DNA from: an uncultured Actinomycetes bacterium
GTDB taxonomy: Bacteria > Actinomycetota > Thermoleophilia > UBA2241
NCBI GenBank assembly: GCA_963725665.1
Contig: CAVRZA010000006.1
Coordinates: 1 to 64,000 of the forward strand
Length of the DNA: 64,000 nt
Reading direction: 5' to 3'
Part shown: in pieces, positions 1-64,000 of the stretch
Position numbering within the stretch: the first letter of the stretch is position 1
How the letters are laid out: each line of letters opens with the position of its first letter
The notes under the pieces: model-generated
Told to the model about the DNA's origin: nothing
Database searches by the model: none
The model's input: the letters and a program-made list of their open reading frames with translations, nothing else
Translations under genes and position numbers: made by a program

Positions 1-675
1 GTTTCGTCTACCTGGCGCCCGACGGCACCCACCAAACCATCGCGGAGGTCTCACCGGCCGCGACCCGAATGAACGACGGTGCCTCCGATCCGCAGGGGCG
101 GTTCTGGGGCGGGACGTTGGCCGACGACCACCACGCCGGTGGTGGCGCCCTCTACCGGCTGGACCAGAGTGGTCGGACCGAGCAGACGCTCGACGGCCTG
201 ACGATCCCCAACGGAGTGCGGCTGGAGCCCGGACGGTCGCACCATGTACCTGGTGGACAGCGGCCCGAGGGTCGTCCACGCGTTCGCGTTCGACGCCGAT
301 CGAGGCACGATCTCCGGGGGTCGGGTGCTGATCACGGTGCCCGAGGAGGTTGGAGCACCGGACGGCATGACGGTCGACGCCGCCGGCGATCTCTGGGTGG
401 CGATCTACGGCGGCGGGCAGGTCCGGCGGTACTCCCCCGAGGGTGTGCTGCGCGAGGCGCTCACCGTCCCTGCCCGGCAGAGCACCTGCTGCGCGTTCGC
501 CGGGCCGGGTCTCCACCGGCTCTACATCACGACCGCTACCGAGAACTGGACCGATGAGCAACGCAGGGCCGAACCGGCCGCCGGCCTGGTCTACCGGCTG
601 GACACCGATGCCACGGGCCGGCCGGCCGCTCCGTTCAGGCCCGCTCCCACGTGGTGGGCGGAGTTCAACCGTTGA
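1..675 (+). CDS. SMP-30/gluconolactonase/LRE family protein (5' partial, frameshift ~215)
   Basis: Motifs RMNDGASDPQGRFWGG, GLTIPNG, PDGMTVDAAGDLWVA and TCCAFAGPGLHRLYIT, split over ORFs 69.. and 244..675. Confidence 0.88.
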
Positions 676-730
676 AGGCGGGTCTTCGTGTCCTGCTGCT
701 ACGGATGCTGGGGGAGCTCGGGGAGGTAAC

Positions 731-1140
731 GTGAGCGCCCAGGGCAACGTCCCCACCCCGCGAGCGTCGGCCGGTTCGCCAGCAAGGGTCCCGCGAGTCC
801 GGCAGCGTCGGGAGAGCAGTGGGAGATCGTCCGTGGGGATCAGCGGGCCGTCCTCGTCGAGGTCGGCGGCGGCATCCGTTCCTACTCGGCTGGTGGCCGC
901 GACCTCATCGACGGGTACCGAGCGGACGAGATGTGCTCTGCGGGTCGAGGTCAGGTTCAGATCCCATGGCCGAACCGGGTGAGGGATGGCCGCTACAAGT
1001 TCGGGGGGCGCCACCATCAGCTGGCGCTCACGGAACCGGAGCGCTCGAATGCCATCCACGGGGGCTGGTTCGCTGGGCGCAGTGGACCGCCAGGGACGTC
1101 GAGACTGACCGAGTGGTCGTGGAGCACGACCTGCACCCGC
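731..1140 (+). pseudogene. Aldose 1-epimerase family N-terminal fragment (truncated)
   Basis: Reads EQWEIVRGDQRAVLVEVGGGIRSY...GRGQVQIPWPNRVRDGRY...NAIHG(LVRW). Similarity stops at HDLHPR. Confidence 0.75.
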
Positions 1141-1331
1141 GCGCGGAGGACGAGCGCACGGAGGAATCACGCATCGAGTACCAGCTGACGCCGAGTCTCA
1201 TCTTCTACCCGGTGGCCGCGCTCCTCGGGCTCCTGGTCCCCTACCTTGGCGTCGCGCTCTACATCCTGGTCGCCCTGTATCTGGCCATCCCCCTGTCGAC
1301 AGCCAGAAGAATGCTGAGGCGCAAGAGCTGA
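1141..1331 (+). pseudogene. TMEM175-family C-terminal fragment fused to the epimerase fragment
   Basis: EESRIEYQLTPSLIFYPVAALLGLLVPYLGVALYILVALYLAIP aligns by eye with the C-terminus of the 8925..9593 protein (EERRVTYQLAPSLVFYAVATVLGLIQPYVGLVLYVLIGVYLLLP). Confidence 0.75.
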
Positions 1332-1524
1332 TTCAGGCTGGACATAAGAAGGGCACCGTGACTCAAGGCGTGGTGCCGGCTCCGGCAAAGCCCCGACGAG
1401 GGAGTGGTACCGCGGTGGGATAGTATGTTGCGTCACTCTGACCGCTTGACCCCTGATCGAGGTTGTCCACGATCGCGGCGAGCCGACCTGCTTACTCGGG
1501 ACATGCGAGGGCTGTGCTGCCGAC

Positions 1525-2561
1525 ATGAAGCTACAGCAGTCAGCACGACCATCTGAGGCCATGGCTAGAAGAAAGCTCCTTTCGGCAATGACTTCCAACC
1601 TGAGCTGGTCAGAAGCAGCAAGGGCATTGCTGTGCATGTTGCCGATGCTCGTCGCCGTGGCCATCGGCCAGATGACCTACATCGTTGCCCTTGGACAGGG
1701 GGGCTTCTTCTTCAGCTCGCTGCTGCTGCCGGCCCGGATCAGCGGTCGGCTCGTCATGGGGTCGATCCTGATCGCGTTGGGTCTGGGTTTCTACTTGATG
1801 GGCGGCACGGTAGCGCCGATGCCTGTGGTCGCCGTGGTGTTCACGTTCTTTGCAGCGCTGAACCTGAGCTTCCTACCAGTTGGCGCATCGGCGGCCCCAT
1901 AGCGCTGTCGATCGTCATGATCTATACGGCGGGGCTCAACACCGGGAGCCCGGAGAAAGCTGCCGCGAACTTCCTGGCCTTCGCCCTGGTCATGGCCTGG
2001 GCGACCCTTGTCTCCATGCTCCCCATCTGGCAGCCGATGATGCCCCCGAAACCCAAGCATGAACCCACCGAACGCCGAGCTTGCCGAACAGGGATTCCGC
2101 ATGGGCATCGGGACGTCATTGGCTCTGGCGATATCGTTCATCTTCGAGTTCGCGAAGATAGGCTGGGCGGTGAGTGCCGTCGGGAGTGTGGTGCGGTTCG
2201 ATCAGGACATGTCCAAGAAGCGGGCCATGGCCAGGCTGGTCGGCACGCTCGGCGGGGCGCTCACAGCTGGCTTTCTTCTCGTCAGGCTGAATTCGGTCAC
2301 TACACTCGTGTCATCGGAGCGCTGTTCGCGCTGCTCAACGGGCTGTACAAGAAGGCGAAGGTCGGACAGATGCCATTGTTCTATACGGCGACCATTCTGA
2401 TCCTGTACAGCCTCAACGACATTGAGAGTGGCAAGGACCTGGCTTACATGCGCCTCGCATACAACATCGTCGGCGTCGTCGTCGCCGTGTTCGTGGTCTT
2501 GTATCCCTTCCCACTTCTGACGAAGCGGCTGAGGAAGAGAGAAGAGACTCCTCAAGAGTAG
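1525..2561 (+). CDS. FUSC-like multi-pass membrane protein (frameshifted)
   Basis: Hydrophobic ORF pieces 1525.., 1632.. and 2059.. with FUSC-like RLVGTLGGA and RLAYNIVGV segments. Confidence 0.6.
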
Positions 2562-2748
2562 GCCGATGGCCGGTGATCGGCGTGCATCGCGCAGCACCGT
2601 AGAGCGACACTGCCTGCAGGTGGGGGAATAATGACGCGCACAGAAGCGAGACCGCGGCGGCCGTCTGAGCACGTCGTCCCCGTGACCGCGACTGGCGATC
2701 GAACGCCCGGGGCAATAAGGAAGCTCCACGAGCGGAAGGAGTCACGAC

Positions 2749-3818
2749 ATGGCCGACGAGAGAGCGAAGCGCATCGCGGAGTTCATCGAGCCGCTGCGCG
2801 TCGCACCCGGCTCCAAGGTGACGCTGGCAAAGGACTTCGATCCCGCCTACAAGGCGGAGTTCTTCAAGAAGAGGGACGGGGCCGAGCTCCTGCGAGCGGG
2901 CGTCGAGCTTCTGGCGAGTACCAGGCTCGCCTCGCGGCCCAGGACACCCACGGCGTCCTCGTCGTGCTCCAGGCGCTGGATGCCGCCGGCAAGGACGGCA
3001 CCATCCGCCACGTCATGAGCGGCGTGAACCCCCAGGGCGTCTCAGTGCACTCGTTCAAGGTGCCCTCCTCCGAGGAGCTCGACCACGACTACCTGTGGCG
3101 CTACGCCAAGAACCTGCCCGGCCGCGGCGAGATCGGCATCTTCAACCGCTCCCACTACGAGGAGGTCCTCGTCGTGCGCGTGCACCCCGAGATCCTCGAG
3201 CGCCAGAGGCTGCCCAAGCAGGCGCGCGGAAAGGACGTGTGGACGCGGCGCTACCGCGACATCAACGACTGGGAGCGGTACCTCGTCGACAACGGCTTCA
3301 AGGTCGTCAAGCTGTTCCTGAACCTCTCGCAGGAAGAGCAGCGCATCCGCTTCCTGAGGCGCATCGACCTGCCCGACCACAACTGGAAGTTCTCGGCCGC
3401 CGACGTCCACGAGCGCAGCTTCTGGGACGACTACCAGAAGGCGTTCTCCGAGATGCTCTCGGCCACGAGCACCGACTGGGCGCCCTGGTACGTGATCCCC
3501 GCCGACCACAAGTGGTTCGCGCGCATCTGCGCCTCGGCCATCATCGCGAACGCGCTGATCGAGATCGACCCGCGCTACCCGAAGGTGACCTCCGAGGCAC
3601 GCGCGGCACTGCAGCAGACCAAGGTGGAGCTGGAGGGTGAGGCGCCCAAGGGCGCCGCCCCCGACCCGTTCGAGGCGGAAGCCGGCACCGATGCCGAGAA
3701 GGCTGGGAAGAACGCCAAAGGCAAGGCTAAGAAGACGGCCAAGCACAAGTCGGGCAAGAAGGCCGGGAAGAAGGGCGACAAGGCGGCGGAGAACACCGCC
3801 GAAGCGTCGACCACCTGA
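2749..3818 (+). CDS. ppk2: Polyphosphate kinase 2 family protein with Lys-rich C-terminal tail (frameshift ~2910)
   Basis: QALDAAGKDGTIRHV (Walker A), FNRSHYEEVLVVRVHP, NWKFSAAD, APWYVIPADHKWF; AAGGAG RBS before ATG 2749. Confidence 0.93.
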
Positions 3819-3873
3819 GAGATCCAGAGCGACTCGCCGCCCCCAGAGGCGGCGACTCCGAGGGGAGAACGAG

Positions 3874-6629
3874 ATGGCAAAGACTGCCCGGATCACGGCA
3901 AGCGGTGCGGCGTCGGCCGCGCGCTGGTATTCACTCTCGCCCGAGGAGACCGCCAAGGGTCTTGGCGTAGATCCGGCCTCCGGCCTGTCGGCGGCGAAGG
4001 CAGCCGAGCTGCTGCGAAAGCACGGGCCCAACGCTCTTCCCGCCGAGCAGACCGTTCCGGAATGGCGGCGCTTCCTCGACCAGTACCGCGCCTACATGCA
4101 GATCATCCTGCTCATCGCCGCCGTGGTGTCGCTCGCCATCGGCCAGTGGAGCACCGGCGCTGTGCTGATCTTGCTGACCGTGTTCAACGCCGTCGTCGGC
4201 CTCCGTCAGGAGGGCAAGGCCGAGAGCGCGATGAACGCCTTGAAATCGCTGATGAAGCAGACCGCCCGGGTGCGCCGCGACGGGGCCGAGGCGGAGATCC
4301 CGGCCGAGGAGGTCGTCGTCGGCGACGTCGTGCTGATCAGCGCCGGCGACGACGTGCCCGCCGACGGCAGGATCATCCAGGCGAGCTCGCTCGACATCGA
4401 TGAGTCCGCGCTCACGGGCGAGAGCGTGCCGGCGTCCAAGGAGACGGACGCGCTGGCCGACGCGGAGCTGGGTCCTGGCGACCGAACGAACATGGCGTTC
4501 ATGAACACGCCGGTCACGCACGGCAGCGGCACGATGCTGGTGACGGCGACGGGCGCCGACGCCGAGGTCGGCAAGATCGCCGGCATGCTGGCGACGACCG
4601 CCAAGGAACAGACCCCGCTCGCGAAGCAGCTGAACACGATGACCCTGTGGATCGGCGCGGCCGCGCTGGGGACGATGATCGTCATGTTCGCGCTGGGCCT
4701 CTCGCGTGGCCAGTCGGCCGACAGCCTGTTCATCACTGCGGTCGCCCTGGCCATCGCGGCCATCCCGACGGCGCTGCCGACGGTCCTCCAGGTGATCCTC
4801 TCCGCCGGCGCCAAGGAGCTAGCCGGCGCAGAAGGCCATCGTCAAGGACCTCGTGTCGGTGGAGACGCTCGGCTCCACGTCGGCCATCAACTCCGACAAG
4901 ACCGGCACGCTGACGATGAACCAGATGACGGCCGTCGAGGTGCTGGACCCCGTCGACCGCTACACGATCTCCGGGATCGGCTACGGGCTCGAGGGTAAGG
5001 TGCACCACGCGGCCGGGACCTCCGCCTCCATCGACGACGCCGTCCTCCCTTACGTCATCGCGAGTGACGCCAAGCTCGAAGACGGCAAGGTCGTCGGCGA
5101 CCCCACCGAGGGCGCCCTGCTCGTCCTCGGCCACAAGGCGGGGCTCGACATCGACGCGAGCCGGGAGAGCCTCCCGCGGCTGGCCACGCTGCCGTTCGAT
5201 CCCACCTACAAGCTGATGGCGACCTTCAACTCCGCCACCGACGCGTCCGGCAAGAGCGTGGTGCGCTGCTTCGTGAAGGGGGCGGCGCCCGCCGTGATGG
5301 ACCACACGGCGAGCGCCCTCGCCGCCGGCGCCAGCGTGCCGTGGGACGACGCTCTGAAGAAGAGGGCGGAGGACGCCGTCACCCGCATGGAGGGCGAGGG
5401 ACATCGCGTGATGGCGGCGGCGGTCCGCGATCTCGACCCCGCCGCCTTCAATGCGGAAGGCGATCTGCTGAGCTACGTCACCGATCTCCAGATGACGTCC
5501 CTCGTCGCCATGGTCGATCCTCCCCGCGACGAGTCCAAAGCAGCCGTCCGCGATGCCCAGCGGGCCCACATCAGGGTGCGCATGGTCACCGGCGACGACG
5601 TGACCACGGGGGCGGCCATCGCCAAGCAGCTCGGCATCCCCGGTTCCGCGATGCTCGGCGCGGAGTTCGCCGCGCTCAGTGAAGAGGAGAGGCTGGCGCG
5701 CATCGACGACATCGGCGTGGTCGGTCGCGTGGCGCCCGAGCACAAGGTGCTCCTGGTCGAGACGCTCAGGAAGCAGGGCCATGTCGTCGCCATGACGGGC
5801 GACGGCGTGAACGACGCTCCGGCGATCAAGGCGGCCGACATCGGCATCGCCATGGGCACCGGCACCGAGGTGGCCAAGAACGCCGGCCGCATGATCCTCT
5901 CGGACGACAACTTCGCGACCATCGTGCGCGCGGTCGAGAAGGGCCGCGACGGTGTACGACAACCTCAACAAGTTCATCCGCTTCGTGATGCTCGAGCTCG
6001 CGGCGTACATCATCACGTTTCTCGGGGCCAGCATCCTCAACATCGCCGCCGGGCAGCCGTTCTCGCCCTCCCAGATCCTCTACATCAACTTCCTGGTCAA
6101 CGCGCCGCTCGGCGTCGCGCTGGGCATGGACAAGGAGGCGCCGGGCCTCATGGAGCTCGCGCCGCGGTCTCGCGACGCGTCGATCATGACGAGGGGCCTC
6201 CTGACCACCGCCGGTCTCGTCGGCCTGTTCATGGCCGTGTGCACGCTCGCGCTGATCAGCTACGGCACGTCCCACTACGGCAGCGTCGCCGTCGGCTCCT
6301 CGATGGGACTGACGGCGTTCTCGCTGCTCATCGTCGCGTCCGCCTTCCAGGCCCGCAGCGTGACTGCTACGGCGCTCACCACCGAGACGTTCGACAACCG
6401 GGGCCTGAACTGGACAGCCCTCGTGGAGCTCGTGCTCGCCGTGCTCATCACCCAGATGGACGTCCTGCGCCGCCTGTTCGGGACCGAGCAACTGTCGCTC
6501 GGCCAGTGGGCGCTGGCGGCGGTGCCCGCGGTGGCGCTCTTCTTCCTCTGGGAGCTCGGGAAGCTGATAGCGCGTCGCGGAGTGGAGCGGTCGCAGGTGG
6601 CGATGCCCGCCGAGGAGGCCGCTGCGTGA
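3874..6629 (+). CDS. Cation-transporting P-type ATPase (P2A/Ca2+-like; frameshifts ~4830 and ~5950)
   Basis: DESALTGES, SDKTGTLT phosphorylation site, DPPR, MVTGD, MTGDGVNDAPA. Confidence 0.93.
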
Positions 6630-6664
6630 GACCGAGACATTCCGGACGGGGCGGCAGCGACACC

Positions 6665-8159
6665 ATGGTCAAGGACATCGCTTCGCGGAAAGTGGAGTCC
6701 CGCATGACGACCGGTGACCATGAGGCCCCATCGCTGGGCCGTCGAGCGCTCGCCGTTCTCTCGCTGCTGTTGACGGCCGTCCTCGTCGTCGCGGTGATCG
6801 TCTTTCTCGCGCACAACCTCCTCTGGCTCGTCGTGGCCCTCATCGGCCTGGCGGTCGCGGTGGCAGGCGTCTGGTGGGTGCTCACGGAGCGCATGCCGCG
6901 TCGCGCGGTCGGGATCGCGGGCCTTGTCGTCGGCGCCGTCGTCATCGTGGTGGCCCTGGTCAGGCGATCGAGGGCACACAGGATCCGCTGCTGCGCGTCG
7001 CAGTCGTCGCTGCCGCGCTGGCGGTCGCGGCCGTGGCGGCGCGGGCGGCGCTGGCGCCCGACCTGAGCGAGCTCGACCGCCTGCGCGCGTCAAGCACGTG
7101 CACCCGCGCAAGCCGGTGCTGCTGTGCAATCCCTGGTCGGGCGGCGGCAAGGTGGCGAAGTTCGGCCTCGCCGAGATCGCCGCCGAGATGGGCGTCGAGG
7201 TGGTCTTCCTCGACAAGGGGCTCGACCTCGCCGAGCTGGCCCGCGACGCCATCGCCCGCGGCGCCGACTGCCTGGGTATGGCCGGCGGCGACGGGTCGCA
7301 GGCCCTCGTCGCCTCGATCGCCCACGAGCACGACATCCCCTTCGTCTGCATCTCGGCGGGCACGCGCAACCACTTCGCCCAGGATCTGGGCTTCGACAAG
7401 GAGGACCCGCGCAAGGGCATGGTCGCCTTCCGCGACGGCGTCGAGCGCCTCATCGACTACGGCACCGTGGGCGGCCGCCTGTTCGTGAACAACGTGTCGA
7501 TGGGCATCTACGCGACGATCGTGCAGCAGGACAGCTACCGCGGCGCCAAGATCAAGACGACGAGGGAGATGCTCCCCGAGATGCTGAGCCACCAGGCCGA
7601 ACCGTTCGACCTGCAGTTCACGACGCCCGACGGAGTCGAGATCGACGACGCCTTCGTCGTCCAGGTCTCGAACAACCCCTACGTGTGGGGAGCCTCGGCC
7701 GACTTCGCGCAGCGGCGCACGATGGACTCGGGCAAGCTCGGCGTCTTCGCGGTCAACGCCAGGAGTGGGCGCGAGGCCGCCGAGATCGTCACGCGCGCCA
7801 TGACGGGCCTCGCCAAGCACGACCGCTACTTCCACGAGTTCACCACCGAGACCTTCGAGGTGCGCTCGCGCAGCGGCAAGGCCTTCGCCGGCATCGACGG
7901 CGAGGCCCTCGAGCTCGACACGCCGCTCGAGTTCCGCATCCACCCCCGCGCCCTGCGCATGCTCGTTCCCGAGGACGTCATGGTGACATCGGCGCGACGA
8001 CGCGCCCGGGGCTACAGCCCCAGAGGTCTCGTTCGCGGTGGCCCTGGGTCGGCGGCCCGGCGGCGCGTGGGCGGCGGCGGCGCGCGGCGGCCGGCAGGCG
8101 ACGGCGGCCCGCGCGCCGATGAGCGCCGGCGCGGAGTCAGCGCCGTGACGCGCCGATAG
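6665..8159 (+). CDS. Diacylglycerol kinase-family protein with N-terminal TM segments (frameshifted; end uncertain)
   Basis: CNPWSGGGK, GMAGGDGSQ, SAGTRNHFA, FVNNVSMG, GIDGEA. Confidence 0.85.
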
Positions 8160-8834
8160 CCGTCGCCGCCGTCGGTTTCGACCTCGGTGAGACGCTCTAT
8201 CACTACCGCGGCGCGCCGATGCGCTGGCTCGAGCAGGGACGCCCCACCCTCGAAAGGGTCTGTGACGCCTGCGGCATCGACCGCTCCAAGGCCCACCTCG
8301 CAGCCTCCGCCCGACAGATCGGCGAGCTACAGGGCGCACCTTCGTGAGCGGATCGGCAAGGCGGCGGCTTCTGACGTCATGACCAACGTGTTCGGCGCCT
8401 TCTTCGAGGTCTTCCGCAGGAGCCTCGAGGCGTACCCGGACGCGGTCGAGACGCTCGCCGCCCTCAAGCGGTCGGGCTTCGCGATCGGCGCGCTGACCAA
8501 CGTGCCCTTGGGCATGCCGCGGCGCACCATCCAGAACGACCTCGAGCGTCTGGGGCTGGCGCCGTACATCGACGGCTTCCTGACTTCGGTCGAGGTGGGA
8601 TCGCGCAAACCGCACCGTGCACCCTTCGAGAGGCTCGCGGCGACGCTCGCTGTCGACCCGCAGGAGATCGTCTATGTCGGCAACCTGCCCACCGATGTGA
8701 CGGGGGCGCTGGCAGTCGGCTGCGTGCCCATCTTCCTCGACCGCACGGGGAGCGGGATCGACTACGGTCAGGCGGCGACCGTGCACCACCTGGATGAGAT
8801 CCCGCCGCTGCTCACCCGCACTCCGGGACGCTGA
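8119..8834 (+). CDS. HAD-superfamily hydrolase (frameshifted; start uncertain)
   Basis: GFDLGETL (motif I variant), ALTN, GSRKPH, YVGNLPTDVTGA. Confidence 0.75.
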
Positions 8835-8924
8835 CTGTCCGGGCAGCTAGCGGCACGCGGTTACTCCACTCCCCCTTCCCACACTGTTTGCCTCCGCGAT
8901 CGGCTCATCGACATCGATCGCCGG

Positions 8925-9593
8925 TCAGCCGCCGCCGCGCCGGAGCCATCTGCGGACCGTGCGCACCGGGAGGAGCAGGTAGACACCGATGAGCACGTAC
9001 AGGACCAGCCCCACGTAGGGCTGGATGAGGCCGAGCACCGTGGCCACGGCGTAGAAGACGAGGCTCGGCGCGAGCTGGTACGTCACCCGGCGCTCCTCCT
9101 GGCGCTCCTCGGCGGCGTCGCCGCCGAACAGACCCTCACGCTCAGCGTAGCGCCCCAGCACGATCAGCATCAGGCTCATCAGGAACAGCACGATGCCGAA
9201 GAACGCGACCGCCGTGCGCTCACCGCCGTGCTCCGTGTCCGTCAGCCTCAGATACTCCTGCATCACCCGGGCCGGGTACGGCAGGAAGGCGACGAGCAGC
9301 AGGAGCAACAGGTTCAGTCGCAGGAAGCCGGCGTTGACGCGCTCGAGGGCCTCGGTCAACGCGTTGTGCTCGATCCACACGACGCCGATGCTCATGAACG
9401 CGATGAAGTAGGCCAGGTATATCGGCCGTTCATGGAAGAGCGCCGACAGCAGGTGGCTGCCGGCGTGCGCCGGCACCGCGATCTCGATGACCAGCAGCGT
9501 GATGGCGATGGCGAAGACGCCGTCGCTGAACGCCTCCAGGCGGCCCTTATTCTTGTAGTCCCTCAATGAGGGCGAACTACTCACGCCGGTCAC
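8925..9593 (-). CDS. TMEM175-family K+ channel (DUF1211)
   Basis: RLEAFSDGVFAIAITLLV signature, WxxH, several predicted TM helices. Confidence 0.9.
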   Translation of the reverse strand: MTGVSSSPSLRDYKNKGRLEAFSDGVFAIAITLLVIEIAVPAHAGSHLLSALFHERPIYLAYFIAFMSIGVVWIEHNALTEALERVNAGFLRLNLLLLLLVAFLPYPARVMQEYLRLTDTEHGGERTAVAFFGIVLFLMSLMLIVLGRYAEREGLFGGDAAEERQEERRVTYQLAPSLVFYAVATVLGLIQPYVGLVLYVLIGVYLLLPVRTVRRWLRRGGG

Positions 9594-9625
9594 CTCCTCG
9601 GTCAGGGTTCACGCACGGTCGGGCC

Positions 9626-9654
9626 ATGATAGAGCCTGGACGCCGCTCTGCAAA
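9626..9654 (-). promoter_or_regulatory. Candidate sigma70-type promoter of the TMEM175 gene
   Basis: Minus strand (T)TTGCAG-N16-TATCAT, about 30 bp upstream of the start codon, with a GAGGAGG RBS in between. Confidence 0.4.
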
Positions 9655-9725
9655 ACCATTCGAAGCAGCCGCCGGGTTCGGCGCCAGCGCAGGCGGCTTT
9701 GACGCAAACACTAAGGAGACCGCCA

Positions 9726-9755
9726 GAGGCCCGCTCCCAGATGGGAGCGGGCCTC
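9726..9755. terminator. GC-rich hairpin
   Basis: Perfect inverted repeat GAGGCCCGCTCCC-AGAT-GGGAGCGGGCCTC. Confidence 0.55.
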
Positions 9756-9914
9756 CACCCGGTCGCCTATCGCTTCATCCTGAGGTAACACCGTGTGCGC
9801 CTCGGTCGGGTTGCGGGGTGGCTGCGTCGACCCATCGAGTAGGGGGGCCTCCCCTTCCTCTCGCTCACGTGGGCCTCCAGATGCGCGAGCGCGTAGCGGA
9901 CCTTGACGCTTACT

Positions 9915-10094
9915 TCACGCCCTGCGCGCAGGCATGACGAGGACGACGATGAGCGTTATGACCGTGAAGAAGGCGCCGAGGATGCCGAACAGCAGCGGGC
10001 TGCGGCCCTTGCTGGCCGCGACCGAGGCGCATATCCAGATGCAGAACAGCATGACCGCGAAGTAGATCAGCCAGTAGAACCACGCGAAGAACAT
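9915..10094 (-). CDS. Small membrane protein (59 aa)
   Basis: MFFAWFYW...AASKGRSPLLFGILGAFF..., two hydrophobic helices, GGAGG RBS. Confidence 0.7.
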   Translation of the reverse strand: MFFAWFYWLIYFAVMLFCIWICASVAASKGRSPLLFGILGAFFTVITLIVVLVMPARRA

Positions 10095-10215
10095 TACAGC
10101 CTCCCAAGAAGATGAGTTCGCCGGAGGATACCGACAGTGGCCCAATGGTTACATAGCGGGGTCAACGAGTCTACTCAGCGCGCCTGCTCCTCGATACCGG
10201 TCGGTACTTGGTGAT

Positions 10216-10794
10216 CTACGGCTTGCGCATTCCGTCCCAGAGGAGCGAATCGACCTCCAGCACCGCTTGTTCGTGGGTGAGCCCGCTGGCGCTCAGGACT
10301 CGCCCGTTGCGCGTCACCACTGAGATCTGGCTGAGCAGCTCGGCGAGGAAGCGGATGTTCACGGGCCGGATCTCACCGGCGTCCTCCGCACACTGGACCA
10401 GTTCGACGAACCGGTCGAGGTAGGGTTCTACAACACCGGTCCACCACGCTAGCCGCGTCGACTCGAAGCGATTGACATCAGCGTAAAACGCCAGGGACAG
10501 GGGGCGGGTGCTCTCTGCTCCGGCGCGGAAGTAGGCGCGTGCCCGGTCCGAGGCGGTCGTGCCCTGCTGGGCACGAACCTCGAGAGCCTCGAGGGTGAGT
10601 TGGCCCCAGCGGCCGATTGCGAGCACGACGAGGCTGTCCTTGCTCGGCGCGATCTTGTAGAGCGACGACTCGGAGCAGTGCAGCTCGCGCGCCATCTCGG
10701 CGGTGCGGACCTCGGAGAACCCGCGCGCCGCGATGATGTCCATGACGCCGTCCAGCAGCTCCTCACGCCGTCCGTTGTCGAGTCGTTTTCGCAC
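10216..10794 (-). CDS. TetR/AcrR family transcriptional regulator
   Basis: RREELLDGVMDIIAARGFSEVRTAEMARELHCSESSLYK HTH; GTG start with GGAGG. Confidence 0.88.
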   Translation of the reverse strand: MRKRLDNGRREELLDGVMDIIAARGFSEVRTAEMARELHCSESSLYKIAPSKDSLVVLAIGRWGQLTLEALEVRAQQGTTASDRARAYFRAGAESTRPLSLAFYADVNRFESTRLAWWTGVVEPYLDRFVELVQCAEDAGEIRPVNIRFLAELLSQISVVTRNGRVLSASGLTHEQAVLEVDSLLWDGMRKP

Positions 10795-10893
10795 GTTCTG
10801 GCCTCCCCGGCTCCATCTCGGCCGGAAACCCGTCAGCGCAGGTTCCGGGACTTGCAGCAAGAACGGTTGCGCTTCCTTATAGGTAGTGTTAAA

Positions 10894-10920
10894 AGTAGCA
10901 GCCTACTGTAGTGTACTACT
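10894..10920. promoter_or_regulatory. Imperfect palindrome, candidate TetR operator
   Basis: AGTAGCA-GC-CTACTGTAG-TG-TACTACT in the AT-rich divergent region, directly before TATGAT (10922-10927). Confidence 0.55.
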
Positions 10921-10963
10921 CTATGATGCCTCTTCAAGTTTGGGTCAGCACAAGGAGGAAGCC

Positions 10964-11353
10964 ATGCCGAAGACAGTCGCCGAGCTGGTCGCAGAGGCCA
11001 AGGGACAGATCGAGAACGTAGCGCCGAAGGACGCCTCCGACGAGGCCGCCTCGGGAAAGGCGGTGCTCCTCGACGTCCGTGAGCCGGTGGAGTGGGAGCA
11101 CCACATTGCCGGGTCGGTGCAAGTTCCCAGGGGACTGCTCGAGTTCGCCGCCGACCCCGCGAGCCCTCGCCACACGGCGGAGCTGGACCCGGCCCGCCGG
11201 GTGATCGTGTACTGCCGCTCCGGCGCGCGCGCGGCGCTCGCCGCGGTCACGCTCAAGACCATGGGCTACGAGAACGTCGCCAACCTCGAGGGAGGCTTCA
11301 GCGCCTGGCAGGAGGCCGGCCTGCCCAGCGACGAGCACCACGACGGGCTCTGA
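10964..11353 (+). CDS. Rhodanese-like sulfurtransferase
   Basis: LLDVREPVEW, HIAGS, VYCRSGARA active-site loop, LEGGFSAW. Confidence 0.9.
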   Translation: MPKTVAELVAEAKGQIENVAPKDASDEAASGKAVLLDVREPVEWEHHIAGSVQVPRGLLEFAADPASPRHTAELDPARRVIVYCRSGARAALAAVTLKTMGYENVANLEGGFSAWQEAGLPSDEHHDGL

Positions 11354-11411
11354 GCGCAAGGCTCATCCCGTAGGCACTGACAGAACCCACGCGCAAGGAG
11401 AAGACGCAGCC

Positions 11412-12579
11412 ATGGCTACGCAAGAGAAGAAGTTCCACACGGTACCGCTGGATTGGAAAGAGGTGTACTACACCAACTGTCCCCTCGTGTCGGCCAGCAA
11501 CGTCGACCAGGAGCTGGGCTGGACCCGCGAGGAGTACAAGAAGATCGGCGTGAAGTACGCCTTCCTGCGCTCCGTCCGCGAGAACGACTGGTACCCGCAC
11601 TACATCCACAACCTCGACAACCTGTTCCGCTTCGGCGGTCTGTTCCCACCGGTCCACGTTCACGCCGACATCCGCAGGACCAAGCTCCTGGGGTCGACGC
11701 ATGTCCCACGAAGGCGGCTGCATGCTGGTGCGCGCCAGGGACGACATCTACCGGATGACCGAGCTGCAAGGGCAAGAAGATCGGCCTCACGAAGAGCCTG
11801 AACACCATCAAGAACGACTGGTGGCGCATCCAGGAGGAACAGGGCATCGAGCTGATGCTCCGCGTGAACGGCATGACCCGCGACGACGTCGAGATCGTGG
11901 AGTTCCCCTATGCGGATGACTGGTACGACAAGCCGGAGATGCTGGAGCCCATGGAGAACCCGTCCGAACTGTGGCTCAAGCGTGACCACAAGCACGACCT
12001 GGCCTTCCGTCCGCTGGAAACCGGCGCTCGAGAAGGGCGTCGTCGACGCGATCTACACCCAGAGCAAGCCCTTCCAGCATCTCCAGGAGGCGACGGGGAA
12101 GTTCAAGGCCATCGAGGACCTCTCCAGGTATCCGGACTGGACCCTGCAGGTGGCCAATATCCCGGCGGTCATCACCTGCACGGCCGAGATGGCCGAGCAG
12201 CACCCCGAGCTCGTCGTCACGTTCATGAAGGGCATGATCAAGGTCGGGCGCTGGAGCAACGAGCACAAGCGCGCCGCCGCGGCGATCCTCGACAAGCAGA
12301 CGTTCTACCTCGACGTCGAGGACACCTACCAAGGCATCAAGCACGTCGACATGGTGCCCAACCTGTCACCCCAGAACCTGGCCTCCATCGAGATCGGCAA
12401 GGACTTCATGCTGAGCCACGGCTACATCAAGCACGACTTCGACGTGCATGAGTGGGCCGCACCGGAGTTCTTCGAGAAGGCGGCGGAAGAACTGCTCGAG
12501 GAAGAGTGGAAGAAGCGGAGCTCGGCGAAGCTGCCCGAGGCGACTGAGCTGCGAGGTGTCTACGACACGGCTCGGGTAG
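11412..12579 (+). CDS. DszB-like (aryl-sulfinate desulfinase / SsuA-fold) protein (frameshifts ~11700, ~11770, ~12020)
   Basis: YTNCP, HYIHNLDNLFRFGGLFPP and RTKLLG resemble DszB YSNCP...HFTYDRDDYTRFGGEIPP...RTRLLG (from recall); no signal peptide. Confidence 0.72.
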
Positions 12580-12805
12580 TCGGGAGGAGACTTGCGCGGG
12601 CTGCGGCACTGGGTGCCACTCGGCCGTTTCGGCTGAAGCGGCGCGAGCCCGTCCCGCGCCGTCCCCTTGCGCACATGGTGGTCACAGGACATGAGTCGCA
12701 CACAGTAACCCTTCGGTAACGGACACGGCCTTCGCGGTGCCAGGCTCCTCGCGAGGCCCCACCCGGCCGCCCCACGTTGGCGTGCCGAGCGAAAGGAGAG
12801 TGGCG

Positions 12806-13580
12806 ATGACCCCCAAGGCGAACCAAGGCGGGCTCGACACCGAACAGTTCGCCGAGCTTACGGAGCTCATCAAGGGCTCGAAGAGCATCGAGATGAAGCT
12901 GACGATCCCCCCTGAGAGTAACCGCGCGGCGATCGAGGCACTCGGCCTCGATCCGCTCGACGGTCAGATCAGGCTGGTCACCTTCTTCGACACCCCTGAC
13001 CTCACCCTCAACCAGGCCGGCGTCGTGGTGCGCTGCCGCCGTATCCAGGGCAAGGGCGCCGACTCCGTGGTCAAGCTGCGCCCGGTCGTGCCCGACGACC
13101 TCCCCCCCCGAGCTGCGGCGCCTGGACACCTTCGGCATCGAGGTCGACGCCATGCCGGGCGGCTTCGTGTGCTCGGCGTCGTTCAAGGGCGTCGCCTACC
13201 CCGACAAGGCGAAGCTGGCCAGCCTCGGGCAGGCTCCCGTGCGCAAGGTGTTCAACAAGGAGCAGCGCGCCTTCTACAAGGCCCACGCGCCGCAAGGTCT
13301 CGAGCTCGATGACCTCTCCGTGCTCGGACCGATCTTCGTGGTCAAAGTGCCCTTCACGCCGGAAGAGCTCGCCCACAAGCTGGTCGTCGAGCTGTGGCTC
13401 TACCCGGACGGCAGCCGCATCCTCGAGCTCTCCACGAAGTGCACACCGTCCGACCTCATCGACGTGTACACCAACGTGCGCCACTACCTGATCGAGCGGG
13501 GCGTCGACCGCCACGGCGAGCAGCAGACCAAGACCAAGCATGCACTCGAGTTCTTCGCGAACGGCCTCAAGACGGCCTGA
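12806..13580 (+). CDS. CYTH/triphosphate tunnel metalloenzyme-like protein (frameshift in C-run ~13102)
   Basis: SIEMKLT (ExK), FFDTPDLTL, VVVRCRR, VVKLRP, ILELSTK, QQTKT. Confidence 0.75.
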
Positions 13581-13637
13581 TCCCCAGAACCTCGTCGACC
13601 AGCTCGATGGACCGTTCACAAACGAAGGAGGCATTCC

Positions 13638-14021
13638 ATGGATGAGCAAGCACGGAGCAAGGGCGCCAACTACGCCATGTTCGCCGGTATCTGGTTCTTC
13701 ATCGCCGGCGGCTTCAACATCATCTCCGGTCTCGCGGCGCTCGCGAAGAAGGAGTACTTCGCCAACGGCGACTACCTCTACAACAACCTGCAGGCCTGGG
13801 GCTGGGCCTGGCTCATCATCGGCGTGATAGGCCTGCTCGTCGGCTGGCTGATCCTGAGCGGCAGTCGCGCCGGCAGGTTCGCCGGCATCATCATGGCCTC
13901 CATCGGGATGCTGGTGTGGTTCTTCTCTCTCGGCATCCAGCCGTTCTGGGCGATGGTGAACCTGGTCGTCTACGGCCTCATCATCTACGGGCTCACGGTG
14001 TACGGCGACGTCTTCGAGTGA
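13638..14021 (+). CDS. Small 4-TM membrane protein (DUF7144-like)
   Basis: 127 aa hydrophobic ORF, WGWAWLIIG, GGAGG RBS. Confidence 0.75.
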   Translation: MDEQARSKGANYAMFAGIWFFIAGGFNIISGLAALAKKEYFANGDYLYNNLQAWGWAWLIIGVIGLLVGWLILSGSRAGRFAGIIMASIGMLVWFFSLGIQPFWAMVNLVVYGLIIYGLTVYGDVFE

Positions 14022-14057
14022 GGGTGTTACGGCTCCGGGTGTAGTTCTCGCACGGAC

Positions 14058-14101
14058 GTGTGTGCGACGGGGGCGCCGAGGCGCGCCCCCGTCGCACACA
14101 C
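14058..14101. terminator. 19-bp perfect hairpin
   Basis: GTGTGTGCGACGGGGGCGC-N6-GCGCCCCCGTCGCACACAC. Confidence 0.6.
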
Positions 14102-14280
14102 CGGAGGGATGATCGCGCCGGCGTGAAGCGGCGAGGCGAACCAGCCAGGGGGCGAACCTGCTCGCTCCCTTGTACGCATGGGTGACCATCTGGTAACTTC
14201 TGCCTTCAATCGCTTCACGTCATGGAGGAAGACGACGGGCCACCCGGCCCGGCCCGCCACACCACGAGAACGGAGAGACT

Positions 14281-14571
14281 ATGTGCTGCCTCTTTACCCT
14301 GCTCTTTCTGCTCGGCGCGCGGGCGGTCGACATCGTCTGGTGGATCGCGCAGCCGTCACGCTGGGACCTCGCCTTCAGCAGCTGGCTCTGGCCCGTCCTC
14401 GGCATCGTCTTCGCGCCATGGACCACGATGATGTGGGTGATCGTGTCGCCCGGCGGCGTGAACGGGCTCGACTGGCTCTGGGTCGGGCTCGCCGTAGTGG
14501 TCGACGTCAGCTTCTGGGGCGGCGGGGCGTGGGGCAACCGTGGCCGCATCCCCGGTTCGCAGACGGCGTGA
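14281..14571 (+). CDS. Small Trp-rich membrane protein
   Basis: 96 aa, WLWPVLGIVFAPWTT, GGAGA RBS. Confidence 0.75.
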   Translation: MCCLFTLLFLLGARAVDIVWWIAQPSRWDLAFSSWLWPVLGIVFAPWTTMMWVIVSPGGVNGLDWLWVGLAVVVDVSFWGGGAWGNRGRIPGSQTA

Positions 14572-14605
14572 CCGAAGCCGCGACGACACAACGAGGACTG
14601 GACTG

Positions 14606-14773
14606 ATGCCTCTTGGCCCAGGACGCAGAGGACCTGGTGTGATCGGCCGACCGGTCGCCCGCACCGCCGCCGTGGTCGGCACCGCCGCCGTGGTGGCAGA
14701 CGGCGTGGGCCGGCGGCAGGATCGCCGCGACCACCGCCGGGACGACCGCGACGACCGCCGCGATAGACGCTGA
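14606..14773 (+). CDS. Small peptide with Arg/Asp-rich tail (55 aa)
   Basis: MPLGPGRRGPGVIGRPVARTAAVVGTAAVVADGVGRRQDRRDHRRDDRDDRRDRR; GAGGA RBS. Confidence 0.6.
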   Translation: MPLGPGRRGPGVIGRPVARTAAVVGTAAVVADGVGRRQDRRDHRRDDRDDRRDRR

Positions 14774-14866
14774 GTAGCTCCGGCTCGGGCCCAGCCCGGC
14801 GTTGCGGTTCAGGAGTGGCCGGCCGAGGTGAGGGCGAAGGCCGGACCTCCGCCGGCAAGCCAAGGC

Positions 14867-15672
14867 TCAGACGCCCGAAGGCTCGGCCACGACGATCATC
14901 GCGGGTGATCCGTCCGCGAACGGCGAGCGGTCGTAGTCGCCGTAGAGAGCGACGACGCGGAAGCCGGCGCGCACGAGCAGATGCTCGAGCTCGTAGCGGA
15001 ACACGTAGCGCAGGGGGAACGTCTCGCTGAGGCGCCTCGTGGCGCCGTCGGCGGCGATGATCTCGTAGGTCACCTCGCACTCGCTGCACTGCAGCGAGCG
15101 CTGGTAGCCGATCACGGTCATCCACCAGCGGATCCGCCGGCCGCCCGTCCAGTCGACGAGCTGAGCGGTCGCTTCGCCATCGGTCGGCTCGTCGCCAAGG
15201 GCGTAGGACGGCGGCGCCGGATCGGGGTTGGGCAGGTCGAGCACGAGCCTGCCGTGCGGCAGCAGGTGGGCTGCGGCAGCGCTCGAGACAGGCGAGCTGC
15301 TGCTCCACCGTGCGCAGGTGCTGGAAGCCGGCGAAGGGGACGGTGATCAGCGCGAAGCGGCGGTCGAGCTCGAACGACGTCATGTCGGCCACGAGCAGTC
15401 GGACGCGTTCGCGCACCTCCGGTGGCTCGGCCTGGAGGTTGGCGTGACAGCGCTCGAGCATGTGGGGCGCGAGGTCGAGTCCGGTGATCTCGTAGCCGGC
15501 CCGCGCCAGCGGGAGCAGCACGCGGCCCGTCCCGCAGCCGAGCTCGAGTATGGGACCGTCACCCGCAGCCGCGGCCATCGCTTGCCAGAAGGCGGCGTCG
15601 TCGCGGTCGGCGTAGATGGCGTCGTAGATCGCGGCGAGCTCGGCGGTCTGCAGGGCGTCTGTGGTCGTCCAT
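14867..15672 (-). CDS. Class I SAM-dependent methyltransferase (frameshifted)
   Basis: ILELGCGTGRV, GLDLAPHML, ADMTSF, HL(L)PHGRLVLD. Confidence 0.85.
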
Positions 15673-15913
15673 GCCTGCCTCGCTTCTCGTAGTGTCCGGG
15701 AGCTACTCGACGTCTCCCGTTACCCTTTGGTTACCATCGAGGAGTGCTTGCCTACCATGAAGGAGCTGGTTCAGGTTACTATACGAAGCTCAGGGGTATC
15801 AGCCACGTACTGTGCCGGCGACCATGACGCCAGGCACGCAGGGGCGGTTGACGTGAGGCCGAGAACGGCTCGCGTCAGTCGAAGGCTCGTGCATACGGAC
15901 CAGGGAGGAGAGC

Positions 15914-16183
15914 ATGCCATTTCTTTTGCGCGCTGCCATCGTAGGCGGAGCTGCCTACCATGTCGGCAAGACGAGGCAGGCGGGGCGTGACCAGGAGGCC
16001 GCGCAGCAACAGCAGATCGACGACCTGCAGGCTCAGCAGGCACAGCAAGCGGCGCCGGCACCGGCTCCCAGTGAAGAGGACAGTATGGCCAAGCTGGCGC
16101 AGCTCAAGTCGCTGCTCGACCAGGGCGTGCTCACGCAAGCCGAGTTCGACATGCAGAAGCAGAAGATCCTGATGAGCATGTAG
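15914..16183 (+). CDS. SHOCT domain-containing small protein
   Basis: C-terminal LAQLKSLLDQGVLTQAEFDMQKQKIL. Confidence 0.85.
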   Translation: MPFLLRAAIVGGAAYHVGKTRQAGRDQEAAQQQQIDDLQAQQAQQAAPAPAPSEEDSMAKLAQLKSLLDQGVLTQAEFDMQKQKILMSM

Positions 16184-16217
16184 GCGGCTGGGACGCGACT
16201 TACCGCAAGGAGGAACA

Positions 16218-16713
16218 ATGGCACTTGGTCCGGTACAACTTCTGCTCGTGGGCTTCGGCCCGGACGCCAAGTTCACCGGCACCGCGCTCGACGAGCTTCA
16301 CCGTCTGCGGGAGCCGACGTCGTGCGCCTGGTCGACCTGCTCGATCGTGGCCAAGGACGACGAGGGCAACGTCACCAAGGTGGAGATCGCCGACCAGCCC
16401 GGAGCTGCAGGAGTACGGCGCCGTGGCCGGCGCCCTGCTGGGCTTGGGCGCCGCCGGTGAGGAGGGCATCGAGGCCGGCGCGGTCGCCGGCGCCGAGGCG
16501 ATGGCCGGCGGCCAGATGTACGACGCCGAGGACGTCTGGCTCCTCGCCGACCAGATCCCGCCCGGCATGACGGCGGCTATCGCCCTGCTCGAGCACCGCT
16601 GGGCGGTCCCGCTTCGCGGAGCGATCACGGACAATGACGGCGTGATCCTCGCCGACGAGTGGATCCATCCCGAAGACCTCGTGCGCTACGGCGCCGAGGC
16701 TGCGGCAGAGTAA
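16218..16713 (+). CDS. DUF1269/DUF6325-family protein (frameshifted)
   Basis: MALGPVQLLLVGF, GAVAGALLGLGAAG, IPPGMTAAIALLEHRWA. Confidence 0.75.
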
Positions 16714-16744
16714 GGCCAAGCCGAGCAGAAGGCCAGCCGCGAGG

Positions 16745-16786
16745 GGGGGCGGGTCGGAGTTGTCGTACGCTCTCCGACCCGCCCCC
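16745..16786 (+). terminator. Hairpin terminator candidate
   Basis: GGGGGCGGGTCGGAG-N12-CTCCGACCCGCCCCC, followed shortly by TCTTT. Confidence 0.55.
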
Positions 16787-16872
16787 GCCCGTCTTTGCGC
16801 TTCGTCCCGTCCGAAGCTCGCCGACGCCACCAGACGTTTGACGCCCTCTTCTCGCAACTCGGACCATCACGT

Positions 16873-16901
16873 TTGACGTTAATCACGCAAGACGTTACTA
16901 T
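16873..16901 (+). promoter_or_regulatory. sigma70-type promoter of higBA, likely leaderless
   Basis: TTGACG-N17-TACTAT ending 7 nt before ATG 16909; no Shine-Dalgarno. Confidence 0.65.
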
Positions 16902-16908
16902 CCGACCC

Positions 16909-17187
16909 ATGATCGTCTCGTACAGAGACGCGGACACGGAGGGCCTCGCTGCAGGTCGGCGCATCAAGCGGTTCGCGACTATCGAGTCGGTCGCACGACG
17001 CAAGCTTCGACAACTGCAGATCGCAGGGCGGCTCGACGACCTCCGCGTGCCTCCAGGAAACCGGCTCGAGGCGCTCAAGGGCAATCGCGCGGGGCAACAC
17101 AGCATCCGCGTGAACGATCAGTTCCGCGTGTGTTTTCGGTGGACGGCGGCCGGTGCCGAAGACGTCGAGATCGTCGACTACCACTAG
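16909..17187 (+). CDS. higB: HigB (RelE/ParE-like) toxin
   Basis: MIVSYRD...DLRVPPGNRLEALKGNRAGQHSIRVNDQFRVCFRW...VEIVDYH. Confidence 0.92.
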   Translation: MIVSYRDADTEGLAAGRRIKRFATIESVARRKLRQLQIAGRLDDLRVPPGNRLEALKGNRAGQHSIRVNDQFRVCFRWTAAGAEDVEIVDYH

Positions 17188-17198
17188 AGGTGAGGACG

Positions 17199-17498
17199 AT
17201 GAGAAAGCTGAAGCCCGTGACACCCGGTGAGCTGCTGCTCGAGGAATTCCTCGTGCCCATGGGGATCTCGCAGTACCGGCTGGCCAAGGAGATCGGCGTG
17301 CCGCCGCAGCGCATCGGCGAGATCGTCGCCGGCAAGCGCTCTATCACGGCCGACACTGACCTGCGACTGTGCCGGTTCCTAGGCCTCTCCAACGGATACT
17401 GGCTGCGCGCCCAGGCAGCGTACGATACTGAAGTGGCAGAAGACGCCCTCGCCGAGGCGCTTGCGAAGATCAAGCCCTGGGCCGGGACTGCCGCCTGA
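17199..17498 (+). CDS. higA: HigA antitoxin (HTH XRE)
   Basis: TPGELLLEEFLVPMGISQYRLAKEIGV, KRSITADTDLRL, YWLRAQ; lies downstream of the toxin. Confidence 0.92.
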   Translation: MRKLKPVTPGELLLEEFLVPMGISQYRLAKEIGVPPQRIGEIVAGKRSITADTDLRLCRFLGLSNGYWLRAQAAYDTEVAEDALAEALAKIKPWAGTAA

Positions 17499-17653
17499 GC
17501 TGCCCGGTCGACGCCACCAAACGTTTGTCGCGCTGGTACGCGGCCGGTAACGTACCACCAACCTAACGGGTCGACGGCGGCTCTCCGAGGCTTTGCTTCG
17601 GTCGGGCTGACGCGCCTCTCGCATGACGGTTACTGACCAAGGAGGCTGAGGTC

Positions 17654-19048
17654 GTGGCACTCAAGCACCCCAAAGGGCCCGGCAAGAGGAGCGACAAACC
17701 CGACCTCGCGATCGACCCGACCTTCACGCTCGAAGGCACGATCCCGCGTGACGAGCTGCCGGCGAGCGAGACGGCCCCTCAGGTCGCCTACCAGATCATC
17801 CACGACGAGCTGATGCTCGACGGCAACGCGCGCCTCAACCTGGCGACGTTCGTCACCACCTGGATGGAGCCGCAGGCCCAGCAGCTCATGGCGGAGTGCT
17901 TCGACAAGAACATGATCGACAAGGACGAGTACCCGCAGACGGCCGAGCTCGAGATGCGCTGCATCAACATGCTCGGCCGCCTCTGGCACGCACCCGACGC
18001 CGAACAGGCCACGGGCTGCTCGACCACCGGCTCCAGCGAGGCGGCCATGCTCGGCGGCCTGGCGCTCAAGCGCCGCTGGCAGCAGAAGCGCCGGGCCGCC
18101 GGCAAGCCGGCGGACAAGCCCAACATCGTCATGGGCATCAACGTCCAGGTCTGCTGGGAGAAGTTCGCCAACTACTGGGACGTCGAGATGCGCCTCGTCC
18201 CCATGGAGGGAGACCGTCTCCACCTCTCCGCGGAGGAGGCCGTCAAGCGCTGCGACGAGAACACCATCGGTGTCGTGCCCGTTCTCGGCTCGACGTTCGA
18301 CGGTTCCTACGAGCCGGTCGCGGAGATCTGCGCCGCCCTCGACGAGCTGCAGGCGAAGACGGGCCTCGATATCCCGGTGCACGTCGACGGCGCCTCGGGC
18401 GGCTTCGTCGCCCCCTTCATCGACGAGGAGCTGGAATGGGACTTCCGCCTGCCGCGCGTGGCCTCGATCAACGCCTCCGGCCACAAGTACGGGCTCGTGT
18501 ACCCGGGCGTCGGCTGGATCGTCTGGCGCGACGCCAAGGCGCTGCCCGAGGACCTGATCTTCTGGGTCAACTACCTGGGCGACAACATGCCCACCTTCGC
18601 GCTCAACTTCTCGCGCCCCGGGGCCCAGGTCGTGGCCCAGTACTACAACTTCCTGCGCCTCGGCTTCGACGGGTATCAGCGCGTACAGGGCTACGCGCGC
18701 GAGGTGGCCACGCGCCTCTCGTCGGAGATCGCCGCCCTGGGCCCCTTCGAGCTACTCACCAAGGGCGACGAGCTGCCCGTGTTCGCCTTCAAGCTCAATG
18801 ACGACGTCGACAACTACTCCGTCTTCGACGTCTCCAACGCCCTGCGCGAGCGCGGCTGGCTGGTGCCCGCTTACACCTTCCCGAAGCATCGCACCGACCT
18901 CGCCGCGCTGCGCATCGTCGTCAAGCGCGGCTTCAGCCACGATGTGGCCGACCTGCTTATCAAGGACTTCAAACGGCAGCTCCCGCGGCTCGAGAAGCAG
19001 CCGGAGCCGGTGCACGATGAGGCGTCGGCGGGCGGCTTCCACCATTAG
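17654..19048 (+). CDS. gadB: Glutamate decarboxylase (PLP-dependent)
   Basis: NLATFVTTWMEP, DKNMIDKDEYP, HVDGASGGF, SGHKYG (PLP lysine). Confidence 0.95.
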   Translation: MALKHPKGPGKRSDKPDLAIDPTFTLEGTIPRDELPASETAPQVAYQIIHDELMLDGNARLNLATFVTTWMEPQAQQLMAECFDKNMIDKDEYPQTAELEMRCINMLGRLWHAPDAEQATGCSTTGSSEAAMLGGLALKRRWQQKRRAAGKPADKPNIVMGINVQVCWEKFANYWDVEMRLVPMEGDRLHLSAEEAVKRCDENTIGVVPVLGSTFDGSYEPVAEICAALDELQAKTGLDIPVHVDGASGGFVAPFIDEELEWDFRLPRVASINASGHKYGLVYPGVGWIVWRDAKALPEDLIFWVNYLGDNMPTFALNFSRPGAQVVAQYYNFLRLGFDGYQRVQGYAREVATRLSSEIAALGPFELLTKGDELPVFAFKLNDDVDNYSVFDVSNALRERGWLVPAYTFPKHRTDLAALRIVVKRGFSHDVADLLIKDFKRQLPRLEKQPEPVHDEASAGGFHH

Positions 19049-19120
19049 TACAGACGACATACTTGCATCGCCGTAACCGAGCGTACGTTGTGAACGGCAC
19101 AAGGACCATGAGGAGGCACC

Positions 19121-22030
19121 ATGGGTGACAACTACGACGTCATCATGGCCGGCTACCCGGCGGTGGAGGCGGCCCAGAAGGACTTCGACGGGCTGGTGCA
19201 GCTCGTCAAGGACAAGAAGGTCAGGACCGAGGGCGTGATCCTCGTCGAGCACGACGAGGACGGCCAGGTCAAGGTCAGCCAGACCGGCGACCACCTCGGT
19301 CGCAAGGGCATCGGCTGGGGCGGCGGCGTCGGCCTCGTGGTCGGCCTCTTCTCGCCGCCCCTGCTGGGCTCGATCGTGGTCGGGGCCGCCGCCGGCGGCT
19401 CTGATCGGCAGGTTCGCCAAGCACAAGGTCGAGAGCGGCCTGGAGAGCGGCCTCGGCGACAAGCTCAAGCCGGGCACCGCCGCGTCATCGCCATGGTCGA
19501 CGACGACGACCGCCTGGCCGCCGAGCAGGGCGCTCGCCGGCACGCCGGCCAAGTCGGTCGTCCACGATGGACAAGAAGGGCGTCAGGGGCCTCAAGGACG
19601 CGCTGGCCGAGGCCGCGCTGAAGTTCGTCCCCGACCGCACCGTGCTGCCGATCCCCGACAAGGCCTTCGGCGGCACCGCCGGGCGCACGCTGCGCGACTC
19701 GGTCGCCGACTGGTCGATGATCCCCGGACCCAAGGCGCCCGAGGGCGCGCCCAACGTGCTCGTCGTCCTGATCGACGACGCCGGCTTCGGCGCCATCGAC
19801 ACCTTCGGCGGCCCGGTCAGCACGCCCGCTTTCACCCGCGTGCAGCAGATGGGCCTGACCTACGACAAGTTCCACGTCACGGCCGTGTGCTCGCCCACCC
19901 GGGCCGCGTTGCTGACCGGCAGGAACCAGCACCGCGTCGGCTTCGGCTCCATCGCCGAGTACCCCGGCCCATTCCCCGGCTACACCGCCGCCAAGCCGCG
20001 CAGCTGCGCCGGGTTCCCGCGCGTCCTCAAGGAGAACGGCTACGTGACCGGCGGCTTCGGCAAGTGGCACCTGACGCCCGACAACGTCCAGGGTGCGGCC
20101 GGCCCCTTCGACCACTGGCCCAAGTCGTGGGGCTTCGACCACTGGTGGGGCTTCCTCAGCGGCGCCGCCGGTCAGTACGACCCGATCATCACGCAGGACG
20201 ACTCGACGCTCGGCGTGCCCGAGGGCAAGGACGGCAAGCTCTACTACTTCCCCGACGACATCACCGACAAGGCCGTCGAGTGGCTGCACGCCGTCCGCGC
20301 GCAGGACGCCCAGAAGCCGTGGATGATGTACTACTCCACCGGCTGCGCGCACGCCCCGCATCACGTCGCCACGGAGTGGGCCGACAAGTACAAGGGCAAG
20401 TTCGACGGCGGCTGGGACAAGCTGCGCGAGACGACGCTCGAGCGCCAGAAGAAGCTCGGCATCGTCCCAGAGGACACGGAGCTGACCGAACGGCCGGACG
20501 CTCTCCCGGCGTGGGACTCGCTCACCGACACTCAGAAGAAGCTCTACACACGCCAGATGGAGGTCTATGCCGGCTACCAGGAGAACGCCGACTGGAACGT
20601 CGGCCGGCTGCTCGACGCCGTCGAGGAGATGGGCGACCTCGACAACACGCTGATCTTCTACATCTGGGGCGACAACGGCGCCAGCATGGAGGGCACCACG
20701 ACGGGCTCGTTCAACGAGCTGACCTTCCTCAACGGCCTCGTCCTCGACGCCGACGAGCAGACGAAGTTGATCGAGAAGTACGGCGGCGCCGAGGCGCTCG
20801 GCGGCCCACACACGGCTCCCCACATCGCCTGCGCCTGGGCACACGCCTGCAACACGCCGTTCCGCTGGGGCAAGCAGATCGCCGCCTACCTCGGCGGCAC
20901 CCGCGACCCGATGGTCGTCGCCTGGCCGAGCCGCTTCAAGGCGGACACGACGATGCGCTCCGCAGTTCACGCACGTGATCGATGTCGGCCCGACTATCCT
21001 CGAGGCGGCCGGCATCCCGGAGCCGAAGCTGGTCGACGGGATCGAGCAGGAGCCGATGGACGGCACCAGCTTCCTCTACACGCTGGACGACGCGAAGGCC
21101 GCCGAACGGCACGCGCAACAGTACTTCGAGATGTTCGGCAGCCGCGCCATGTACAAGGACGGCTGGTGGGCGGCGTCCAACCCGACGCGACTGCCGTGGG
21201 ACGTCTCCCCGGCGACGCTCGCCCAGTTCGGCCCCGACGCCGATTGGGACCCGGACAGGGACGTCGGCTGGGAGCTCTTCTACCTGCCCGACGACTTCTC
21301 GCAGGCCCATGACCTCGCTGCGCAGCATCCGGAGAAGGTCAAGGAGCTCCAGGAGCTGTGGTGGCAGGAAGCCGAGCGGAACCGCGTGCTCCCGCTCATG
21401 GGCGGCATGTCGGTGATCTACGGCATCCTGCCGCCGCTGCCCACCATAACCCGGCTGCGGTTCGCCGGCGACGTGCAGAACGTGCAGCGCGGGATGACGC
21501 CCCGGATCCAGGGGCGCTCCTACGCCATCGAGGCGCAGCTGCACGTCCCGGACGGCGGCGCCGAGGGCGTCATCGTCGCCAACGCCGACTTCATCGGCGG
21601 CTACGCACTGTGGGTCGACGAGAAGGGTCTGCTGACCCACACCTATTCGTTCCTGGGCGTGGACACCTTCAAGCAGGTGTCGAGTGAGCCGATCCCGACG
21701 GGCGACGTGACCGTGAAGCTGCTCTTCGAGTCCGACGCGCCCAAGCCCGGCGCAGGCGGCAGGGTGACGCTCTGGACGAACGACAAGCAGGTCGCCGAGG
21801 GCCGGCTCGAGCACACGGTGCCGATCGCCTTCACCTCGTACTCCGGCATGGACATCGGTCGTGACAACGGCCTGGTCGTCGACCTCGCCTACGAGGACAA
21901 GGCGCCGTACGCGTTCACGGGCACCGTCAAGGAGGTCGTCTTCGACCTCAAGCCGCACGTCCACGAGGATGAACACGAGCTGCACCAGCACGCCGCGCAC
22001 CACGCGGTCGCGGCCGGGGTCGCCGGCTGA
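19121..22030 (+). CDS. Arylsulfatase with N-terminal DUF1269-like domain (several frameshifts)
   Basis: N-terminal GIGWGGGVGLVVGLFSPP; PNVLVVLIDDAGFG, CSPTRAALLTGR formylglycine motif, GKWH, GDNG; C-terminal LamG-like region. Confidence 0.85.
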
Positions 22031-22072
22031 ATCGGAGTCGGTGGGGCGCCGCCCTCTCCTCGCGAGACGACG

Positions 22073-22153
22073 GCGGCGGGGAGGGGGCTCAGCCCCCTCC
22101 CCGCCGCGATTGCCTGCACAACGTCAGGGCGGGGTGGCATCGCCACCCCGCCC
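22073..22153. terminator. Tandem GC-rich hairpins
   Basis: 22073-22107 GCGGCGGGGAGGGGGCT/AGCCCCCTCCCCGCCGC and 22127-22153 GGGCGGGGTGGC/GCCACCCCGCCC. Confidence 0.55.
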
Positions 22154-22262
22154 AGCGTTTGGCTTCGCCACCTCACCGCGCAGAATGACAAGGTGACCCC
22201 TGTCCCCGACGTCGTCGTGATCTCGCCGACGCCCCTGACCGCTATCGATCGAAGGAGCAGAC

Positions 22263-22769
22263 ATGGCACACCAGCCGGTATTCCTCTTCCTCGGCGTCTA
22301 CGGCGATCCCGCCGTCGCCCGTGAAGACCTTGAGGTCGTCCGCGACCTCCATGCCTCCGGCGTCATCGGCACGTACGATGCCGCGATCGCCGTCAAAGAC
22401 ACCGACGGCTCCGTCCACGTGGACAAGTGGGAGAAGCCGACCCAGCACGGCGCCTGGTGGGGCATCGGCGCCGGCGCCGTGGTCGGCATCCTCTTCCCGC
22501 CGTCGCTCATCGGCGCAGCGGCCGTGGGCGGCGTGACCGGTGGCCTGATCGGTCACTTCCACGGCGGCATGTCGCGCAAGGATGTGCACGAGCTCGGCGA
22601 GATGCTCGATTCCGGCGACGCCTGCCTCATCGTCATAGGCAAGGACAAGCTCGAGGAGGCCCTGGAGAAGGCCAATCTCAGGGCGCAGAAGAAGATCGAG
22701 AAGCAGCTCGCCATCGACGGCAAGGATCTCGAGAAGGAGCTCTCCGACGCCCAGAAGGCGGCCAGCTGA
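22263..22769 (+). CDS. DUF1269-family protein
   Basis: YDAAIAVKD, GAWWGIGAGAVVGILFPPSLIG, GMSRKDVHELGEML; paralogue of 31138..31650. Confidence 0.8.
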   Translation: MAHQPVFLFLGVYGDPAVAREDLEVVRDLHASGVIGTYDAAIAVKDTDGSVHVDKWEKPTQHGAWWGIGAGAVVGILFPPSLIGAAAVGGVTGGLIGHFHGGMSRKDVHELGEMLDSGDACLIVIGKDKLEEALEKANLRAQKKIEKQLAIDGKDLEKELSDAQKAAS

Positions 22770-22826
22770 GACGTCCCACAACTACCAGCAAGACGGACTA
22801 TCGAACCCAGAGCAGAGAGGAACCCC

Positions 22827-23279
22827 ATGAGTGACGACATCGAGAAGCAGCTCGAAGACATCGAGGCCATGTTCGCGCAGGTGGCGCGCGAGCATGACCA
22901 CCGAGGGCGACCAGCGTGACCCTCCACGGCCTCTCGCCCGCCACCCTCTACTTCTCCGATCGCCCGCAGCGCGTGGTGGGCCACCTCACCACGCAGCAGT
23001 TCGTCGAGGAGTGGGGCAAGGGCGAGAACAGCTTCGCCGTGGACCCGCCGAACGCCGTGATCTCCTTCGTAGAGAAGCGGCGACGAGACTCCTGAGGACG
23101 CCATCGTGGTGCTCAAGGATCCGCAGCTTGAGGGCGACTCGCTCACCTACACGGTGGACATCCTCGAGGGCAGCCTGCCGCCCAAGGGCGAGCTCGTCTC
23201 CGTATTCATCGACCCCTTCGGCCGCCCGCTCTCGCCGGTGTCGCTGGCGGGCATGAACCGGCGCGCGCGGCGTCGGTAG
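22827..23279 (+). CDS. Hypothetical protein (frameshifted)
   Basis: Reconstructed TLYFSDRPQRVVGH...SFAVDPPNA...SVFIDPFGRPLSPVSLAGMNRRARRR; GAGG RBS. Confidence 0.65.
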
Positions 23280-23365
23280 TTCCAGGAGCCCTGCCGACGT
23301 GTCGATCGTCGTCGACCACGAACCGAAGCTGAGGCGGCCACCGCAAGACACACAATGAGCTGCCA

Positions 23366-24766
23366 GTGAGTCCCGAAGCTGAAACGACGCCACAGGCCAC
23401 TGACACGCCGGCGGCCCGCGAGGCCGACCCGGCCGAGGAAGCGCGCGAGCCACTACTCCTGTACGTCCACGTCATCGTCGTGTCGATCATCGGCGGCTTC
23501 GCCGTGCTCGGCTGGTTCGCCCTCTACGAGTGGCTTAACAAGAAGCTCTGGGACAACAGCTTCGTCTCGTCCCACCACTGGATGTTCCCCGTCATCTGTC
23601 TGCCGCTGTCGCTGGTCGTGGGCCTGCTCGTGAAGTACTTCAAGGCGCCGAACAACCTCGAGGGTTCCATGCTCGACAGCCTGACCGGCGACGTCTCGCA
23701 CCTGCAGTGGAAGAACCTTCCCGTGACCGTCGTCCAGTCGCTCGTGTCGCTGTTCTCGGGAGCCGTGCTGGGCCCCGAAGGAGCGATCGGCAGCATCTCC
23801 TCCAAGATCGCGGCGTTCTACTGCGACACGTTCAGGATCCCCGTGGCCGACAGGCCGAAGCTGGTCTTCACGAGCGTCTCCTCGGCCTACAACGGCCTGC
23901 TCGAAAGCCCCGTCTTCACCGCCGTTCTGGGCACGGAGGTCTCACCGGACAAGAAGGCCTGGTTGGCCACGCTGCCGGCCACCCTGATCGGCGGCGGCAT
24001 AGGGTATGCGATCTTTCTGCTCTCGGGCTCTTCCGGGTTTGCGAACTTCCTGCACCTGCCGCCCGTCCAGCACTACGTCGCGCTCGACATCGTCTACGTC
24101 TTCCTGCTGGCGCTCGTGGGCATCGTGCTGGCCGTGCTCACGGGGCTCTTCATGCGGCTGGCCATCCGTCTGTTCAGCCGCTTCCAGGAGCGCATCGTCA
24201 CGCGAGCGCTCCTCGCGGGCGTGATCTTCAGCGTGGTGGGCTACTTCGCGCCGCTTGTCATGTTCTCGGGCGAGAGCCAGTCGAAGACGCTCATCGCCAA
24301 TGCAGCCAGCTACGGCGTCGCGCTGCTCCTTCTGATCGCCGTGGTCAAGCTCGCCCTCCTGGCGGTGGGGTTCAAGAGCGGCTTTCTGGGGGGTCCGACG
24401 TTCCCGCTGATCTTCGCCTCGACCTCCGTGGCCCTCGCCCTGAACATCGTGTTTCCCGGGATCCCCATCACGATCCTCGTCGCGGGGATCATGGCCAGCG
24501 CCGTCTACGTGCTCTTCAGGACGCCGCTCATGGTCGTGCTGCTGACGGCGTTCATGCTGAACGCCACACCCGACCTGACCGCCCTGATCGTCCTGTCGGT
24601 GGCCACGGCGATGATCGTCGCGCCGCAGCCTCCAAAGAGCGATCGCGGCGAGGCAGGCCAAGCGGCAGGCAACACGGCCCACCTCCGCCTAGGTCTCAGG
24701 GGTTGTGACGGGCGGGGTCGAGCGTCTACGCCGTCTCGATCGCTCCTTCGGCCTCCTCGCCGTTGA
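23366..24766 (+). CDS. CLC/EriC-family chloride channel or antiporter (C-terminus uncertain)
   Basis: GAVLGPEGA, GFLGGPTFP, about 11 hydrophobic segments. Confidence 0.8.
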   Translation: MSPEAETTPQATDTPAAREADPAEEAREPLLLYVHVIVVSIIGGFAVLGWFALYEWLNKKLWDNSFVSSHHWMFPVICLPLSLVVGLLVKYFKAPNNLEGSMLDSLTGDVSHLQWKNLPVTVVQSLVSLFSGAVLGPEGAIGSISSKIAAFYCDTFRIPVADRPKLVFTSVSSAYNGLLESPVFTAVLGTEVSPDKKAWLATLPATLIGGGIGYAIFLLSGSSGFANFLHLPPVQHYVALDIVYVFLLALVGIVLAVLTGLFMRLAIRLFSRFQERIVTRALLAGVIFSVVGYFAPLVMFSGESQSKTLIANAASYGVALLLLIAVVKLALLAVGFKSGFLGGPTFPLIFASTSVALALNIVFPGIPITILVAGIMASAVYVLFRTPLMVVLLTAFMLNATPDLTALIVLSVATAMIVAPQPPKSDRGEAGQAAGNTAHLRLGLRGCDGRGRASTPSRSLLRPPRR

Positions 24767-24886
24767 GCGAGCACAGTCCACGGAAAGCACACCAGGCCGC
24801 CGGCTCGTCGCGCACGGGATCACCCATCTGCGATACTGGCGACGTCGACCCCCGACCACCAAACGACAGGCAACGGAGCAAGTGGC

Positions 24887-25564
24887 ATGGTGCAGGAGAG
24901 GCCTACGTCATCTGACGCACAACCCGTGATCGGCGAGGCCCGCTGGCCGATGGCGGCCGCGGTCCTCGCCGTCATCGTCCTGACGCTGTTGCTGCCGCAC
25001 AGCCTCATCGTGCGCCCACGGTGGGGGGTGCCGATCGTCGAAGGCGTCTTGCTCGTCGCCGTGATCATCGGCGATCCGGGCAAGATCGACCGACGCTCGA
25101 GACCGGTGCGCACGCTCTCCGTAACGCTGATCGCGCTCCTGGTAGCCACCGCACTGTGGTGCACGACCGCGCTCATCGTGGAGCTCATCCGCGGCGGGCC
25201 GGCCACCGAGTCGGGCGGAGCCCTGCTCGCCGCCGGCGGCATCGTGTGGCTGTCCAACTGCATCGCCTTCGGCCTGCTCTACTGGGAGCTCGACAGCGGC
25301 GGGCCGGCCGTACGCGCCCACGGGCTGCCGGCCCATCCCGACTTCGCCTTTCCCCAGCAGCTCTCACCGGAGCTCGCCCCAAAGGATTGGCGCCCGCGGT
25401 TCGTCGACTACCTCTACCTCGGCTTCACCAGCGCCACCGCGTTCAGCCCGACCGACGCCATGCCGCTGCGCCCGTGGAACAAGATCGCCATGATGGCCCA
25501 GTCGACCATCTCGCTGGTCCTTCTGGGTCTCGTGATCGCGCGCGCCGTCAACGTCCTGGCCTAG
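24887..25564 (+). CDS. DUF1345-family membrane protein
   Basis: DFAFPQ, WRPRFVDYLYLGFTSATAFSPTD, ARAVN. Confidence 0.8.
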   Translation: MVQERPTSSDAQPVIGEARWPMAAAVLAVIVLTLLLPHSLIVRPRWGVPIVEGVLLVAVIIGDPGKIDRRSRPVRTLSVTLIALLVATALWCTTALIVELIRGGPATESGGALLAAGGIVWLSNCIAFGLLYWELDSGGPAVRAHGLPAHPDFAFPQQLSPELAPKDWRPRFVDYLYLGFTSATAFSPTDAMPLRPWNKIAMMAQSTISLVLLGLVIARAVNVLA

Positions 25565-25627
25565 AGCCGGACCGCCTCCACAACGAGCGTGAGTCGGCAG
25601 GCGATCCCCCGACGCTGACCGTACTCG

Positions 25628-26331
25628 TCAGAGTCCTGTTCTTGCGGGCGCTCGCCGGCCTCCCGTAACCAGGACGTAAATGCTGACGGCCGCCACCCAC
25701 ACGCCAAAGAGAAGCACGATCGGCTCAAAGAACGTGATGCTGAGTATGAGCACGGCTGCAGTCGCGAAGCCGCTCAAGGATGTCCAGCGCGGCCAGCGCG
25801 ACCGCCGGATGATCGTCGACGTGGCCAGCGTGAAGACGCCGGCCACCTTGGCCGCGTAGACGAACAAGAAGGAGTAGCCGACAGAGCGTGCGAAGCCCAC
25901 GGTCGCCACTGGGCGGAGTAGCCGTCCCGAAGCGATTGCCAGCGACGAGCGCCGCCGATGACGGCGGCAGCGGCGAACAGCATGGCGACGAAGAGTAGGC
26001 CACTGCCAAGGAAGACGGTAGCGAAGAACTTGTCTTCGTGCTCGCCGATGCGGTCGCGGATGACGCCGATGAACCACAAGAAGGCGATCCCGGCGAACGG
26101 CACCATGTAGAGCCCGACCAGTGCCAGCGTCGAGCCTGAGCCGGTCAGGTGGCGCATCACCGTCTGGTTGTCGAGCCCGCGACCCATGCTGTGCCGCAAG
26201 AAGAGGAGCGCAAGCATGAACAGGACGGCGAAGACGACCCCCGCCACCCCGGCGGCTCGCGGCGTCGTCAGGCTACGCTCCGCGGCGCTCTCGAACGTCG
26301 GCGTTGTGTCGGACGGCTCTCCAAAGGCCAT
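25628..26331 (-). CDS. Hypothetical membrane protein (frameshift ~25940)
   Basis: TPRAAGVAG, PFAGIAFLWFIGVIRDRIGEHEDKFFATVFLGSGLLF; continues in ORF 25628.. Confidence 0.7.
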
Positions 26332-26399
26332 CGCTGCTCCCTCGGGTCGCTCACCGCGCCCGCCTGAGCACCTTGCGGCGAGATCGCCTGCACCCCTCT

Positions 26400-26625
26400 T
26401 CCCTACCCGATACCCCTCGCGTCGGGCTCCAAAGCTGTCTTTGACGCGCCGTCATCCTTACCCCCTGGTCGACGGTCTCGTGCAGCAGGGTCTTGTGGCG
26501 TTCCAAAGCAGGCCTGCGGTTCTTCGGCATGACCTCGAGGACGTCTTCGGGCAGGCAGAGAGGCGCCGGGTCACCTGCGGTGACCCGGCGCCGAACTTCC
26601 TGATCAAGGTCAGCTCAAGACCTGA
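26400..26625 (-). pseudogene. DUF2254-like C-terminal remnant
   Basis: LTLIRKFGAGSPQVTRRL / PEDVLEVMPKNRRPAL in two frames, with no N-terminal part. Confidence 0.4.
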
Positions 26626-26838
26626 ACTTCCCCAGGCCGACACGCATCATCTGCGACGGCACCGTCTACATCGAGCAGGCGCGCCCTGCCGACGATGGCT
26701 CCTGAATCGAGGCAGACGAGTGCACCGCCTCGTCGTTCGTCCTGATCGGCGACCACGTCAGCATTCAGCCGTCGCTGACGGGTCTGAGGGATGGCGAAGG
26801 GACGGCGCCGCAACGCGGCCGCCGTCGTGCCGCGTCGC

Positions 26839-27500
26839 CTATGTACGCGACCGCCTTTCAGCATCTCGCTCCTGCTGGCGCTTCGTACCCAGGTTCTGCA
26901 CGACCAGCGAGACGACCGTGATGAGGTAGAGCTGGCCGAAGATGGCCTCCATCACGGCCAGCATCCTACCGACATTCGGCGTCGATGTGTAGTCGCCGTA
27001 GCCCAACGTGGTCATGGTGACAAAGCTGAAGTAGATGTAGTCGATCGCCGTCGGGTAGCTGGTCTGCACGAAGAACGGCTGGCCGGGATCACGGCGGTCA
27101 GGGCGAACAGAGTCGCGAAGAGCTACGCGATGAGCAGGTAGACGCAGACGGCGCCGAGGAAGGTCTCGATCGAGAGCGCCATGTTGCGGGCGAGGTGCCA
27201 GCCGATGGCGATGGGGGCAGCGATGACGAGGACCAGCGAGATCGCCCCGGTCACCGCGTGAGCGACGTTCTCCTGCCCGATCAGCAGGGACGCGATGGCG
27301 ACGAGGCAGAGCACGGGGATCAAAGCTTGGGCGATGCGCATCGAGCGACGCTGCATCTGCGAGGCGCGCAGCGCGATCCAGGTCGCGGCCGCAAGCACGA
27401 GCACGACGATGACGCGGCCCCAGGTGTGGTCGCCGAGCGCCGCGTAGCAGAAGTACGAGATCACAAGCAGCAGGAGCACGAGCCCGTGGCGTTCGGTCAA
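26839..27500 (-). CDS. Potassium channel family protein (Ion_trans_2; frameshift ~27110)
   Basis: YFSFVTMTTLGYGD selectivity filter, EAIFGQLY. Confidence 0.85.
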
Positions 27501-27593
27501 GCGGCGTCGCGGCCCGAAGGGTCCCTCGATCTTGTCGGGCGGCGCCCAATCGGCGCCGAGGCGAACTGCTCGTCGCTCATGCTCGCTGCCGAC

Positions 27594-28648
27594 TCAGGCG
27601 GTCTTAGGCGCTGCCTTGGCGCTGCGCTTCTTCAGCCGATCCAGGAGGAGCGTGACGAGGACGGCGAGGGCCACGCCGGCGAACGTGTACAGCACCCGCC
27701 GGCCCTCGGCGCTGAAGTTGGTCGGGTTGGGCAGGTCCAGGGCAATGAGGACGGCCCCGGCGAGCGCGGCGCAGAAGAGGGCGTAGTTGACCTTGAATAG
27801 CGAGGCCATTGCGGCAAAGAAGATGACGATGACCGCCACCAAGGCGTGCTTGCTGTCGACCGTCAGCAGAAAGACGGCGGCCACAAGGGCGCCGATCAGC
27901 GTGCCGACCACGCGCTGCTCACCCAGCAGGGTGGACTGCGCAAGATCCGGCTTCAGTGCGATGATCGTGCCGACCGGCATCAAGAACGCCTGGGGCACGT
28001 TCAGGCCGAAGGGAATGGCCACCGCGACCGCCACGGTGAGGGCGCGAATCACAGCAAAGAGGACGACCGGGCGGGACAGCTCGATAGGCTTCGCATGCCC
28101 GGGGGTCTCGGCGGCCTGCTGGGGCGGCCGCACGCGAGCGCGGAGCAGCCGGAGGACGAAGGTGACGCCGAGACAGAGGCCGGTCCCGACGAGCCATGCC
28201 AACGCCTGCTTTAAGCTGCTCGTCTTGACCCCGCTGGTGTGGTAGCCGGCCGCCAGGCTGAGCGCGACGATGAACCAGATGTTGAGGAACACTGCGACGA
28301 TCAAGACGGGCAGCCCGAAGCGCAAGGAGAGCCCGGCCGCCAGAGTGACGAGCAAGGCGGCCAGCACAATGAGGCCCCAGCCCCCCGTGCCGAGACTGAA
28401 GGCGAGGGCCGTGAGCAGCGCGCCCACCACCTCGAGGAACGCCAAGTCTCGCCCCGATGCGCATAGTTGCCACCTGTGACCCTGATGACCACGAACACGA
28501 CGCCGAAGGTGGCGCTCAGCCAGTAGTGCTGCCAGTGCAGCGCGCTGAGGACGAAGAACAGCGCCACCAAGGCCGCGGCGACGCTCACGCCTAGCGGGAC
28601 CTCGAGGGCCTTCCACCTGCACTCGAACACCTTCGCCAGTTGGCTCAC
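27594..28648 (-). CDS. FUSC-family membrane protein (frameshift ~28470)
   Basis: QRVVGTLIGA, RVLYTFAGV, many TM segments. Confidence 0.7.
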
Positions 28649-29028
28649 GACGCCTGCCTCACGAGGTCGGGAATGTGAGCCTACTCCTACCGTGATGAGG
28701 TTCGGACGATACCCTGGTGAAGGGGACGCAGGTGGTCAAGCAGTGCGTCAAGCGAACCCCGACTCATCCGACTGCCTGTTCCTGCCGGGCACGTCGACTG
28801 TGCTCGCTGGGCGGAGAGCGCCCTCCCCGAGGAGGCGCTCGGCGATGGTGGCGCTCGCTTCGCAGCAGCGGATCCTACGGTTCAGCCCCGTGCCCAACGG
28901 CGCCGTGCTCGAGACATAGGAAGGCTCGTAGTGAGGCTCTTCATTTGACCCTGCTGCCGACCCGCGCGTCGGATACGTGGGCGCGCACGTCCGCCTCGAC
29001 GGACGCCCAGCCGGCGAAGTCCCAAGGC

Positions 29029-29057
29029 GGTTAGACATCACGACCTTATGGTTAGAC
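29029..29057 (+). promoter_or_regulatory. Direct repeat upstream of the aquaporin gene
   Basis: GGTTAGAC-N13-GGTTAGAC (21-bp period). Confidence 0.35.
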
Positions 29058-29112
29058 TAGTGGCCAAACGGCGTCCACGTTGGTCGCCGTTTTTCGACAG
29101 GAGGCGTGGAAG

Positions 29113-29956
29113 ATGGCGGACGAGAAGCGGGAGCGCGGGAGCTCACGGGCGGTTCGGCGGAAGGCTTGCGCCGGGGTCATGCACTCCTGGAGCTCGAGTT
29201 CGGCAAGACCTGGGACTTCGACGACCCGAGCACACGAGTGGCGGCGCCTGTTCTCCGAGTTGCTCGGCACGTTCTTCCTCGTTCTCGTCGGCGCCGGCGG
29301 AGCGGTCGTCAACGCGCAGTCCAACGGCGCCATCGGCCGCGTCGCGTCGGTCACCGCACCGGGCCTCATGGTGATGGCGATCATCCTCTTCATGGGCGCC
29401 GTCTCCGGCGCGCACCTCAACCCCGCCGTCAGCATCGCCTTCGCGGCCCGCGGCGACTTCCCCTGGCGCCGCGTGCCCGGCTACGTCGTCGTGCAGCTGC
29501 TCGGCGCGACGCTGGCCTGCCTCTTCCTGTGGGCACTGCTCGGCAAGCTGGGCATGCTCGGGGCCACGGAGCCCGGCCCGGGGATCAGCACCACGCCAGG
29601 CGATGTTCATGGAGCTCGTCCTCACCGTCGGTCTCGTCAGCACCATCCTGGGGACCGCCTCGGGCGCCCAGAACGTGGGCGTCTTCGGCGCCATCGGCGT
29701 CGGCGGCTACATCATCCTCGCCGGCCTCTGGTCGAGCCCCATCAGCGGCGCCTCGATGAACCCGGCGCGCTCGTTCGGGCCCGACCTGGCGCTGCTCGAC
29801 TTCACCAACTACTGGGCCTACGTCGTCGGCCCGATCGCCGGAGCGCTCATCGCCGTCGGCTTCGCCTGGATCCTCCGGGGCCCCGGCGGAGGACGCAGCG
29901 GCGCTGCCGCGGCGCAGGGCCGACTGGACGACCTGATAACTCGCGACCAGAAGTAG
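29113..29956 (+). CDS. MIP/aquaporin family channel (frameshifted)
   Basis: Two NPA boxes: SGAHLNPAVS and GASMNPARSFGP. Confidence 0.9.
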
Positions 29957-30262
29957 TGGTCGTTCCAGGCCGCGGCGCGCGAAGTCCCGTAAGGCCAGCC
30001 CACGCAAGGCGACAGTCGCACCAACGTTTCCCACACGGTGACCACCGGGCAAATAGCAGCACGCAAGTCCGATGGTCGTCGGACCGGCAACGGGCGGCAA
30101 TCACGAAGCGGCGTTGAGAGGGAGCGATGCCTGATTCTCGATTAGGCGGGCAGGGGGCGACGCCACCTTCAGAGGCATCGTTCGTTCTCGGGCGACGGGC
30201 GAGCGCGATCCACCTGCAACCACAGGGGCGATCCGGACCGCCTGTCCCAGCAGTCGGGGCCG

Positions 30263-30952
30263 ATGACCGTTCGAAACCGCCCACAGTCAGTACGTCGGGC
30301 AGATCGCAAGATGTTCGAGGACCGGCCACGGCAGAGAAGGCGGGCGAGTCTCGGCGTGGCGGCGACATCGCATCGGCCGAGTCCGCGGAGCCCGAAGGGC
30401 GCACCGCAACCGGCGCCGGCCGGCGCGCGCATCGGCGTCATCAGCGACAACCACGGCTATCTCGATCCCGCCGTCCTCGAGGTCTTCGCCGGCGTGACCC
30501 ACATCATCCACGCCGGCGACATCATGGACCCCGAGATACTCAACGCGCTCAGGACGGTCGCTCCCGTGACCGCCGTGGCGGGCAACATGGACTCGGGCGG
30601 ACCGACGGCAGAGTTGCCCCGCGAGGTGGCAGGAGAGGTGGCCGGGGTGCGCTTCGTGGTCGGTCACAAACGCAAGCGGCTTCTGAAGCGCCTCACCTCC
30701 GGCCGGATCGAGGGTGGCTCCGAGGGACAGGCGCCCGATCTCGTGATCTACGGTCACGACCACGTGGCGGCGGCCGCCTGGGTCGACGGCACGCTCTTTC
30801 TGAACCCGGGAACGGCCAGCTCACCGGATGACGAGGACGACGGTCCCACGGTGGCCATCGTCTCGGTCAAGCCCGCTGGCCTCGCCGTGTGCTTCATCCC
30901 GCTCGAACGCAGAGATGTGGATGAGACCTCAGCGCGCCCGGGTCGTGCGTGA
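30263..30952 (+). CDS. YfcE/MJ0936-type metallophosphoesterase (start uncertain)
   Basis: ISDNHG, HAGD, VAGNMD, YGHDH, LNPGT. Confidence 0.85.
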   Translation: MTVRNRPQSVRRADRKMFEDRPRQRRRASLGVAATSHRPSPRSPKGAPQPAPAGARIGVISDNHGYLDPAVLEVFAGVTHIIHAGDIMDPEILNALRTVAPVTAVAGNMDSGGPTAELPREVAGEVAGVRFVVGHKRKRLLKRLTSGRIEGGSEGQAPDLVIYGHDHVAAAAWVDGTLFLNPGTASSPDDEDDGPTVAIVSVKPAGLAVCFIPLERRDVDETSARPGRA

Positions 30953-31137
30953 CGCGCTCGCGCCGCCTGACCGGAAGACTTGTACCGCCGTCGACCGCCT
31001 GACCAAACGGCGATCACGGCGGGTGAACGTCCGGGGGACTCCGCGACGCCAAGGGTAGGCAGTCAACAGTGTGGCGGAGCGGCGCTCCGCCTCGCGGTTC
31101 TGATCAAGGCACCAGGATCAACGAAAAGGAGTGGCAA

Positions 31138-31650
31138 ATGGCGGACAAACCAGTCTTCCTCTTCATCGGCGTGTACGACAACCCCGTGCTCGCCAGAGGC
31201 GACCTCGACATCGTCTACGACCTGCACGCCGCGGGAGTCATCGGCACCTATGACGCCGCCGTCGCGGTCAAGGAGCTCGACGGTTCGGTCAGGATCGAGA
31301 AGCACGAGAAGCCAACGCAGCACGGCGCCTGGACGGGGATCGCCGCAGGCGCCGTGGTCGGCATCATCTTCCCACCCTCGATCATTGGCATGGCCGCCGT
31401 GGGCGGCGTCGCCGGCGGCCTCATCGGCCACTTCTGGCGCGGCATGTCGCGCAAGGACGTACACGAGCTCGGTGAGATGCTCGACGCGGGCCAGGCGCTG
31501 CTCATCGTCCTCGGCCAGGACAAGCTGTACGCGGAGTTGCAGAAGGCCAACCTGAAGGCCGAGAAGCAGATTGAGAAAGAGCTCGACATGGAGGGCAAGG
31601 AGCTCGACAAGCAGCTCGCCGACGCGGAGAAGGAGCTGGCCAAAGGCTGA
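31138..31650 (+). CDS. DUF1269-family protein
   Basis: Closely similar to 22263..22769 (PVFLF.GVY, EKPTQHGAW, GMSRKDVHELGEMLD). Confidence 0.82.
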   Translation: MADKPVFLFIGVYDNPVLARGDLDIVYDLHAAGVIGTYDAAVAVKELDGSVRIEKHEKPTQHGAWTGIAAGAVVGIIFPPSIIGMAAVGGVAGGLIGHFWRGMSRKDVHELGEMLDAGQALLIVLGQDKLYAELQKANLKAEKQIEKELDMEGKELDKQLADAEKELAKG

Positions 31651-31686
31651 CCCGCGTGTGAGCGCTCTTGCGCTCCCGAATCGTGT

Positions 31687-32982
31687 CTACCAGTAGCGCT
31701 TTCGCTCGATCAGCGATTCGAGGTAGTGCGACTTCATCTGCTCGCTGGCCATCACCTGCTTCACCGGCGGTAGCCTGAGAACCACGCCGAGGATAGCCGC
31801 CAGGGCACGGTGCCCGGCCCGCGCGTGCTCGGCGAAGACGAGGTTCTGCAGCTTGCCGCGCTCGATGGCCATCAGCACAGTGCGGTGGGCCGAGTCGAGG
31901 GGTGTGATCACGCGCTCTTCGCGCAGCGTCAACGAGAGGGCCCCGCGCCCACAGGCGCGGGTGCAGACGGCGCAGCCAAGACAGCGTTCCTCATCGACGG
32001 CGGCGCTCATGCGGCGTGCCCGCAAGCCGTTGCCGTTGCCCGGCGAGGCGCTCAACAAGAGCATCGCATCCACGGGACAGACGGCAGTGCAGGCCCCGCA
32101 ACCGTTGCAGCGCTGCTCGTCGACGACCGGCAGGAAGCGGGTCGTGTGCACCGGCCGCAGGATGGCGAAGCGCCGCGCCGCGGTCAAGGTATCGCAGCAG
32201 CAGCCGCAGCAGTTGCAGATGAAGTTGGGCCGCACACGCACGTTCTCGGCGTACTGCACGAGATTGTGCTCGTAGGCGTCTTGGAGCAGCTCGATGCCCT
32301 CGCGCGCGTCGAGGGGGCGCGCCAGGTCGTTGCGCAATAAGTAGTCTGCCGCCGTGTCGAAGGCCATGCAGAGCTCGAGCGGCGCGTCGCAGGCCTTCCC
32401 GAGGTGGTGCATCTTGTGCCGGCAGAAGCAGACGCCGACCGCGCGGTGGTCGGCTTCCTCGATGATCGCCGAAGCGAGCTCGTAGTCGAGCACGTGGAGG
32501 GCGTTGTCGCCAGCGAGCGCGGGCTCGTGGACGAGAGTGCGACCGAGCTGCGTCCCGCCGGGCTCGTAGAGCTGACGCATGAAATCGCCTTCGACGTTCA
32601 CATAGCGGTAGAAGAGCTCAGCCAGGGCCTTCTGGCCGCCGTCGGGCGGGACACGCATGAGCGTGAGCTCGAAGAAGCCGGCCATGGGCGGCGGCATGAA
32701 GTACACCCGTTGGCCGTTGAGGCCGGTGTCGACGACAAGGCCCTTGGCCGCGAGGCGGTCGAGAGTGCGCTCGGCCTCGGCAGGGCCCACCTTCCAGGCG
32801 CGCGCGGCGGCGGCGACCTTGAAGGGCGCCAGGGGAAGCTGGGCGACCAGGCGCGCCTCCTCCTCGGTGAAGATGCGCGCCAGGATCTCGTAGAGCAGCT
32901 CCGACGGCGGCGCCCCCGTGGGAAACCGATTCATCCGCCGGGTGAGCTCTTCGTAAACAGGCTTTGCGCTGTGATGGGCCAT
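31687..32982 (-). CDS. 4Fe-4S ferredoxin-domain protein
   Basis: CFCRH, CNCCGCCC, CNGCGACTAVCP, CLGCAVCTRAC. Confidence 0.85.
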   Translation of the reverse strand: MAHHSAKPVYEELTRRMNRFPTGAPPSELLYEILARIFTEEEARLVAQLPLAPFKVAAAARAWKVGPAEAERTLDRLAAKGLVVDTGLNGQRVYFMPPPMAGFFELTLMRVPPDGGQKALAELFYRYVNVEGDFMRQLYEPGGTQLGRTLVHEPALAGDNALHVLDYELASAIIEEADHRAVGVCFCRHKMHHLGKACDAPLELCMAFDTAADYLLRNDLARPLDAREGIELLQDAYEHNLVQYAENVRVRPNFICNCCGCCCDTLTAARRFAILRPVHTTRFLPVVDEQRCNGCGACTAVCPVDAMLLLSASPGNGNGLRARRMSAAVDEERCLGCAVCTRACGRGALSLTLREERVITPLDSAHRTVLMAIERGKLQNLVFAEHARAGHRALAAILGVVLRLPPVKQVMASEQMKSHYLESLIERKRYW

Positions 32983-33129
32983 GGCTAGGGCGCGACGCGT
33001 CGCCGAACAGGATAGCAGACACGCGCGGCGACAAGACGTTGCCGTTTGGTGCAAGCAGTAGCAGGTTCATAACGGAGGGCAAAGTCGGCGCGCGGGCACC
33101 AGGCGCATATCCGCGCGCGAGGGGGTGAG

Positions 33130-34416
33130 ATGAAGAAGATCATCGTGCTGGGCGGCGGCTTCGCCGGCGTCTCCGCCGCCCAGCGCCTCGCCAAGGACAA
33201 GAGCGCCGAGGTCCTGCTGATCAGCAGGACCAACTTCCTGACGTACACGCCTTTTCTGGCCGACGTAGCCGGCGGGACGCTGGCTGTCGTTCACGCCGTT
33301 CCCCCCATACGGATGATGGCCCCGCGCGCACGCGTCGAGGTGGCCGAGGTCGAGACGATCGACGTGGGCGGCCAGTCGGTGGGCGTCAGACTGCCCGACG
33401 GTACGAACCGCGGGCGGTCGTTCGACTACCTGATCGTCGCGCTGGGCGCGCATACGGACTTCCGGCACGGCGCGGGCTCAGAGCGTTTCGGGTTCCCGCT
33501 CTACACCATGGGCGACGCCTTCCTGCTCCGCAACCACGTGCTGGAGATGCTGGAGCTGGCCGAAGCCTCCCACAACGCCGACAAGCGCCGTGAGCTTCTG
33601 ACCTTCGTCTTCTGCGGCGGCGGCTTCTCGGGCGTCGAAGGCGCCGCCGCCATCGAGGACCTCGTCCACGGGGCGATCCCATACTTCAAGACCATCCGGC
33701 CGGAGGAGACGACGTTCATCCTGGCGCCTCACGGAGACCGCCTCCTCGCTCAGATCGATGAGAAGCTCGGGCAATACGTCGTCAAGCGGCTGGCCAAACG
33801 CACCGTCGACGTGCGACTGGGAGTAGGGGTGACGGAGGTGACCGAGAGGAGCGCGACGTTGAGCACCGGCGAAGTGGTGCCGACGCGCACCGTCTTGTGG
33901 GCCGCGGGCATCGAGGTGAGCCCACTGCTCCACAGCGTCGACCTGCCCAAGGACGAGCACGGCGCCGTCCGGGTGGGCGGCAACTTGCAGGTGACCGGTC
34001 ACGAGAACGTCTTCGCCCTCGGCGACTGCGCGGCCGTCCCCACGCCCGACGGCAAGGGCTTCTACGCGCCGACCGCCCAGAACGCCATCCGCCAGGGCAA
34101 GGTCGCAGGGGAGAACCTGCTGGCGCTGCTCCGCGGCGACCAGCCCGACCGCGTCTTCGACTACAGGCCGATCGGCAGCCTCGCCAGTCTCGGGCGCCGC
34201 CAAGCGGTGGCGCAGATCAAAGGCCTGAGGCTCTCGGGCTTCCTGGCGTGGCTGCTCTGGCGGGGGATCTACCTGGGTAAGCTGCCGCGCTTCTCGCGCA
34301 AGTTCCAGGTGGCCGTCGACTGGATTGGCGACCTTTTCAGCCCTGTGGAGACCACCTACTTCCCGCTGGGGCCGCGTGAGACTCCGGCCGGCGAGATGAG
34401 CCCACCGAGACGCTAA
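33130..34416 (+). CDS. ndh: Type II NADH dehydrogenase family FAD oxidoreductase
   Basis: GGGFAG, GGGFSGVE, FALGDCA, APTAQNAIRQG, GFLAWLLW. Confidence 0.85.
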   Translation: MKKIIVLGGGFAGVSAAQRLAKDKSAEVLLISRTNFLTYTPFLADVAGGTLAVVHAVPPIRMMAPRARVEVAEVETIDVGGQSVGVRLPDGTNRGRSFDYLIVALGAHTDFRHGAGSERFGFPLYTMGDAFLLRNHVLEMLELAEASHNADKRRELLTFVFCGGGFSGVEGAAAIEDLVHGAIPYFKTIRPEETTFILAPHGDRLLAQIDEKLGQYVVKRLAKRTVDVRLGVGVTEVTERSATLSTGEVVPTRTVLWAAGIEVSPLLHSVDLPKDEHGAVRVGGNLQVTGHENVFALGDCAAVPTPDGKGFYAPTAQNAIRQGKVAGENLLALLRGDQPDRVFDYRPIGSLASLGRRQAVAQIKGLRLSGFLAWLLWRGIYLGKLPRFSRKFQVAVDWIGDLFSPVETTYFPLGPRETPAGEMSPPRR

Positions 34417-34492
34417 GTCGCCCAGCAAACGCCGCCCCGCGCCGTCTTCGTCTACACTGATTCGACACGCCCGGTTCCGAGGAGACAGACGC

Positions 34493-35755
34493 ATGGAAGA
34501 AGAGCAGCGCCCGCCGGTTTCGACCCCGCCGCCGGATCCCCGGCCGGACGTCCCGCCCGCGTTCCACCTGCTGGCCAAGCCCACCGGCTCGGTGTGCAAC
34601 CTCGACTGCGCCTACTGCTTCTTCCTCGAGAAGGAGAAGCTCTACCCGGAAAGCCGCTTCCGCATGAGCGATGAGCTGCTCGAGCGCTACATCCGGCAGC
34701 TCATCGCGGCGCATCGCACGCCCGAGGTGACCATCGCCTGGCAGGGCGGCGAGCCCACGCTCATGGGCTTGGAGTTCTTCCGCCGCTCGGTCGAGCTGGC
34801 CAAGAAGTACGCCAGGCCGGGCATGGCCGTGAGCCACACGATCCAGACCAACGGCACGCGCCTCAACGGCGACTGGGCGCGCTTCTTCAAGGAGAACGGC
34901 TACCTCGTGGGCCTGAGCATCGACGGGCCGCGCGAGCTGCACGACGCCTACCGCCGCGACAAGGGCGGCCGGCCGACCTTCGACCGCGTCATGCGCGGCC
35001 TCGGGCATCTGCGCGAGCGCGGCGTGGACTGGAACGCGTTGACCACGGTCCACGCCGCCAACGCCGAGCACCCCGTCGAGGTCTACCGCTTCCTGCGCGA
35101 CGAGTGCGGGGCGCAGTTCATCCAGTTCATCCCCATCGTCGAGCGACCGACCGAGGACGGCGTGCCCTACGGCGACGCCGTCACCGAGCGCTCCGTTACT
35201 GCCAATCAGTGGGGCACCTTCCTCATCGGGGTCTTCGAGGAGTGGGTGCGACGCGACGTGGGCGAGGTCTACGTGCAGATGTTCGACGTGGCGCTGGCGA
35301 ACTGGTACGGCGAGCCGGCAGGACTCTGCGTGCACTCGCCGACCTGCGGCACCGCCCTCGCCATGGAGCACAACGGCGACGTGTACGCCTGCGACCACTT
35401 CGTGGAGCCCGGCTACCTGCTGGGGAACATGGGCGAGCGGGAGCTGGGCGAGCTTGTCGCGTCGCCGCAGCAGCGCTGCTTCGGCCTCGACAAGCTCGCC
35501 CAGCTCCCCCAGTTCTGCCTCGACTGCGACGTGCGCTTCGCCTGTCACGGCGGCTGTCCGAAGGACCGCTTCATCTCGACGCCCGACGGCGACCCTCGGC
35601 TGAACTACCTCTGCGCCGGCTTCAAGGCCTTCTTCCATCACGTCGACCCCGCGATGCGGCGCATGTGCGAGCTTCTTCGGGCCGACCGGGCGCCGTCGGA
35701 CATCATGGCGCAGTATGTCGGCGCGGACGGCGACGACCAGGGGACGACCTCATGA
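34493..35755 (+). CDS. Anaerobic sulfatase-maturating enzyme (radical SAM/SPASM)
   Basis: AKPTGSVCNLDCAYC, WQGGEPTL, GDVYACDH, CLDC...CHGGCPKDR. Confidence 0.93.
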   Translation: MEEEQRPPVSTPPPDPRPDVPPAFHLLAKPTGSVCNLDCAYCFFLEKEKLYPESRFRMSDELLERYIRQLIAAHRTPEVTIAWQGGEPTLMGLEFFRRSVELAKKYARPGMAVSHTIQTNGTRLNGDWARFFKENGYLVGLSIDGPRELHDAYRRDKGGRPTFDRVMRGLGHLRERGVDWNALTTVHAANAEHPVEVYRFLRDECGAQFIQFIPIVERPTEDGVPYGDAVTERSVTANQWGTFLIGVFEEWVRRDVGEVYVQMFDVALANWYGEPAGLCVHSPTCGTALAMEHNGDVYACDHFVEPGYLLGNMGERELGELVASPQQRCFGLDKLAQLPQFCLDCDVRFACHGGCPKDRFISTPDGDPRLNYLCAGFKAFFHHVDPAMRRMCELLRADRAPSDIMAQYVGADGDDQGTTS

Positions 35756-36213
35756 CGAGCGAGGACAGGCCCGCGGCACCGGACGCGCCGAGCGAACCGG
35801 CGCGCGAGAGTCGACAAGACGCGCACGTGGACGTGTCGGGCGCGGATCCACGCCGCGATGAGGCGGAACTCCGCCGCGACAGCGCGCCGCGCCGCACTCT
35901 CCTGGCCGCGGAACGGACCTACCTTGCCTGGCTCAGGACAGGGCTGGGAGCGATCGCCGTCTCAGTCGCGGTCGGCCGCGTCGCCCCCGCGCTGCTCGGC
36001 GGCCCGCATCTTGCCTACGCTCTGCTCGGCTCCGGCTACGGCGTGCTGGGCATCTTCTTCATCGTCTACGCGCTCGTCCGGGCGAGGCGACTCGACGCCG
36101 CCCTGGCCGCCGACACCTCGGTGACCCTGGACTGGTGGGCCCTCGTGATCACCACGGTCATCGGTCTCACCTTGGCCGTAGCCACGATCGTGATGGTCCT
36201 CGCCGAAGTCTGA
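35752..36213 (+). CDS. DUF202/YidH-family membrane protein
   Basis: LLAAERTYLAWLRTGL; start overlaps the maturase stop (ATGA). Confidence 0.88.
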   Translation: MTSEDRPAAPDAPSEPARESRQDAHVDVSGADPRRDEAELRRDSAPRRTLLAAERTYLAWLRTGLGAIAVSVAVGRVAPALLGGPHLAYALLGSGYGVLGIFFIVYALVRARRLDAALAADTSVTLDWWALVITTVIGLTLAVATIVMVLAEV

Positions 36214-36220
36214 GAGGATC

Positions 36221-36682
36221 CTAGGAGCGCTTGTTCAGCGCGGCCTCGATCCGTTCGAGGCGTTCTTCGATCTTCAGCAGCTGCTCCGCGGGCGAGGCGT
36301 CGCTTCCGTTCGGCGGCTGTTCTCGGCTTGACCGCGCCACGAACGAGCTGGTGATCGACGCGGTGATCACCGTGACGAACCCGATCCCGAGCAGCATCAC
36401 GAGAGCTGCCACGATCTGGCCCGCGGCGGTCGTCGGGACGTGATCGCCGTAGCCGACTGTCGTGATTGTCTGGACGGCCCACCAGAGCCCAGTGCCGAGC
36501 GACGGAAAGCCTTTTCGGTCGAGGATCGTCATCGCCAGGCCGGCGACAATGGTTATCGAGGTCGTGATACTGGCGATGACGATCGCGGCCCCTCGAGGCG
36601 TCGCGGCGCGGACGATCCATCGGTCGAGCAGACGCTCGCTCCTAGTCTCGACTTCCATGACAGTAGAATTCGCTATAGCCAC
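36221..36682 (-). CDS. KcsA-like 2-TM potassium channel
   Basis: LWWAVQTITTVGYGDHVP. Confidence 0.9.
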   Translation of the reverse strand: MAIANSTVMEVETRSERLLDRWIVRAATPRGAAIVIASITTSITIVAGLAMTILDRKGFPSLGTGLWWAVQTITTVGYGDHVPTTAAGQIVAALVMLLGIGFVTVITASITSSFVARSSREQPPNGSDASPAEQLLKIEERLERIEAALNKRS

Positions 36683-36850
36683 GGTCGGCCCTCCCGCGCA
36701 CCGGCTGCTCTCGCCGTTGACCTCCTATATCATGCGGAAGCTGTTTCGTCGGCTCGCCAGGCTCATCTCGCGCGGGCAACCTGCGGCCTCAACGGGTCGA
36801 GGCCCCGTGCCCAGACGGAGCAACTCGCAAGAGCGAAGGAGTGATGGGGT

Positions 36851-39209
36851 ATGCGTGAACCGTTCAAGGGTGTCATCAACGTCGACATCCGCGACTCGAA
36901 ACCGGACTGGGCGCCGTTCGAGCCGCCGAAGGCGCCCGACGGCGCCCCCAACGTCGTCTACATCGTGCTCGACGACGTCGGCTTCTCGGCGATGTCCTGC
37001 TACGGCGGCCCGATCCCGACGCCCAACATCGACAAGATCGCGGCCGACGGCGTGCGCTACACGCAGTGGCACACCACGGCACTCTGCTCGCCGACTCGCT
37101 CGTGTCTGCTCACTGGTCGCAACCACACGCGCAACTCGATGGCCTGCATCACCGAGGCGGCGATCGGCTTCCCGAACGCCAGCGGGACCATCCCTCCCGA
37201 GAACGGCATGCTCTCCGAGATCCTCGGTGAGCTGGGCTGGAACACCTACATGGTCGGCAAGTGGCACCTCTGCCCGACCGACGAGATGAACCTGGCCGCG
37301 CCGCGCCGCAACTGGCCGTCCGGGCGCGGCTTTGAGCGCTGGTACGGTTTCCTCGGCGCCGAGACCAACCAGTGGTATCCCGAGCTCGTGTACGACAACC
37401 ACCCGGTGGACCCGCCCAAGACGCCGGAAGAGGGCTACCACCTCACCGACGACATCACCGACAAGGCGCTCGAGTTCATCAAGGACGCCAAGGCGATCGC
37501 GCCGGACAAGCCGTTCTTCCTCTACTACGCTCCCGGCGCCTGCCACGCGCCGCACCACGCGCCCAAGGAGTGGATCGACAAGTTCAAGGGCCAGTTCGAC
37601 ATGGGCTACGAGGCGATGCGCGAGCAGACGCTTGGCACGCCAGAAGAAGATGGGCCTCGTCCCGCCCGACACGGAACTGCCGCCGATCAACCCCATCGGC
37701 ACGCCCGAGACCCGCACCGGCCCCGACGGCAAGCCGTTCCCGGTGATGGACGTGACCAAGCCGTGGGACTCGCTCTCCGACGGCGAGAAGGAGCTCTTCT
37801 CCCGTATGGCTGAGGTCTACGCGGGCTTCCTCGCCCACGCCGACTACCACATCGGCCGGCTGCTCGACTACCTCGAGTTCGCCGGCCAGCGCGAGAACAC
37901 TCTGGTCATGCTCGTGTCGGACAACGGCGCCAGCGGCGAGGGCGGCCCCAACGGGTCGGTCAACGAGAGCCGGCTCTTCAACGGCATGCCCGACGACCTC
38001 GACTCAGCCCTCGCCATGCTCGACGAGCTCGGCGGTCCCAAGACCTACAACCACTACGCGAACGGCTGGGCGATGGCCTTCAACACGCCGTTCAAGATGT
38101 GGAAGCGCTACGAGTTCAACGGCGGCACCGCCGACCCGTGCATCGTCTCGTGGCCGGCCGGCATGAAGGCGAAGGGCGAGATCAGAGAGCAGTATCACCA
38201 CGCGATCGACCTCGTCCCGACGGTCCTCGACTGCCTCGGCGTCGAAGCCCCCAAGACCATCAAGGGCCACGTGCAGAGCGACTTCGACGGTGTGAGCATG
38301 CGCTACAGCCTCGACGACGCCAAGGCCGACGGGGCGCGCAAGACCCAGTTCTACTCGATGCTCGGTTCGAGGGGCATCTGGCACGAGGGCTGGAAGGCCG
38401 TCACGACCCACCCCACGGTCGCCGGGTGGAGCGATTTCAACGACGACACCTGGGAGCTCTATCACACCGAGGTCGACCGCTCAGAGCTCCACGATCTGTC
38501 CAAGGAGGACTGGGGCAAGCTCAGGGAGCTCCAGAGCCTGTGGTTCGCGGAGGCCGGCAGGAACGGCGCCTTCCCCCTCGATGACCGCTCTCCGCTCGAG
38601 ATCATCCTGACGCCGCGGCCTCTGCTCGCGCCGCCGCGCGACCGCTACGTGTACTTCCCCGACACCGCCGACGTCCCGGAGCAACAGGCCGTCAACGTCC
38701 GCAACCGCTCGTACTCGATCGGAGCACTGGTCGACATTCCCGCCCCCGGCGCCGAAGGGGTCCTCTTCGCCCACGGGGCACGCTTCGGCGGCCATGCCCT
38801 CTACGTCAAGGACAACCGCCTGCACTACGTGAACAGCTTCGTCGGCATCGTCGAGCAGAAGATCGACGCGACCGAGGACCTGCCGACCGGTGAAGACCTG
38901 ATCCTCTCGGCCTCCTTCGAGAAGGACGGCGAGGACCCGCCCGGGGTGGCCACCGGTATCCTGTCCCTCTATCACGGCGACAAGCAAGTCGGCGAGGGCC
39001 GGATCAAGACCCAGCCAGGCTTCTTCTCGCTTGCCGGCGAGGGTCTGTGCGTCGGACGCGACAGCGGCGAGGCCGTCACCGACGACTATCCGGGCGAGTC
39101 GCCGCACCGCTTCACGGGTGGCACGATCAAGCGTGTCGCCGTGGACGTCAGTGGCGAGCCCTACCTCGACCTGGAGCGCCACGCCCAGGCGATGCTGGCG
39201 CGGGAGTGA
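36851..39209 (+). CDS. Arylsulfatase (frameshift ~37630)
   Basis: PNVVYIVLDDVGF, CSPTRSCLLTGR, GKWH, SDNG; no signal peptide. Confidence 0.92.
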
Positions 39210-39255
39210 TCCACCGACGTCAGGCTGACGACACTACCTTGACGCATTGAGAACC

Positions 39256-39289
39256 GGGGCGGGGGCCGGCATTCGCCGGCCCCCGCCCC
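39256..39289. terminator. Hairpin between convergent genes
   Basis: GGGGCGGGGGCCGGC-ATTC-GCCGGCCCCCGCCCC followed by CTTT. Confidence 0.7.
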
Positions 39290-39341
39290 CTTTGCATACA
39301 CACCACACGATGCGCGGTCCAGCGGGCACAGCCGGCCGCGA

Positions 39342-40625
39342 TCAGGCCAGGTGGGGATCGTCCGCTGCCGGCTGCCGGCGGAAGCGCGGCGCGACCGTAG
39401 GCACGGCCTCCTCGGCCTCCGGGCGCACCGCCGTGTGGGCCTCGTACCAGCGGCGGTAGGAGGCGATGAGCGGGACCGACGAGAGGCCGTGCGCAAGCAC
39501 GCTGAGCGCCACCGTGCACGCGACGACCCGCGCGAGCAGTTGCGCGTGGGGCACGTCTGCCTCCAGAGCCAGTAGGCCGAAGACGATCGAGGCCAGCCCG
39601 CGCGGTCCGAACCAGCCCATGAACCAGACGGTCGGCCCGCGCGCCCCGCTCCTCAGCATGGCGAGAGCGACCGGGCCGATGCGCACGACGGTCAGGCTGA
39701 GCACGGCGTAGAGTACGATCTGCCAGGTGAGGTGCGGGATGGCCCTCTCCAGGGCGAGCGCGCCGAAGCCTATCCACACGACCGCCGTGAGCAGTCCGCC
39801 GGTCTCCTCCGTGAAGAGGGTGAAGCGCAGACCACGCGCCCCTGCGGCGCGGCCGAAGGTCATACCGCCGACGAAGGCGCCGATGAAGCCGCTGCCGCCG
39901 AGCCACACGGCCAGGGAGTAGGCGAGGGCCGCCGTGGCCAGGGTCATGATCTGACGCCAATGCGCCTCGATCCAGCCGTGCCGGTCGGCCCAACGCACCA
40001 GCAGCGCCCCGAGCAGCGCCGCACCGACCCCTGCGAAAATGCCGTATCCGATCTGCTGCGCGGCGTTCCTGACCACCGCGGACACCGCGTTGGTCTTCGC
40101 TTCGGCCAATGTGATATCGACGGCCACGAGGAAGAAGGGCACCGCCAGGCCGTCGTTGAGCCCGCTCTCGACGTTCAGCGCCTGGCGCACGCGCGAGGCC
40201 ACGGCCGGGTCGGTCACGACGCGCTGACCGAGCGCGGCATCGGTCGAGGCGAGCATGATCGAGAGCAAAGCCGCCGTCGCCAGACCGATGCCGGGAAACA
40301 CCAGCAGCGCCGCACCGGCTCCGACCAGCATGGTGAGAGGCAGCCCGGCGAGGAGCAAACGCTCGGGCCACGCCAGCTGGGCGCGCAGCGAGCGCAGGTC
40401 GATGCGCGCGGCGTCGCTGAAGAGCAGGAGGGCCAGGGCGATCTCGGTCAGATGCTCCGCTGTCGCGCCCTCCACGGGCAGGTTCACCAGATCGAGGACC
40501 GAGGGACCCACGAGCAGCCCCGCCAGCATGAAGACCATCGCCGATGTGACGCCGCGCCCATCGAGCGGCTTGGAGACCGCACCGTAGGCGATGAGAATCG
40601 CGGCGATGGTCAGCAGGGCGATCAT
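39342..40625 (-). CDS. Cation:proton antiporter (CPA1/NhaP-like)
   Basis: STDAALG, NVESGLNDGLA, GWFGPRGLAS. Confidence 0.9.
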   Translation of the reverse strand: MIALLTIAAILIAYGAVSKPLDGRGVTSAMVFMLAGLLVGPSVLDLVNLPVEGATAEHLTEIALALLLFSDAARIDLRSLRAQLAWPERLLLAGLPLTMLVGAGAALLVFPGIGLATAALLSIMLASTDAALGQRVVTDPAVASRVRQALNVESGLNDGLAVPFFLVAVDITLAEAKTNAVSAVVRNAAQQIGYGIFAGVGAALLGALLVRWADRHGWIEAHWRQIMTLATAALAYSLAVWLGGSGFIGAFVGGMTFGRAAGARGLRFTLFTEETGGLLTAVVWIGFGALALERAIPHLTWQIVLYAVLSLTVVRIGPVALAMLRSGARGPTVWFMGWFGPRGLASIVFGLLALEADVPHAQLLARVVACTVALSVLAHGLSSVPLIASYRRWYEAHTAVRPEAEEAVPTVAPRFRRQPAADDPHLA

Positions 40626-40732
40626 GCGCCGACTCCGGCGCGAGACGGGATCCGGGCTCGGTCACCCACACCCGCGGCTCCTGCCTCAGCCCTCTCCGTC
40701 CTCATTTGCCATGTGTGGGAGGCTGGGACCCC

Positions 40733-42297
40733 TCACGGGCTCGGCGACGCCGCCGGGCCCTGCGAGACGATGATCGTGACACTGCTCCCAGGCTCCACGA
40801 GCACACCCGACGACGGCGTCTGATCGACCACGGTGCCTGCCGGTGCTGACGCGTCGGGCACTTTCTCCACCACGACGGTGAAGCCGGCGGCCTGCAGGGC
40901 GCTCACCGCCTGCTCCTGTGTCTGGCCCACGACATCAGGTACGGCACTCGCCTGCGGACTCGCGCTCGGAGCCGGCCCCTTCGAGACGGCGAAGGCTATC
41001 TGTGAGCCGGGCAGGAGTTGCGTCCCCGCCGCGGGCGCCTGGTCGATGACCTGCCCGACCGCCGCACTGGCGTCGTAGGCGGCAGCGATGGCGCCCGTGG
41101 CGAACCCGGCATCCGTGATCGCCGCGGTCGCTTGCTCCTGGCTCAGGCCCAACAGGTTGGGCGCGGCCTTGGTGGCGACGCCAGCAGCTACGACGTCGAT
41201 CGATGAACCCTTGTCCACGGAGGCGCCGGCCGCGGGTGTCTGCGAGAGGACCGCGCCCTGGGCTGCTCCCGGGGACGACTTGTACGTCACCGTGCCCAGC
41301 TTGAGCCCGACGTCCGTGAGCGCCGTGCTCGCCTCGTTGACCGTCATCCCGGCAACGTCGGGGACGGTGACCGACTGGCTGAAGACGCCGCTGGTCCAGA
41401 GGAACGCGATGATCGCGATCGCCGCCACCAGGGCGAGGATGATCCAAGGCAGCAGGGGCCTCCTATTCTCCGCCGCGACGCTGACGGGGGCGGCCCCCAC
41501 CGACCCTCCCTCTAGGGCGTGTTCGAGGGCCTCGAAGAGCTCGACTCCGGTCGCGTACCTGTCCTCGGGCGCCTTCGAGAGGCAGCGCAGGATCACGTTC
41601 TCCAGGGACTTCGAGACGACCGGATTCACCAGGCGCGGACGGGTCACGGGCGCGTCGACATGCGCCTGGGCCACGCTGAAAGCGTTCCTGCCTTCGAAGG
41701 GCAAGCGGCCGGTGGCAAGCTGGTACAGGACGACGCCCAACGAGTAGACATCCGAGCCGGGGACCGAGGGTCGCGCCATCACCTCCTCGGGGCTGACGTA
41801 CCAGGCCGCGCGCGCCGGCGCCTCCTGGCTCAAGTCGGGAGGCGCCTGCGCGCGCGCCAGCCCGGTGTCGATGAGCTTGAGGCCGCCGGAAGGGGTGACC
41901 ACGATCGTCGACGGCTTGACGCCGCCGTGCACCACACCATGACGATGCAGCGCCGCCAGCGCCGAGGCGACCTGGGCTCCGTAGGCCTCGACGGTCGCCG
42001 CCGGCAAGGGAGCGCTCTTCGACACGCTCTGCCCCAGGTCGACCCCGCTCGACGAGCTCGGTGGCGACGTAGGCGAGCTCGCCACGCCTCCCCGAGTCCA
42101 CGACGCTCTCCAGATGCGGGTCGTCGATGCGGGCGACCACCGCCATCTCGTCGAGGAACCTCCCGATGTCGCGCGGCGCGATCTCCTTGAGAGCGACCTC
42201 GGCGCCCGCGCTGGTGACGGCCCGCTCCGCCTTCAGGGCGTCACCGGGCGGCAGCTCGCCTACAGTATCGATAGCTCGACTGGAAGCCGTTGGTCAT
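40733..42297 (-). CDS. Ser/Thr kinase-fold protein with TM helix and 3 PASTA domains; catalytic motifs degenerate (frameshifts near N-terminus)
   Basis: VALK, HGGVKPSTI, LIDTG, YVSPE, SDVYSLG; VPDVAG, APNLLG and VPDVVG PASTA repeats. Confidence 0.85.
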
Positions 42298-42392
42298 AGC
42301 CGTCCCCCCGATTAGAGTCAGGTGAGCGGCCGTCCGGGCCGCCTGGCGTACGTTACCACGCGGTCACGATCCCGCGACAGCGGACCAGACTG

Positions 42393-43714
42393 CTAGTGCG
42401 CGCTGGGCTCCGTGTACTTCTCGCAGGCGCCGGTACGCCGTAAGCCCGTGGCCGAACATCTGCTCGGCGTCGGCGAGCCGCCCGGCGTGCGGAGCGATGT
42501 CGAGGGCGCCGTCGCGTGTGCAGCGCTGGTAGGTGACGGTCTTGAGGAACTTGCCGACCCAGAGGCCACCGGTGTAGCGCGCAGCCTTCTCGGTCGGCAG
42601 GGTGTGGTTCGTGCCTATGGCCTTGTCGGAGAAGGCGATGGTCGCCTCCTCGCCGACGCACAGCGTGCCGTAGTTGCGCAGCCGGTCGAGCGTACCACTC
42701 CGGGTCGGCGGTCTGCACCTCGAGGTGCTCGGGCGCGTACTCGTCGGCGACCGCGACGGCTTCGTCGCGGTCGCCGACGACCACGACCTCGCCGCAGTCG
42801 CGCCAGGAGATCTCCGCGACCTCGCGTGTCGGCAGCTCCTCGAGCTGGCGACCGACCTCGGCGAGCACGGCCTCTGCCATGCCGCGCGAGAGGCTCACGA
42901 GCCACGCCGGCGACGTCGGGCCGTGCTCCGCCTGGCCCAGCAGGTCGGCCGCCACGATGACCGGGTCGGAGGCCTCGTCGACGATGATGAGGATCTCCGT
43001 GGGGCCGGCGAGCAGGTCGATGCCCACATCGCCGAAGAGCTGCCGCTTGGCCTCGGCCACGTACATGTTGCCGGGCCCCGAGATGAACTCGACCGGCGCG
43101 TAGCGTTCGGCGCTTTCCCCGTCGCCCGCGGCTCCTCGACCCTCGGCACCGTACGCCATGAGCGCGAGCGCCTGCACGCCGCCGACGCACCAGATCTCGT
43201 CGGCGCCGGCAAGCGCCATCGACCACAGCATCTCCGGGTAGATCCCCTGCTTCTTGTACGGTGGCGCGCAGGCGACGACGCGATCGACGCCGGCCACCTT
43301 GGCCGTGAGGATGCTCATCTGGGCCGACATGAGCATGGGGTACTTGCCGCCGGGGATGTAGGCGCCGGCGTTGGCGACGGGAATCTGCTTCTGCCCGAGG
43401 AAGACCCCGGGACGCGTCTCGACCTCGAAGTCGGTCATGCTCTCGCGCTGCAATCGGGCGAAACGCTCGATCTGCGCGTGCGCGAAGTCGAGCGACGCCA
43501 GCACGTCGGGCGCGATGCCGGCCTTCGCCCGCTCGATCTCATCCGCGGGCACCTTGAACGAGGGCGGATCCCAGCCATCGAAGCGACGCGAGTACTCGCG
43601 CACAGCCTCGAGGCCTCGCGCGCGCACGTCGGCGAGGATCGCCGACACCGTCTCGCGCACCGCGGCGACGTCGGCGGGGGGCTTCGGGGGCGCCTTCTTC
43701 AGGTACTCGCGCAT
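42393..43714 (-). CDS. Histidinol dehydrogenase paralogue (HpsN-like subfamily; frameshifts near 3' end)
   Basis: YIPGGKYP, GPGNMYVAEAKR, AGPTE, GQAEHG, APEHLE, DKAIGTNHTLPT, YTGGLWVGKF; not in a his operon. Confidence 0.85.
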
Positions 43715-43820
43715 GTCGACTATCGTCCTTTCTTCCGCTAGCCGAAGTCCCTGTGCGTCGGTGCGCCGGGACGCGTTTCAGGCGCGTCCCGGCGCACCAG
43801 GATCTTCGCGAGCATCGACC

Positions 43821-44933
43821 TCAGACGGTTTCGGTGGACGGAACCGAGGCGTCGCTGGGCGGCGACTCCTCCCGCTCGGGCGGCGCCTCGATCACGAGGC
43901 CGCGCCTCACCGGGAACAGGTGCACGTCCCAGCGCTCGACGACCCAGCCCCAGATCCCCCGCGGCGCCTTCGTCGCCATGACGACGGCGATCGCGCCGAG
44001 CAGCAGCATGTACGTCGAGCCGTACTGGCTGAGGGTCTGCTGCAAGACGAAGAAGATCACGGCCCCGATGATGGGCCCCTCGATGCTGCCGAAGCCGCCG
44101 ATGACGACGATGAAGATGGCAAATGCCGTCCAGTTGATGCTGAACGACGCCGCCGGCTGGATGAAGATCAGGTTCAACGCGACGACCGACCCCATGGCGC
44201 CGCAGCCGAAGGCCGCGACCACGAAGACGATAAGTTTCAAGCGGAAGATGTTCACGCCTGAACTCTGCGCCGCCAAGTCGTTGTCGCGGATGGCCGTCAG
44301 TCCGAGGCCGAGCTTCGAACGCAACAGGAAGTAGACGATCAGGACCGAGCCGACCGCAACGGTAAGCCCGATCCAGTAGGTGCCTGGTATGCGCGTCTCG
44401 AACGGCATGCTGGCGGCGGACATGACGCTTGTGCCCGACCCGCCTCCCGTTGCCTGGATGTTCGACACGATGATGCGCATGATCTCGGCGAACACCCAGG
44501 TGCCGATGGCGAAGTAGCCGCCCCTCAGGCGAAAGAGCAGCGGCGCGATGGGCAGCGCGATGAGAGCGGCGATCGCCGCCCCGCCGATGACCGACACGAA
44601 GGGGTGTATGTTGAGTCGATCGGCGAAGAACCACAACCCGTAGGCGCCGATGCCGATGAACGCTTGCTGACCGACTGAGATCAGCCCCGCATAGCCTCCC
44701 AACAAGTTCCACATCTGCGCCAGGGCGACCAAGCCGAAGAGCGTGATCAGCGTCCTCGACGTGCCCACCTGCGCCCAGAGCGGGACGGAGGCGAGCGCGG
44801 CGACGACGATCACGCTGACGACGAGCACGTAGAGGTGCATCCGCCTGGAGCGGGCGACGCGGAACCCTGGGATCCTCAAGCCGCTGCCGGCCGCGATGTG
44901 GCCACCGCCAGCCAGTGTCGCCGGTTCACTCAC
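43821..44933 (-). CDS. Branched-chain amino acid-type ABC permease (LivM-like)
   Basis: WNLLGGYAGLISVGQ, LRGGYFAIGT, IGGFGSIEGPIIG. Confidence 0.9.
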   Translation of the reverse strand: MSEPATLAGGGHIAAGSGLRIPGFRVARSRRMHLYVLVVSVIVVAALASVPLWAQVGTSRTLITLFGLVALAQMWNLLGGYAGLISVGQQAFIGIGAYGLWFFADRLNIHPFVSVIGGAAIAALIALPIAPLLFRLRGGYFAIGTWVFAEIMRIIVSNIQATGGGSGTSVMSAASMPFETRIPGTYWIGLTVAVGSVLIVYFLLRSKLGLGLTAIRDNDLAAQSSGVNIFRLKLIVFVVAAFGCGAMGSVVALNLIFIQPAASFSINWTAFAIFIVVIGGFGSIEGPIIGAVIFFVLQQTLSQYGSTYMLLLGAIAVVMATKAPRGIWGWVVERWDVHLFPVRRGLVIEAPPEREESPPSDASVPSTETV

Positions 44934-45802
44934 GTGGTCACCGTCCGGGCGAAGAAGCCGCTCGGCCGCAGCGCCAAGACGAACAGGAAGACGGCATGAC
45001 CGCAGAGGATCCCCCAGCCGGTGCCGAGGGCCTGTGCGCCGACTACCTGGGCGACGCCGAGGACGACTCCGCCCAGCAACGTGCCCCAGAGGGAGCCCAT
45101 GCCGCCCATGATGACCGCCTCGAAGGCGAAGATGAGGTTGAAGGGGCCGGTCGAGGGATCGAACGTGGTGCGGATGGCGAGCGCGATGCCGCCGATGGCG
45201 ACGGTCACGAGGGCCACGGCCATGGCGAGTGAGTAGATGTGCCGGTTGTCGATGCCCATCAGCTCGGCCGCCTCGCGATCGTCGGAGGTCGCTCTGAACG
45301 CCTTGCCGAGCTTTGTTCGGTTCAAGAACAGCTGCAGCGTGGTGATGCTCACGATTGCAGTGACGAACACGAGCAGCGGGTACCAGCCGACTGCGACCTG
45401 GTCTGAGATGCGTATGCTGGCGTTCTCGACGGCGCCCGCGTCGAGGCCGCGCGAGTCGGCCGAGAAGGCGACCAGTAGCCCGTTCTGGATGATGATCGAC
45501 AACCCGAAGGTGACCACGATGGGCCGCGTGTCGTCGGTGCCCAGGGTGAAGTTGAGGAGTCCCCGCTGGAGCACGTAGCCGATGGCGAACATGAGGACGA
45601 TCGTCAGGAGGCTCGACCACAGGAGCGGCAGATGGGCCGATTGCACCAGAGCCAAGGCGATGAAGGCCGCGAGGATGCCCAGGTCGCCGTGTGCGAGGTT
45701 GACCAGACGCATGACGCCGAAGACCAGGGCGAGGCCGACGGCGAAGAGTGCGTAGAGCCCTCCCAGAAGGATCCCCTGCAGTACGATGTTGACCCAGTTC
45801 AT
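44930..45802 (-). CDS. Branched-chain amino acid-type ABC permease (LivH-like)
   Basis: GLALVFGVMRLVNLAHG, GGMGSLWG, RPSG. Confidence 0.92.
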   Translation of the reverse strand: MNWVNIVLQGILLGGLYALFAVGLALVFGVMRLVNLAHGDLGILAAFIALALVQSAHLPLLWSSLLTIVLMFAIGYVLQRGLLNFTLGTDDTRPIVVTFGLSIIIQNGLLVAFSADSRGLDAGAVENASIRISDQVAVGWYPLLVFVTAIVSITTLQLFLNRTKLGKAFRATSDDREAAELMGIDNRHIYSLAMAVALVTVAIGGIALAIRTTFDPSTGPFNLIFAFEAVIMGGMGSLWGTLLGGVVLGVAQVVGAQALGTGWGILCGHAVFLFVLALRPSGFFARTVTT

Positions 45803-45806
45803 GCCC

Positions 45807-46505
45807 TCACATCCCGAAGTAGGCGGCCGTGATGTCGTCGGAACTCAACTCGGCGGGTTCGCCCTGCAGCGAGATCCGGCCCTCGAGGAAGCAGGCGACG
45901 CGGTCGGCAACGGTGAGAACGTGCTGGACGTCCTGCTCGACGACGAGGATCGTGGTGCCCCGTGCCGGCAGGGCCTCCATGGCTTCGTAGATACGCTTGA
46001 TGACAACGGGCGCGAGGCCCAGCGAGACTTCATCGAGAAGCACAAGGCGCGGGTTCGACATCAACGCTCTGCCGATGGCGAGCGCCTGCTGTTCGCCGCC
46101 TGAGAGGCTCGCCGATTGTCGCTTTGCCAGCGGCTTCAAGAGCGGAAAGAGCTCGTACACCGATGCCACGTCCCAGTCGCCCTGGCGCCCCCCGTAGGCA
46201 CCGATCTGCAAGTTCTCTTCGACCGTGAGGCTCGGAAAGACGCGCCTCCCTTCGGGCACCATCGAGATACCCATCCCGACCCGTTTGTGGGTGCTCAGGT
46301 GGTCGATCGACTCCCCGTCGAAAAGCACCTTTCCCGAGCGGGGGCGAAGCAACCCGGCTATCGTCCTGAGCATCGTCGACTTGCCGGCGCCGTTGGCCCC
46401 GATGACGGCGAACGTCTGGCCCTCTTCGACCTTGAATGAGATCGAGAAGAGGGCCTGGAAGTCGCCGTAGAAGACGTCCACGCCCTCCAGCTCGAGGATG
46501 CTCAT
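45807..46505 (-). CDS. ABC ATPase (LivF-like)
   Basis: GANGAGKST, LSGGEQQ, LLDE. Confidence 0.93.
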   Translation of the reverse strand: MSILELEGVDVFYGDFQALFSISFKVEEGQTFAVIGANGAGKSTMLRTIAGLLRPRSGKVLFDGESIDHLSTHKRVGMGISMVPEGRRVFPSLTVEENLQIGAYGGRQGDWDVASVYELFPLLKPLAKRQSASLSGGEQQALAIGRALMSNPRLVLLDEVSLGLAPVVIKRIYEAMEALPARGTTILVVEQDVQHVLTVADRVACFLEGRISLQGEPAELSSDDITAAYFGM

Positions 46506-47227
46506 ACCGGGGTGCCCCCCATGTAGCAGGCCTGCACCTCGTCGCTGCGCATGACCTCTTCCGGCTCTCCCTCTGCGATCTGGCGCCCGAAGTTGATGGC
46601 GAAGATCCGGTCGACGGTGGCCAGCAGGGCGTGGACGATGTGCTCGATCCAGACGATCGAGATGCCCTCAGCGTGCAGGTCGCGGATGGTCGTGATCAGC
46701 TCCTCGACCTCCACCTCGGTGAGCCCGCCGGCGATTTCGTCAAGCAACAGCACGAACGGATCGCCGGCCAGCGCCCGAGCGAGCTCGAGACGCTTGCGGT
46801 TGAGGAGCGTGAGCTTGCCCGCCTGATGGTTCGCCTTGTCGGTCAACCTCGTCAGCTCCAGCGTCTCGACACAGCGCTGGTAGCTCGCGCGCTCGGTCGT
46901 GCCGCGTGCGTATGCGGCGCACACGAGGACGTTCTCGAACACGCTCATGGCGGTGAACGGCTTGGGGATCTGGAACGTCCGTCCTATGCCGTTGCGGCAA
47001 CGTTTCTGCCGCGAGAGGTGAGTGATGTCGTCGTTGTTGAAGAGGACCCGACCGTCGTCGGGCCGATGGACGCCGGTGATGAGGTTGAACAAGGTCGTCT
47101 TACCGGCGCCGTTCGGCCCGACGATGCCCAGGGCTTCGCCCTCGGTCAGCTGGATGCTCAGATCGTCGATCACCAGCACGCCGCCGAACGACTTCGTCAG
47201 CCCCCTGGTCTCGAGGACGGTGGTCAC
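46502..47227 (-). CDS. ABC ATPase (LivG-like)
   Basis: GPNGAGKTT, RTFQ, LLDE, IEH. Confidence 0.93.
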   Translation of the reverse strand: MTTVLETRGLTKSFGGVLVIDDLSIQLTEGEALGIVGPNGAGKTTLFNLITGVHRPDDGRVLFNNDDITHLSRQKRCRNGIGRTFQIPKPFTAMSVFENVLVCAAYARGTTERASYQRCVETLELTRLTDKANHQAGKLTLLNRKRLELARALAGDPFVLLLDEIAGGLTEVEVEELITTIRDLHAEGISIVWIEHIVHALLATVDRIFAINFGRQIAEGEPEEVMRSDEVQACYMGGTPV

Positions 47228-47317
47228 AAGTGACCACCGTCCTCGTCCCCCAGGCTCTTCTCGGAGCCGTTGGGCTGGAGAACGCCCTGGGCTTGCACGG
47301 TCCGGTTCACGTCACTC

Positions 47318-48739
47318 TCAGGCGTAGCTCATCGGTGCAAGCTTGCCGTTCTCGGGGATAGTGACGTTGAACGGCGCCGCCGCCGCGTGCGACGTGTCCA
47401 CGAGCAGCAGGTCGAACGGGTACTTCGTGCCCTTGGTCCACATGCCGCCCACGAGCACCGTGCGGCAGACGTTCGGGACCGGGTTCAGATCCCCTCCCGA
47501 CCACGTGACCTTGCCCGCGATGGTGTCCATGTCGGTCGCCTTGATGGCGTCCACGACGACTTGCTTGTCGTCGACGTTGGTGGCGCGCTTGAGGGCGTCG
47601 ACGACGACCTCGAAGACGGCGTAGTGCAGCAGTGGCTGTGCCCACTCCTTGCCGTTCGAGGCGGTCCAGGCGTCGGCCAGCTGCTGGCAGGTCTGACCGG
47701 AGAGCGACGACTTGAAGGGGTGCCAGGGCGACCACCAGCACTCGGTGGTGAGCCCGTAGCCGATGGGGCCGATCGCTTCCATCTCGGCCGGGAAGAGCAG
47801 GGCCTTGCCGACGGTGGCCGCAACCGGTTTGAACCTCTGCTGGTAGGACTGCTTCCAGAAGTTGACGAAGTCCGGCGGGATGAAGACGCCGCTCAGAATC
47901 TCACAGCCGGCCGCCTTGAACTTGGTGATCTGCGGCGTGTAGTCCTGCGTGTTGGGCAGGAAGCGGCCGCCGTCGACGAACGTATACCCCGCCGCCTTGA
48001 GCATCGGAGGCTGCCCCGTCTTGGGGTCGGCCCAGCCCTTGCCGTCGGCGTCGTTGGGCCACATCTCGCCGACTCGCTTGTTCGTCGGGAGCTGGTCCCA
48101 CATGCCGGTGAACACCGCCGTCACGTCTTCGAGGCCCCAGAAGAAGTGATAGGTCCACTTGAAGGGCACCGGGTTGGCCGGATCCTTCTGACGCCCGAAA
48201 AAGTATGGCTGCCATGGACAGTCGTTGGAGACGCAGGGAACGCCGAACGATTCGGCCGTGGAGGACACGGGGTTCACCGTGTCCGGCGTCGAAGCGACCA
48301 TCATGATGTCGACGCCGTCGTTGGTGATCAGGTCCCCGGCGACCGTCCCAGCACGCGTGGTGTCCGACTGGGAGTCCTTCACGATGATCTCGATCGGGTG
48401 AGTCTTGCCATCGCCGCAAGCGACACCGCCCTTCACGGCGGCCTTCCACTGTTCCACGATGAACGTGTCAAGCTGACCGAATGTGGCCAAGGGGCCCGTC
48501 AGCGGCGTCACGAAGCCGACCTTGATGGCGCGGCCCGTGGCGCTGGCGCTCGCCCCACCGCCACCGCCGCCGCTGCTGCCGCAGGCGGAGAGGGCGCCGC
48601 TCAGTCCGCCCAATGCGCCCACCGTGAGGCCGGTCGCGCCGGCGACCTTGAGAAAGTCGCGCCGGCTGATCGGCTTGCGGGTCAGCGGAGTCTCCTCCGA
48701 GCCCGAAGCCCCTGTGGACCTGTCATGGTCCTCTGCCAT
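47318..48739 (-). CDS. Liv-type ABC substrate-binding lipoprotein with Tat signal
   Basis: SRRDFLK twin-arginine motif, LSAC lipobox, IKVGFVTPLTGPLA. Confidence 0.9.
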   Translation of the reverse strand: MAEDHDRSTGASGSEETPLTRKPISRRDFLKVAGATGLTVGALGGLSGALSACGSSGGGGGGASASATGRAIKVGFVTPLTGPLATFGQLDTFIVEQWKAAVKGGVACGDGKTHPIEIIVKDSQSDTTRAGTVAGDLITNDGVDIMMVASTPDTVNPVSSTAESFGVPCVSNDCPWQPYFFGRQKDPANPVPFKWTYHFFWGLEDVTAVFTGMWDQLPTNKRVGEMWPNDADGKGWADPKTGQPPMLKAAGYTFVDGGRFLPNTQDYTPQITKFKAAGCEILSGVFIPPDFVNFWKQSYQQRFKPVAATVGKALLFPAEMEAIGPIGYGLTTECWWSPWHPFKSSLSGQTCQQLADAWTASNGKEWAQPLLHYAVFEVVVDALKRATNVDDKQVVVDAIKATDMDTIAGKVTWSGGDLNPVPNVCRTVLVGGMWTKGTKYPFDLLLVDTSHAAAAPFNVTIPENGKLAPMSYA

Positions 48740-49033
48740 GCCTCCTCCTTCCCCTGGTCCCGCGGCCCCTCGGCTCTTCAACGAGCCGATGGCTGCCGCG
48801 AGTGACCCCCGCTGGTTCCGATTTCTACCTGGGCGGACGCCGCACCTGGCCTCCACCGCTTCTGGTCCTGACGTATCCGCACGGACGAAGCGGATGACTT
48901 GCCCGCCATACGGACGCCAGCACCCGCGATACGGGCATGATACCGTCGGCCCTGGTCCAGTCAAGCACCCCCTTTGGTCATTTCGGCCCCCTGCGAACAA
49001 GGGACTGCAGCCCTCGTCGAGGAAGCCGGACCC

Positions 49034-49867
49034 TCACGTTTGCCCCACCAACTGTGGCGATAGGCGCAGCCGCTCGACCACCTCGGCCACGGTGGCCGGC
49101 TCGCGTCCGACGGCACGCGCCACCCCGACGAGCTGCTCGACGAGCTGGGCGTTCGAGTCCGCCGGCACGCCAGGCTCGAGAAGCAGCGTGTCCTCCATAC
49201 CGGTGCGCGCGTTGCCGCCCATCGCGAGCCCAATGGTGGTCATCGGCCGATTGGCCTTGGCCACGCCGATGACCTGCCAGCTCGTGCCCGGCGGCAACTC
49301 GCGCACCAGGTAGGCCAGCAGGGCCGGGTCACCGGTCATGCCGCCGCGCACACCCATCACGAACGAGATCTGCAGCGGCTCTGCGAGGAGCCCCTTCTTC
49401 AACAGCTCGAGGGCCACCACGATGTGGCCGGTGTCGTAGACCTCGAGCTCCGGCTTGACCCCGAGCTCGAGCATGCGCTCGGCCAGCTGCATCATCTGTA
49501 CGGGAGGATTGCGGAACTCGCCCTGCCCGAAGGTCATCGTGCACGGGTTCAGGGTCGCCATGGCCGGCCGCACCTCGACGATCTTCATGCGATCTTCGTA
49601 CTCGAACTCGAGCCCGACCCCCGTCGACAGCTGGATGATCGCCGGACAGGCCTCACGCACGAGATCCACCGTGCGCCTGGCGATATCGAGGTCGGCGGTC
49701 CGTCGACCCTGGTCGTCACGAAGGTGGATGTGGACGACCGCCGCTCCGGCCTCGAACGCCCCCCGCGCGCTCTCGGCGACCTCGGCCGGCGACCCCGGCA
49801 GCGCGGGGTTGTCGGCCTTGGTCGCCATGGGGCCCGTGAGCGCGGCCGTGATGATCGGGTTCGGCAT
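49034..49867 (-). CDS. BKACE (beta-keto acid cleavage, DUF849) enzyme; candidate triacetate acetoacetate-lyase
   Basis: IITAALTG, HIHLRD, QLSTG, KPELEVYD, ARTGMED. Confidence 0.9.
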   Translation of the reverse strand: MPNPIITAALTGPMATKADNPALPGSPAEVAESARGAFEAGAAVVHIHLRDDQGRRTADLDIARRTVDLVREACPAIIQLSTGVGLEFEYEDRMKIVEVRPAMATLNPCTMTFGQGEFRNPPVQMMQLAERMLELGVKPELEVYDTGHIVVALELLKKGLLAEPLQISFVMGVRGGMTGDPALLAYLVRELPPGTSWQVIGVAKANRPMTTIGLAMGGNARTGMEDTLLLEPGVPADSNAQLVEQLVGVARAVGREPATVAEVVERLRLSPQLVGQT

Positions 49868-49879
49868 GCCGCCCCCTTC

Positions 49880-50236
49880 TCAGACGTCCCGGGGCTCGGG
49901 ATAGGGGATCGCCACCAGCATCGACGCCGGCGAGTTCGTGCGGTTCTCGATGGCCCGCGACTCGTTGGGTGCCAGGTAGCACGAATCCCACTTCTTCAAC
50001 GTCGTCTCACCCTCGGCGGTGATGACGACGACCTCACCTTCGAGCACGAAGTAGACCTTCTCCACCGGCGTCGCATCCTCGAAGGCTCCGCCTTTGGGCA
50101 AGAAGTGCGAGAGGCCCATCCAGAACGTGCGCGTCTTGCTGACGTCGAAGCCCTGTAGGCGCAGGCCGTAGCATTCGTGGTGCTTGGGCGCCTCGTAGGG
50201 CGGCGCCTCGTCGTAGCGCGTGACCTCCATCGTCAC
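49880..50236 (-). CDS. Cupin domain protein
   Basis: EKVYFVLEGE, WDSCYLAPNESR. Confidence 0.85.
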   Translation of the reverse strand: MTMEVTRYDEAPPYEAPKHHECYGLRLQGFDVSKTRTFWMGLSHFLPKGGAFEDATPVEKVYFVLEGEVVVITAEGETTLKKWDSCYLAPNESRAIENRTNSPASMLVAIPYPEPRDV

Positions 50237-51045
50237 TCCTTCCCCTTCGGGATGCGGAACTCGCCGCTCGGATCGACCATCGCCACGACGCGCACGATGG
50301 AGCCGTCGCCCTTCTCCCAGCGGATCGGGAAGGCGGCGAGAGTGACGCGCTTGCCGGTGACCTTGTCGATGTCGCTGCCGCAGACGTTCTCGAAGCCGAC
50401 CATGCCGTTGCCCAGGATGAGGCGGTGGCAGGGTTCCCAGTCCGGGAAGTCCTGCTCGATCGCGTGCCCCTTACGCTCCTCGTACTCCTTCACGACCTTG
50501 GGCAGCAGCGGGCCGGGGCCGTGCCTGCCGATGGCCGTCGCCAGGGGATGGTCGAGCGCCTGCTGGTCGACGCCGACACCCTTGGCGCCCACCTCGAGGA
50601 GGTACTCGATGGCGCTCGGCACCAGGCCGGGCGAGTAGGCAAAGTACTTCTGGGAGTCGCTGTAGTACTTGTGCCAGCCGCAGTTGATGATCACGAGGTC
50701 GCCGGACCGGATCTGCGGCGTGGCCATCTCCAGGTCCTCGCGCGTGATGGGCGCCCAGTCCTCCTCCTTGGGAATGGAGAGCACGACGCCCGGCCCGAAG
50801 TACTTGTAGAGCGGCACCTCGTCCGTGAACTCGAGGCCTTCGACGACGTGCGCCGGGGCATCGGCGTGCGTCGTGCAGTGCATCACGGTGGTGATCTTCT
50901 GCGATAGCACGCCCGATTTGGCGTGGTAGTGAACGCGCTCGATCTTGACGTCCTCGAAGTAGGGCCAGAGCGGCGCGTTGTGCCCGAAGGGAGCGCTCAG
51001 GTCGTAGAACTCGAGACCGGTCTTCGGATCCTTTGGTTGCTCCAT
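50233..51045 (-). CDS. Metal-dependent cyclase family (KynB-like); candidate dihydrophloroglucinol cyclohydrolase
   Basis: HCTTHADAPAH, GVDQQALDHP, GFEN, GDGSIVR. Confidence 0.88.
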   Translation of the reverse strand: MEQPKDPKTGLEFYDLSAPFGHNAPLWPYFEDVKIERVHYHAKSGVLSQKITTVMHCTTHADAPAHVVEGLEFTDEVPLYKYFGPGVVLSIPKEEDWAPITREDLEMATPQIRSGDLVIINCGWHKYYSDSQKYFAYSPGLVPSAIEYLLEVGAKGVGVDQQALDHPLATAIGRHGPGPLLPKVVKEYEERKGHAIEQDFPDWEPCHRLILGNGMVGFENVCGSDIDKVTGKRVTLAAFPIRWEKGDGSIVRVVAMVDPSGEFRIPKGKE

Positions 51046-52017
51046 CTAGCTCTCCTCTTCGTCCATGTCCTTGGTCAGGCGGACCAGGTGTTCCATGAGG
51101 CGCCGGCGTGAGGCCTGCGCCTCCTCCGGGCTCCAGTCGCGGAAGCCGTGGCCGCTCTTGAAGCCCAGCTCGCCCTTCTCCACCTTCTCACGCAGCGCTG
51201 CAGAGGGCTCGGTCGAGGCGTCGAGGTAGGGGAAGATGTACTGGTGGATGCTGAGCACCAAGTCGAGGCCGCTCATCTCGGCGGTCTCGATCGGGCCGAG
51301 GACCGGCAGCCGCAACCCGAAGCCGTAGCGGATGCTCTCGTCGACCGTGGCGGGATCGGCGATGCCGCGGTCGACGATGGCGAATGCCTCGCGCCAGAGG
51401 GCGTGCTGCAGGCGGTTGGCGACGAACCCAGGCACGTCCTTCTTGACGTCGATGGGGTGCTTGCCGACCGAGCGCAGCAGGGCGATGGTCTTCTCGATCA
51501 CGTGTGGTGCGGTGTCCGGGGTGCGCACGACCTCGACCAGCGGCACCAGGTAGGGGGGGTTCCAGAAGTGCGTGCCGATGACGCGCTCCTTGTGGCGCGC
51601 CTGACTGCCGACCTCTCCTATGCTCATGACGGAGGTGTTGGTGGCCAGGATCGTCTGGGGCGGGCAGAGCTCGTCGAGATCGGCGAAGACCTGCTGCTTG
51701 AGCTGCAGGTCTTCGAAGACGCACTCCACGACAAAGCCCGCCCCACGCGCCGCTTCCGCGAGATCCGACGTCGTGGTCACGCGGGCGACGGCCACACCGA
51801 TCTCGTCGGGCGGGTACACCTCGTGCTCGGCCAAGAAGGTCAGGTTCGATCGGATCGCCTCCGGCGCCCGCTCGAGCGCCTCTTCGAAGACGTCCTGGAG
51901 CATCACCTGGTGTCCGCGCGCCGCGAACACCTGCGCGATGCCGACGCCCATCATGCCGGCGCCGATGACCGCTACACGCTCCGGCTCGCCTGATCTCATC
52001 CTTCGCTCCCCGGGCAC
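51046..52017 (-). CDS. 3-hydroxyacyl-CoA dehydrogenase family; candidate 3-hydroxy-5-oxohexanoate dehydrogenase
   Basis: GAGMMG, ATNTS, THFWNPP, PGFVANRLQ. Confidence 0.9.
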   Translation of the reverse strand: MPGERRMRSGEPERVAVIGAGMMGVGIAQVFAARGHQVMLQDVFEEALERAPEAIRSNLTFLAEHEVYPPDEIGVAVARVTTTSDLAEAARGAGFVVECVFEDLQLKQQVFADLDELCPPQTILATNTSVMSIGEVGSQARHKERVIGTHFWNPPYLVPLVEVVRTPDTAPHVIEKTIALLRSVGKHPIDVKKDVPGFVANRLQHALWREAFAIVDRGIADPATVDESIRYGFGLRLPVLGPIETAEMSGLDLVLSIHQYIFPYLDASTEPSAALREKVEKGELGFKSGHGFRDWSPEEAQASRRRLMEHLVRLTKDMDEEES

Positions 52018-52030
52018 TGGCGTTGGCGGC

Positions 52031-52828
52031 TCAGCCGGCCGTGGCGCCGCCGTCGACCATGAGGATGTCGCCGGTGACCATGTCGGACGCCGCCGAGGCG
52101 AGGTAGACGACCGCCCCGATCAAGTCGTTCAGCTCGGCGGCGCGTTTCAAGGGGATGCGCTGCATGAAGATCTCGAAGAGCTTGGGGTCGTCGAGGATCG
52201 GCTGCGTGAGAGGCGTCCAGAAGACGCAGGGCGCTATGCTGTTCACGTTGATCTTGTACTTCGCCCACTCCGTCGCCAGTTGCTTGGTCAACAGGTGCAC
52301 GGCGCCCTTGGCCGGCACGTAGGCGGCGTAGCCGCCCGGGTGACCCAGCTCCCCGCGCAAGGACCCGACGGTGATGATCTTGCCGCCGCCCTGCTTGATC
52401 ATCTGCCGTCCCGCCGCCTGGCAGCAGAGGAAGGTCCCCCTGACCAGGGAGTCCATCACCTTCTGCCACTCGTCGATGGGGAACTCCTCGGCGGGGTAGC
52501 GGTTGGTGACCCCCGAGCCGGTGACGAGGATGTCGACGTGGCCGAGCTCCTCGATCGTCTGGGCGACCATCGCCGCGACGCTGGCCTCGTCGGTCGTGTC
52601 GCACGGGATCGCCCGCACCTCGTGCTCCGACAGGGCGCGCAACTCGTCGGCGGCCCGATCGAGGTTCTCCGCGTTGCGGCTCGTAAGCACGACGTCGGCG
52701 CCGAAGGCGGCCAGTCCTCTCGCCGCCGCGCCGCCGAAGGCGCCCGAGCCCCCGGTGACGATGGCCACCTTGCCGGTCAGGTCGAACATGTTGCGGATCT
52801 GCTCAAGACTCCAGGTCTCTTGCGCCAT
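52031..52828 (-). CDS. SDR oxidoreductase; candidate phloroglucinol reductase
   Basis: TGGSGAFG, YVPAK, NVNSIAP, DGG. Confidence 0.88.
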   Translation of the reverse strand: MAQETWSLEQIRNMFDLTGKVAIVTGGSGAFGGAAARGLAAFGADVVLTSRNAENLDRAADELRALSEHEVRAIPCDTTDEASVAAMVAQTIEELGHVDILVTGSGVTNRYPAEEFPIDEWQKVMDSLVRGTFLCCQAAGRQMIKQGGGKIITVGSLRGELGHPGGYAAYVPAKGAVHLLTKQLATEWAKYKINVNSIAPCVFWTPLTQPILDDPKLFEIFMQRIPLKRAAELNDLIGAVVYLASAASDMVTGDILMVDGGATAG

Positions 52829-52911
52829 CTGCTCCCCTTCCGAACCGTGCCTTTGCTCTCTCGACCGCCGACGGCGGTCGCGTTCTGTCGCCGATCAGGC
52901 GGCGAAGCCCG

Positions 52912-53688
52912 TCACCGTTCGCCGCCGCTCAGTACCGACTGGATCTCGTCACGCGTGCGCAGCAGCGCCGCGGCGACCTCGCGTTCTCTCGCCTCGAAGC
53001 GCGCCGCCGGCAAGACCACTCCGACGGCCGCCAGTGATCCCAGGGCGTCGTGGACCACCGTCGCGACCGCCGCGATCCCCACGGTGTGCTCCTCGCGGTC
53101 GTAGGCCACGCCCGTGGCACGGACTAGATCGAGCTCCTCGTGCAGCACGCGGCGGTCAGTGATCGTCGCCGGAGTGTGCTTCGGCAGGCCGGACGGGACG
53201 AGGGCGTCGACCTCGTCGTCGCCCATGGCTGCAAGCAGGGCCTTGCCGTTCGCCGTGCAGTAGACGGGAAAGCGACCGCCGATCTCAGACACGATACGCA
53301 GCACGTTCTGCGAGGTGTACTGGTCGATGAAGAGCACATCCTCGCCGTCGAGCACCCCGAGGTCGACCGTCTCATGCACCTCGTGCGAGAGCCGCTCCAG
53401 GTAGGGCGCCGCCTCGTGACGGAGCTCTCTCCGGCTGGCTACGGCGATGTGGATGAGAGCCGGGCCGATGCGCAGCTTGCCCGACGGCGACGCGAGCACG
53501 AAGCCCTCGTGACTCAGGGCCCGCACGATGCGGTGCGCGGTCGAGCGCGGCAGCTCGACGCGCGCCGCGAGCTCGGCAAGGGAGAGACCGCGCGGCGAGG
53601 CCGCGAGCTGGCGCAGCACCTCCGACGCGCGGGCGATGACCTGCACACCCTCGCGGCGCCGGCCCGCGGCGTTGGGCGAAGCCGTCAT
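52912..53688 (-). CDS. IclR family transcriptional regulator
   Basis: VQVIARA, LPRSTAHRI, YCTANGKALLA, DREEH. Confidence 0.92.
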   Translation of the reverse strand: MTASPNAAGRRREGVQVIARASEVLRQLAASPRGLSLAELAARVELPRSTAHRIVRALSHEGFVLASPSGKLRIGPALIHIAVASRRELRHEAAPYLERLSHEVHETVDLGVLDGEDVLFIDQYTSQNVLRIVSEIGGRFPVYCTANGKALLAAMGDDEVDALVPSGLPKHTPATITDRRVLHEELDLVRATGVAYDREEHTVGIAAVATVVHDALGSLAAVGVVLPAARFEAREREVAAALLRTRDEIQSVLSGGER

Positions 53689-53748
53689 CCGCAGTTGCGC
53701 CACGTCCCCTGACTCCCTCGTGGATCCCTCGCCGGACATCCCCGCGAA

Positions 53749-53763
53749 TACTGCATTGCGGAA
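53749..53763. promoter_or_regulatory. Candidate IclR operator
   Basis: Pseudo-palindrome TACTGCA-T-TGCGGAA upstream of the IclR gene. Confidence 0.35.
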
Positions 53764-53883
53764 CTGCCCATCCGTGATGCAGGACATCATTGCAGCACAC
53801 GAGGCGCGAATCAAGTACGAGTCCGACGCTCGTCGTCGAGCCTGAACGCCGCTCGCCGAGGCACGCGCGGTGCGTGCCGAACG

Positions 53884-54648
53884 CTAGATCCGCGCCGTCA
53901 GACCACCGTCGACGAAGAGGATCTGGCCGGTGACGAAGGCGGACGCCGGCGACGCCAGAAAGAGCACCGGCCCGACGACGTCGCCGGCGTCCGCCCACCG
54001 CCCCATCGGGATGCTCGCGCGCAAGGTGGCGGCGAACTTCTCGTCGGCGAGCACGGCACGCGTGAGGTCGGTCTCGACGAACGTCGGCGCGACGGCGTTG
54101 ACGCGCACACCGAACTCGGCCCACTGCGCCGCCAGCGAGCGAGTCAGCGAATCGACCGCGCCCTTGCTGGCCGAGTACTCGGTCTGTCCGAACGCGGCCC
54201 CGAAACGGCCGCGCACCGATGACAGATTGACGATCGCGCCGGAGCGCTGGCGGATCATCTGCTCCCCGAAGACGCGGCAGCAGACGAAGGTGCCGGTCGC
54301 GTTCACGTCGAGGATGCGCCGCCACTCTTCGACGGTCACGTGCTCGGCGCGCTTGCGCACAGTGACGCCGGCGGCGTTGACGAGGATATCGACACGCGCG
54401 AACGCGGCGAGACGACCTGCGCGCAGGCCGCCCGCACCGAGGCCTCGTCCGTGATCTCGATGGCCAAGCCCAGCGCCTGGACGCCGAGCTGGCGCGCCGC
54501 GTCGGCGGCCTCGAGCGGCGCGATCGCCGTCGAGGTCGGCCACGGCGACGTCGGCGCCGTGGCCGGCTAGGCCCGCGGCGATCGCCCGGCCAAGGCCGCC
54601 CGCTCCGACGACGACGGCTCGCCGGCCGGCAATGTCGAACACGCTCAT
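53884..54648 (-). CDS. SDR oxidoreductase (compensating frameshifts ~54420-54530)
   Basis: GAGGLG, NAAG, YSASK, VNAVAP, DGG. Confidence 0.88.
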   Translation of the reverse strand: MSVFDIAGRRAVVVGAGGLGRAIAAGLAGHGADVAVADLDGDRAARGRRRGAPARRPGAGLGHRDHGRGLGAGGLRAGRLAAFARVDILVNAAGVTVRKRAEHVTVEEWRRILDVNATGTFVCCRVFGEQMIRQRSGAIVNLSSVRGRFGAAFGQTEYSASKGAVDSLTRSLAAQWAEFGVRVNAVAPTFVETDLTRAVLADEKFAATLRASIPMGRWADAGDVVGPVLFLASPASAFVTGQILFVDGGLTARI

Positions 54649-54684
54649 GCGCCCTCCTCAGCACCCGCCCGCCGTGACTCGTCC

Positions 54685-56880
54685 CTAGTCGCCGTCGCCG
54701 GAGAGACCGGTGGCGTGCCGCCGGCGGTAGTCTGCGTACCAGGCCATGCGGTCGAGCGCGAACAGAGCGGACCGCGGCGACGGAAGCACGATCGGATCGT
54801 AGGGGCCGTCGCACGGGAAGAGCGCCTGGCGGATCGGCGAGTCGTAGACGTTGATGATGGGCTTGCCGGTGGCCTCCATGAGTCCCGCGACGTAGGTGAG
54901 GAACCCGCTCTCCCAGGTGCTGAAGCCGTCGTACTCGCCGCTCGCGCTTGCGGGCCGCACGTCGTCGCCGGTGTTGGGCACGCCGAGCACCGAGAGCACC
55001 GCTATCGCGTCGAAGGCGTCGTTCTCAGCCACCGCGGAGAGCACCCGGCTCCCCACGTCACCGCCGGCCGACGCTACCATGTCGAGCGGGTTGTGGCGGC
55101 TCCAGAACGGCGGCAGCAGCCCGTCGAGCTCCTCGACGAGCGCCGGCGGCAGATCGGGCAAGACCAGGCCGCGGCGCGCGGCCTCGTCGGCCGCGAGCAC
55201 GCCGGCGCCGCCGCCGTTGGTCACGATCGCCACGCGGCGGCCGCGCGGCAGCGGCAGATGCGCCAGCGCGAGAGCCAGGTCCAGCGCCTCGTCGGTGGCC
55301 GTACAGGTGACCACGCCGGCCTGCCGGGCCGCCGCCTCGTAGACGGCCGCGGAGCCCGCCATGGCGCCGGTGTGCGAGGCGGCGGCCCTGCCGCCGACCT
55401 CGGTGAGACCGCCACGCACCGCTACGACCGGTTTGACGGCCGCGGTCCGCCTCGTGACATCCAGGAAGCGGCGCCCGTCGTCGATGCCTTCCACGTACAT
55501 CAGAACGCACTCGGTGCGCTCGTCGGTGCGCAGGTAGTCGAGCACGTCGATGACGCTCACCTGAGCCTCGTTGCCGACGCTGAGGAACTTGTCGATGCCG
55601 ATGGCGCGCCGCTCGGACGCCTTGACGATCTGCACGCCCAGGTTACCCGACTGCGAGACCAGGCTCAGCGGGCCCTGCTGCGGGTGCAGCGTGATGAAGC
55701 CGGTGCCGTGCAGCCGCGTCTCGTTCGAGATCACGCCCATGCAGTTGGGGCCGATCACCGTGATCCCCAGCTCGGCAGCCGCATCCGCCATCTCCCGCTC
55801 CGCCTGCCGGCCCTCATCGCCGGTCTCCGAGAACCCGGCGGCCACGGCCACCACGGCCGGCACGCCGCGTCGCGCGCACTGCTCGAGGACGGACGTGACC
55901 CGCTCGCCGCTGACGGCGAGAAGTGCCAGATCGGGCGCTTCGGGCAGCTCCTCGACGCTCGTGTACACCGGCAGGCCGAAGTACGTGCCGCCGCGCGGGT
56001 TCACCGCGTAGACCGGACCCTCGAAGCCACCGTCGAGGATGTTCTTCAGCGCCGAGCCGCCCCACTTCACGACGTCGTCGGAGGCGCCCACGACGGCGAC
56101 CGACCGGGGGGCGCACACGGCCCGCAGGTCGGGCTGGAAGCCCCGGCCCGGCGCGGGCGCGGTAGCGGCCGACGCGCCGCCCGAGAGGACCACCAGCGCG
56201 TCGGCCGCCACCGGATGATCACCGGCGATGATGAGCGGGTTGAGGTCGATCTCGGTGACCTGTGGATAGTCCGCGGCGATACGAGCGACCGCCAGCACGA
56301 CGCCGGCCAGCTTCGCGCGGTCGACGGCCGGCTGGCCGCGAAACGCTCCCAGGAGGCGCTTCGAGCGGATTAGCTCGAAGAGCTCGTCGACATCGCGCTC
56401 GTCGAGAGGGGGGATCGCGAGCGCGATGTCGCCGAGCACCTCAGTCATGACGCCGCCCAGACCGAAGGCCACCACAGGACCGAAGGCGGCGTCGCGCTTC
56501 ATGCCTACCATGAGCTCGCGGCCGCCGGTCACCATCTCCTCGACGAGCACCGCATCGAGCGCGTCGCCGGCCCGCTCCGCGAGATCGCCGTAGGCGACGA
56601 CCACCTCTTCCGGCCCGCGACGGTCGAGAAGCACCAGCCCCGCCTCGGTCTTGTGGTGGATGCCCTCGCCCACGGCCTTGAGCGCCACCGCGCCGTCGAC
56701 CGACGCGGCAAGTGCGACCGCCTCGGCCTCCGAGCGCGCAAGGCCGCCCTCAGGCACCGGGACACCATAGGCGGCCAGCAGGCGTTTCGCCTCGTGCTCA
56801 TCAAGCGCGGAGCGCCCCGCCACGAGCGCCGCCTCAACGATGGCGGATGCTTCCGCGGGCTGCCGTCTCGCTGTCTGCAT
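54685..56880 (-). CDS. ADP-forming acyl/acetate-CoA ligase (ATP-grasp beta domain fused N-terminal to alpha)
   Basis: HKTEAGLV, IDLNPL, VVGAS, IGPNCMG, SQSG, AASHTG, NPLD. Confidence 0.9.
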   Translation of the reverse strand: MQTARRQPAEASAIVEAALVAGRSALDEHEAKRLLAAYGVPVPEGGLARSEAEAVALAASVDGAVALKAVGEGIHHKTEAGLVLLDRRGPEEVVVAYGDLAERAGDALDAVLVEEMVTGGRELMVGMKRDAAFGPVVAFGLGGVMTEVLGDIALAIPPLDERDVDELFELIRSKRLLGAFRGQPAVDRAKLAGVVLAVARIAADYPQVTEIDLNPLIIAGDHPVAADALVVLSGGASAATAPAPGRGFQPDLRAVCAPRSVAVVGASDDVVKWGGSALKNILDGGFEGPVYAVNPRGGTYFGLPVYTSVEELPEAPDLALLAVSGERVTSVLEQCARRGVPAVVAVAAGFSETGDEGRQAEREMADAAAELGITVIGPNCMGVISNETRLHGTGFITLHPQQGPLSLVSQSGNLGVQIVKASERRAIGIDKFLSVGNEAQVSVIDVLDYLRTDERTECVLMYVEGIDDGRRFLDVTRRTAAVKPVVAVRGGLTEVGGRAAASHTGAMAGSAAVYEAAARQAGVVTCTATDEALDLALALAHLPLPRGRRVAIVTNGGGAGVLAADEAARRGLVLPDLPPALVEELDGLLPPFWSRHNPLDMVASAGGDVGSRVLSAVAENDAFDAIAVLSVLGVPNTGDDVRPASASGEYDGFSTWESGFLTYVAGLMEATGKPIINVYDSPIRQALFPCDGPYDPIVLPSPRSALFALDRMAWYADYRRRHATGLSGDGD

Positions 56881-56960
56881 GGTCGCTCCCTCGCGGTGCC
56901 TGGATCGCTCCCTCGCGGCTTGCGTATCGACCCAACGCGGTCCCCTTGGGCCAATTGACT

Positions 56961-56975
56961 ATATGGTAACCAAAT
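56961..56975. promoter_or_regulatory. Candidate FadR/GntR operator
   Basis: ATATGGT-A-ACCAAAT in the AT-rich divergent region, next to TTGACT. Confidence 0.55.
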
Positions 56976-57118
56976 TGCTATTTTACGGTCAACACGCACT
57001 CGTGCGTGCGCGGGAGAGAGCCGGTTGAGCAGGTGAGCGCAGTGCAGGCAGGCGAGGGCCCGGCGGACAAAGCAGCGTCGTGCGAGCAGGTGAAAGCGGT
57101 GCCGACAGGGGAGCGCAG

Positions 57119-57853
57119 GTGACGGACGAGGACATCCACGGCACGCCGCCGGCGCCCGACACCGCCAGCGAGAGCGCGGCGCGGTACGTGCGCTCGCTCA
57201 TCTTCTGGGGCGAGCTCGGTCCCGGCGACAAGCTGCCCCCGGCGACAGAGTTGGCGACCCGTCTGGGCATCTCGCGCGTGACGCTGCGCCTGGCTCTCAA
57301 GTCGCTGCAGAGCACGGGCTACATCGTCACCACGCGCGGCGCTCATGGGGGGTCGCGGGTGAGCGACGCGGCCGCCCTACAGCGGTGCTGGAGCCAGTGG
57401 ATGGCGGTCCACAACGGCGAGCTCGACGACATCTTCGAGTTCCGCACCACGATCGAGAGCCGGCTGGCCGCGCTGGCGGCGCAGCGGCGTACTGCCAAGG
57501 AGATGACCACTGTCGCGCGCGCGCTCGCGCGCGAGCGCGGGGAGCACAGGCGCTCGTCGCTGTTCCGAGCCGACGCCGACATCCACCGCAGCATCGCCAG
57601 GGCGGCCCACAGCCCTCGTCTCGCCGCAGCCATGAACGCCGTGCGCGCCCAGCTCTTCCTGCCGGTTGACCAGGAGCTCTTCGAGGAGAGCGAGGCCGGC
57701 GTCTACGCCTCGCACGCGGCCATCGTGGCCGCCATCCGCGACCGCGACCCAGAGCGCGCCGCTCGGGCGGCCAGAGAGCACACCGAGAGGGTGCGCGGGC
57801 TCATCGACCGGGCGCTGGAGGCCGCACAGGTCCGCGAGCGAGCGCTGATGTGA
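57119..57853 (+). CDS. FadR/GntR family regulator
   Basis: PGDKLPPATELATRLGISRVTLR HTH, FCD-type C-terminal domain. Confidence 0.9.
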   Translation: MTDEDIHGTPPAPDTASESAARYVRSLIFWGELGPGDKLPPATELATRLGISRVTLRLALKSLQSTGYIVTTRGAHGGSRVSDAAALQRCWSQWMAVHNGELDDIFEFRTTIESRLAALAAQRRTAKEMTTVARALARERGEHRRSSLFRADADIHRSIARAAHSPRLAAAMNAVRAQLFLPVDQELFEESEAGVYASHAAIVAAIRDRDPERAARAAREHTERVRGLIDRALEAAQVRERALM

Positions 57854-57912
57854 GGTCGTCCATGCCACAAGGAGGCGGATGGTCGTCACGGCGCTCAACG
57901 GACGCAGGGCTC

Positions 57913-59232
57913 GTGAACGCCACTCCGACGCACATCAACATCACCATCAGCTTCTATCGCGGTTGGCTGGTCACGTTTGCGGCCGCCACGATGGGCCTGT
58001 TCCTCGGCATCCTGTACGTCTGGAGCGTGGTCAAGGCCGGCATCCCCGCATCCTGGGGCTGGAGCAACGCCGACATGGCGCTACCGTATTCGGTGATGTG
58101 CGTCCTGTTCGCGGCCACCATGATCCCGGCGGGCCGGCTGCAGGACCACTACGGACCGCGCATCGCCATCCTGCTGGGCGGGTTTCTGGTCGGCCTGGGA
58201 TGCATCGTGTGCGGGGCGGGAGGCTCGTCGCTGGCCGCCTACGTGGTCGGCTTCGGGGTCCTGCACGGCAGCGGGGTGGGCTTCGGGTACTCGGCCATGA
58301 CGCCCGCGTCGGTGAAGTGGTTCGCACCCCGGCGCACCGGCCTGATCGCGGGCATCGTGGTTGCCGGGTTCGGTCTAGCGCCGGTCGTCCTCGCACCACT
58401 GGTCACCTGGCTTCTGACGGCCTTTCAAACAACGACCGCGTCGGGGGCGGTCGAGAAGGGGGTCTCCGCCACCATGATCACCCTGGGCATCGTCGCCTGG
58501 CTGGTGGTCGGCGGCCTGACCCTGCTGGTCCGCAACCCTCCCGAAGGGCACCTGGTGCAACCACCCCAGGAGTTGCGGCAGGCCTTCGAGCACTCGGCCG
58601 GCAGTGAGTTCACCTGGCGCGCCATGCTGCGCACGACGCAGTTCTGGCTGCTGTTCGTCATGTTCTTCTGCGGGGCCGCCGCTGGGCTCATGTTCATCAG
58701 CGTGGCCTCCGACCTGGGCAAGCGGGCGCTTGGATCGTGGGCGTTCCTGGCCGTGATGGTCCTTGCGTTCGGCAACAGCAGCGGGCGCATCCTGGCGGGT
58801 GTAGTCTCGGACAGGATCGGACGCCAATGGACCCTGTTCGTCGAGTTCGTCTGCCAGGGCCTGGTGGTCGCCGTCCTCTACCGGCTCAGCGGCGGCGGCG
58901 TGTGGCCGGTCATCCTGACCGTCGTGTTCCTGCTGGGGTTCAACTACGGCGCCAACCTGGCGGTGTTCCCGGCCGCCTGCAAGGACTACTTCGGCCTGCG
59001 GAGCTTCGGGCTCAACTACGGCTGGCTGTTCGCCGCTTTCGGCCTGGCGGGGCTGACCATGCCTTGGGTCAACGGCCTGATCAGGGACGCGACCGGATCG
59101 TCCGACTTGTCGTACGCGATCATCATCGGGCTGATGGTGGTGGCAGCCGTCCTGGCTCAGGTCAGCCGGCTCCTGGGACCGCCGAACGCGAGACCGAAAT
59201 CCGCCGTGTCCGTGGGCGAAGGAGAAGAGTAG
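57913..59232 (+). CDS. MFS transporter, OFA (oxalate/formate antiporter-like) family
   Basis: GILYVWSV, GRLQDHYGPR, VKWF...RTGLIAG, SDRIGR, DYFG...GLNYG. Confidence 0.88.
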   Translation: MNATPTHINITISFYRGWLVTFAAATMGLFLGILYVWSVVKAGIPASWGWSNADMALPYSVMCVLFAATMIPAGRLQDHYGPRIAILLGGFLVGLGCIVCGAGGSSLAAYVVGFGVLHGSGVGFGYSAMTPASVKWFAPRRTGLIAGIVVAGFGLAPVVLAPLVTWLLTAFQTTTASGAVEKGVSATMITLGIVAWLVVGGLTLLVRNPPEGHLVQPPQELRQAFEHSAGSEFTWRAMLRTTQFWLLFVMFFCGAAAGLMFISVASDLGKRALGSWAFLAVMVLAFGNSSGRILAGVVSDRIGRQWTLFVEFVCQGLVVAVLYRLSGGGVWPVILTVVFLLGFNYGANLAVFPAACKDYFGLRSFGLNYGWLFAAFGLAGLTMPWVNGLIRDATGSSDLSYAIIIGLMVVAAVLAQVSRLLGPPNARPKSAVSVGEGEE

Positions 59233-60045
59233 ATGGCCATTGTCACGATCTCGAGAGGCACCTACACGGGCGGCATCGCGGTGGCCGAGGGGCTTGCGGT
59301 AGCACTGGGGCACCCTTGCGTGAGCCGCGAAGTCGTCATAGACGCCGCGCGGGACTCCGGCGTCCCCGAAGCCGAGCTGCAGTCCACGCTCGAGGAGCCG
59401 CCGCACTTCTGGGAGAAGACACCGGGAAAGACCGCGGCGTCCCTGAACCTCGTGAGAGCGGCACTGCTCAAGCGGGCCCGTGACGGTGACCTCGTCTACC
59501 ACGGCTACGCCGGGCACCTGCTGCTGAGCGGCATCGCACACGTGTTGCGCGTTCGGGTCATCGCCGATCAAGAGTCTCGCATCAGAGCGGCGATGGAGGA
59601 CAAGGGCATGGACTATCGAGCGGCGGCCGATTTCGTCAAGAAGCTCGACAACCAGCTCATCAAGTGGACCAGGTTCCTCTACGGCGTCGAGTGGCAGGAC
59701 CCCTCGGTCTACGATGTAGTCCTGAACCTGGAGCACATGAGCGTCGACAGCGCCGTGCAGACGATCGCGCAGATCACCCGGCTGGACGACTTCAGACCGA
59801 CGGCGGACTCCCGCAAGGCCTTCGAGGACCTTCTCCTGAGCAGCAACGTCTGGGCGGCGCTGACCGCGGACAAGCGGACCCGCTCGGCGAACGTGCGCGT
59901 CGCGGCCGACGACGGCGTCGTCTTCATCACCGGACTGGCCGACAACGAGCGCACGCTGACGGCCGTGCAGGAGGTGGCTGCGGCCATACACAGCGTCAGA
60001 GAGGTGCAGAGCGAGGTCGGCATCGGCCGTACCTGGCAGTGGTGA
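59233..60045 (+). CDS. Cytidylate kinase-like protein with C-terminal BON-like domain
   Basis: IVTISRGTYTGG, LRVRVIA, DPSVYDVVLN, VAADDGVVFITG. Confidence 0.75.
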   Translation: MAIVTISRGTYTGGIAVAEGLAVALGHPCVSREVVIDAARDSGVPEAELQSTLEEPPHFWEKTPGKTAASLNLVRAALLKRARDGDLVYHGYAGHLLLSGIAHVLRVRVIADQESRIRAAMEDKGMDYRAAADFVKKLDNQLIKWTRFLYGVEWQDPSVYDVVLNLEHMSVDSAVQTIAQITRLDDFRPTADSRKAFEDLLLSSNVWAALTADKRTRSANVRVAADDGVVFITGLADNERTLTAVQEVAAAIHSVREVQSEVGIGRTWQW

Positions 60046-60104
60046 CGAACGGGACGGGGCGGGCCCGCCGCGCACAGGCGGCGGGCCCGCCCCGTCCCGT
60101 TCGT
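60045..60104. terminator. 27-bp perfect hairpin between convergent operons
   Basis: ACGAACGGGACGGGGCGGGCCCGCCGC-N6-GCGGCGGGCCCGCCCCGTCCCGTTCGT. Confidence 0.75.
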
Positions 60105-60115
60105 GACCGCTGGTC

Positions 60116-60953
60116 TTACGAGGCCGTCAGGACGATCTCACCGAGGTCGACGTCGGTCTGCGTCTTGACGTCGGACCGCTGCGGCACGTAGCCGTCGTGG
60201 CTGACGGTGATGCGGTAGGCCGCGTTCCTGGCGAGGCCCTCGAACTCGAACTGGCCGAAGACATCCGACGTCGTCTCCGCACGCACGCCCTCGCCCTCGA
60301 GCACGACCTTGATGCCCGCAGCGCAGGCGTCGGCGGCGTCGTCGAGGACGACCTCGCCGGCCACGAAGCGCTTGGGGATGCCGTGGTAGCGCACCAGCGG
60401 CGAGCACCCGTACTCCGGGTGCAGCGCCTCGGTCTTCAGGGCCGCCACGCGCTGGGAGATCTCCGACTGCGGATCGTCGAGGTCGCCGAACACCATGGCG
60501 CCGGTCGGGCACGACTCGACGCACCGCGGCTGCTTCTCGCCGGCGTCGAGCCGGTGGGCGCAGAGGGTGCACTTCTGCGGGATCTCGAGCTCCGCGTTCC
60601 AGAACACGACCCGGTAGGGGCAGGCCTGCACGATCTGCCGCTGGCCCTTGGCCTTGTCCGGGTCGATGACGACGATGCCGTCCGGCCGCCGGTAGACGGC
60701 GCCGTCCGTAGCGACGTCCATGCACGGCGCGTCCTCGCAGTGCAGGCAGGGGATGGCGACGTAGTCCACCTTGGGACGCGGGTAGGCGCCGCGCTCGATC
60801 TCCTTGACCTGCATCCAGAACTGCCCGTGCAGCGGCTGCGCGGCCGAGTAGCCCGGGTAGTCGTTGTTGTCGTGCTCGTCACGGCACGCCAGGAAGCAGT
60901 TGTGGCAGCCGTTGCACCTGGTCGACATCGATCAGCATGCTCAGTCGCGTCAT
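60116..60953 (-). CDS. bthL: Pyrogallol transhydroxylase-type small subunit (4Fe-4S plus C-terminal beta-sandwich; frameshift near start)
   Basis: CNGCHNCFLACRDEH, ERGAYPR, CLHCEDAPC, DGIVVIDPDKAKG, CPY, KCTLCAH, FGQFEFEGL, VDLGEI, matching the recalled Pelobacter BthL layout. Confidence 0.8.
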
Positions 60954-60956
60954 CGA

Positions 60957-63504
60957 TCAGCCCTCCCACTTCTCGATGTCGATCAGGCACGAGTTGGGCG
61001 TCATGCCGGGGGCGTTCTTGCTGAGCATGCGCGAAGGCGTGAGCAGGTTGACGCAGCCGCCCTTGTCGATGGAGTCGGCCTTGCCCGGGATCAGCGGATC
61101 GTACTTGGCGGACGAGGCGTAGCTGTGCATCACGCCGGGCCGCACGCGCTCGGTGACGACGGCGCAGCAGAGCACCGACGCCCGGTCGTTGTAGAGCCGG
61201 ACGATGTCGCCGTTGCGGATGCCCCGCGCCTGCGCGTCGTCGGGATGGATGCGCGCCGGCCACCAGGCGTAGCCGTCCTTCTTGATGCGGTGGACGGGGA
61301 TGTCGTCCAGCCAGTCGGTGTGCTTGTCGTAGTGGGAGTGGAAGGAGAAGCGCGGATGCGGCGAGATGAGCTGCAGCGGATACTTCTCGAAGAGCTCGGT
61401 CGAGTGATGGCCCTCCCAGCTCGGGATGTAGTGCGGGATAGACCGGCCGCTCCTCGTCGTCCGGGAAGTGCGCCTTGAGGCTCTCGCGAGACGAACTCGA
61501 TCTTGCCGCTGTAGGTGCCGAGCTCGTGGGCCTTGTCGGTGCCGCGCTTCGGGTTGCTCGGGTCCGGGGTGTCGCACGTCGCGCCCCTCGGCGAACCAGC
61601 GCATCGCCGGGGTGGGCTTGTAGTTCTCCGGGCAGCGTTGATGATGTGGTAGCCCTTCCTGTCGAACTCCTCCCAGTCGACGAACTTGGGCAGGTCGGAG
61701 ATCTCGAAGAACGAGCCTGACCCAGTCGATCTCGGTCTTGCCGCCGTCGGTGAAGTCCTCGTCGAGACCGAGCCGCTCGGAGAGGTCGGCGAAGATCTCG
61801 TAGTCCGACTTCGACTCCCACAGCGGCTCGATGCACTTCTTCTCGCGCACGATGACGCGGAAGTTGTAGCCGCGTGCTGCGCGTTCGTGGTGTACCCGCC
61901 GCAGGCGCCCCACTCGCCGATGTCGTCGCGCTCGAGGTTGGTGCAGGCCGGCAGGATGACGTCGGCGATCCGCGTCTCGCCGTCGACACCAGCAGTCCTG
62001 GTTGACGACGAATTCGAGCTTGGGGCTCTGGTACATGCGCACCCACTTGCGTGGTGTCCGTCATGGTGCCCATGAACGAGCCGCCGTAGCGGTAGAACAG
62101 CTTCACCTCCGAGCAGCCCGGCATGGGATAGATGAAGTGCGTGAACTGCTGCTCGAGCGACTGGCCGCAGAAGCCGTCGCCGTACCAGCTGACCGGCGGT
62201 TCGAGGATCGCGTCCGGGCACGGTCAGCCGATAGAGGCGCTGCTTGGTCGGGTTGTCCGGGAGGAGGTCGGCGACCAGCTTGGACAGCGCGATGCGGCCC
62301 GTCGGGATCGGCATAGGCCGGGAACCAGATGTCGTTGTCGCGCGGCGCGCCCATGGCGGTGCCCCAGATGCTGACGCCCGGGCTTGCCCAGCCCCTGCAT
62401 CGCCTGCAGCAGGACCATCAGGCGCGCCCATTCGGTGCCGTAGGCGGTGCGGCAGGCGCCGCCTTCGCCGCCGCGGGCGCCACGCCGAGAGCATGGTGCG
62501 CTTGCGCGGCCCACTCGCGCGCCAGCGCGCCGATGATGCGGGCCTGCACGCCGCACTCCTCGGCCGCCCACTCCGGGGTCTTGGGCACGCCGTCGCTCTC
62601 GCCCAGCACGTAGGCGCTTGAACTCGTCGAAGCCGACGGTGCGCTCGGCGACGTAGTCCTTGTCGTAGGTGTCCTCGGTGATCCACACATGGGCGATCGC
62701 CATGCGCCAGCGCCGCGTCGGTGCCCGGGCGCGGGGCGATCCATTGGCCGTCCGTCGCGGGCGCCGTGTAGTTGTGGAAGGGGTCGATGAAGACCATCTT
62801 GACGCCCTTCTCCTTCAGCCACTGGCGCCAGATGCGCCGACTCGTGGCCGGTGTAGATGCCGCGGGTCGTGTCCGGGTCGTTCGACCAGAAGACGATCAT
62901 CTCGGCGTGCTTGAGCGCGTCCTCGAGCATGTCGTAGGGCTCGGGCATGCCGAGCCGCCAGTAGAAGCCGTAGGTGTGGGTCGCGCCCCAGTGCCAGCCC
63001 TCCCAGCTGTCGGGGTTGTCGAGCACCGGCGTGTAGCTCGAGCAGGTTCATGAAGCGCGAGAACGCGCCCATCTTGTAGCCGACGATGCCCCAGTTGTGG
63101 TGCGAGGAGGTGAGCGCCGCTGATCGCCGACCCGCCGTAGGTGTTCTGCACGCGCTTGATCTCGCCCGCGACGATGTCGAGCGCCTCGTCCCAGGAGATG
63201 CGCTCGTAGGGCGACTTGCCGCGGTTCTGCGGGTTGCGCTCGCCGTTCGGGTCGAAGTCGACGCGCTTCAGCGGGTACTTGATGCGGTCGTCGGAATAGA
63301 GGCGCCTGCGCTCGGCGAGCACGAACGGCGCGAGGTTGAACTTCTTCGGCGGCGAGTACGTCTTGCCGTCGGCCTCGATCGTCCACGGCCTGAAGTCGGT
63401 CTCGTCGGCGACGAGCGGACGGATGCGCACGACCTTTCCGTCCTCGACGTAGACGCTGATCGGGCCCGCAGTTGGTGCAGTTGGTGAAGACCGCTCTCAG
63501 TCAT
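60957..63504 (-). CDS. athL: Mo-bisPGD oxidoreductase, pyrogallol hydroxytransferase large-subunit type (many frameshifts)
   Basis: FDPNGERNPQNRG, YERISWDEA, SSHHNWG, NPDSWEGWHWG, LEDALKHAEMIVFW, GGACRTAYGTEWAR, HPRFSFH, GGCVNLLT. Confidence 0.85.
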
Positions 63505-63731
63505 GCTCTGACCTCCCACCGGCCATCACGGACGCGCGTAGGCTCGACCGAGCGTCGGGCTTCGACTGGTCGTGGCCTGCTGCTGGTCGATTTCGCCGCA
63601 GTCCCCTTGCGGAGGCGCAATATTGTGATATCGTGCAGTAGCAGTGTGGATATCGTAGGTAGTCTCAGCGCAGTAATCAAGTCTTGACCGAGAAGACCGC
63701 CTCGTCCCGGCTTTGGACAGAGGACGTGTCC

Positions 63732-64000
63732 ATGGCAAGGGGGGCCATGGCAGCGACCAAGAACCTCGCGGCGCCCAGAGCGAGACGACCTGATCGAGCA
63801 GACGTCCGACTGCCCGATCGAGCGCGATCCGCTCCTCGTGCGCGCGCTCGCGCGCGGCCTCTCTATCCTCTGTCTGTTCGACGTCGACCACCGCGAGTGG
63901 ACCATCGACCAGATGGCCGAGCAGACGGGGCTCCTGCGCATGACCGCGTACCGCATGGTCCGCACGCTGGAGTCGACGGGATTCCTGGTCCGCGATCCCG
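63732..64000 (+). CDS. IclR family regulator (3' partial, frameshifted)
   Basis: ARGLSILCLFD...MAEQTGLLRMTAYRMVRTLESTGFLVRDP HTH; divergent from athL. Confidence 0.75.
   Translation, partial: MARGAMAATKNLAAPRARRPDRADVRLPDRARSAPRARARARPLYPLSVRRRPPRVDHRPDGRADGAPAHDRVPHGPHAGVDGIPGPRS

Follow-up and report, generated by a model that had tools for sequence, protein, structure and literature searches.

The first 40 kb of the window (the whole stretch of 64,000 nucleotides from an uncultured Actinomycetes bacterium of soil that was analysed) carries about 39 genes in at least a dozen small transcription units with both strands used, and the gene families were assigned by a Pfam profile scan of 142 ORFs and an NCBIfam rescan of 31 ORFs. 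At its left end, a 309-aa ORF (1632-2558, +) has a weak FUSC_2-like C-terminus (E 3.2e-4, 21.3 bits, below the cut-off of 25.6) and no NCBIfam match. It is followed by a PPK2-family polyphosphate kinase (2749-3815, +; Pfam PPK2 E 1e-62; TIGR03709 344 bits, above the cut-off of 247), which changes frame near 2898-2937 and to which the G015 orthologue aligns in frames 1 and 3, and by a type-II (Ca2+/cation) P-type ATPase (3898-6581, +), whose Pfam domains are spread across three ORFs in three frames. The ATPase is a single ORF in relatives; it carries one-base insertions at 4827 and 5948 in comparison to G003 and G015, and its segments are 88-92% identical to the orthologues with no internal stops. 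A YegS/DAGK-type lipid kinase (6734-8156, +; DAGK_cat E 3e-15, lipid kinase models of NCBIfam below cut-off) and a HAD hydrolase (8150-8831, +; Pfam Hydrolase and HAD_2) change frame between 6919 and 7092 and near 8310-8334, respectively, each aligning in two frames with its G015 orthologue. Next come a TMEM175-type K+ channel (8928-9593, -; E 8e-26; G003 orthologue 82% identical), a TetR-family regulator (10219-10860, -; TetR_N E 2.9e-5; G003 orthologue 65% identical), a rhodanese (10886-11350, +; E 3e-22), and a conserved 129-aa protein without a Pfam or NCBIfam match (11412-11798, +; copies 72-85% identical in G140 and G040).

The frame-change detector placed a break near 12007 in the following SsuA-like binding-protein fragment (11855-12716, +; TIGR01728 E 7e-12, far below cut-off; G140 copy 90% identical) and found two overlapping high-scoring frames, split near 13105, in a gene of about 280 aa and no known family (12737-13577, +), with neighbouring matches of 82-84% in G146. 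A DUF7144 small membrane protein (13638-14018, +; E 2e-25), of which the G003 stretch holds five copies, precedes a 96-aa protein of no known family (14281-14568, +; no Pfam match; copies 74-83% identical in G140, G146, and G040). A SAM methyltransferase (14870-15692, -; Methyltransf_25 E 8e-16) changes frame near 15270, the G015 orthologue lying in two frames. The left part is completed by a SHOCT-domain protein (15914-16180, +; E 1.3e-9), a DUF6325-like protein (16218-16710, +), whose G003 orthologue matches DUF6325 with E 1.7e-4, below cut-off, and aligns in two frames with a change near 16400, and an XRE-type HTH regulator (17130-17495, +; HTH_3 E 2.4e-9).

A glutamate decarboxylase (GAD; 17654-19045, +; TIGR01788 666.5 bits, cut-off 380.4) is followed by a DUF1269-sulfatase fusion (sulfatase 1, Cys-type; 19121-22030, +), which occupies three frames in the window and is a single ORF of 968-976 aa in G003, G015, G012, and G021, the indels lying at 19404, 19482, 19527, 19565, and 20962; the genome collection holds 299 relatives of it. 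A stand-alone DUF1269 protein (22263-22766, +; E 7e-9; copies 87-88% identical in G140 and G146) is next to a 151-aa protein without a Pfam family (22827-23279, +), whose Atlas matches are hypothetical-protein clusters only and whose gene, compared with G003, carries one-base insertions at 22891, 22911, and 23071 and has an intact 151-aa paralogue at G000:C4. Further along lie a CLC chloride channel/antiporter (23366-24763, +; Voltage_CLC E 1.3e-21), a DUF1345-like membrane protein (24887-25561, +; 21.2 bits, below the cut-off of 31.8; G003 orthologue 83% identical), a 208-aa membrane protein that an Atlas lead suggests may be DUF4386-like (25661-26247, -), split twice by indels at 25906 and 25950 so that the G003 orthologue aligns in three frames, a two-TM K+ channel (26842-27549, -; Ion_trans_2 E 7e-13) with a probable frame change near 27100 and a second high-scoring frame at 27123-27500, and a FUSC_2/ArAE-type exporter (27597-28622, -; FUSC_2 E 2.4e-14) in which the detector found a frame change near 28463.

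The remaining part contains an MIP aquaporin/glycerol facilitator (29233-29953, +), its profile running across two frames with an insertion at 29595, a YfcE-type metallophosphoesterase (30263-30949, +; Metallophos_2 E 1.8e-30; TIGR00040 77 bits, above cut-off), a second stand-alone DUF1269 protein (31069-31647, +; E 2.7e-8), a 455-aa protein with a 2x[4Fe-4S] domain (31690-33054, -; Fer4 families), whose G003 homologue is on a different contig, and an NDH-2-like flavoprotein (33130-34413, +; Pyr_redox_2 E 1e-37, NDH2_C). An anaerobic sulfatase-maturing radical SAM enzyme (34493-35752, +; TIGR03942 480.9 bits, cut-off 349) is directly followed, in G003 also, by a DUF202 (YidH-like) membrane protein (35752-36213, +; E 1.2e-12). 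Another two-TM K+ channel (36224-36682, -; Ion_trans_2 E 7e-15) precedes sulfatase 2 (36851-39206, +; about 785 aa, no signal peptide), in which the Sulfatase profile runs across two frames with a one-base insertion at 37632 and segments 87-95% identical to G003. The motif CSPTR was read in both sulfatases in the window itself. A CPA1/NhaP-type cation/proton antiporter (39345-40625, -; Na_H_Exchanger E 1.3e-40) ends the stretch, the right-hand border being a PASTA Ser/Thr kinase (40736-42260, -; Pkinase and three PASTA domains) that changes frame near 42046 and aligns in two frames with G003 kinases.

Most of the families named in the preliminary description of this locus were thus borne out by the profiles, namely PPK2, type-II P-type ATPase, TMEM175, CLC, the two Ion_trans_2 K+ channels, MIP, CPA1/NhaP, GAD, DUF202, SHOCT, and two Cys-type arylsulfatases with a maturase. 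A CYTH protein that it listed had no match in the 142 scanned or the 31 rescanned ORFs, and its DUF1345 assignment stays under the Pfam cut-off. Three of its four DUF1269-like proteins were recovered as domains (at 19121, which is the N-terminus of sulfatase 1, 22263, and 31069) and the fourth was not; one of its two FUSC proteins stood (27597-28622) and the other (1632-2558) fell short. Several of its tiny membrane ORFs, and one pair of a DUF1269 and a sulfatase, turned out to be pieces of single genes, as with 22916-23095 and 23106-23279, which are halves of the 151-aa gene because this gene changes frame. Its statement that no core housekeeping gene interrupts the set holds for the Pfam-annotated stretch, which also includes the TetR, XRE, rhodanese, methyltransferase, lipid kinase, HAD, YfcE-type phosphodiesterase, 4Fe-4S, and NDH-2-like genes.

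Five genomes from two other genera of the family have most of the island genes within stretches of 45-90 kb, arranged differently in each genome. G003, from another genus, holds homologues with at least 45% identity of 22 of the about 39 island genes within 58 kb, including, in another order, PPK2-ATPase, TMEM175, TetR-rhodanese, SHOCT-DUF6325-GAD, the fused sulfatase, the maturase-DUF202 pair, sulfatase 2, MIP, NhaP, DUF1345, the 152-aa and 208-aa genes, and YfcE. In G140, G146, and G040, from a third genus, 28, 26, and 18 matching places, respectively, lie within 45-90 kb, many of them with 75-92% amino acid identity; there, 17 control proteins taken from the window outside the island matched nothing except ABC-ATPase and SDR proteins, at 28-34%. 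Membership varies: in G140 and G146, GAD is separated from the cluster by 118-131 kb; G003 carries the lipid kinase-HAD pair, the 4Fe-4S protein, and the NDH-2-like gene at places outside its cluster and showed no counterpart with at least 45% identity for the methyltransferase and XRE genes; and a search with FUSC gave no match in the loci examined. Identities between genera are 75-95% for the island proteins and 85-89% for RpoB, so the island proteins are conserved as strongly as RpoB. Of five metabolic proteins encoded next to the island, four have identities of 51-82% and were found in only two to three of the five genomes, and the fifth in none. The island, with its PPK2-ATPase and GAD genes, is shown to persist in three genera of a single family.

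Class-wide pair tallies were counted by hand, and they overstate the number of independent events because the genomes are related. DUF1269 and TMEM175 genes are at most 10 kb apart in 14 of the 42 class genomes having both (nine genera, four families) and directly adjacent in five genomes; for DUF1269 and GAD, a distance of at most 10 kb was counted in 7/34, and DUF1269 and PPK2 are within 25 kb in 11/25. Of 79 fused-sulfatase loci in Actinomycetota and Chloroflexota, 51 have one or more further island families within 10 kb, 17 have at least three, and 28 have none, and the same kind of tally with the 17 control proteins gave 10 of 80 loci. The ATPase matches at these loci are probably of another subfamily, since all 11 are below 35% identity. 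In the host's own genome, G000, all six DUF1269 domains are in two places only; at the second (C4:10-33 kb), they are again accompanied by a sulfatase and the 151-aa gene, along with YfcE, TetR, MFS, and anion permeases. The co-localisation of the island families is real and well above chance.

Three described systems resemble parts of this stretch. Sulfatase 1 shares with the arylsulfatases of about 970 aa that have an N-terminal DUF1269 its architecture, its CSPTR motif, and a TIGR03942 maturase nearby, the difference being that the island gene is broken into three frames; we take M. tuberculosis AtsB (Rv3299c) to be a 970-aa example of this architecture. In the accessible text of a study of M. 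tuberculosis sulfatases, none of the nine has a known substrate (PMC3675115). The presence of GAD and CLC in one co-directional run (17654-24763), as GAD-LapA-CLC in G003, recalls the glutamate-dependent acid resistance of E. coli, which comprises the Gad system, the acid fitness island, and a ClC antiporter as electrical shunt. The island differs in belonging to another phylum, in the many extra genes of its run, and in that the Pfam scan of the window detected neither a GadC-type antiporter nor a GadE/X/W regulator nor an HdeA/B chaperone; an acid-resistance reading of GAD is incomplete because the window shows no Glu/GABA antiporter. ClC antiporters have been proposed, in the part of the report drawn on here, to act with amino-acid decarboxylase systems (PMC6909576).

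The closest described system, judged from the accessible text of its report, is the MalT-activated large genomic region (MRLGR) of Actinoplanes SE50/110, which comprises 51 genes, mostly unannotated membrane and transport genes, 40 of them activated by MalT (PMC7567727). According to the same text, it contains SHOCT, three DUF1269, DAG kinase, metallophosphoesterase, BrkB-type, MFS, and glucosidase genes, its counterpart in Actinoplanes relatives also has ppk2, its gene order is shuffled between relatives with the set kept together, and it has itself no assigned function (PMC7567727). SHOCT, DUF1269, DAG kinase, metallophosphoesterase, and ppk2 are common to both regions when compared by family name rather than by sequence alignment, and both are large, with shuffled order and a conserved set. 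However, a MalT-type regulator is absent from the window, the genome's sole TPR_MalT match being below cut-off and on another contig, and the box TCATCC-N5-GGATGA is not enriched (two matches with two mismatches in comparison to 2.04 expected), with four near-matches in the whole genome and none in the island. The sulfatases, maturase, GAD, P-type ATPase, K+ channels, CLC, NhaP, and MIP are not among the MRLGR genes listed in that text, and its arginine deiminase genes and peptidases are absent from the island.

Taken together, we consider the stretch of about 40 kb, with a probability of roughly 0.58, to be a neighbourhood that is conserved within the family in reshuffled order and whose separate modules, for ion/pH homeostasis, phosphate, sulfatases, and membrane stress, are probably co-regulated. 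It would be the form that a DUF1269-centred group of stress and ion-homeostasis genes takes in the host family; related genera retain the set with the internal order reshuffled and some members duplicated. The families of the modules come from profile matches and the roles from what is known of each family: (a) a putative proton/charge module of glutamate decarboxylase, CLC, three K+ channels, the NhaP antiporter, the type-II P-type ATPase, and the aquaporin; (b) a putative phosphate, energy, and lipid module of PPK2, lipid kinase, HAD, and YfcE phosphodiesterase; (c) a putative sulfate-ester module, in which two cytoplasmic Cys-type sulfatases would be activated by the oxygen-independent maturase, sulfatase 1 being presumably anchored to the membrane via its N-terminal DUF1269 hairpin domain; and (d) small proteins presumably of the membrane and stress response, namely DUF1269, DUF6325-like, SHOCT, DUF7144, and three proteins of no known family.

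The suggestion that the locus is an accumulation hotspot, in which a recombination-tolerant region collects accessory membrane and stress genes that have no functional or regulatory link, and conservation among relatives reflects common descent only, is unlikely. It agrees with a gene order that differs in every genome, with the varying membership (GAD, lipid kinase, 4Fe-4S, and NDH-2-like genes being elsewhere in some relatives), with modules that have plausible stand-alone roles, and with the cis evidence, as searches of the sequences upstream of the island genes for a common k-mer, palindrome, SigF-like promoter, or MalT box gave nothing. It accounts poorly for a set that remains together in three genera despite extensive reshuffling, for proteins with RpoB-like conservation in 5/5 relatives checked next to a patchy metabolic cluster, for DUF1269 pairs with TMEM175, GAD, and PPK2 in further families of the class, and for the recurrence of the same families around the fused sulfatase in another phylum; the overlapping Actinoplanes region, moreover, is a proven regulon according to the accessible text (PMC7567727).

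Exchange of the cluster or its blocks between genera and phyla, which would explain the high similarity, is quite doubtful. The island proteins are at or above the level of RpoB between genera, fused sulfatases in records of Actinomycetota share 66-80% identity with those of Chloroflexota, and in the available text the Actinoplanes authors proposed transfer for the MRLGR (PMC7567727). Nevertheless, strong purifying selection accounts for the identities equally well, no tRNA gene, integrase or transposase family, or flanking repeat was seen in the stretch, and its GC resembles the flanks and the rest of the window. The stretch is not a mobile island.

The frame changes allow a further reading, in which they are real mutations and the organism is losing the whole gene set. 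Frame changes interrupt at least 15 of the about 39 gene models (PPK2, the ATPase twice, lipid kinase, HAD, SsuA-like, 12737-13577, methyltransferase, DUF6325-like, the DUF1269-sulfatase fusion, 151-aa, 208-aa, one K+ channel, FUSC, MIP, and sulfatase 2), such breaks are about three times as dense in the first 40 kb as in the genome on average, and rpoB and rpoC are intact. In addition, the inserted letter is not left out in the contigs of run X1 that span 19528 and 20962, nor in one with a depth of 2.8 at 22893, and some breaks may therefore be real. Such decay is nonetheless distinctly improbable. Alignment of six genes to G003, and of the ATPase among them to G015 as well, resolved 15 frame-disrupting indels, of which 12 are +1 insertions; none is in a homopolymer, and large deletions are lacking. 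The segments on either side of each break share the same level of identity with the orthologues. Fifteen of 16 segments have no stop, and the single one, in the PASTA-kinase segment, is taken to be the gene's own terminal stop, the range entered beginning below the called gene end. The detector found 320 events genome-wide (0.086 per kb), with hisD, a PASTA kinase, and a Mo-oxidoreductase among the affected genes beyond the island, in comparison to two in 102 kb of isolate loci; breaks of this kind also occur in the assemblies of relatives, and in contigs from runs X3 and X7 the inserted letters are absent at five sites. Most of the frame changes are most likely long-read assembly errors, and the genes are therefore probably intact in the organism.

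The strong form of the preliminary description, one integrated multi-protein system or pathway coupling polyphosphate, ion fluxes, and sulfate-ester hydrolysis, fits the data poorly and is very improbable, since tight clustering and DUF1269 domains fused to or adjoining several different partners are outweighed by an order and membership fixed in no genome comparison, sulfatases, GAD, and PPK2 without connecting pathway logic, many short units on both strands, and modules each found alone elsewhere.

The earlier observation is thus partly confirmed and its interpretation partly supported: the families are co-localised and inherited together, as the clusters in G003, G140, G146, and G040 and the neighbourhood check across genomes showed, and a single system is contradicted by order, membership, and the lack of a common upstream motif, so that the stretch is not one operon-like system. 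Its remark that no function had been described needs a qualifier, as a partly overlapping, experimentally co-regulated region in Actinoplanes is in print, judging from the text available (PMC7567727). By analogy with that partly overlapping MalT regulon, the togetherness of the modules would most likely be explained by common regulation under acid, osmotic, or stationary-phase stress, through a regulator that would differ from MalT of Actinoplanes. That related genera keep the shared set in shuffled order makes it probable that the island genes serve this family as a stress toolkit turned on jointly, and not as a single machine.

The results showed that the gene cluster of the island (window positions 1525..40625, about 39 gene models) is conserved within the family, the preliminary description having proposed that co-localisation be checked: it was found, with its order reshuffled, in G003, a relative from another genus, and in G140, G146 and G040, which belong to a third genus. 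Homologues of 22 island genes at 45% identity or higher were found in G003 within 58 kb of one contig, in a different order, together with more members of the DUF1269, DUF7144, CLC, K+ channel and HAD families, and this cluster is also bordered by PASTA kinase genes, which are merely 50% to 54% identical to those of the window. The number of island matching places within 45 to 90 kb was 28 for G140, 26 for G146 and 18 for G040, many of them 75% to 92% identical and in reshuffled order, while the control of 17 non-island window proteins gave only low-identity ABC-ATPase and SDR matches in these regions. In G015, a further relative, pieces of the cluster are located on three contigs, each beside DUF1269 genes, and in the genome of the window itself (G000) all six DUF1269 domains sit in two places, the island and a neighbourhood on contig C4. 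This second, smaller neighbourhood (C4:10001-40000, loci L029 and L030) carries three DUF1269 genes, an 804-aa sulfatase, the 151-aa gene, YfcE, TetR, MFS, three SulP/STAS permeases, DedA, a LPG-synthase-type membrane protein and an AI-2E transporter. Several island genes do not belong to the conserved part of the cluster: in G003 the lipid kinase-HAD pair, the 4Fe-4S protein and the NDH-2-like gene are encoded outside the cluster, no counterpart of FUSC, the methyltransferase or XRE was found in it, and glutamate decarboxylase (GAD, 17654..19045) lies 118 to 131 kb from the cluster in G140 and G146.

The island proteins were 75% to 95% identical between genera, with 87% to 95% for sulfatase 2 (36851..39206), 82% to 92% for the ATPase, 83% to 89% for PPK2, 87% to 88% for DUF1269 and 83% for GAD, in comparison to 85% to 89% for RpoB in the same five relatives. 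Among five ordinary proteins from the right half of the window, four had best matches of 51% to 82% in two or three of the five genomes and one had none. Based on these identities and the presence in relatives, the island is more family-core than its metabolic neighbours, and, judged from the identities, strong constraint and exchange between genera could both explain the high values. To the right of the island, a tidy cluster without frame changes (43824-52828, minus strand) encodes a Liv-type ABC importer, a BKACE beta-keto acid cleavage enzyme, a cupin, a cyclase, a 3-hydroxyacyl-CoA dehydrogenase and an SDR; these genes occur together in G140:C3, G146:C6 and G015:C55, and were not found in G003 or G040.

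The window covers the first 64 kb of contig C6 in the G000 assembly, which is 3.73 Mb in 12 contigs, with a completeness of 97.5% and a contamination of 5.0%. Because of the GC content of the window, raw ORF lists (388 ORFs of at least 60 aa) were useless and ORFs were thus ranked by third-position GC, after which 142 (62 + 44 + 36) were scanned against Pfam and 31 against NCBIfam. Single-gene Pfam profiles were spread over overlapping ORFs in different frames, and relatives encode the ATPase and sulfatase 2 in one ORF each. Frame changes were located by tblastn of relatives' intact genes and by a frame-change detector, which reported 12 events in the window and missed some that are visible in the alignments. 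Together the two procedures placed frame changes in at least 15 of the about 39 island gene models: PPK2, the ATPase (twice), lipid kinase, HAD, the SsuA-like gene, the model at 12737-13577, the methyltransferase, the DUF6325-like gene, sulfatase 1 (19121..22030), the 151-aa gene, the 208-aa gene, a K+ channel, FUSC, MIP and sulfatase 2. The preliminary description, largely right in its observations, had overlooked these frame changes, and because of them it counted a DUF1269 gene and sulfatase 1 as two genes, which are one fused ORF of 968 to 976 aa in G003, G015, G012 and G021 (the last two also relatives), and listed as tiny ORFs two halves of a single 151-aa gene. Split genes were also observed outside the island (SGL lactonase, PASTA kinase, hisD and a Mo (molybdopterin) oxidoreductase), with frame changes in the window at 3-672, 40736-42260, 42356-43714 and 60957-63430, and the density of frame changes peaks near both ends of contig C6.

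Assembly errors and real decay of the genes were considered as causes. When six genes were aligned to G003, with G015 as a second reference for the ATPase, 12 of the 15 frame-disrupting indels were single-base insertions in the window, none of them in homopolymers. Fifteen of 16 segments were free of stops, the sole stop falling in the kinase segment, where it is presumably the gene's own end. The segments after a break match the orthologues as well as those before it, as seen for the three ATPase segments with 88%, 92% and 89% identity to G003. The detector found 320 events in the whole genome (0.086 per kb), of which 10 fall in the window's first 40 kb; five isolate records, with loci amounting to 102 kb, gave 2. 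Both rpoB and rpoC are intact in G000. In public sequencing runs, of which none had a sampled-word share above 0.10, the inserted letter is missing from the contigs of two independent runs, X3 and X7, at 19528, 20962, 22893 and 22915, and from those of X3 also at 19561, while the contigs of X1 do not leave it out at 19528, 20962 and 22893. Genes are also split in the assemblies of relatives, namely a rhodanese in G003 (L024:15335-17291) and a Liv binding protein in G146 (C6:681793-683218), so that the problem is not peculiar to G000. Taken together, we put the probability that assembly errors are the main cause at about 0.75, and real decay as the main cause appears quite improbable. As a warning, islands that look rich in pseudogenes in long-read metagenome genomes can be consensus errors. 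As for the origin of the island, features of a mobile genomic island were not found: the Pfam scans of window ORFs gave no integrase or transposase, there is no tRNA target (0 tRNA genes) and the composition does not deviate, the GC content being 0.63 to 0.71 in the island versus 0.65 to 0.72 in the flank and 63% to 72% throughout the window, with no step at the island borders.

Nearly all of the families first listed for the island were recovered; the CYTH domain gave no match at E up to 0.01 in 142 ORFs (Pfam) or up to 0.001 in 31 (NCBIfam), and DUF1345 and the first FUSC scored below the Pfam cut-offs. The three strongest NCBIfam assignments were GAD (TIGR01788 equivalog, 666.5 bits versus a cut-off of 380.4), the anaerobic sulfatase maturase (radical SAM/SPASM, anSME equivalog TIGR03942, 480.9 versus 349.45 bits) and PPK2 (TIGR03709, 344 versus 247 bits). 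Families to be added to the list are TetR and XRE regulators, a rhodanese, an SsuA-like fragment, a methyltransferase, DUF7144, a lipid kinase with a HAD hydrolase, a YfcE phosphodiesterase, a 4Fe-4S protein and an NDH-2-like flavoprotein. Rfam at the gathering score gave 0 matches. As in Gad-type acid resistance, glutamate decarboxylase is present, but a Glu/GABA antiporter of the GadC type was not found beside it, the window ORFs scanned with Pfam containing no amino-acid permease family. Ten co-directional genes with short gaps are located at 15914-25561 (plus strand), with SHOCT, DUF6325-like, XRE, GAD, the fused sulfatase, DUF1269, the 151-aa gene, CLC and DUF1345 among them, and a comparable run in G003, without the sulfatase block, consists of SHOCT, DUF6325-like, GAD, LapA, CLC, YfcE, HAD and DUF1345. 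Positions 1149-1322 (plus strand), which no TMEM175 domain precedes, are 56% to 57% identical to the C-terminal tail of TMEM175 in G003 and G012, and may be a gene remnant. The approximately 550 bases that separate the 208-aa gene from the K+ channel (26290-26840) gave no convincing ORF, Rfam match or G003 DNA match. As leads only, the Protein Atlas returned unnamed clusters for the 152-aa protein and, for the 208-aa protein, a DUF4386 label on 10% of one cluster.

Both window sulfatases and both of their G003 orthologues carry CSPTR, the Cys-type form of C-x-P-x-R. The N-termini of the G003 orthologues, read by eye, are without a hydrophobic or twin-arginine signal, which would fit the cytoplasmic location proposed for these sulfatases. 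In the genome collection, 299 relatives of the fused sulfatase were found, belonging to Actinomycetota, Chloroflexota and one cyanobacterial record, and it is 66% to 80% identical across phyla. Isolate records of Nocardioides and Pedococcus, for example, carry it close to GAD, DUF6325 and a K+ channel. Among the 79 loci kept for counting, with that of G003 itself left out, 51 had one or more further island families inside 10 kb (two or more in 24, three or more in 17) and 28 had none, in comparison to matches in 10 of 80 loci for a control of 17 proteins. The families found near the fused sulfatase in these 79 loci were DUF6325-like (15), maturase (13), DUF7144 (7), K+ channel (7), GAD (5), DUF1269 (5) and TMEM175, CLC and MIP (3 each); the 11 ATPase matches were all below 35% identity and probably represent another subfamily. 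In other lineages as well, the island families are drawn together.

The DUF1269 associations were then tallied by hand, by gene position, in 151 genomes of the class, among which 61 carry DUF1269, 70 TMEM175, 60 GAD and 41 this type of PPK2. In 14 of the 42 genomes with both (9 genera, 4 families), no more than 10 kb separates DUF1269 from TMEM175; for DUF1269 and GAD the count is 7 of 34 at 10 kb and 10 of 34 at 30 kb, and for DUF1269 and PPK2 it is 11 of 25 at 25 kb. Genes placed at random would yield a few per cent, these being tallies and not probabilities since the genomes are related and hence not independent. DUF1269 is directly upstream of TMEM175 in five genomes (L113-L117, from G040, G140, G096, G064 and G146), the two forming a conserved pair with gaps of 77 to 434 nt, and three genomes of one genus share a DUF1269 subgroup that is 85% to 90% alike within and 19% to 30% alike to other DUF1269 proteins. 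Complex prediction for the TMEM175 and DUF1269 proteins encoded next to each other in G040 (alignments of 11 rows each) gave a score of 0.00 and a mark of 0.32, which speaks neither for nor against binding. According to a preprint (10.1101/2024.07.07.602159), DUF1269 consists of a ferredoxin-like domain into which a glycine-zipper hairpin is embedded. The literature searched mentions DUF1269, and no mention of DUF7144, DUF6325 or their accessions was found in it.

By analogy, the island genes may be co-regulated, and the closest described thing in the accessible literature is the MalT-activated large genomic region (MRLGR) of Actinoplanes sp. SE50/110. According to the accessible part of its description (Droste et al. 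2020, PMC7567727), the region has 51 genes, 40 of them activated by MalT through a TCATCC-N5-GGATGA box, and contains SHOCT, three DUF1269 genes, a DAG kinase, a metallophosphoesterase, proteins of the BrkB type, glucosidases, and transporters of the MFS and AI-2E families; ppk2 is also in the region in Actinoplanes relatives, and its gene order is "highly diverse" among strains. By family names only, compared with the available Tables S3 and S4, the window shares DUF1269 (three copies), SHOCT, DAGK_cat, Metallophos_2 and PPK2 with it, and, again by family names only, the G003 cluster BrkB and MFS; likewise, the set is kept together with its order shuffled, here in G003, G140, G146 and G040. 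The difference is that neither the MalT box nor a MalT regulator was found here. No LuxR/GerE or MalT family, as expected for a MalT-like LuxR/STAND activator, was detected in 142 window or 64 G003 ORFs, and the sole TPR_MalT match in G000 reached 35 bits versus a cut-off of 45, on contig C2. The box occurred twice in the window at two mismatches versus 2.04 expected, and at one mismatch four times genome-wide, with none in C6:1-41 kb or C4:10-40 kb. The island is therefore a variant, not a member, of the MRLGR regulon. The earlier statement that no function had been described for such a gene set is qualified by this partly overlapping regulon in print, to which its authors likewise assign no function.

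Searches for other shared signals gave 0 matches for a SigF-like promoter (GTTT-N14-18-GGGTA) and nothing convincing among k-mers of 6 to 10 bases upstream of island genes versus the rest of the genome, with sets of 66 regions and of 166 regions from five genomes; the best k-mer had a z of about 6.6 on 8 to 9 regions including orthologous copies. Gapped palindromes (arms of 5 to 6, spacers of 0 to 12) yielded only terminator-like GC-rich hairpins, and between 13.5 and 31.7 kb, predicted sigma-70 promoters and terminators were at or below the shuffle expectation.

In general, the set is conserved and co-inherited as the preliminary description proposed, and in place of the single system it envisaged, the island is a loose neighbourhood whose modules are separate and reshuffled and in which DUF1269 is the element that recurs; its acid, ion, phosphate and sulfate-ester roles are predicted from family knowledge only. 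As a wider proposal, which we regard as speculative and rather unlikely, DUF1269 could be the hub of an unrecognised cross-phylum stress regulon of soil bacteria. The small ferredoxin-like domain, split by its glycine-zipper membrane hairpin, would tether or regulate various partners at the membrane, such as the fused sulfatase and the directly downstream TMEM175, with glutamate decarboxylase, NhaP and CLC as neighbours. The whole neighbourhood would be induced jointly and would serve pH, ion balance and membrane integrity in acid, anoxic or dormant phases, a toolkit of which the Actinoplanes MalT region would represent one regulatory variant.

In soil-bacterial genomes, large sets of small membrane proteins without annotation count among the parts that are understood least. 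A set kept through reshuffling, with RNA-polymerase-like conservation and an overlap with a proven Actinoplanes regulon, thus provides a concrete handle on its families, namely DUF1269, DUF6325, SHOCT, DUF7144 and the long sulfatases without a known substrate, with cultured carriers named for function tests.

Follow-up and report, generated by a model that had tools for sequence, protein, structure and literature searches.

The stretch of DNA analysed here (64,000 nt, hereafter the window) carries a soil-actinobacterium copy of a described and widespread gene set for the breakdown of trihydroxybenzenes of plant origin. The locus would join two known units for oxygen-independent degradation, a reading we consider likely given the homology, gene order and discriminating residues from which the enzyme activities are predicted. 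In the first unit, AthL-BthL would act as a cytoplasmic molybdenum transhydroxylase that converts pyrogallol to phloroglucinol with a tetrahydroxybenzene as co-substrate, under its own divergent IclR-family regulator. The second would be an operon in the order IclR-SDR-TfD-DPGC-cupin-TAL, followed by an ABC transporter. Here the SDR would use NADPH to turn phloroglucinol into dihydrophloroglucinol, whose ring DPGC, a Mn-dependent enzyme of the cyclase family, would open to give (S)-3-hydroxy-5-oxohexanoate. TfD would oxidise this to triacetate, which TAL, a BKACE protein, would cleave with acetyl-CoA, yielding acetoacetate and acetoacetyl-CoA. The thiolase and the activation of acetoacetate would be encoded elsewhere, or activation could fall to the neighbouring ADP-forming acyl-CoA synthetase (ACD). 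The host is probably a high-GC soil actinobacterium of the class Thermoleophilia, which accounts for two of the three nearest BthL loci and also for named close matches of two genes.

Pfam searches recovered all gene families named in an initial annotation of the window where it had placed them (Table 1). The five genes running from 52828 to 49034 on the minus strand are tightly packed, with gaps of 13, 0, -4 and 12 nt by their coordinates. The AthL/BthL-like genes had been described as sharing one cluster with them; the two units are indeed close (7.3 kb apart) but do not form a common operon, as six genes and an opposite-strand operon intervene. The IclR gene at the window end is divergent from the AthL-like gene, and in the related locus L002 an IclR gene likewise lies between two divergent transhydroxylase operons. 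Directly 3' of the BKACE gene, the ABC transporter possibly serves substrate uptake; weak homologues of its binding protein occur near modules in L041 and L064. The GntR/FCD regulator is identical at 156 of 229 residues to a BthL neighbour in L079, without frame breaks, and the cytidylate-kinase-like/BON protein has no homologue in 79 transhydroxylase loci. The protein proposed as an OFA-type MFS is an MFS transporter and OFA-like, but it reaches only 199 bits against a cut-off of 375 in the oxalate/formate subfamily model and passes the NCBIfam L-lactate MFS transporter model (SfMCT; 348 bits, cut-off 320). The reported lack of a thiolase and a decarboxylase was borne out, with no thiolase or UbiD-type decarboxylase domain found by Pfam in the 82 window ORFs (20 + 62).

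Table 1 Features of the trihydroxybenzene locus, with window coordinates and strand.
Feature	Position	Strand	Evidence
Branched-chain-type ABC transporter: binding protein (TAT signal), 2 ATPases, 2 permeases	43824-49000	-	Pfam
BKACE, candidate triacetate acetoacetate-lyase (TAL)	49034-49867	-	Pfam BKACE 5.2e-89
Small cupin	49880-50236	-	Pfam Cupin_2
Cyclase, candidate dihydrophloroglucinol cyclohydrolase (DPGC)	50233-51045	-	Pfam PF04199
Candidate (S)-3-hydroxy-5-oxohexanoate dehydrogenase (TfD)	51046-52017	-	Pfam 3HCDH_N + 3HCDH
SDR, candidate phloroglucinol reductase (PGR), intact	52031-52828	-	Pfam adh_short_C2
IclR-family regulator of ring-cleavage operon	52912-53814	-	Pfam
Second PGR-like SDR, two insertion-type frame breaks	53884-54648	-	Frameshift-aware comparison
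ADP-forming acyl-CoA synthetase (ACD), fused	54685-56880	-	Pfam ATP-grasp_5, CoA_binding_2, Succ_CoA_lig
GntR/FCD regulator, divergent from ACD gene	57080-57853	+	Pfam
MFS transporter, monocarboxylate / OFA-like	57850-59232	+	Pfam MFS_1; NCBIfam SfMCT
Cytidylate-kinase-like plus BON domain protein	59233-60045	+	Pfam PF13189, PF04972
BthL-like small Fe-S subunit, intact	60116-60928	-	Pfam Fer4_11 + CarboxypepD_reg
AthL-like large (molybdopterin) subunit, 20 small insertions	60957-63504	-	Pfam PF21423
IclR-family regulator, N-terminal part, gene cut by window end	63688-64000	+	Pfam HTH_IclR 1.9e-11

The proposal that the SDR, 3HCDH-like, cyclase and BKACE run is a phloroglucinol ring-cleavage module agrees with the residues that set these enzymes apart: the predicted DPGC and TfD carry the published signatures and the predicted TAL carries its signature in part. 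Homologues of PGR, DPGC, TfD and TAL are adjacent and without frame breaks, and the co-occurrence of these four families is the search criterion for the pathway given in the sections of Zhou et al. 2023 (PMC10470551) that describe it. According to the same sections, DPGC has Trp20 and Tyr22 in place of isatin hydrolase Ile32 and Leu34, together with a conserved metal site. The window protein has W27-P-Y29 and the metal motif H56..T59-H60..D62..P64..H66 (H..TH.D.P.H); residues were mapped by motif, and a passage of that paper together with a CsDPGC peptide whose last residue is 19 gave the register. As a point against the assignment, the CsDPGC peptides resemble the type of DPGC in L041, with which the window protein shares only about 38% identity. 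For TfD, the paper gives the loss of the CoA contacts Lys56 and Asn221 of HBD, with Ser117, His138 and Asn188 kept (PMC10470551). Aligned to 4kug_A, the window protein has Lys56 in a gap and Arg for Asn221 beside an insertion, and the Ser, His and Asn are conserved; around the catalytic His, 16 of 20 residues equal the CsTfD peptide by eye. In TAL, the Kce Glu14 that binds the amino group is described as replaced by Trp (Trp16 in CsTAL; PMC10470551, in part). The window BKACE has Met14 in this column, where CsTAL has Trp, and in an alignment of the nine other module-linked BKACEs the residue is Ile, Leu, Val or Gly. An assignment of the BKACE as Kce itself was rejected, given the change of Glu14 (5-amino-group binding) to Met and an NCBIfam score of 271 bits (cut-off 382).

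The intact SDR matches Pfam over its full length, with NCBIfam matches under their cut-offs, and is identical to P0393 at 255 of 265 residues with 0 frame breaks. In the tree it falls in a clade with the module SDRs of Mycobacterium riyadhense, L064 and L068 (support 97/94). The second SDR, a paralogous PGR candidate, groups with the module SDRs of L041 and L042 (support 92/89). We regard it as highly improbable that the substrate of the operon is not phloroglucinol but a different cyclic 1,3-dione or beta-keto acid, as in a carnitine- or lysine-type BKACE pathway. In favour of such a substrate, carnitine and lysine catabolism also use 3HCDH and BKACE pairs, the SDR is closest among solved structures to a gluconate 5-dehydrogenase, and no pathway enzyme reaches an NCBIfam equivalog cut-off. 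However, the L-carnitine dehydrogenase model scores only 138 bits (cut-off 414) and Kce likewise falls short at the score given above, the BKACE lacks the amino-group-binding Glu, the cyclase has the DPGC-specific W-P-Y, and the four families stand together as in the published search.

The transhydroxylase genes resemble AthL/BthL of Pelobacter acidigallici (4v4c) in their two subunits, large then small, in the AthL-specific domain 1 and in the lack of a twin-arginine signal. The AthL-like gene matches PF21423 (AhtL-like domain 1) at 46 bits (cut-off 27), and its C-terminal piece matches PDB 4v4c_A at 2.6e-64. After frame correction it covers 839 of 839 residues of the L003 protein, 678 of 839 being identical, and the L003 protein, which belongs to the same clade, aligns with 4v4c_A end to end (residues 6-838, E 7.5e-282). 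The in-frame pieces keep the motifs around His144, Asp174-Ser175 and Tyr404, with SSHH, NPDSWEGWHWG and FPAYAD in the window and SSHH, NPDSWEGW and FPGYAE in the 4v4c chain. Ser175 is presumably the molybdenum ligand, with Asp174, His144 and Tyr404 (roles that we take to be as in Messerschmidt et al. 2004). The BthL-like protein aligns with PDB 4v4c_B at 6.7e-61 (residues 4-265 to 12-272), has the Fe-S motifs and the BthL-specific C-terminal beta-barrel-like domain, and is free of frame breaks when compared with L002 and L003. The window differs from P. acidigallici, a Desulfobacterota fermenter, in its actinobacterial host and in the 20 insertions in the large subunit as written, and relatives of the window locus differ from it in having two divergent transhydroxylase copies with an IclR gene between.

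Two features had escaped the initial annotation: the frame breaks of the AthL-like gene and those of the second SDR. As written, the AthL-like gene is split over all three minus-strand frames, is not one ORF and cannot be translated. Frameshift-aware alignment needs 20 corrections against L002 and L003 and 19 against L012; all are insertions (18 of 1 nt and 2 of 2 nt), with 0 deletions and 0 in-frame stops. The second SDR has a +1 break near 54510-54534 and a compensating +2 break near 54406-54412, inside an open ORF. Hence, all 22 mapped breaks in the two genes are insertions and no residue is lost; simulated deletions were called correctly by the aligner in 18 of 18 cases. No motif or homopolymer marks the insertion sites. 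Corrected AthL shares 80-81% identity with L002 and L003, compared with 77% between those two, and therefore shows no excess substitution.

We hold with good confidence that the AthL insertions are assembly (consensus) errors and not decay, because this restriction to insertions recurs in related MAG loci: in four of them (L039, L079, L032 and L025) all 20 mapped breaks are of the insertion type, at different positions. Approximately 19 further frame breaks elsewhere in the window, 15 of the +1 type, are in line with this reading. The same cause most likely holds for the two insertions in the second SDR. It is quite unlikely that both genes are real pseudogenes, with pyrogallol isomerisation lost and the intact operon serving phloroglucinol from flavonoids or other sources. 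Such decay would fit the uneven spread of the breaks (20 in the 2.5 kb of AthL and two in the second SDR, against 0 in PGR, TfD, DPGC, cupin, TAL, ACD, GntR and BthL), which gene-specific decay predicts and uniform sequencing error does not. In L039 and L079, too, the breaks cluster in and around the transhydroxylase genes. Decay would also fit the many other broken genes in the window, as in a decaying genome. However, bacterial pseudogene decay is generally deletion-biased and accompanied by substitutions, and the 22 insertions come with 0 deletions, no stops and no excess amino-acid divergence, in a pattern that recurs in four independent MAG loci. With consensus error the likely cause of the insertions, the host probably retains a working transhydroxylase.

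The initial annotation further proposed fermentation to acetate with substrate-level ATP. A strictly fermentative pathway of this kind, in which the ACD turns acetyl-CoA to acetate, we consider unlikely, although the ACD gene is located between the transhydroxylase and ring-cleavage units, L006 and L035 have an ACD homologue (33% identical) after AthL-BthL-cupin-SDR, and part of a published account draws a similar inference for Chloroflexi with paired transhydroxylase operons. The ACD has ATP-grasp, CoA-binding and ligase-CoA domains, but its best NCBIfam equivalog reaches 407 bits (cut-off 1200), and the models for 3-hydroxypropionate and 4-hydroxybutyrate ligases come close to the acetate model in score. 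Its closest relative, in the nearest syntenic locus, L079 (463 of 704 residues identical, about 64%, 0 frame breaks), lies beside a 2-oxoacid:ferredoxin oxidoreductase and not beside phloroglucinol genes. Furthermore, ADP-forming ligases also run in the activating direction, an NDH-2 type dehydrogenase is encoded in the window, and the cluster is reported from facultative aerobes in sections of PMC10470551.

The suggestion that the pathway is new to the lineage is not supported, as it has already been reported in actinobacteria: parts of Zhou et al. 2023 describe the phloroglucinol cluster in Mycobacterium, and entries in the supplementary tables include Streptomyces and uncultured MAGs ('Actinobacteria bacterium RBG', 'Actinomycetia bacterium'; PMC10470551). 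Transhydroxylase genes lie near at least two of the four ring-cleavage genes in 15 of 79 loci, in other phyla. Of the 12 transhydroxylase loci with actinobacterial titles, none has at least two ring-cleavage homologues within 10 kb, and the linkage is therefore atypical of the lineage.

Compared with the Clostridium scatologenes cluster, as described in parts of PMC10470551, the window has the same four enzyme families co-located, with a regulator and a transporter, and shares the DPGC W-P-Y and metal site, a TfD without CoA contacts that keeps its catalytic triad, and a BKACE without the Kce Glu. In contrast to the clostridial genes (tags 1082, 1083, 1088 and 1091), those in the window form five adjacent genes; the DPGC is of the approximately 270 aa type (312 aa in C. 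scatologenes), the BKACE carries Met in place of the Trp16 of CsTAL, and an ACD is present instead of thiolase, CoA-transferase, phosphotransacetylase and acetate kinase. The nearby transhydroxylase genes are a further difference from the clostridial cluster as described there. A M. riyadhense plasmid (NZ_OY970457) shares the order SDR-(gap/3HCDH)-cyclase-cupin-BKACE with an IclR gene that flanks the module, and this Mycobacterium-type module corresponds to the UniRef50_A5U375 DPGC group in the supplement of Zhou et al. (PMC10470551, in part). Its products are 62% (cyclase), 57% (BKACE) and 46% (cupin) identical to those of the window by tblastn and 45% for IclR, but only 38% for the SDR and the 3HCDH, although the SDRs fall in one clade. 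Over the 25 kb of plasmid sequence covered, the annotation lists no transhydroxylase, ACD or ABC transporter. Uncultured Chloroflexota, Desulfobacterota and Bacillota loci (L026, L041, L065 and others) resemble the window in having AthL-BthL within 10 kb of PGR, DPGC, TfD, TAL and cupin genes; in those loci, these genes are usually direct neighbours of the transhydroxylase and run in a single direction, whereas in the window the two units are separated by six genes and an opposite-strand operon.

The one new lead to come from the locus is the small cupin, conserved with the module and so far unstudied. Its homologues lie beside PGR or DPGC in 12 of the 79 transhydroxylase loci and also in M. 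riyadhense, and in the characterised C. scatologenes cluster, as far as it is described in PMC10470551, a cupin of the same size class (approximately 113-118 aa) sits beside the reductase, CSCA_1081 adjoining CsPGR (CSCA_1082).

[quoted passage not shown] G+C is 64–72% across the whole window and spurious ORFs are therefore plentiful; genes were chosen by third-position G+C and Pfam. The gene list and coordinates of the initial annotation proved correct on ORFs, third-position G+C and Pfam. The radical-SAM/SPASM protein upstream is possibly a sulfatase maturase; like the nearby sulfatases and PLP-dependent decarboxylase, it has no relation to the phloroglucinol finding.

Features of the window and of transhydroxylase loci from other genomes (L numbers)
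Sequence	Feature	Coordinates	Strand	Length	Remark
Window	Region with many genes split by +1-type frame breaks	1-43000
Window	Split genes, examples	3589-7063, 19405-22027, 29056-30114, 36845-39206, 40736-42293, 42356-43777			P-type ATPase (three pieces), two sulfatases, MIP channel, PASTA kinase, HisD-family dehydrogenase
Window	Two sulfatases, radical-SAM/SPASM protein, PLP-dependent decarboxylase	17627-19045, 19405-22027, 34400-35752, 36845-39206			Upstream
Window	HisD-family gene	42356-43777
Window	Branched-chain-type ABC transporter				Downstream of five-gene run
Window	Five-gene run	52828-49034	minus
Window	SDR	52031-52828	minus	265 aa	First of the run
Window	3-Hydroxyacyl-CoA-dehydrogenase-family protein		minus	323 aa	In the run
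Window	Cyclase-family protein		minus	270 aa	In the run
Window	Cupin		minus	118 aa	In the run
Window	BKACE protein		minus	277 aa	In the run
Window	IclR regulator				Upstream of five-gene run
Window	ADP-forming acyl-CoA synthetase (ACD)		minus		Further upstream
Window	Second SDR	53884-54648	minus		Further upstream
Window	GntR, MFS transporter, cytidylate-kinase-like/BON protein		opposite to run		Operon between ACD side and BthL
Window	BthL-like gene	60116-60928			Beyond the opposite-strand operon
Window	AthL-like gene	60957-63504			Beyond BthL-like gene
Window	IclR gene, start only	63688-64000	divergent		Window edge
L002, L039, L079	Two divergent AthL-BthL operons	~2000-10800 each
L039	Concentrated insertion-type breaks	3000-12000
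L079	Concentrated insertion-type breaks	2000-10500
L079	2-Oxoacid:ferredoxin oxidoreductase, FAD oxidoreductase	13586-20795			Near transhydroxylase and ACD
L008	Cyclase-family gene(s)	2125-2661
L010	Cyclase-family genes	7140-8846			Tandem pair
L031	Cyclase-family genes	5554-7171			Tandem pair

The initial annotation had read the five-gene run as a phloroglucinol ring-cleavage module, and this assignment is well supported by sequence. In the pathway as set out in the available parts of Zhou et al. 2023 (PMC10470551), phloroglucinol reductase (PGR) is an SDR, and dihydrophloroglucinol cyclohydrolase (DPGC) belongs to the cyclase family and depends on Mn; TfD resembles 3HCDH, and the lyase TAL is a BKACE enzyme. 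Discriminating residues from the same parts were checked in the window proteins. The window cyclase has W27-P-Y29 and the metal motif, and DPGC has Trp20 and Tyr22 at that W-P-Y site, with the register fixed by a peptide of the Clostridium scatologenes enzyme CsDPGC (PMC10470551). Aligned with the related C. butyricum HBD, the window 3HCDH-like protein keeps Ser117, His138 and Asn188, has a gap at Lys56 and carries Arg at Asn221, which is exactly the TfD pattern as given there (PMC10470551), and 16 positions of a 20-residue CsTfD peptide quoted in that source are identical by eye. The TAL signature appears only partly present in the window BKACE because Met, not the Trp reported for CsTAL, replaces the amino-binding Glu of the related enzyme Kce. 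The window SDR clusters with module-linked SDRs of M. riyadhense and two further loci, L064 and L068 (support 97/94). None of the pathway enzymes reaches an NCBIfam equivalog cut-off, leaving no equivalog-level names, and no chain named phloroglucinol reductase is among the 60 PDB matches listed; PDB 5g4k may be such a reductase. The accompanying claim that the locus ferments its substrates is unproven.

To obtain loci for comparison, an alignment of 8 BthL sequences was run against one genome per species; it gave at least 611 pattern matches, 592 of them confirmed, and 79 loci kept. A stop-to-stop ORF of at least 750 aa ends beside BthL in 68 of these; the remaining 11 have no such ORF or a contig end cuts it. 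In a plasmid search with BthL, no homologue exceeded 40% identity. BthL in the window is intact, with the C-terminal domain of its family, and AthL sequence is recognisable in stop-to-stop ORFs of all three minus-strand frames. Plain tblastn of intact AthL proteins produced long, low-identity alignments through wrong frames and was set aside in favour of a purpose-written aligner that allows frame changes. With this aligner, the window AthL is identical at 678/839 residues to the protein of L003 (itself a match to the large subunit of the Pelobacter enzyme, E 7.5e-282), at 675/846 to L002 and at 635/837 to L012, after 20, 20 and 19 frame corrections, respectively, and with 0 in-frame stops in each case. 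These three intact proteins are 74–77% identical to one another, so the window AthL shows no extra divergence. Its pieces keep the motifs around His144, Asp174-Ser175 and Tyr404, which we take to be functional residues.

Every correction in AthL is for extra bases (18 of 1 nt, 2 of 2 nt), and the frame-aware alignment shows no lost reference residues at any break; in a control, the aligner correctly reported 18/18 simulated deletions and 18/18 simulated insertions. The sites are not in homopolymers, with a homopolymer length of 2.15 compared with 2.28 gene-wide. No shared motif was found and no k-mer is enriched at the 20 sites, GCGC occurring at 8 of them against a null 95th percentile of 10. 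Programmed or sequence-specific frameshifting was rejected on these grounds and because break positions are not common to the window and the related loci L039 and L079. The condition of AthL is best explained by an assembly artefact.

Breaks of this kind extend beyond AthL. A frame-tracking model, which picked up 15 of the 20 AthL breaks already known, proposed 19 more candidates outside the gene, 15 of the +1 type. A P-type ATPase, a sulfatase and a MIP channel each have Pfam domains divided between ORFs. In the second SDR, residues 42–82 read as junk with normal SDR sequence in another frame: compensating breaks of +1 and +2 nt leave the ORF open with approximately 40 residues in the wrong frame. 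Frame-aware alignment found no breaks in the PGR, TfD, DPGC, cupin, TAL, ACD, GntR and BthL genes of the window. Among other loci, AthL is broken 7 times in both L039 and L079, with 2 breaks in BthL of the former and 1 in that of the latter; L032 has 2 in AthL and L025 a single one in BthL. All 20 of these are insertions and none falls at a window break position. L002, L007, L012, L023 and L024 are free of breaks. Consensus errors of the assemblies are the most likely source of the breaks in the window and in the other MAG loci. The lesson for practice concerns method: in the window an open reading frame does not prove an intact gene, nor does a broken frame prove a pseudogene, and counts of complete pathways in such assemblies will go wrong unless frame breaks are checked.

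In L039 and L079, independent related MAG loci, insertion-type breaks are concentrated in and around both transhydroxylase copies and are few or absent in the remainder of the 20 kb. Mixing of reads from paralogous copies, of which relatives have two divergent ones, is a possible cause of the concentration of breaks in transhydroxylase genes, in the window as well, and so is mixing with reads of other populations in which this highly conserved gene occurs. In L002, an IclR gene lies between the two operons, and the IclR start at the window edge suggests that the two-operon layout of these Thermoleophilia and Actinomycetes relatives continues past position 64000.

Linkage of the two units was counted from homologues of the four core ring-cleavage enzymes within 10 kb (at least 50% coverage, E 1e-10 or better). 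At least two were found in 15 of the 79 loci, at least three in 7 and all four in 3 (L026, L041 and L065), all of which are lower bounds because the full 20 kb is covered in no more than 33 of the 79. All 15 belong to phyla other than Actinomycetota, and none of the 12 loci with actinobacterial titles has two or more core homologues within 10 kb. L079 is the sole kept locus with synteny on the ACD and GntR side; there, ACD is followed by a 2-oxoacid:ferredoxin oxidoreductase and the ring-cleavage module is not present. Together, this layout and the linkage counts indicate that the window brings together two units which are elsewhere also found separately.

Homologues of the cupin adjoin PGR or DPGC in 12 of the 79 loci and in M. 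riyadhense. In the window the cupin is part of the operon; in Mycobacterium it is flanked by the cyclase and BKACE genes, and in Desulfobacterota it comes straight after AthL-BthL, ahead of the reductase. In C. scatologenes, the cupin CSCA_1081 adjoins CsPGR (CSCA_1082) and its peptides are in the proteomics table, and the word 'cupin' is absent from the main text in the form available (PMC10470551). The literature searched yielded no mention of a cupin in a phloroglucinol or cyclohydrolase context, and an atlas search returned generic cupin clusters only. An alignment of homologues keeps His19 and several Glu residues and lacks the classical cupin metal motif; the protein may therefore have tautomerase or isomerase activity towards phloroglucinol or dihydrophloroglucinol, or may be a helper that binds small molecules. 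That this protein of approximately 115 residues belongs to the phloroglucinol/pyrogallol pathway as a fifth component, so far overlooked, is a tentative proposal that we somewhat doubt. The conserved cupin offers a lead that can be tested cheaply.

Close named matches of the window HisD-family gene and SDR are from Thermoleophilia (76–79% and 64–71% identical, respectively), and the three nearest BthL loci among the 79 are titled Actinomycetes or Thermoleophilia. A relative of the SDR, P0393, is 96% identical and comes from a 40 kb contig. The HisD-family gene and the SDR appear to have matches in common, which suggests the same neighbourhood in several related MAGs. The initial annotation is largely upheld in its genes, coordinates and sequence-based pathway; its lineage novelty is lost at phylum level, given that the cluster is already published in Mycobacterium, with supplementary entries for Streptomyces, 'Actinobacteria bacterium RBG' and 'Actinomycetia bacterium' in the parts available (PMC10470551). 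'Thermoleophil' has 0 matches in four supplementary files of that paper, one of them incomplete, which is not conclusive (PMC10470551), and the literature searched, judged by title, contained nothing related on phloroglucinol in Thermoleophilia. Excerpts of other work describe 57 peat MAGs of 13 phyla expressing PGR and transhydroxylase genes (PMC12203004) and, in 2013, paired transhydroxylase operons with an ADP-forming acetyl-CoA synthetase in Chloroflexi (PMC3971608). If the reading is true, uncultured Thermoleophilia-like soil actinobacteria turn tannin- or flavonoid-derived trihydroxybenzenes into acetyl-CoA without oxygenases and are one more group relevant to soil polyphenol turnover. 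Publications already cover the pathway, how widely it occurs and its presence in actinobacteria, which makes the advance incremental.

Two minor observations concern the other loci. The oxidoreductase region of L079 includes a weak chalcone-isomerase N-domain match (23.8 bits against a cut-off of 25), which hints at a flavonoid-related neighbourhood. Where L010 and L031 carry cyclase genes in tandem pairs, the DPGC 'LWPY' is replaced by 'SYPG' in one copy and by 'EWPS' in the other, which suggests subfamilies with another substrate.
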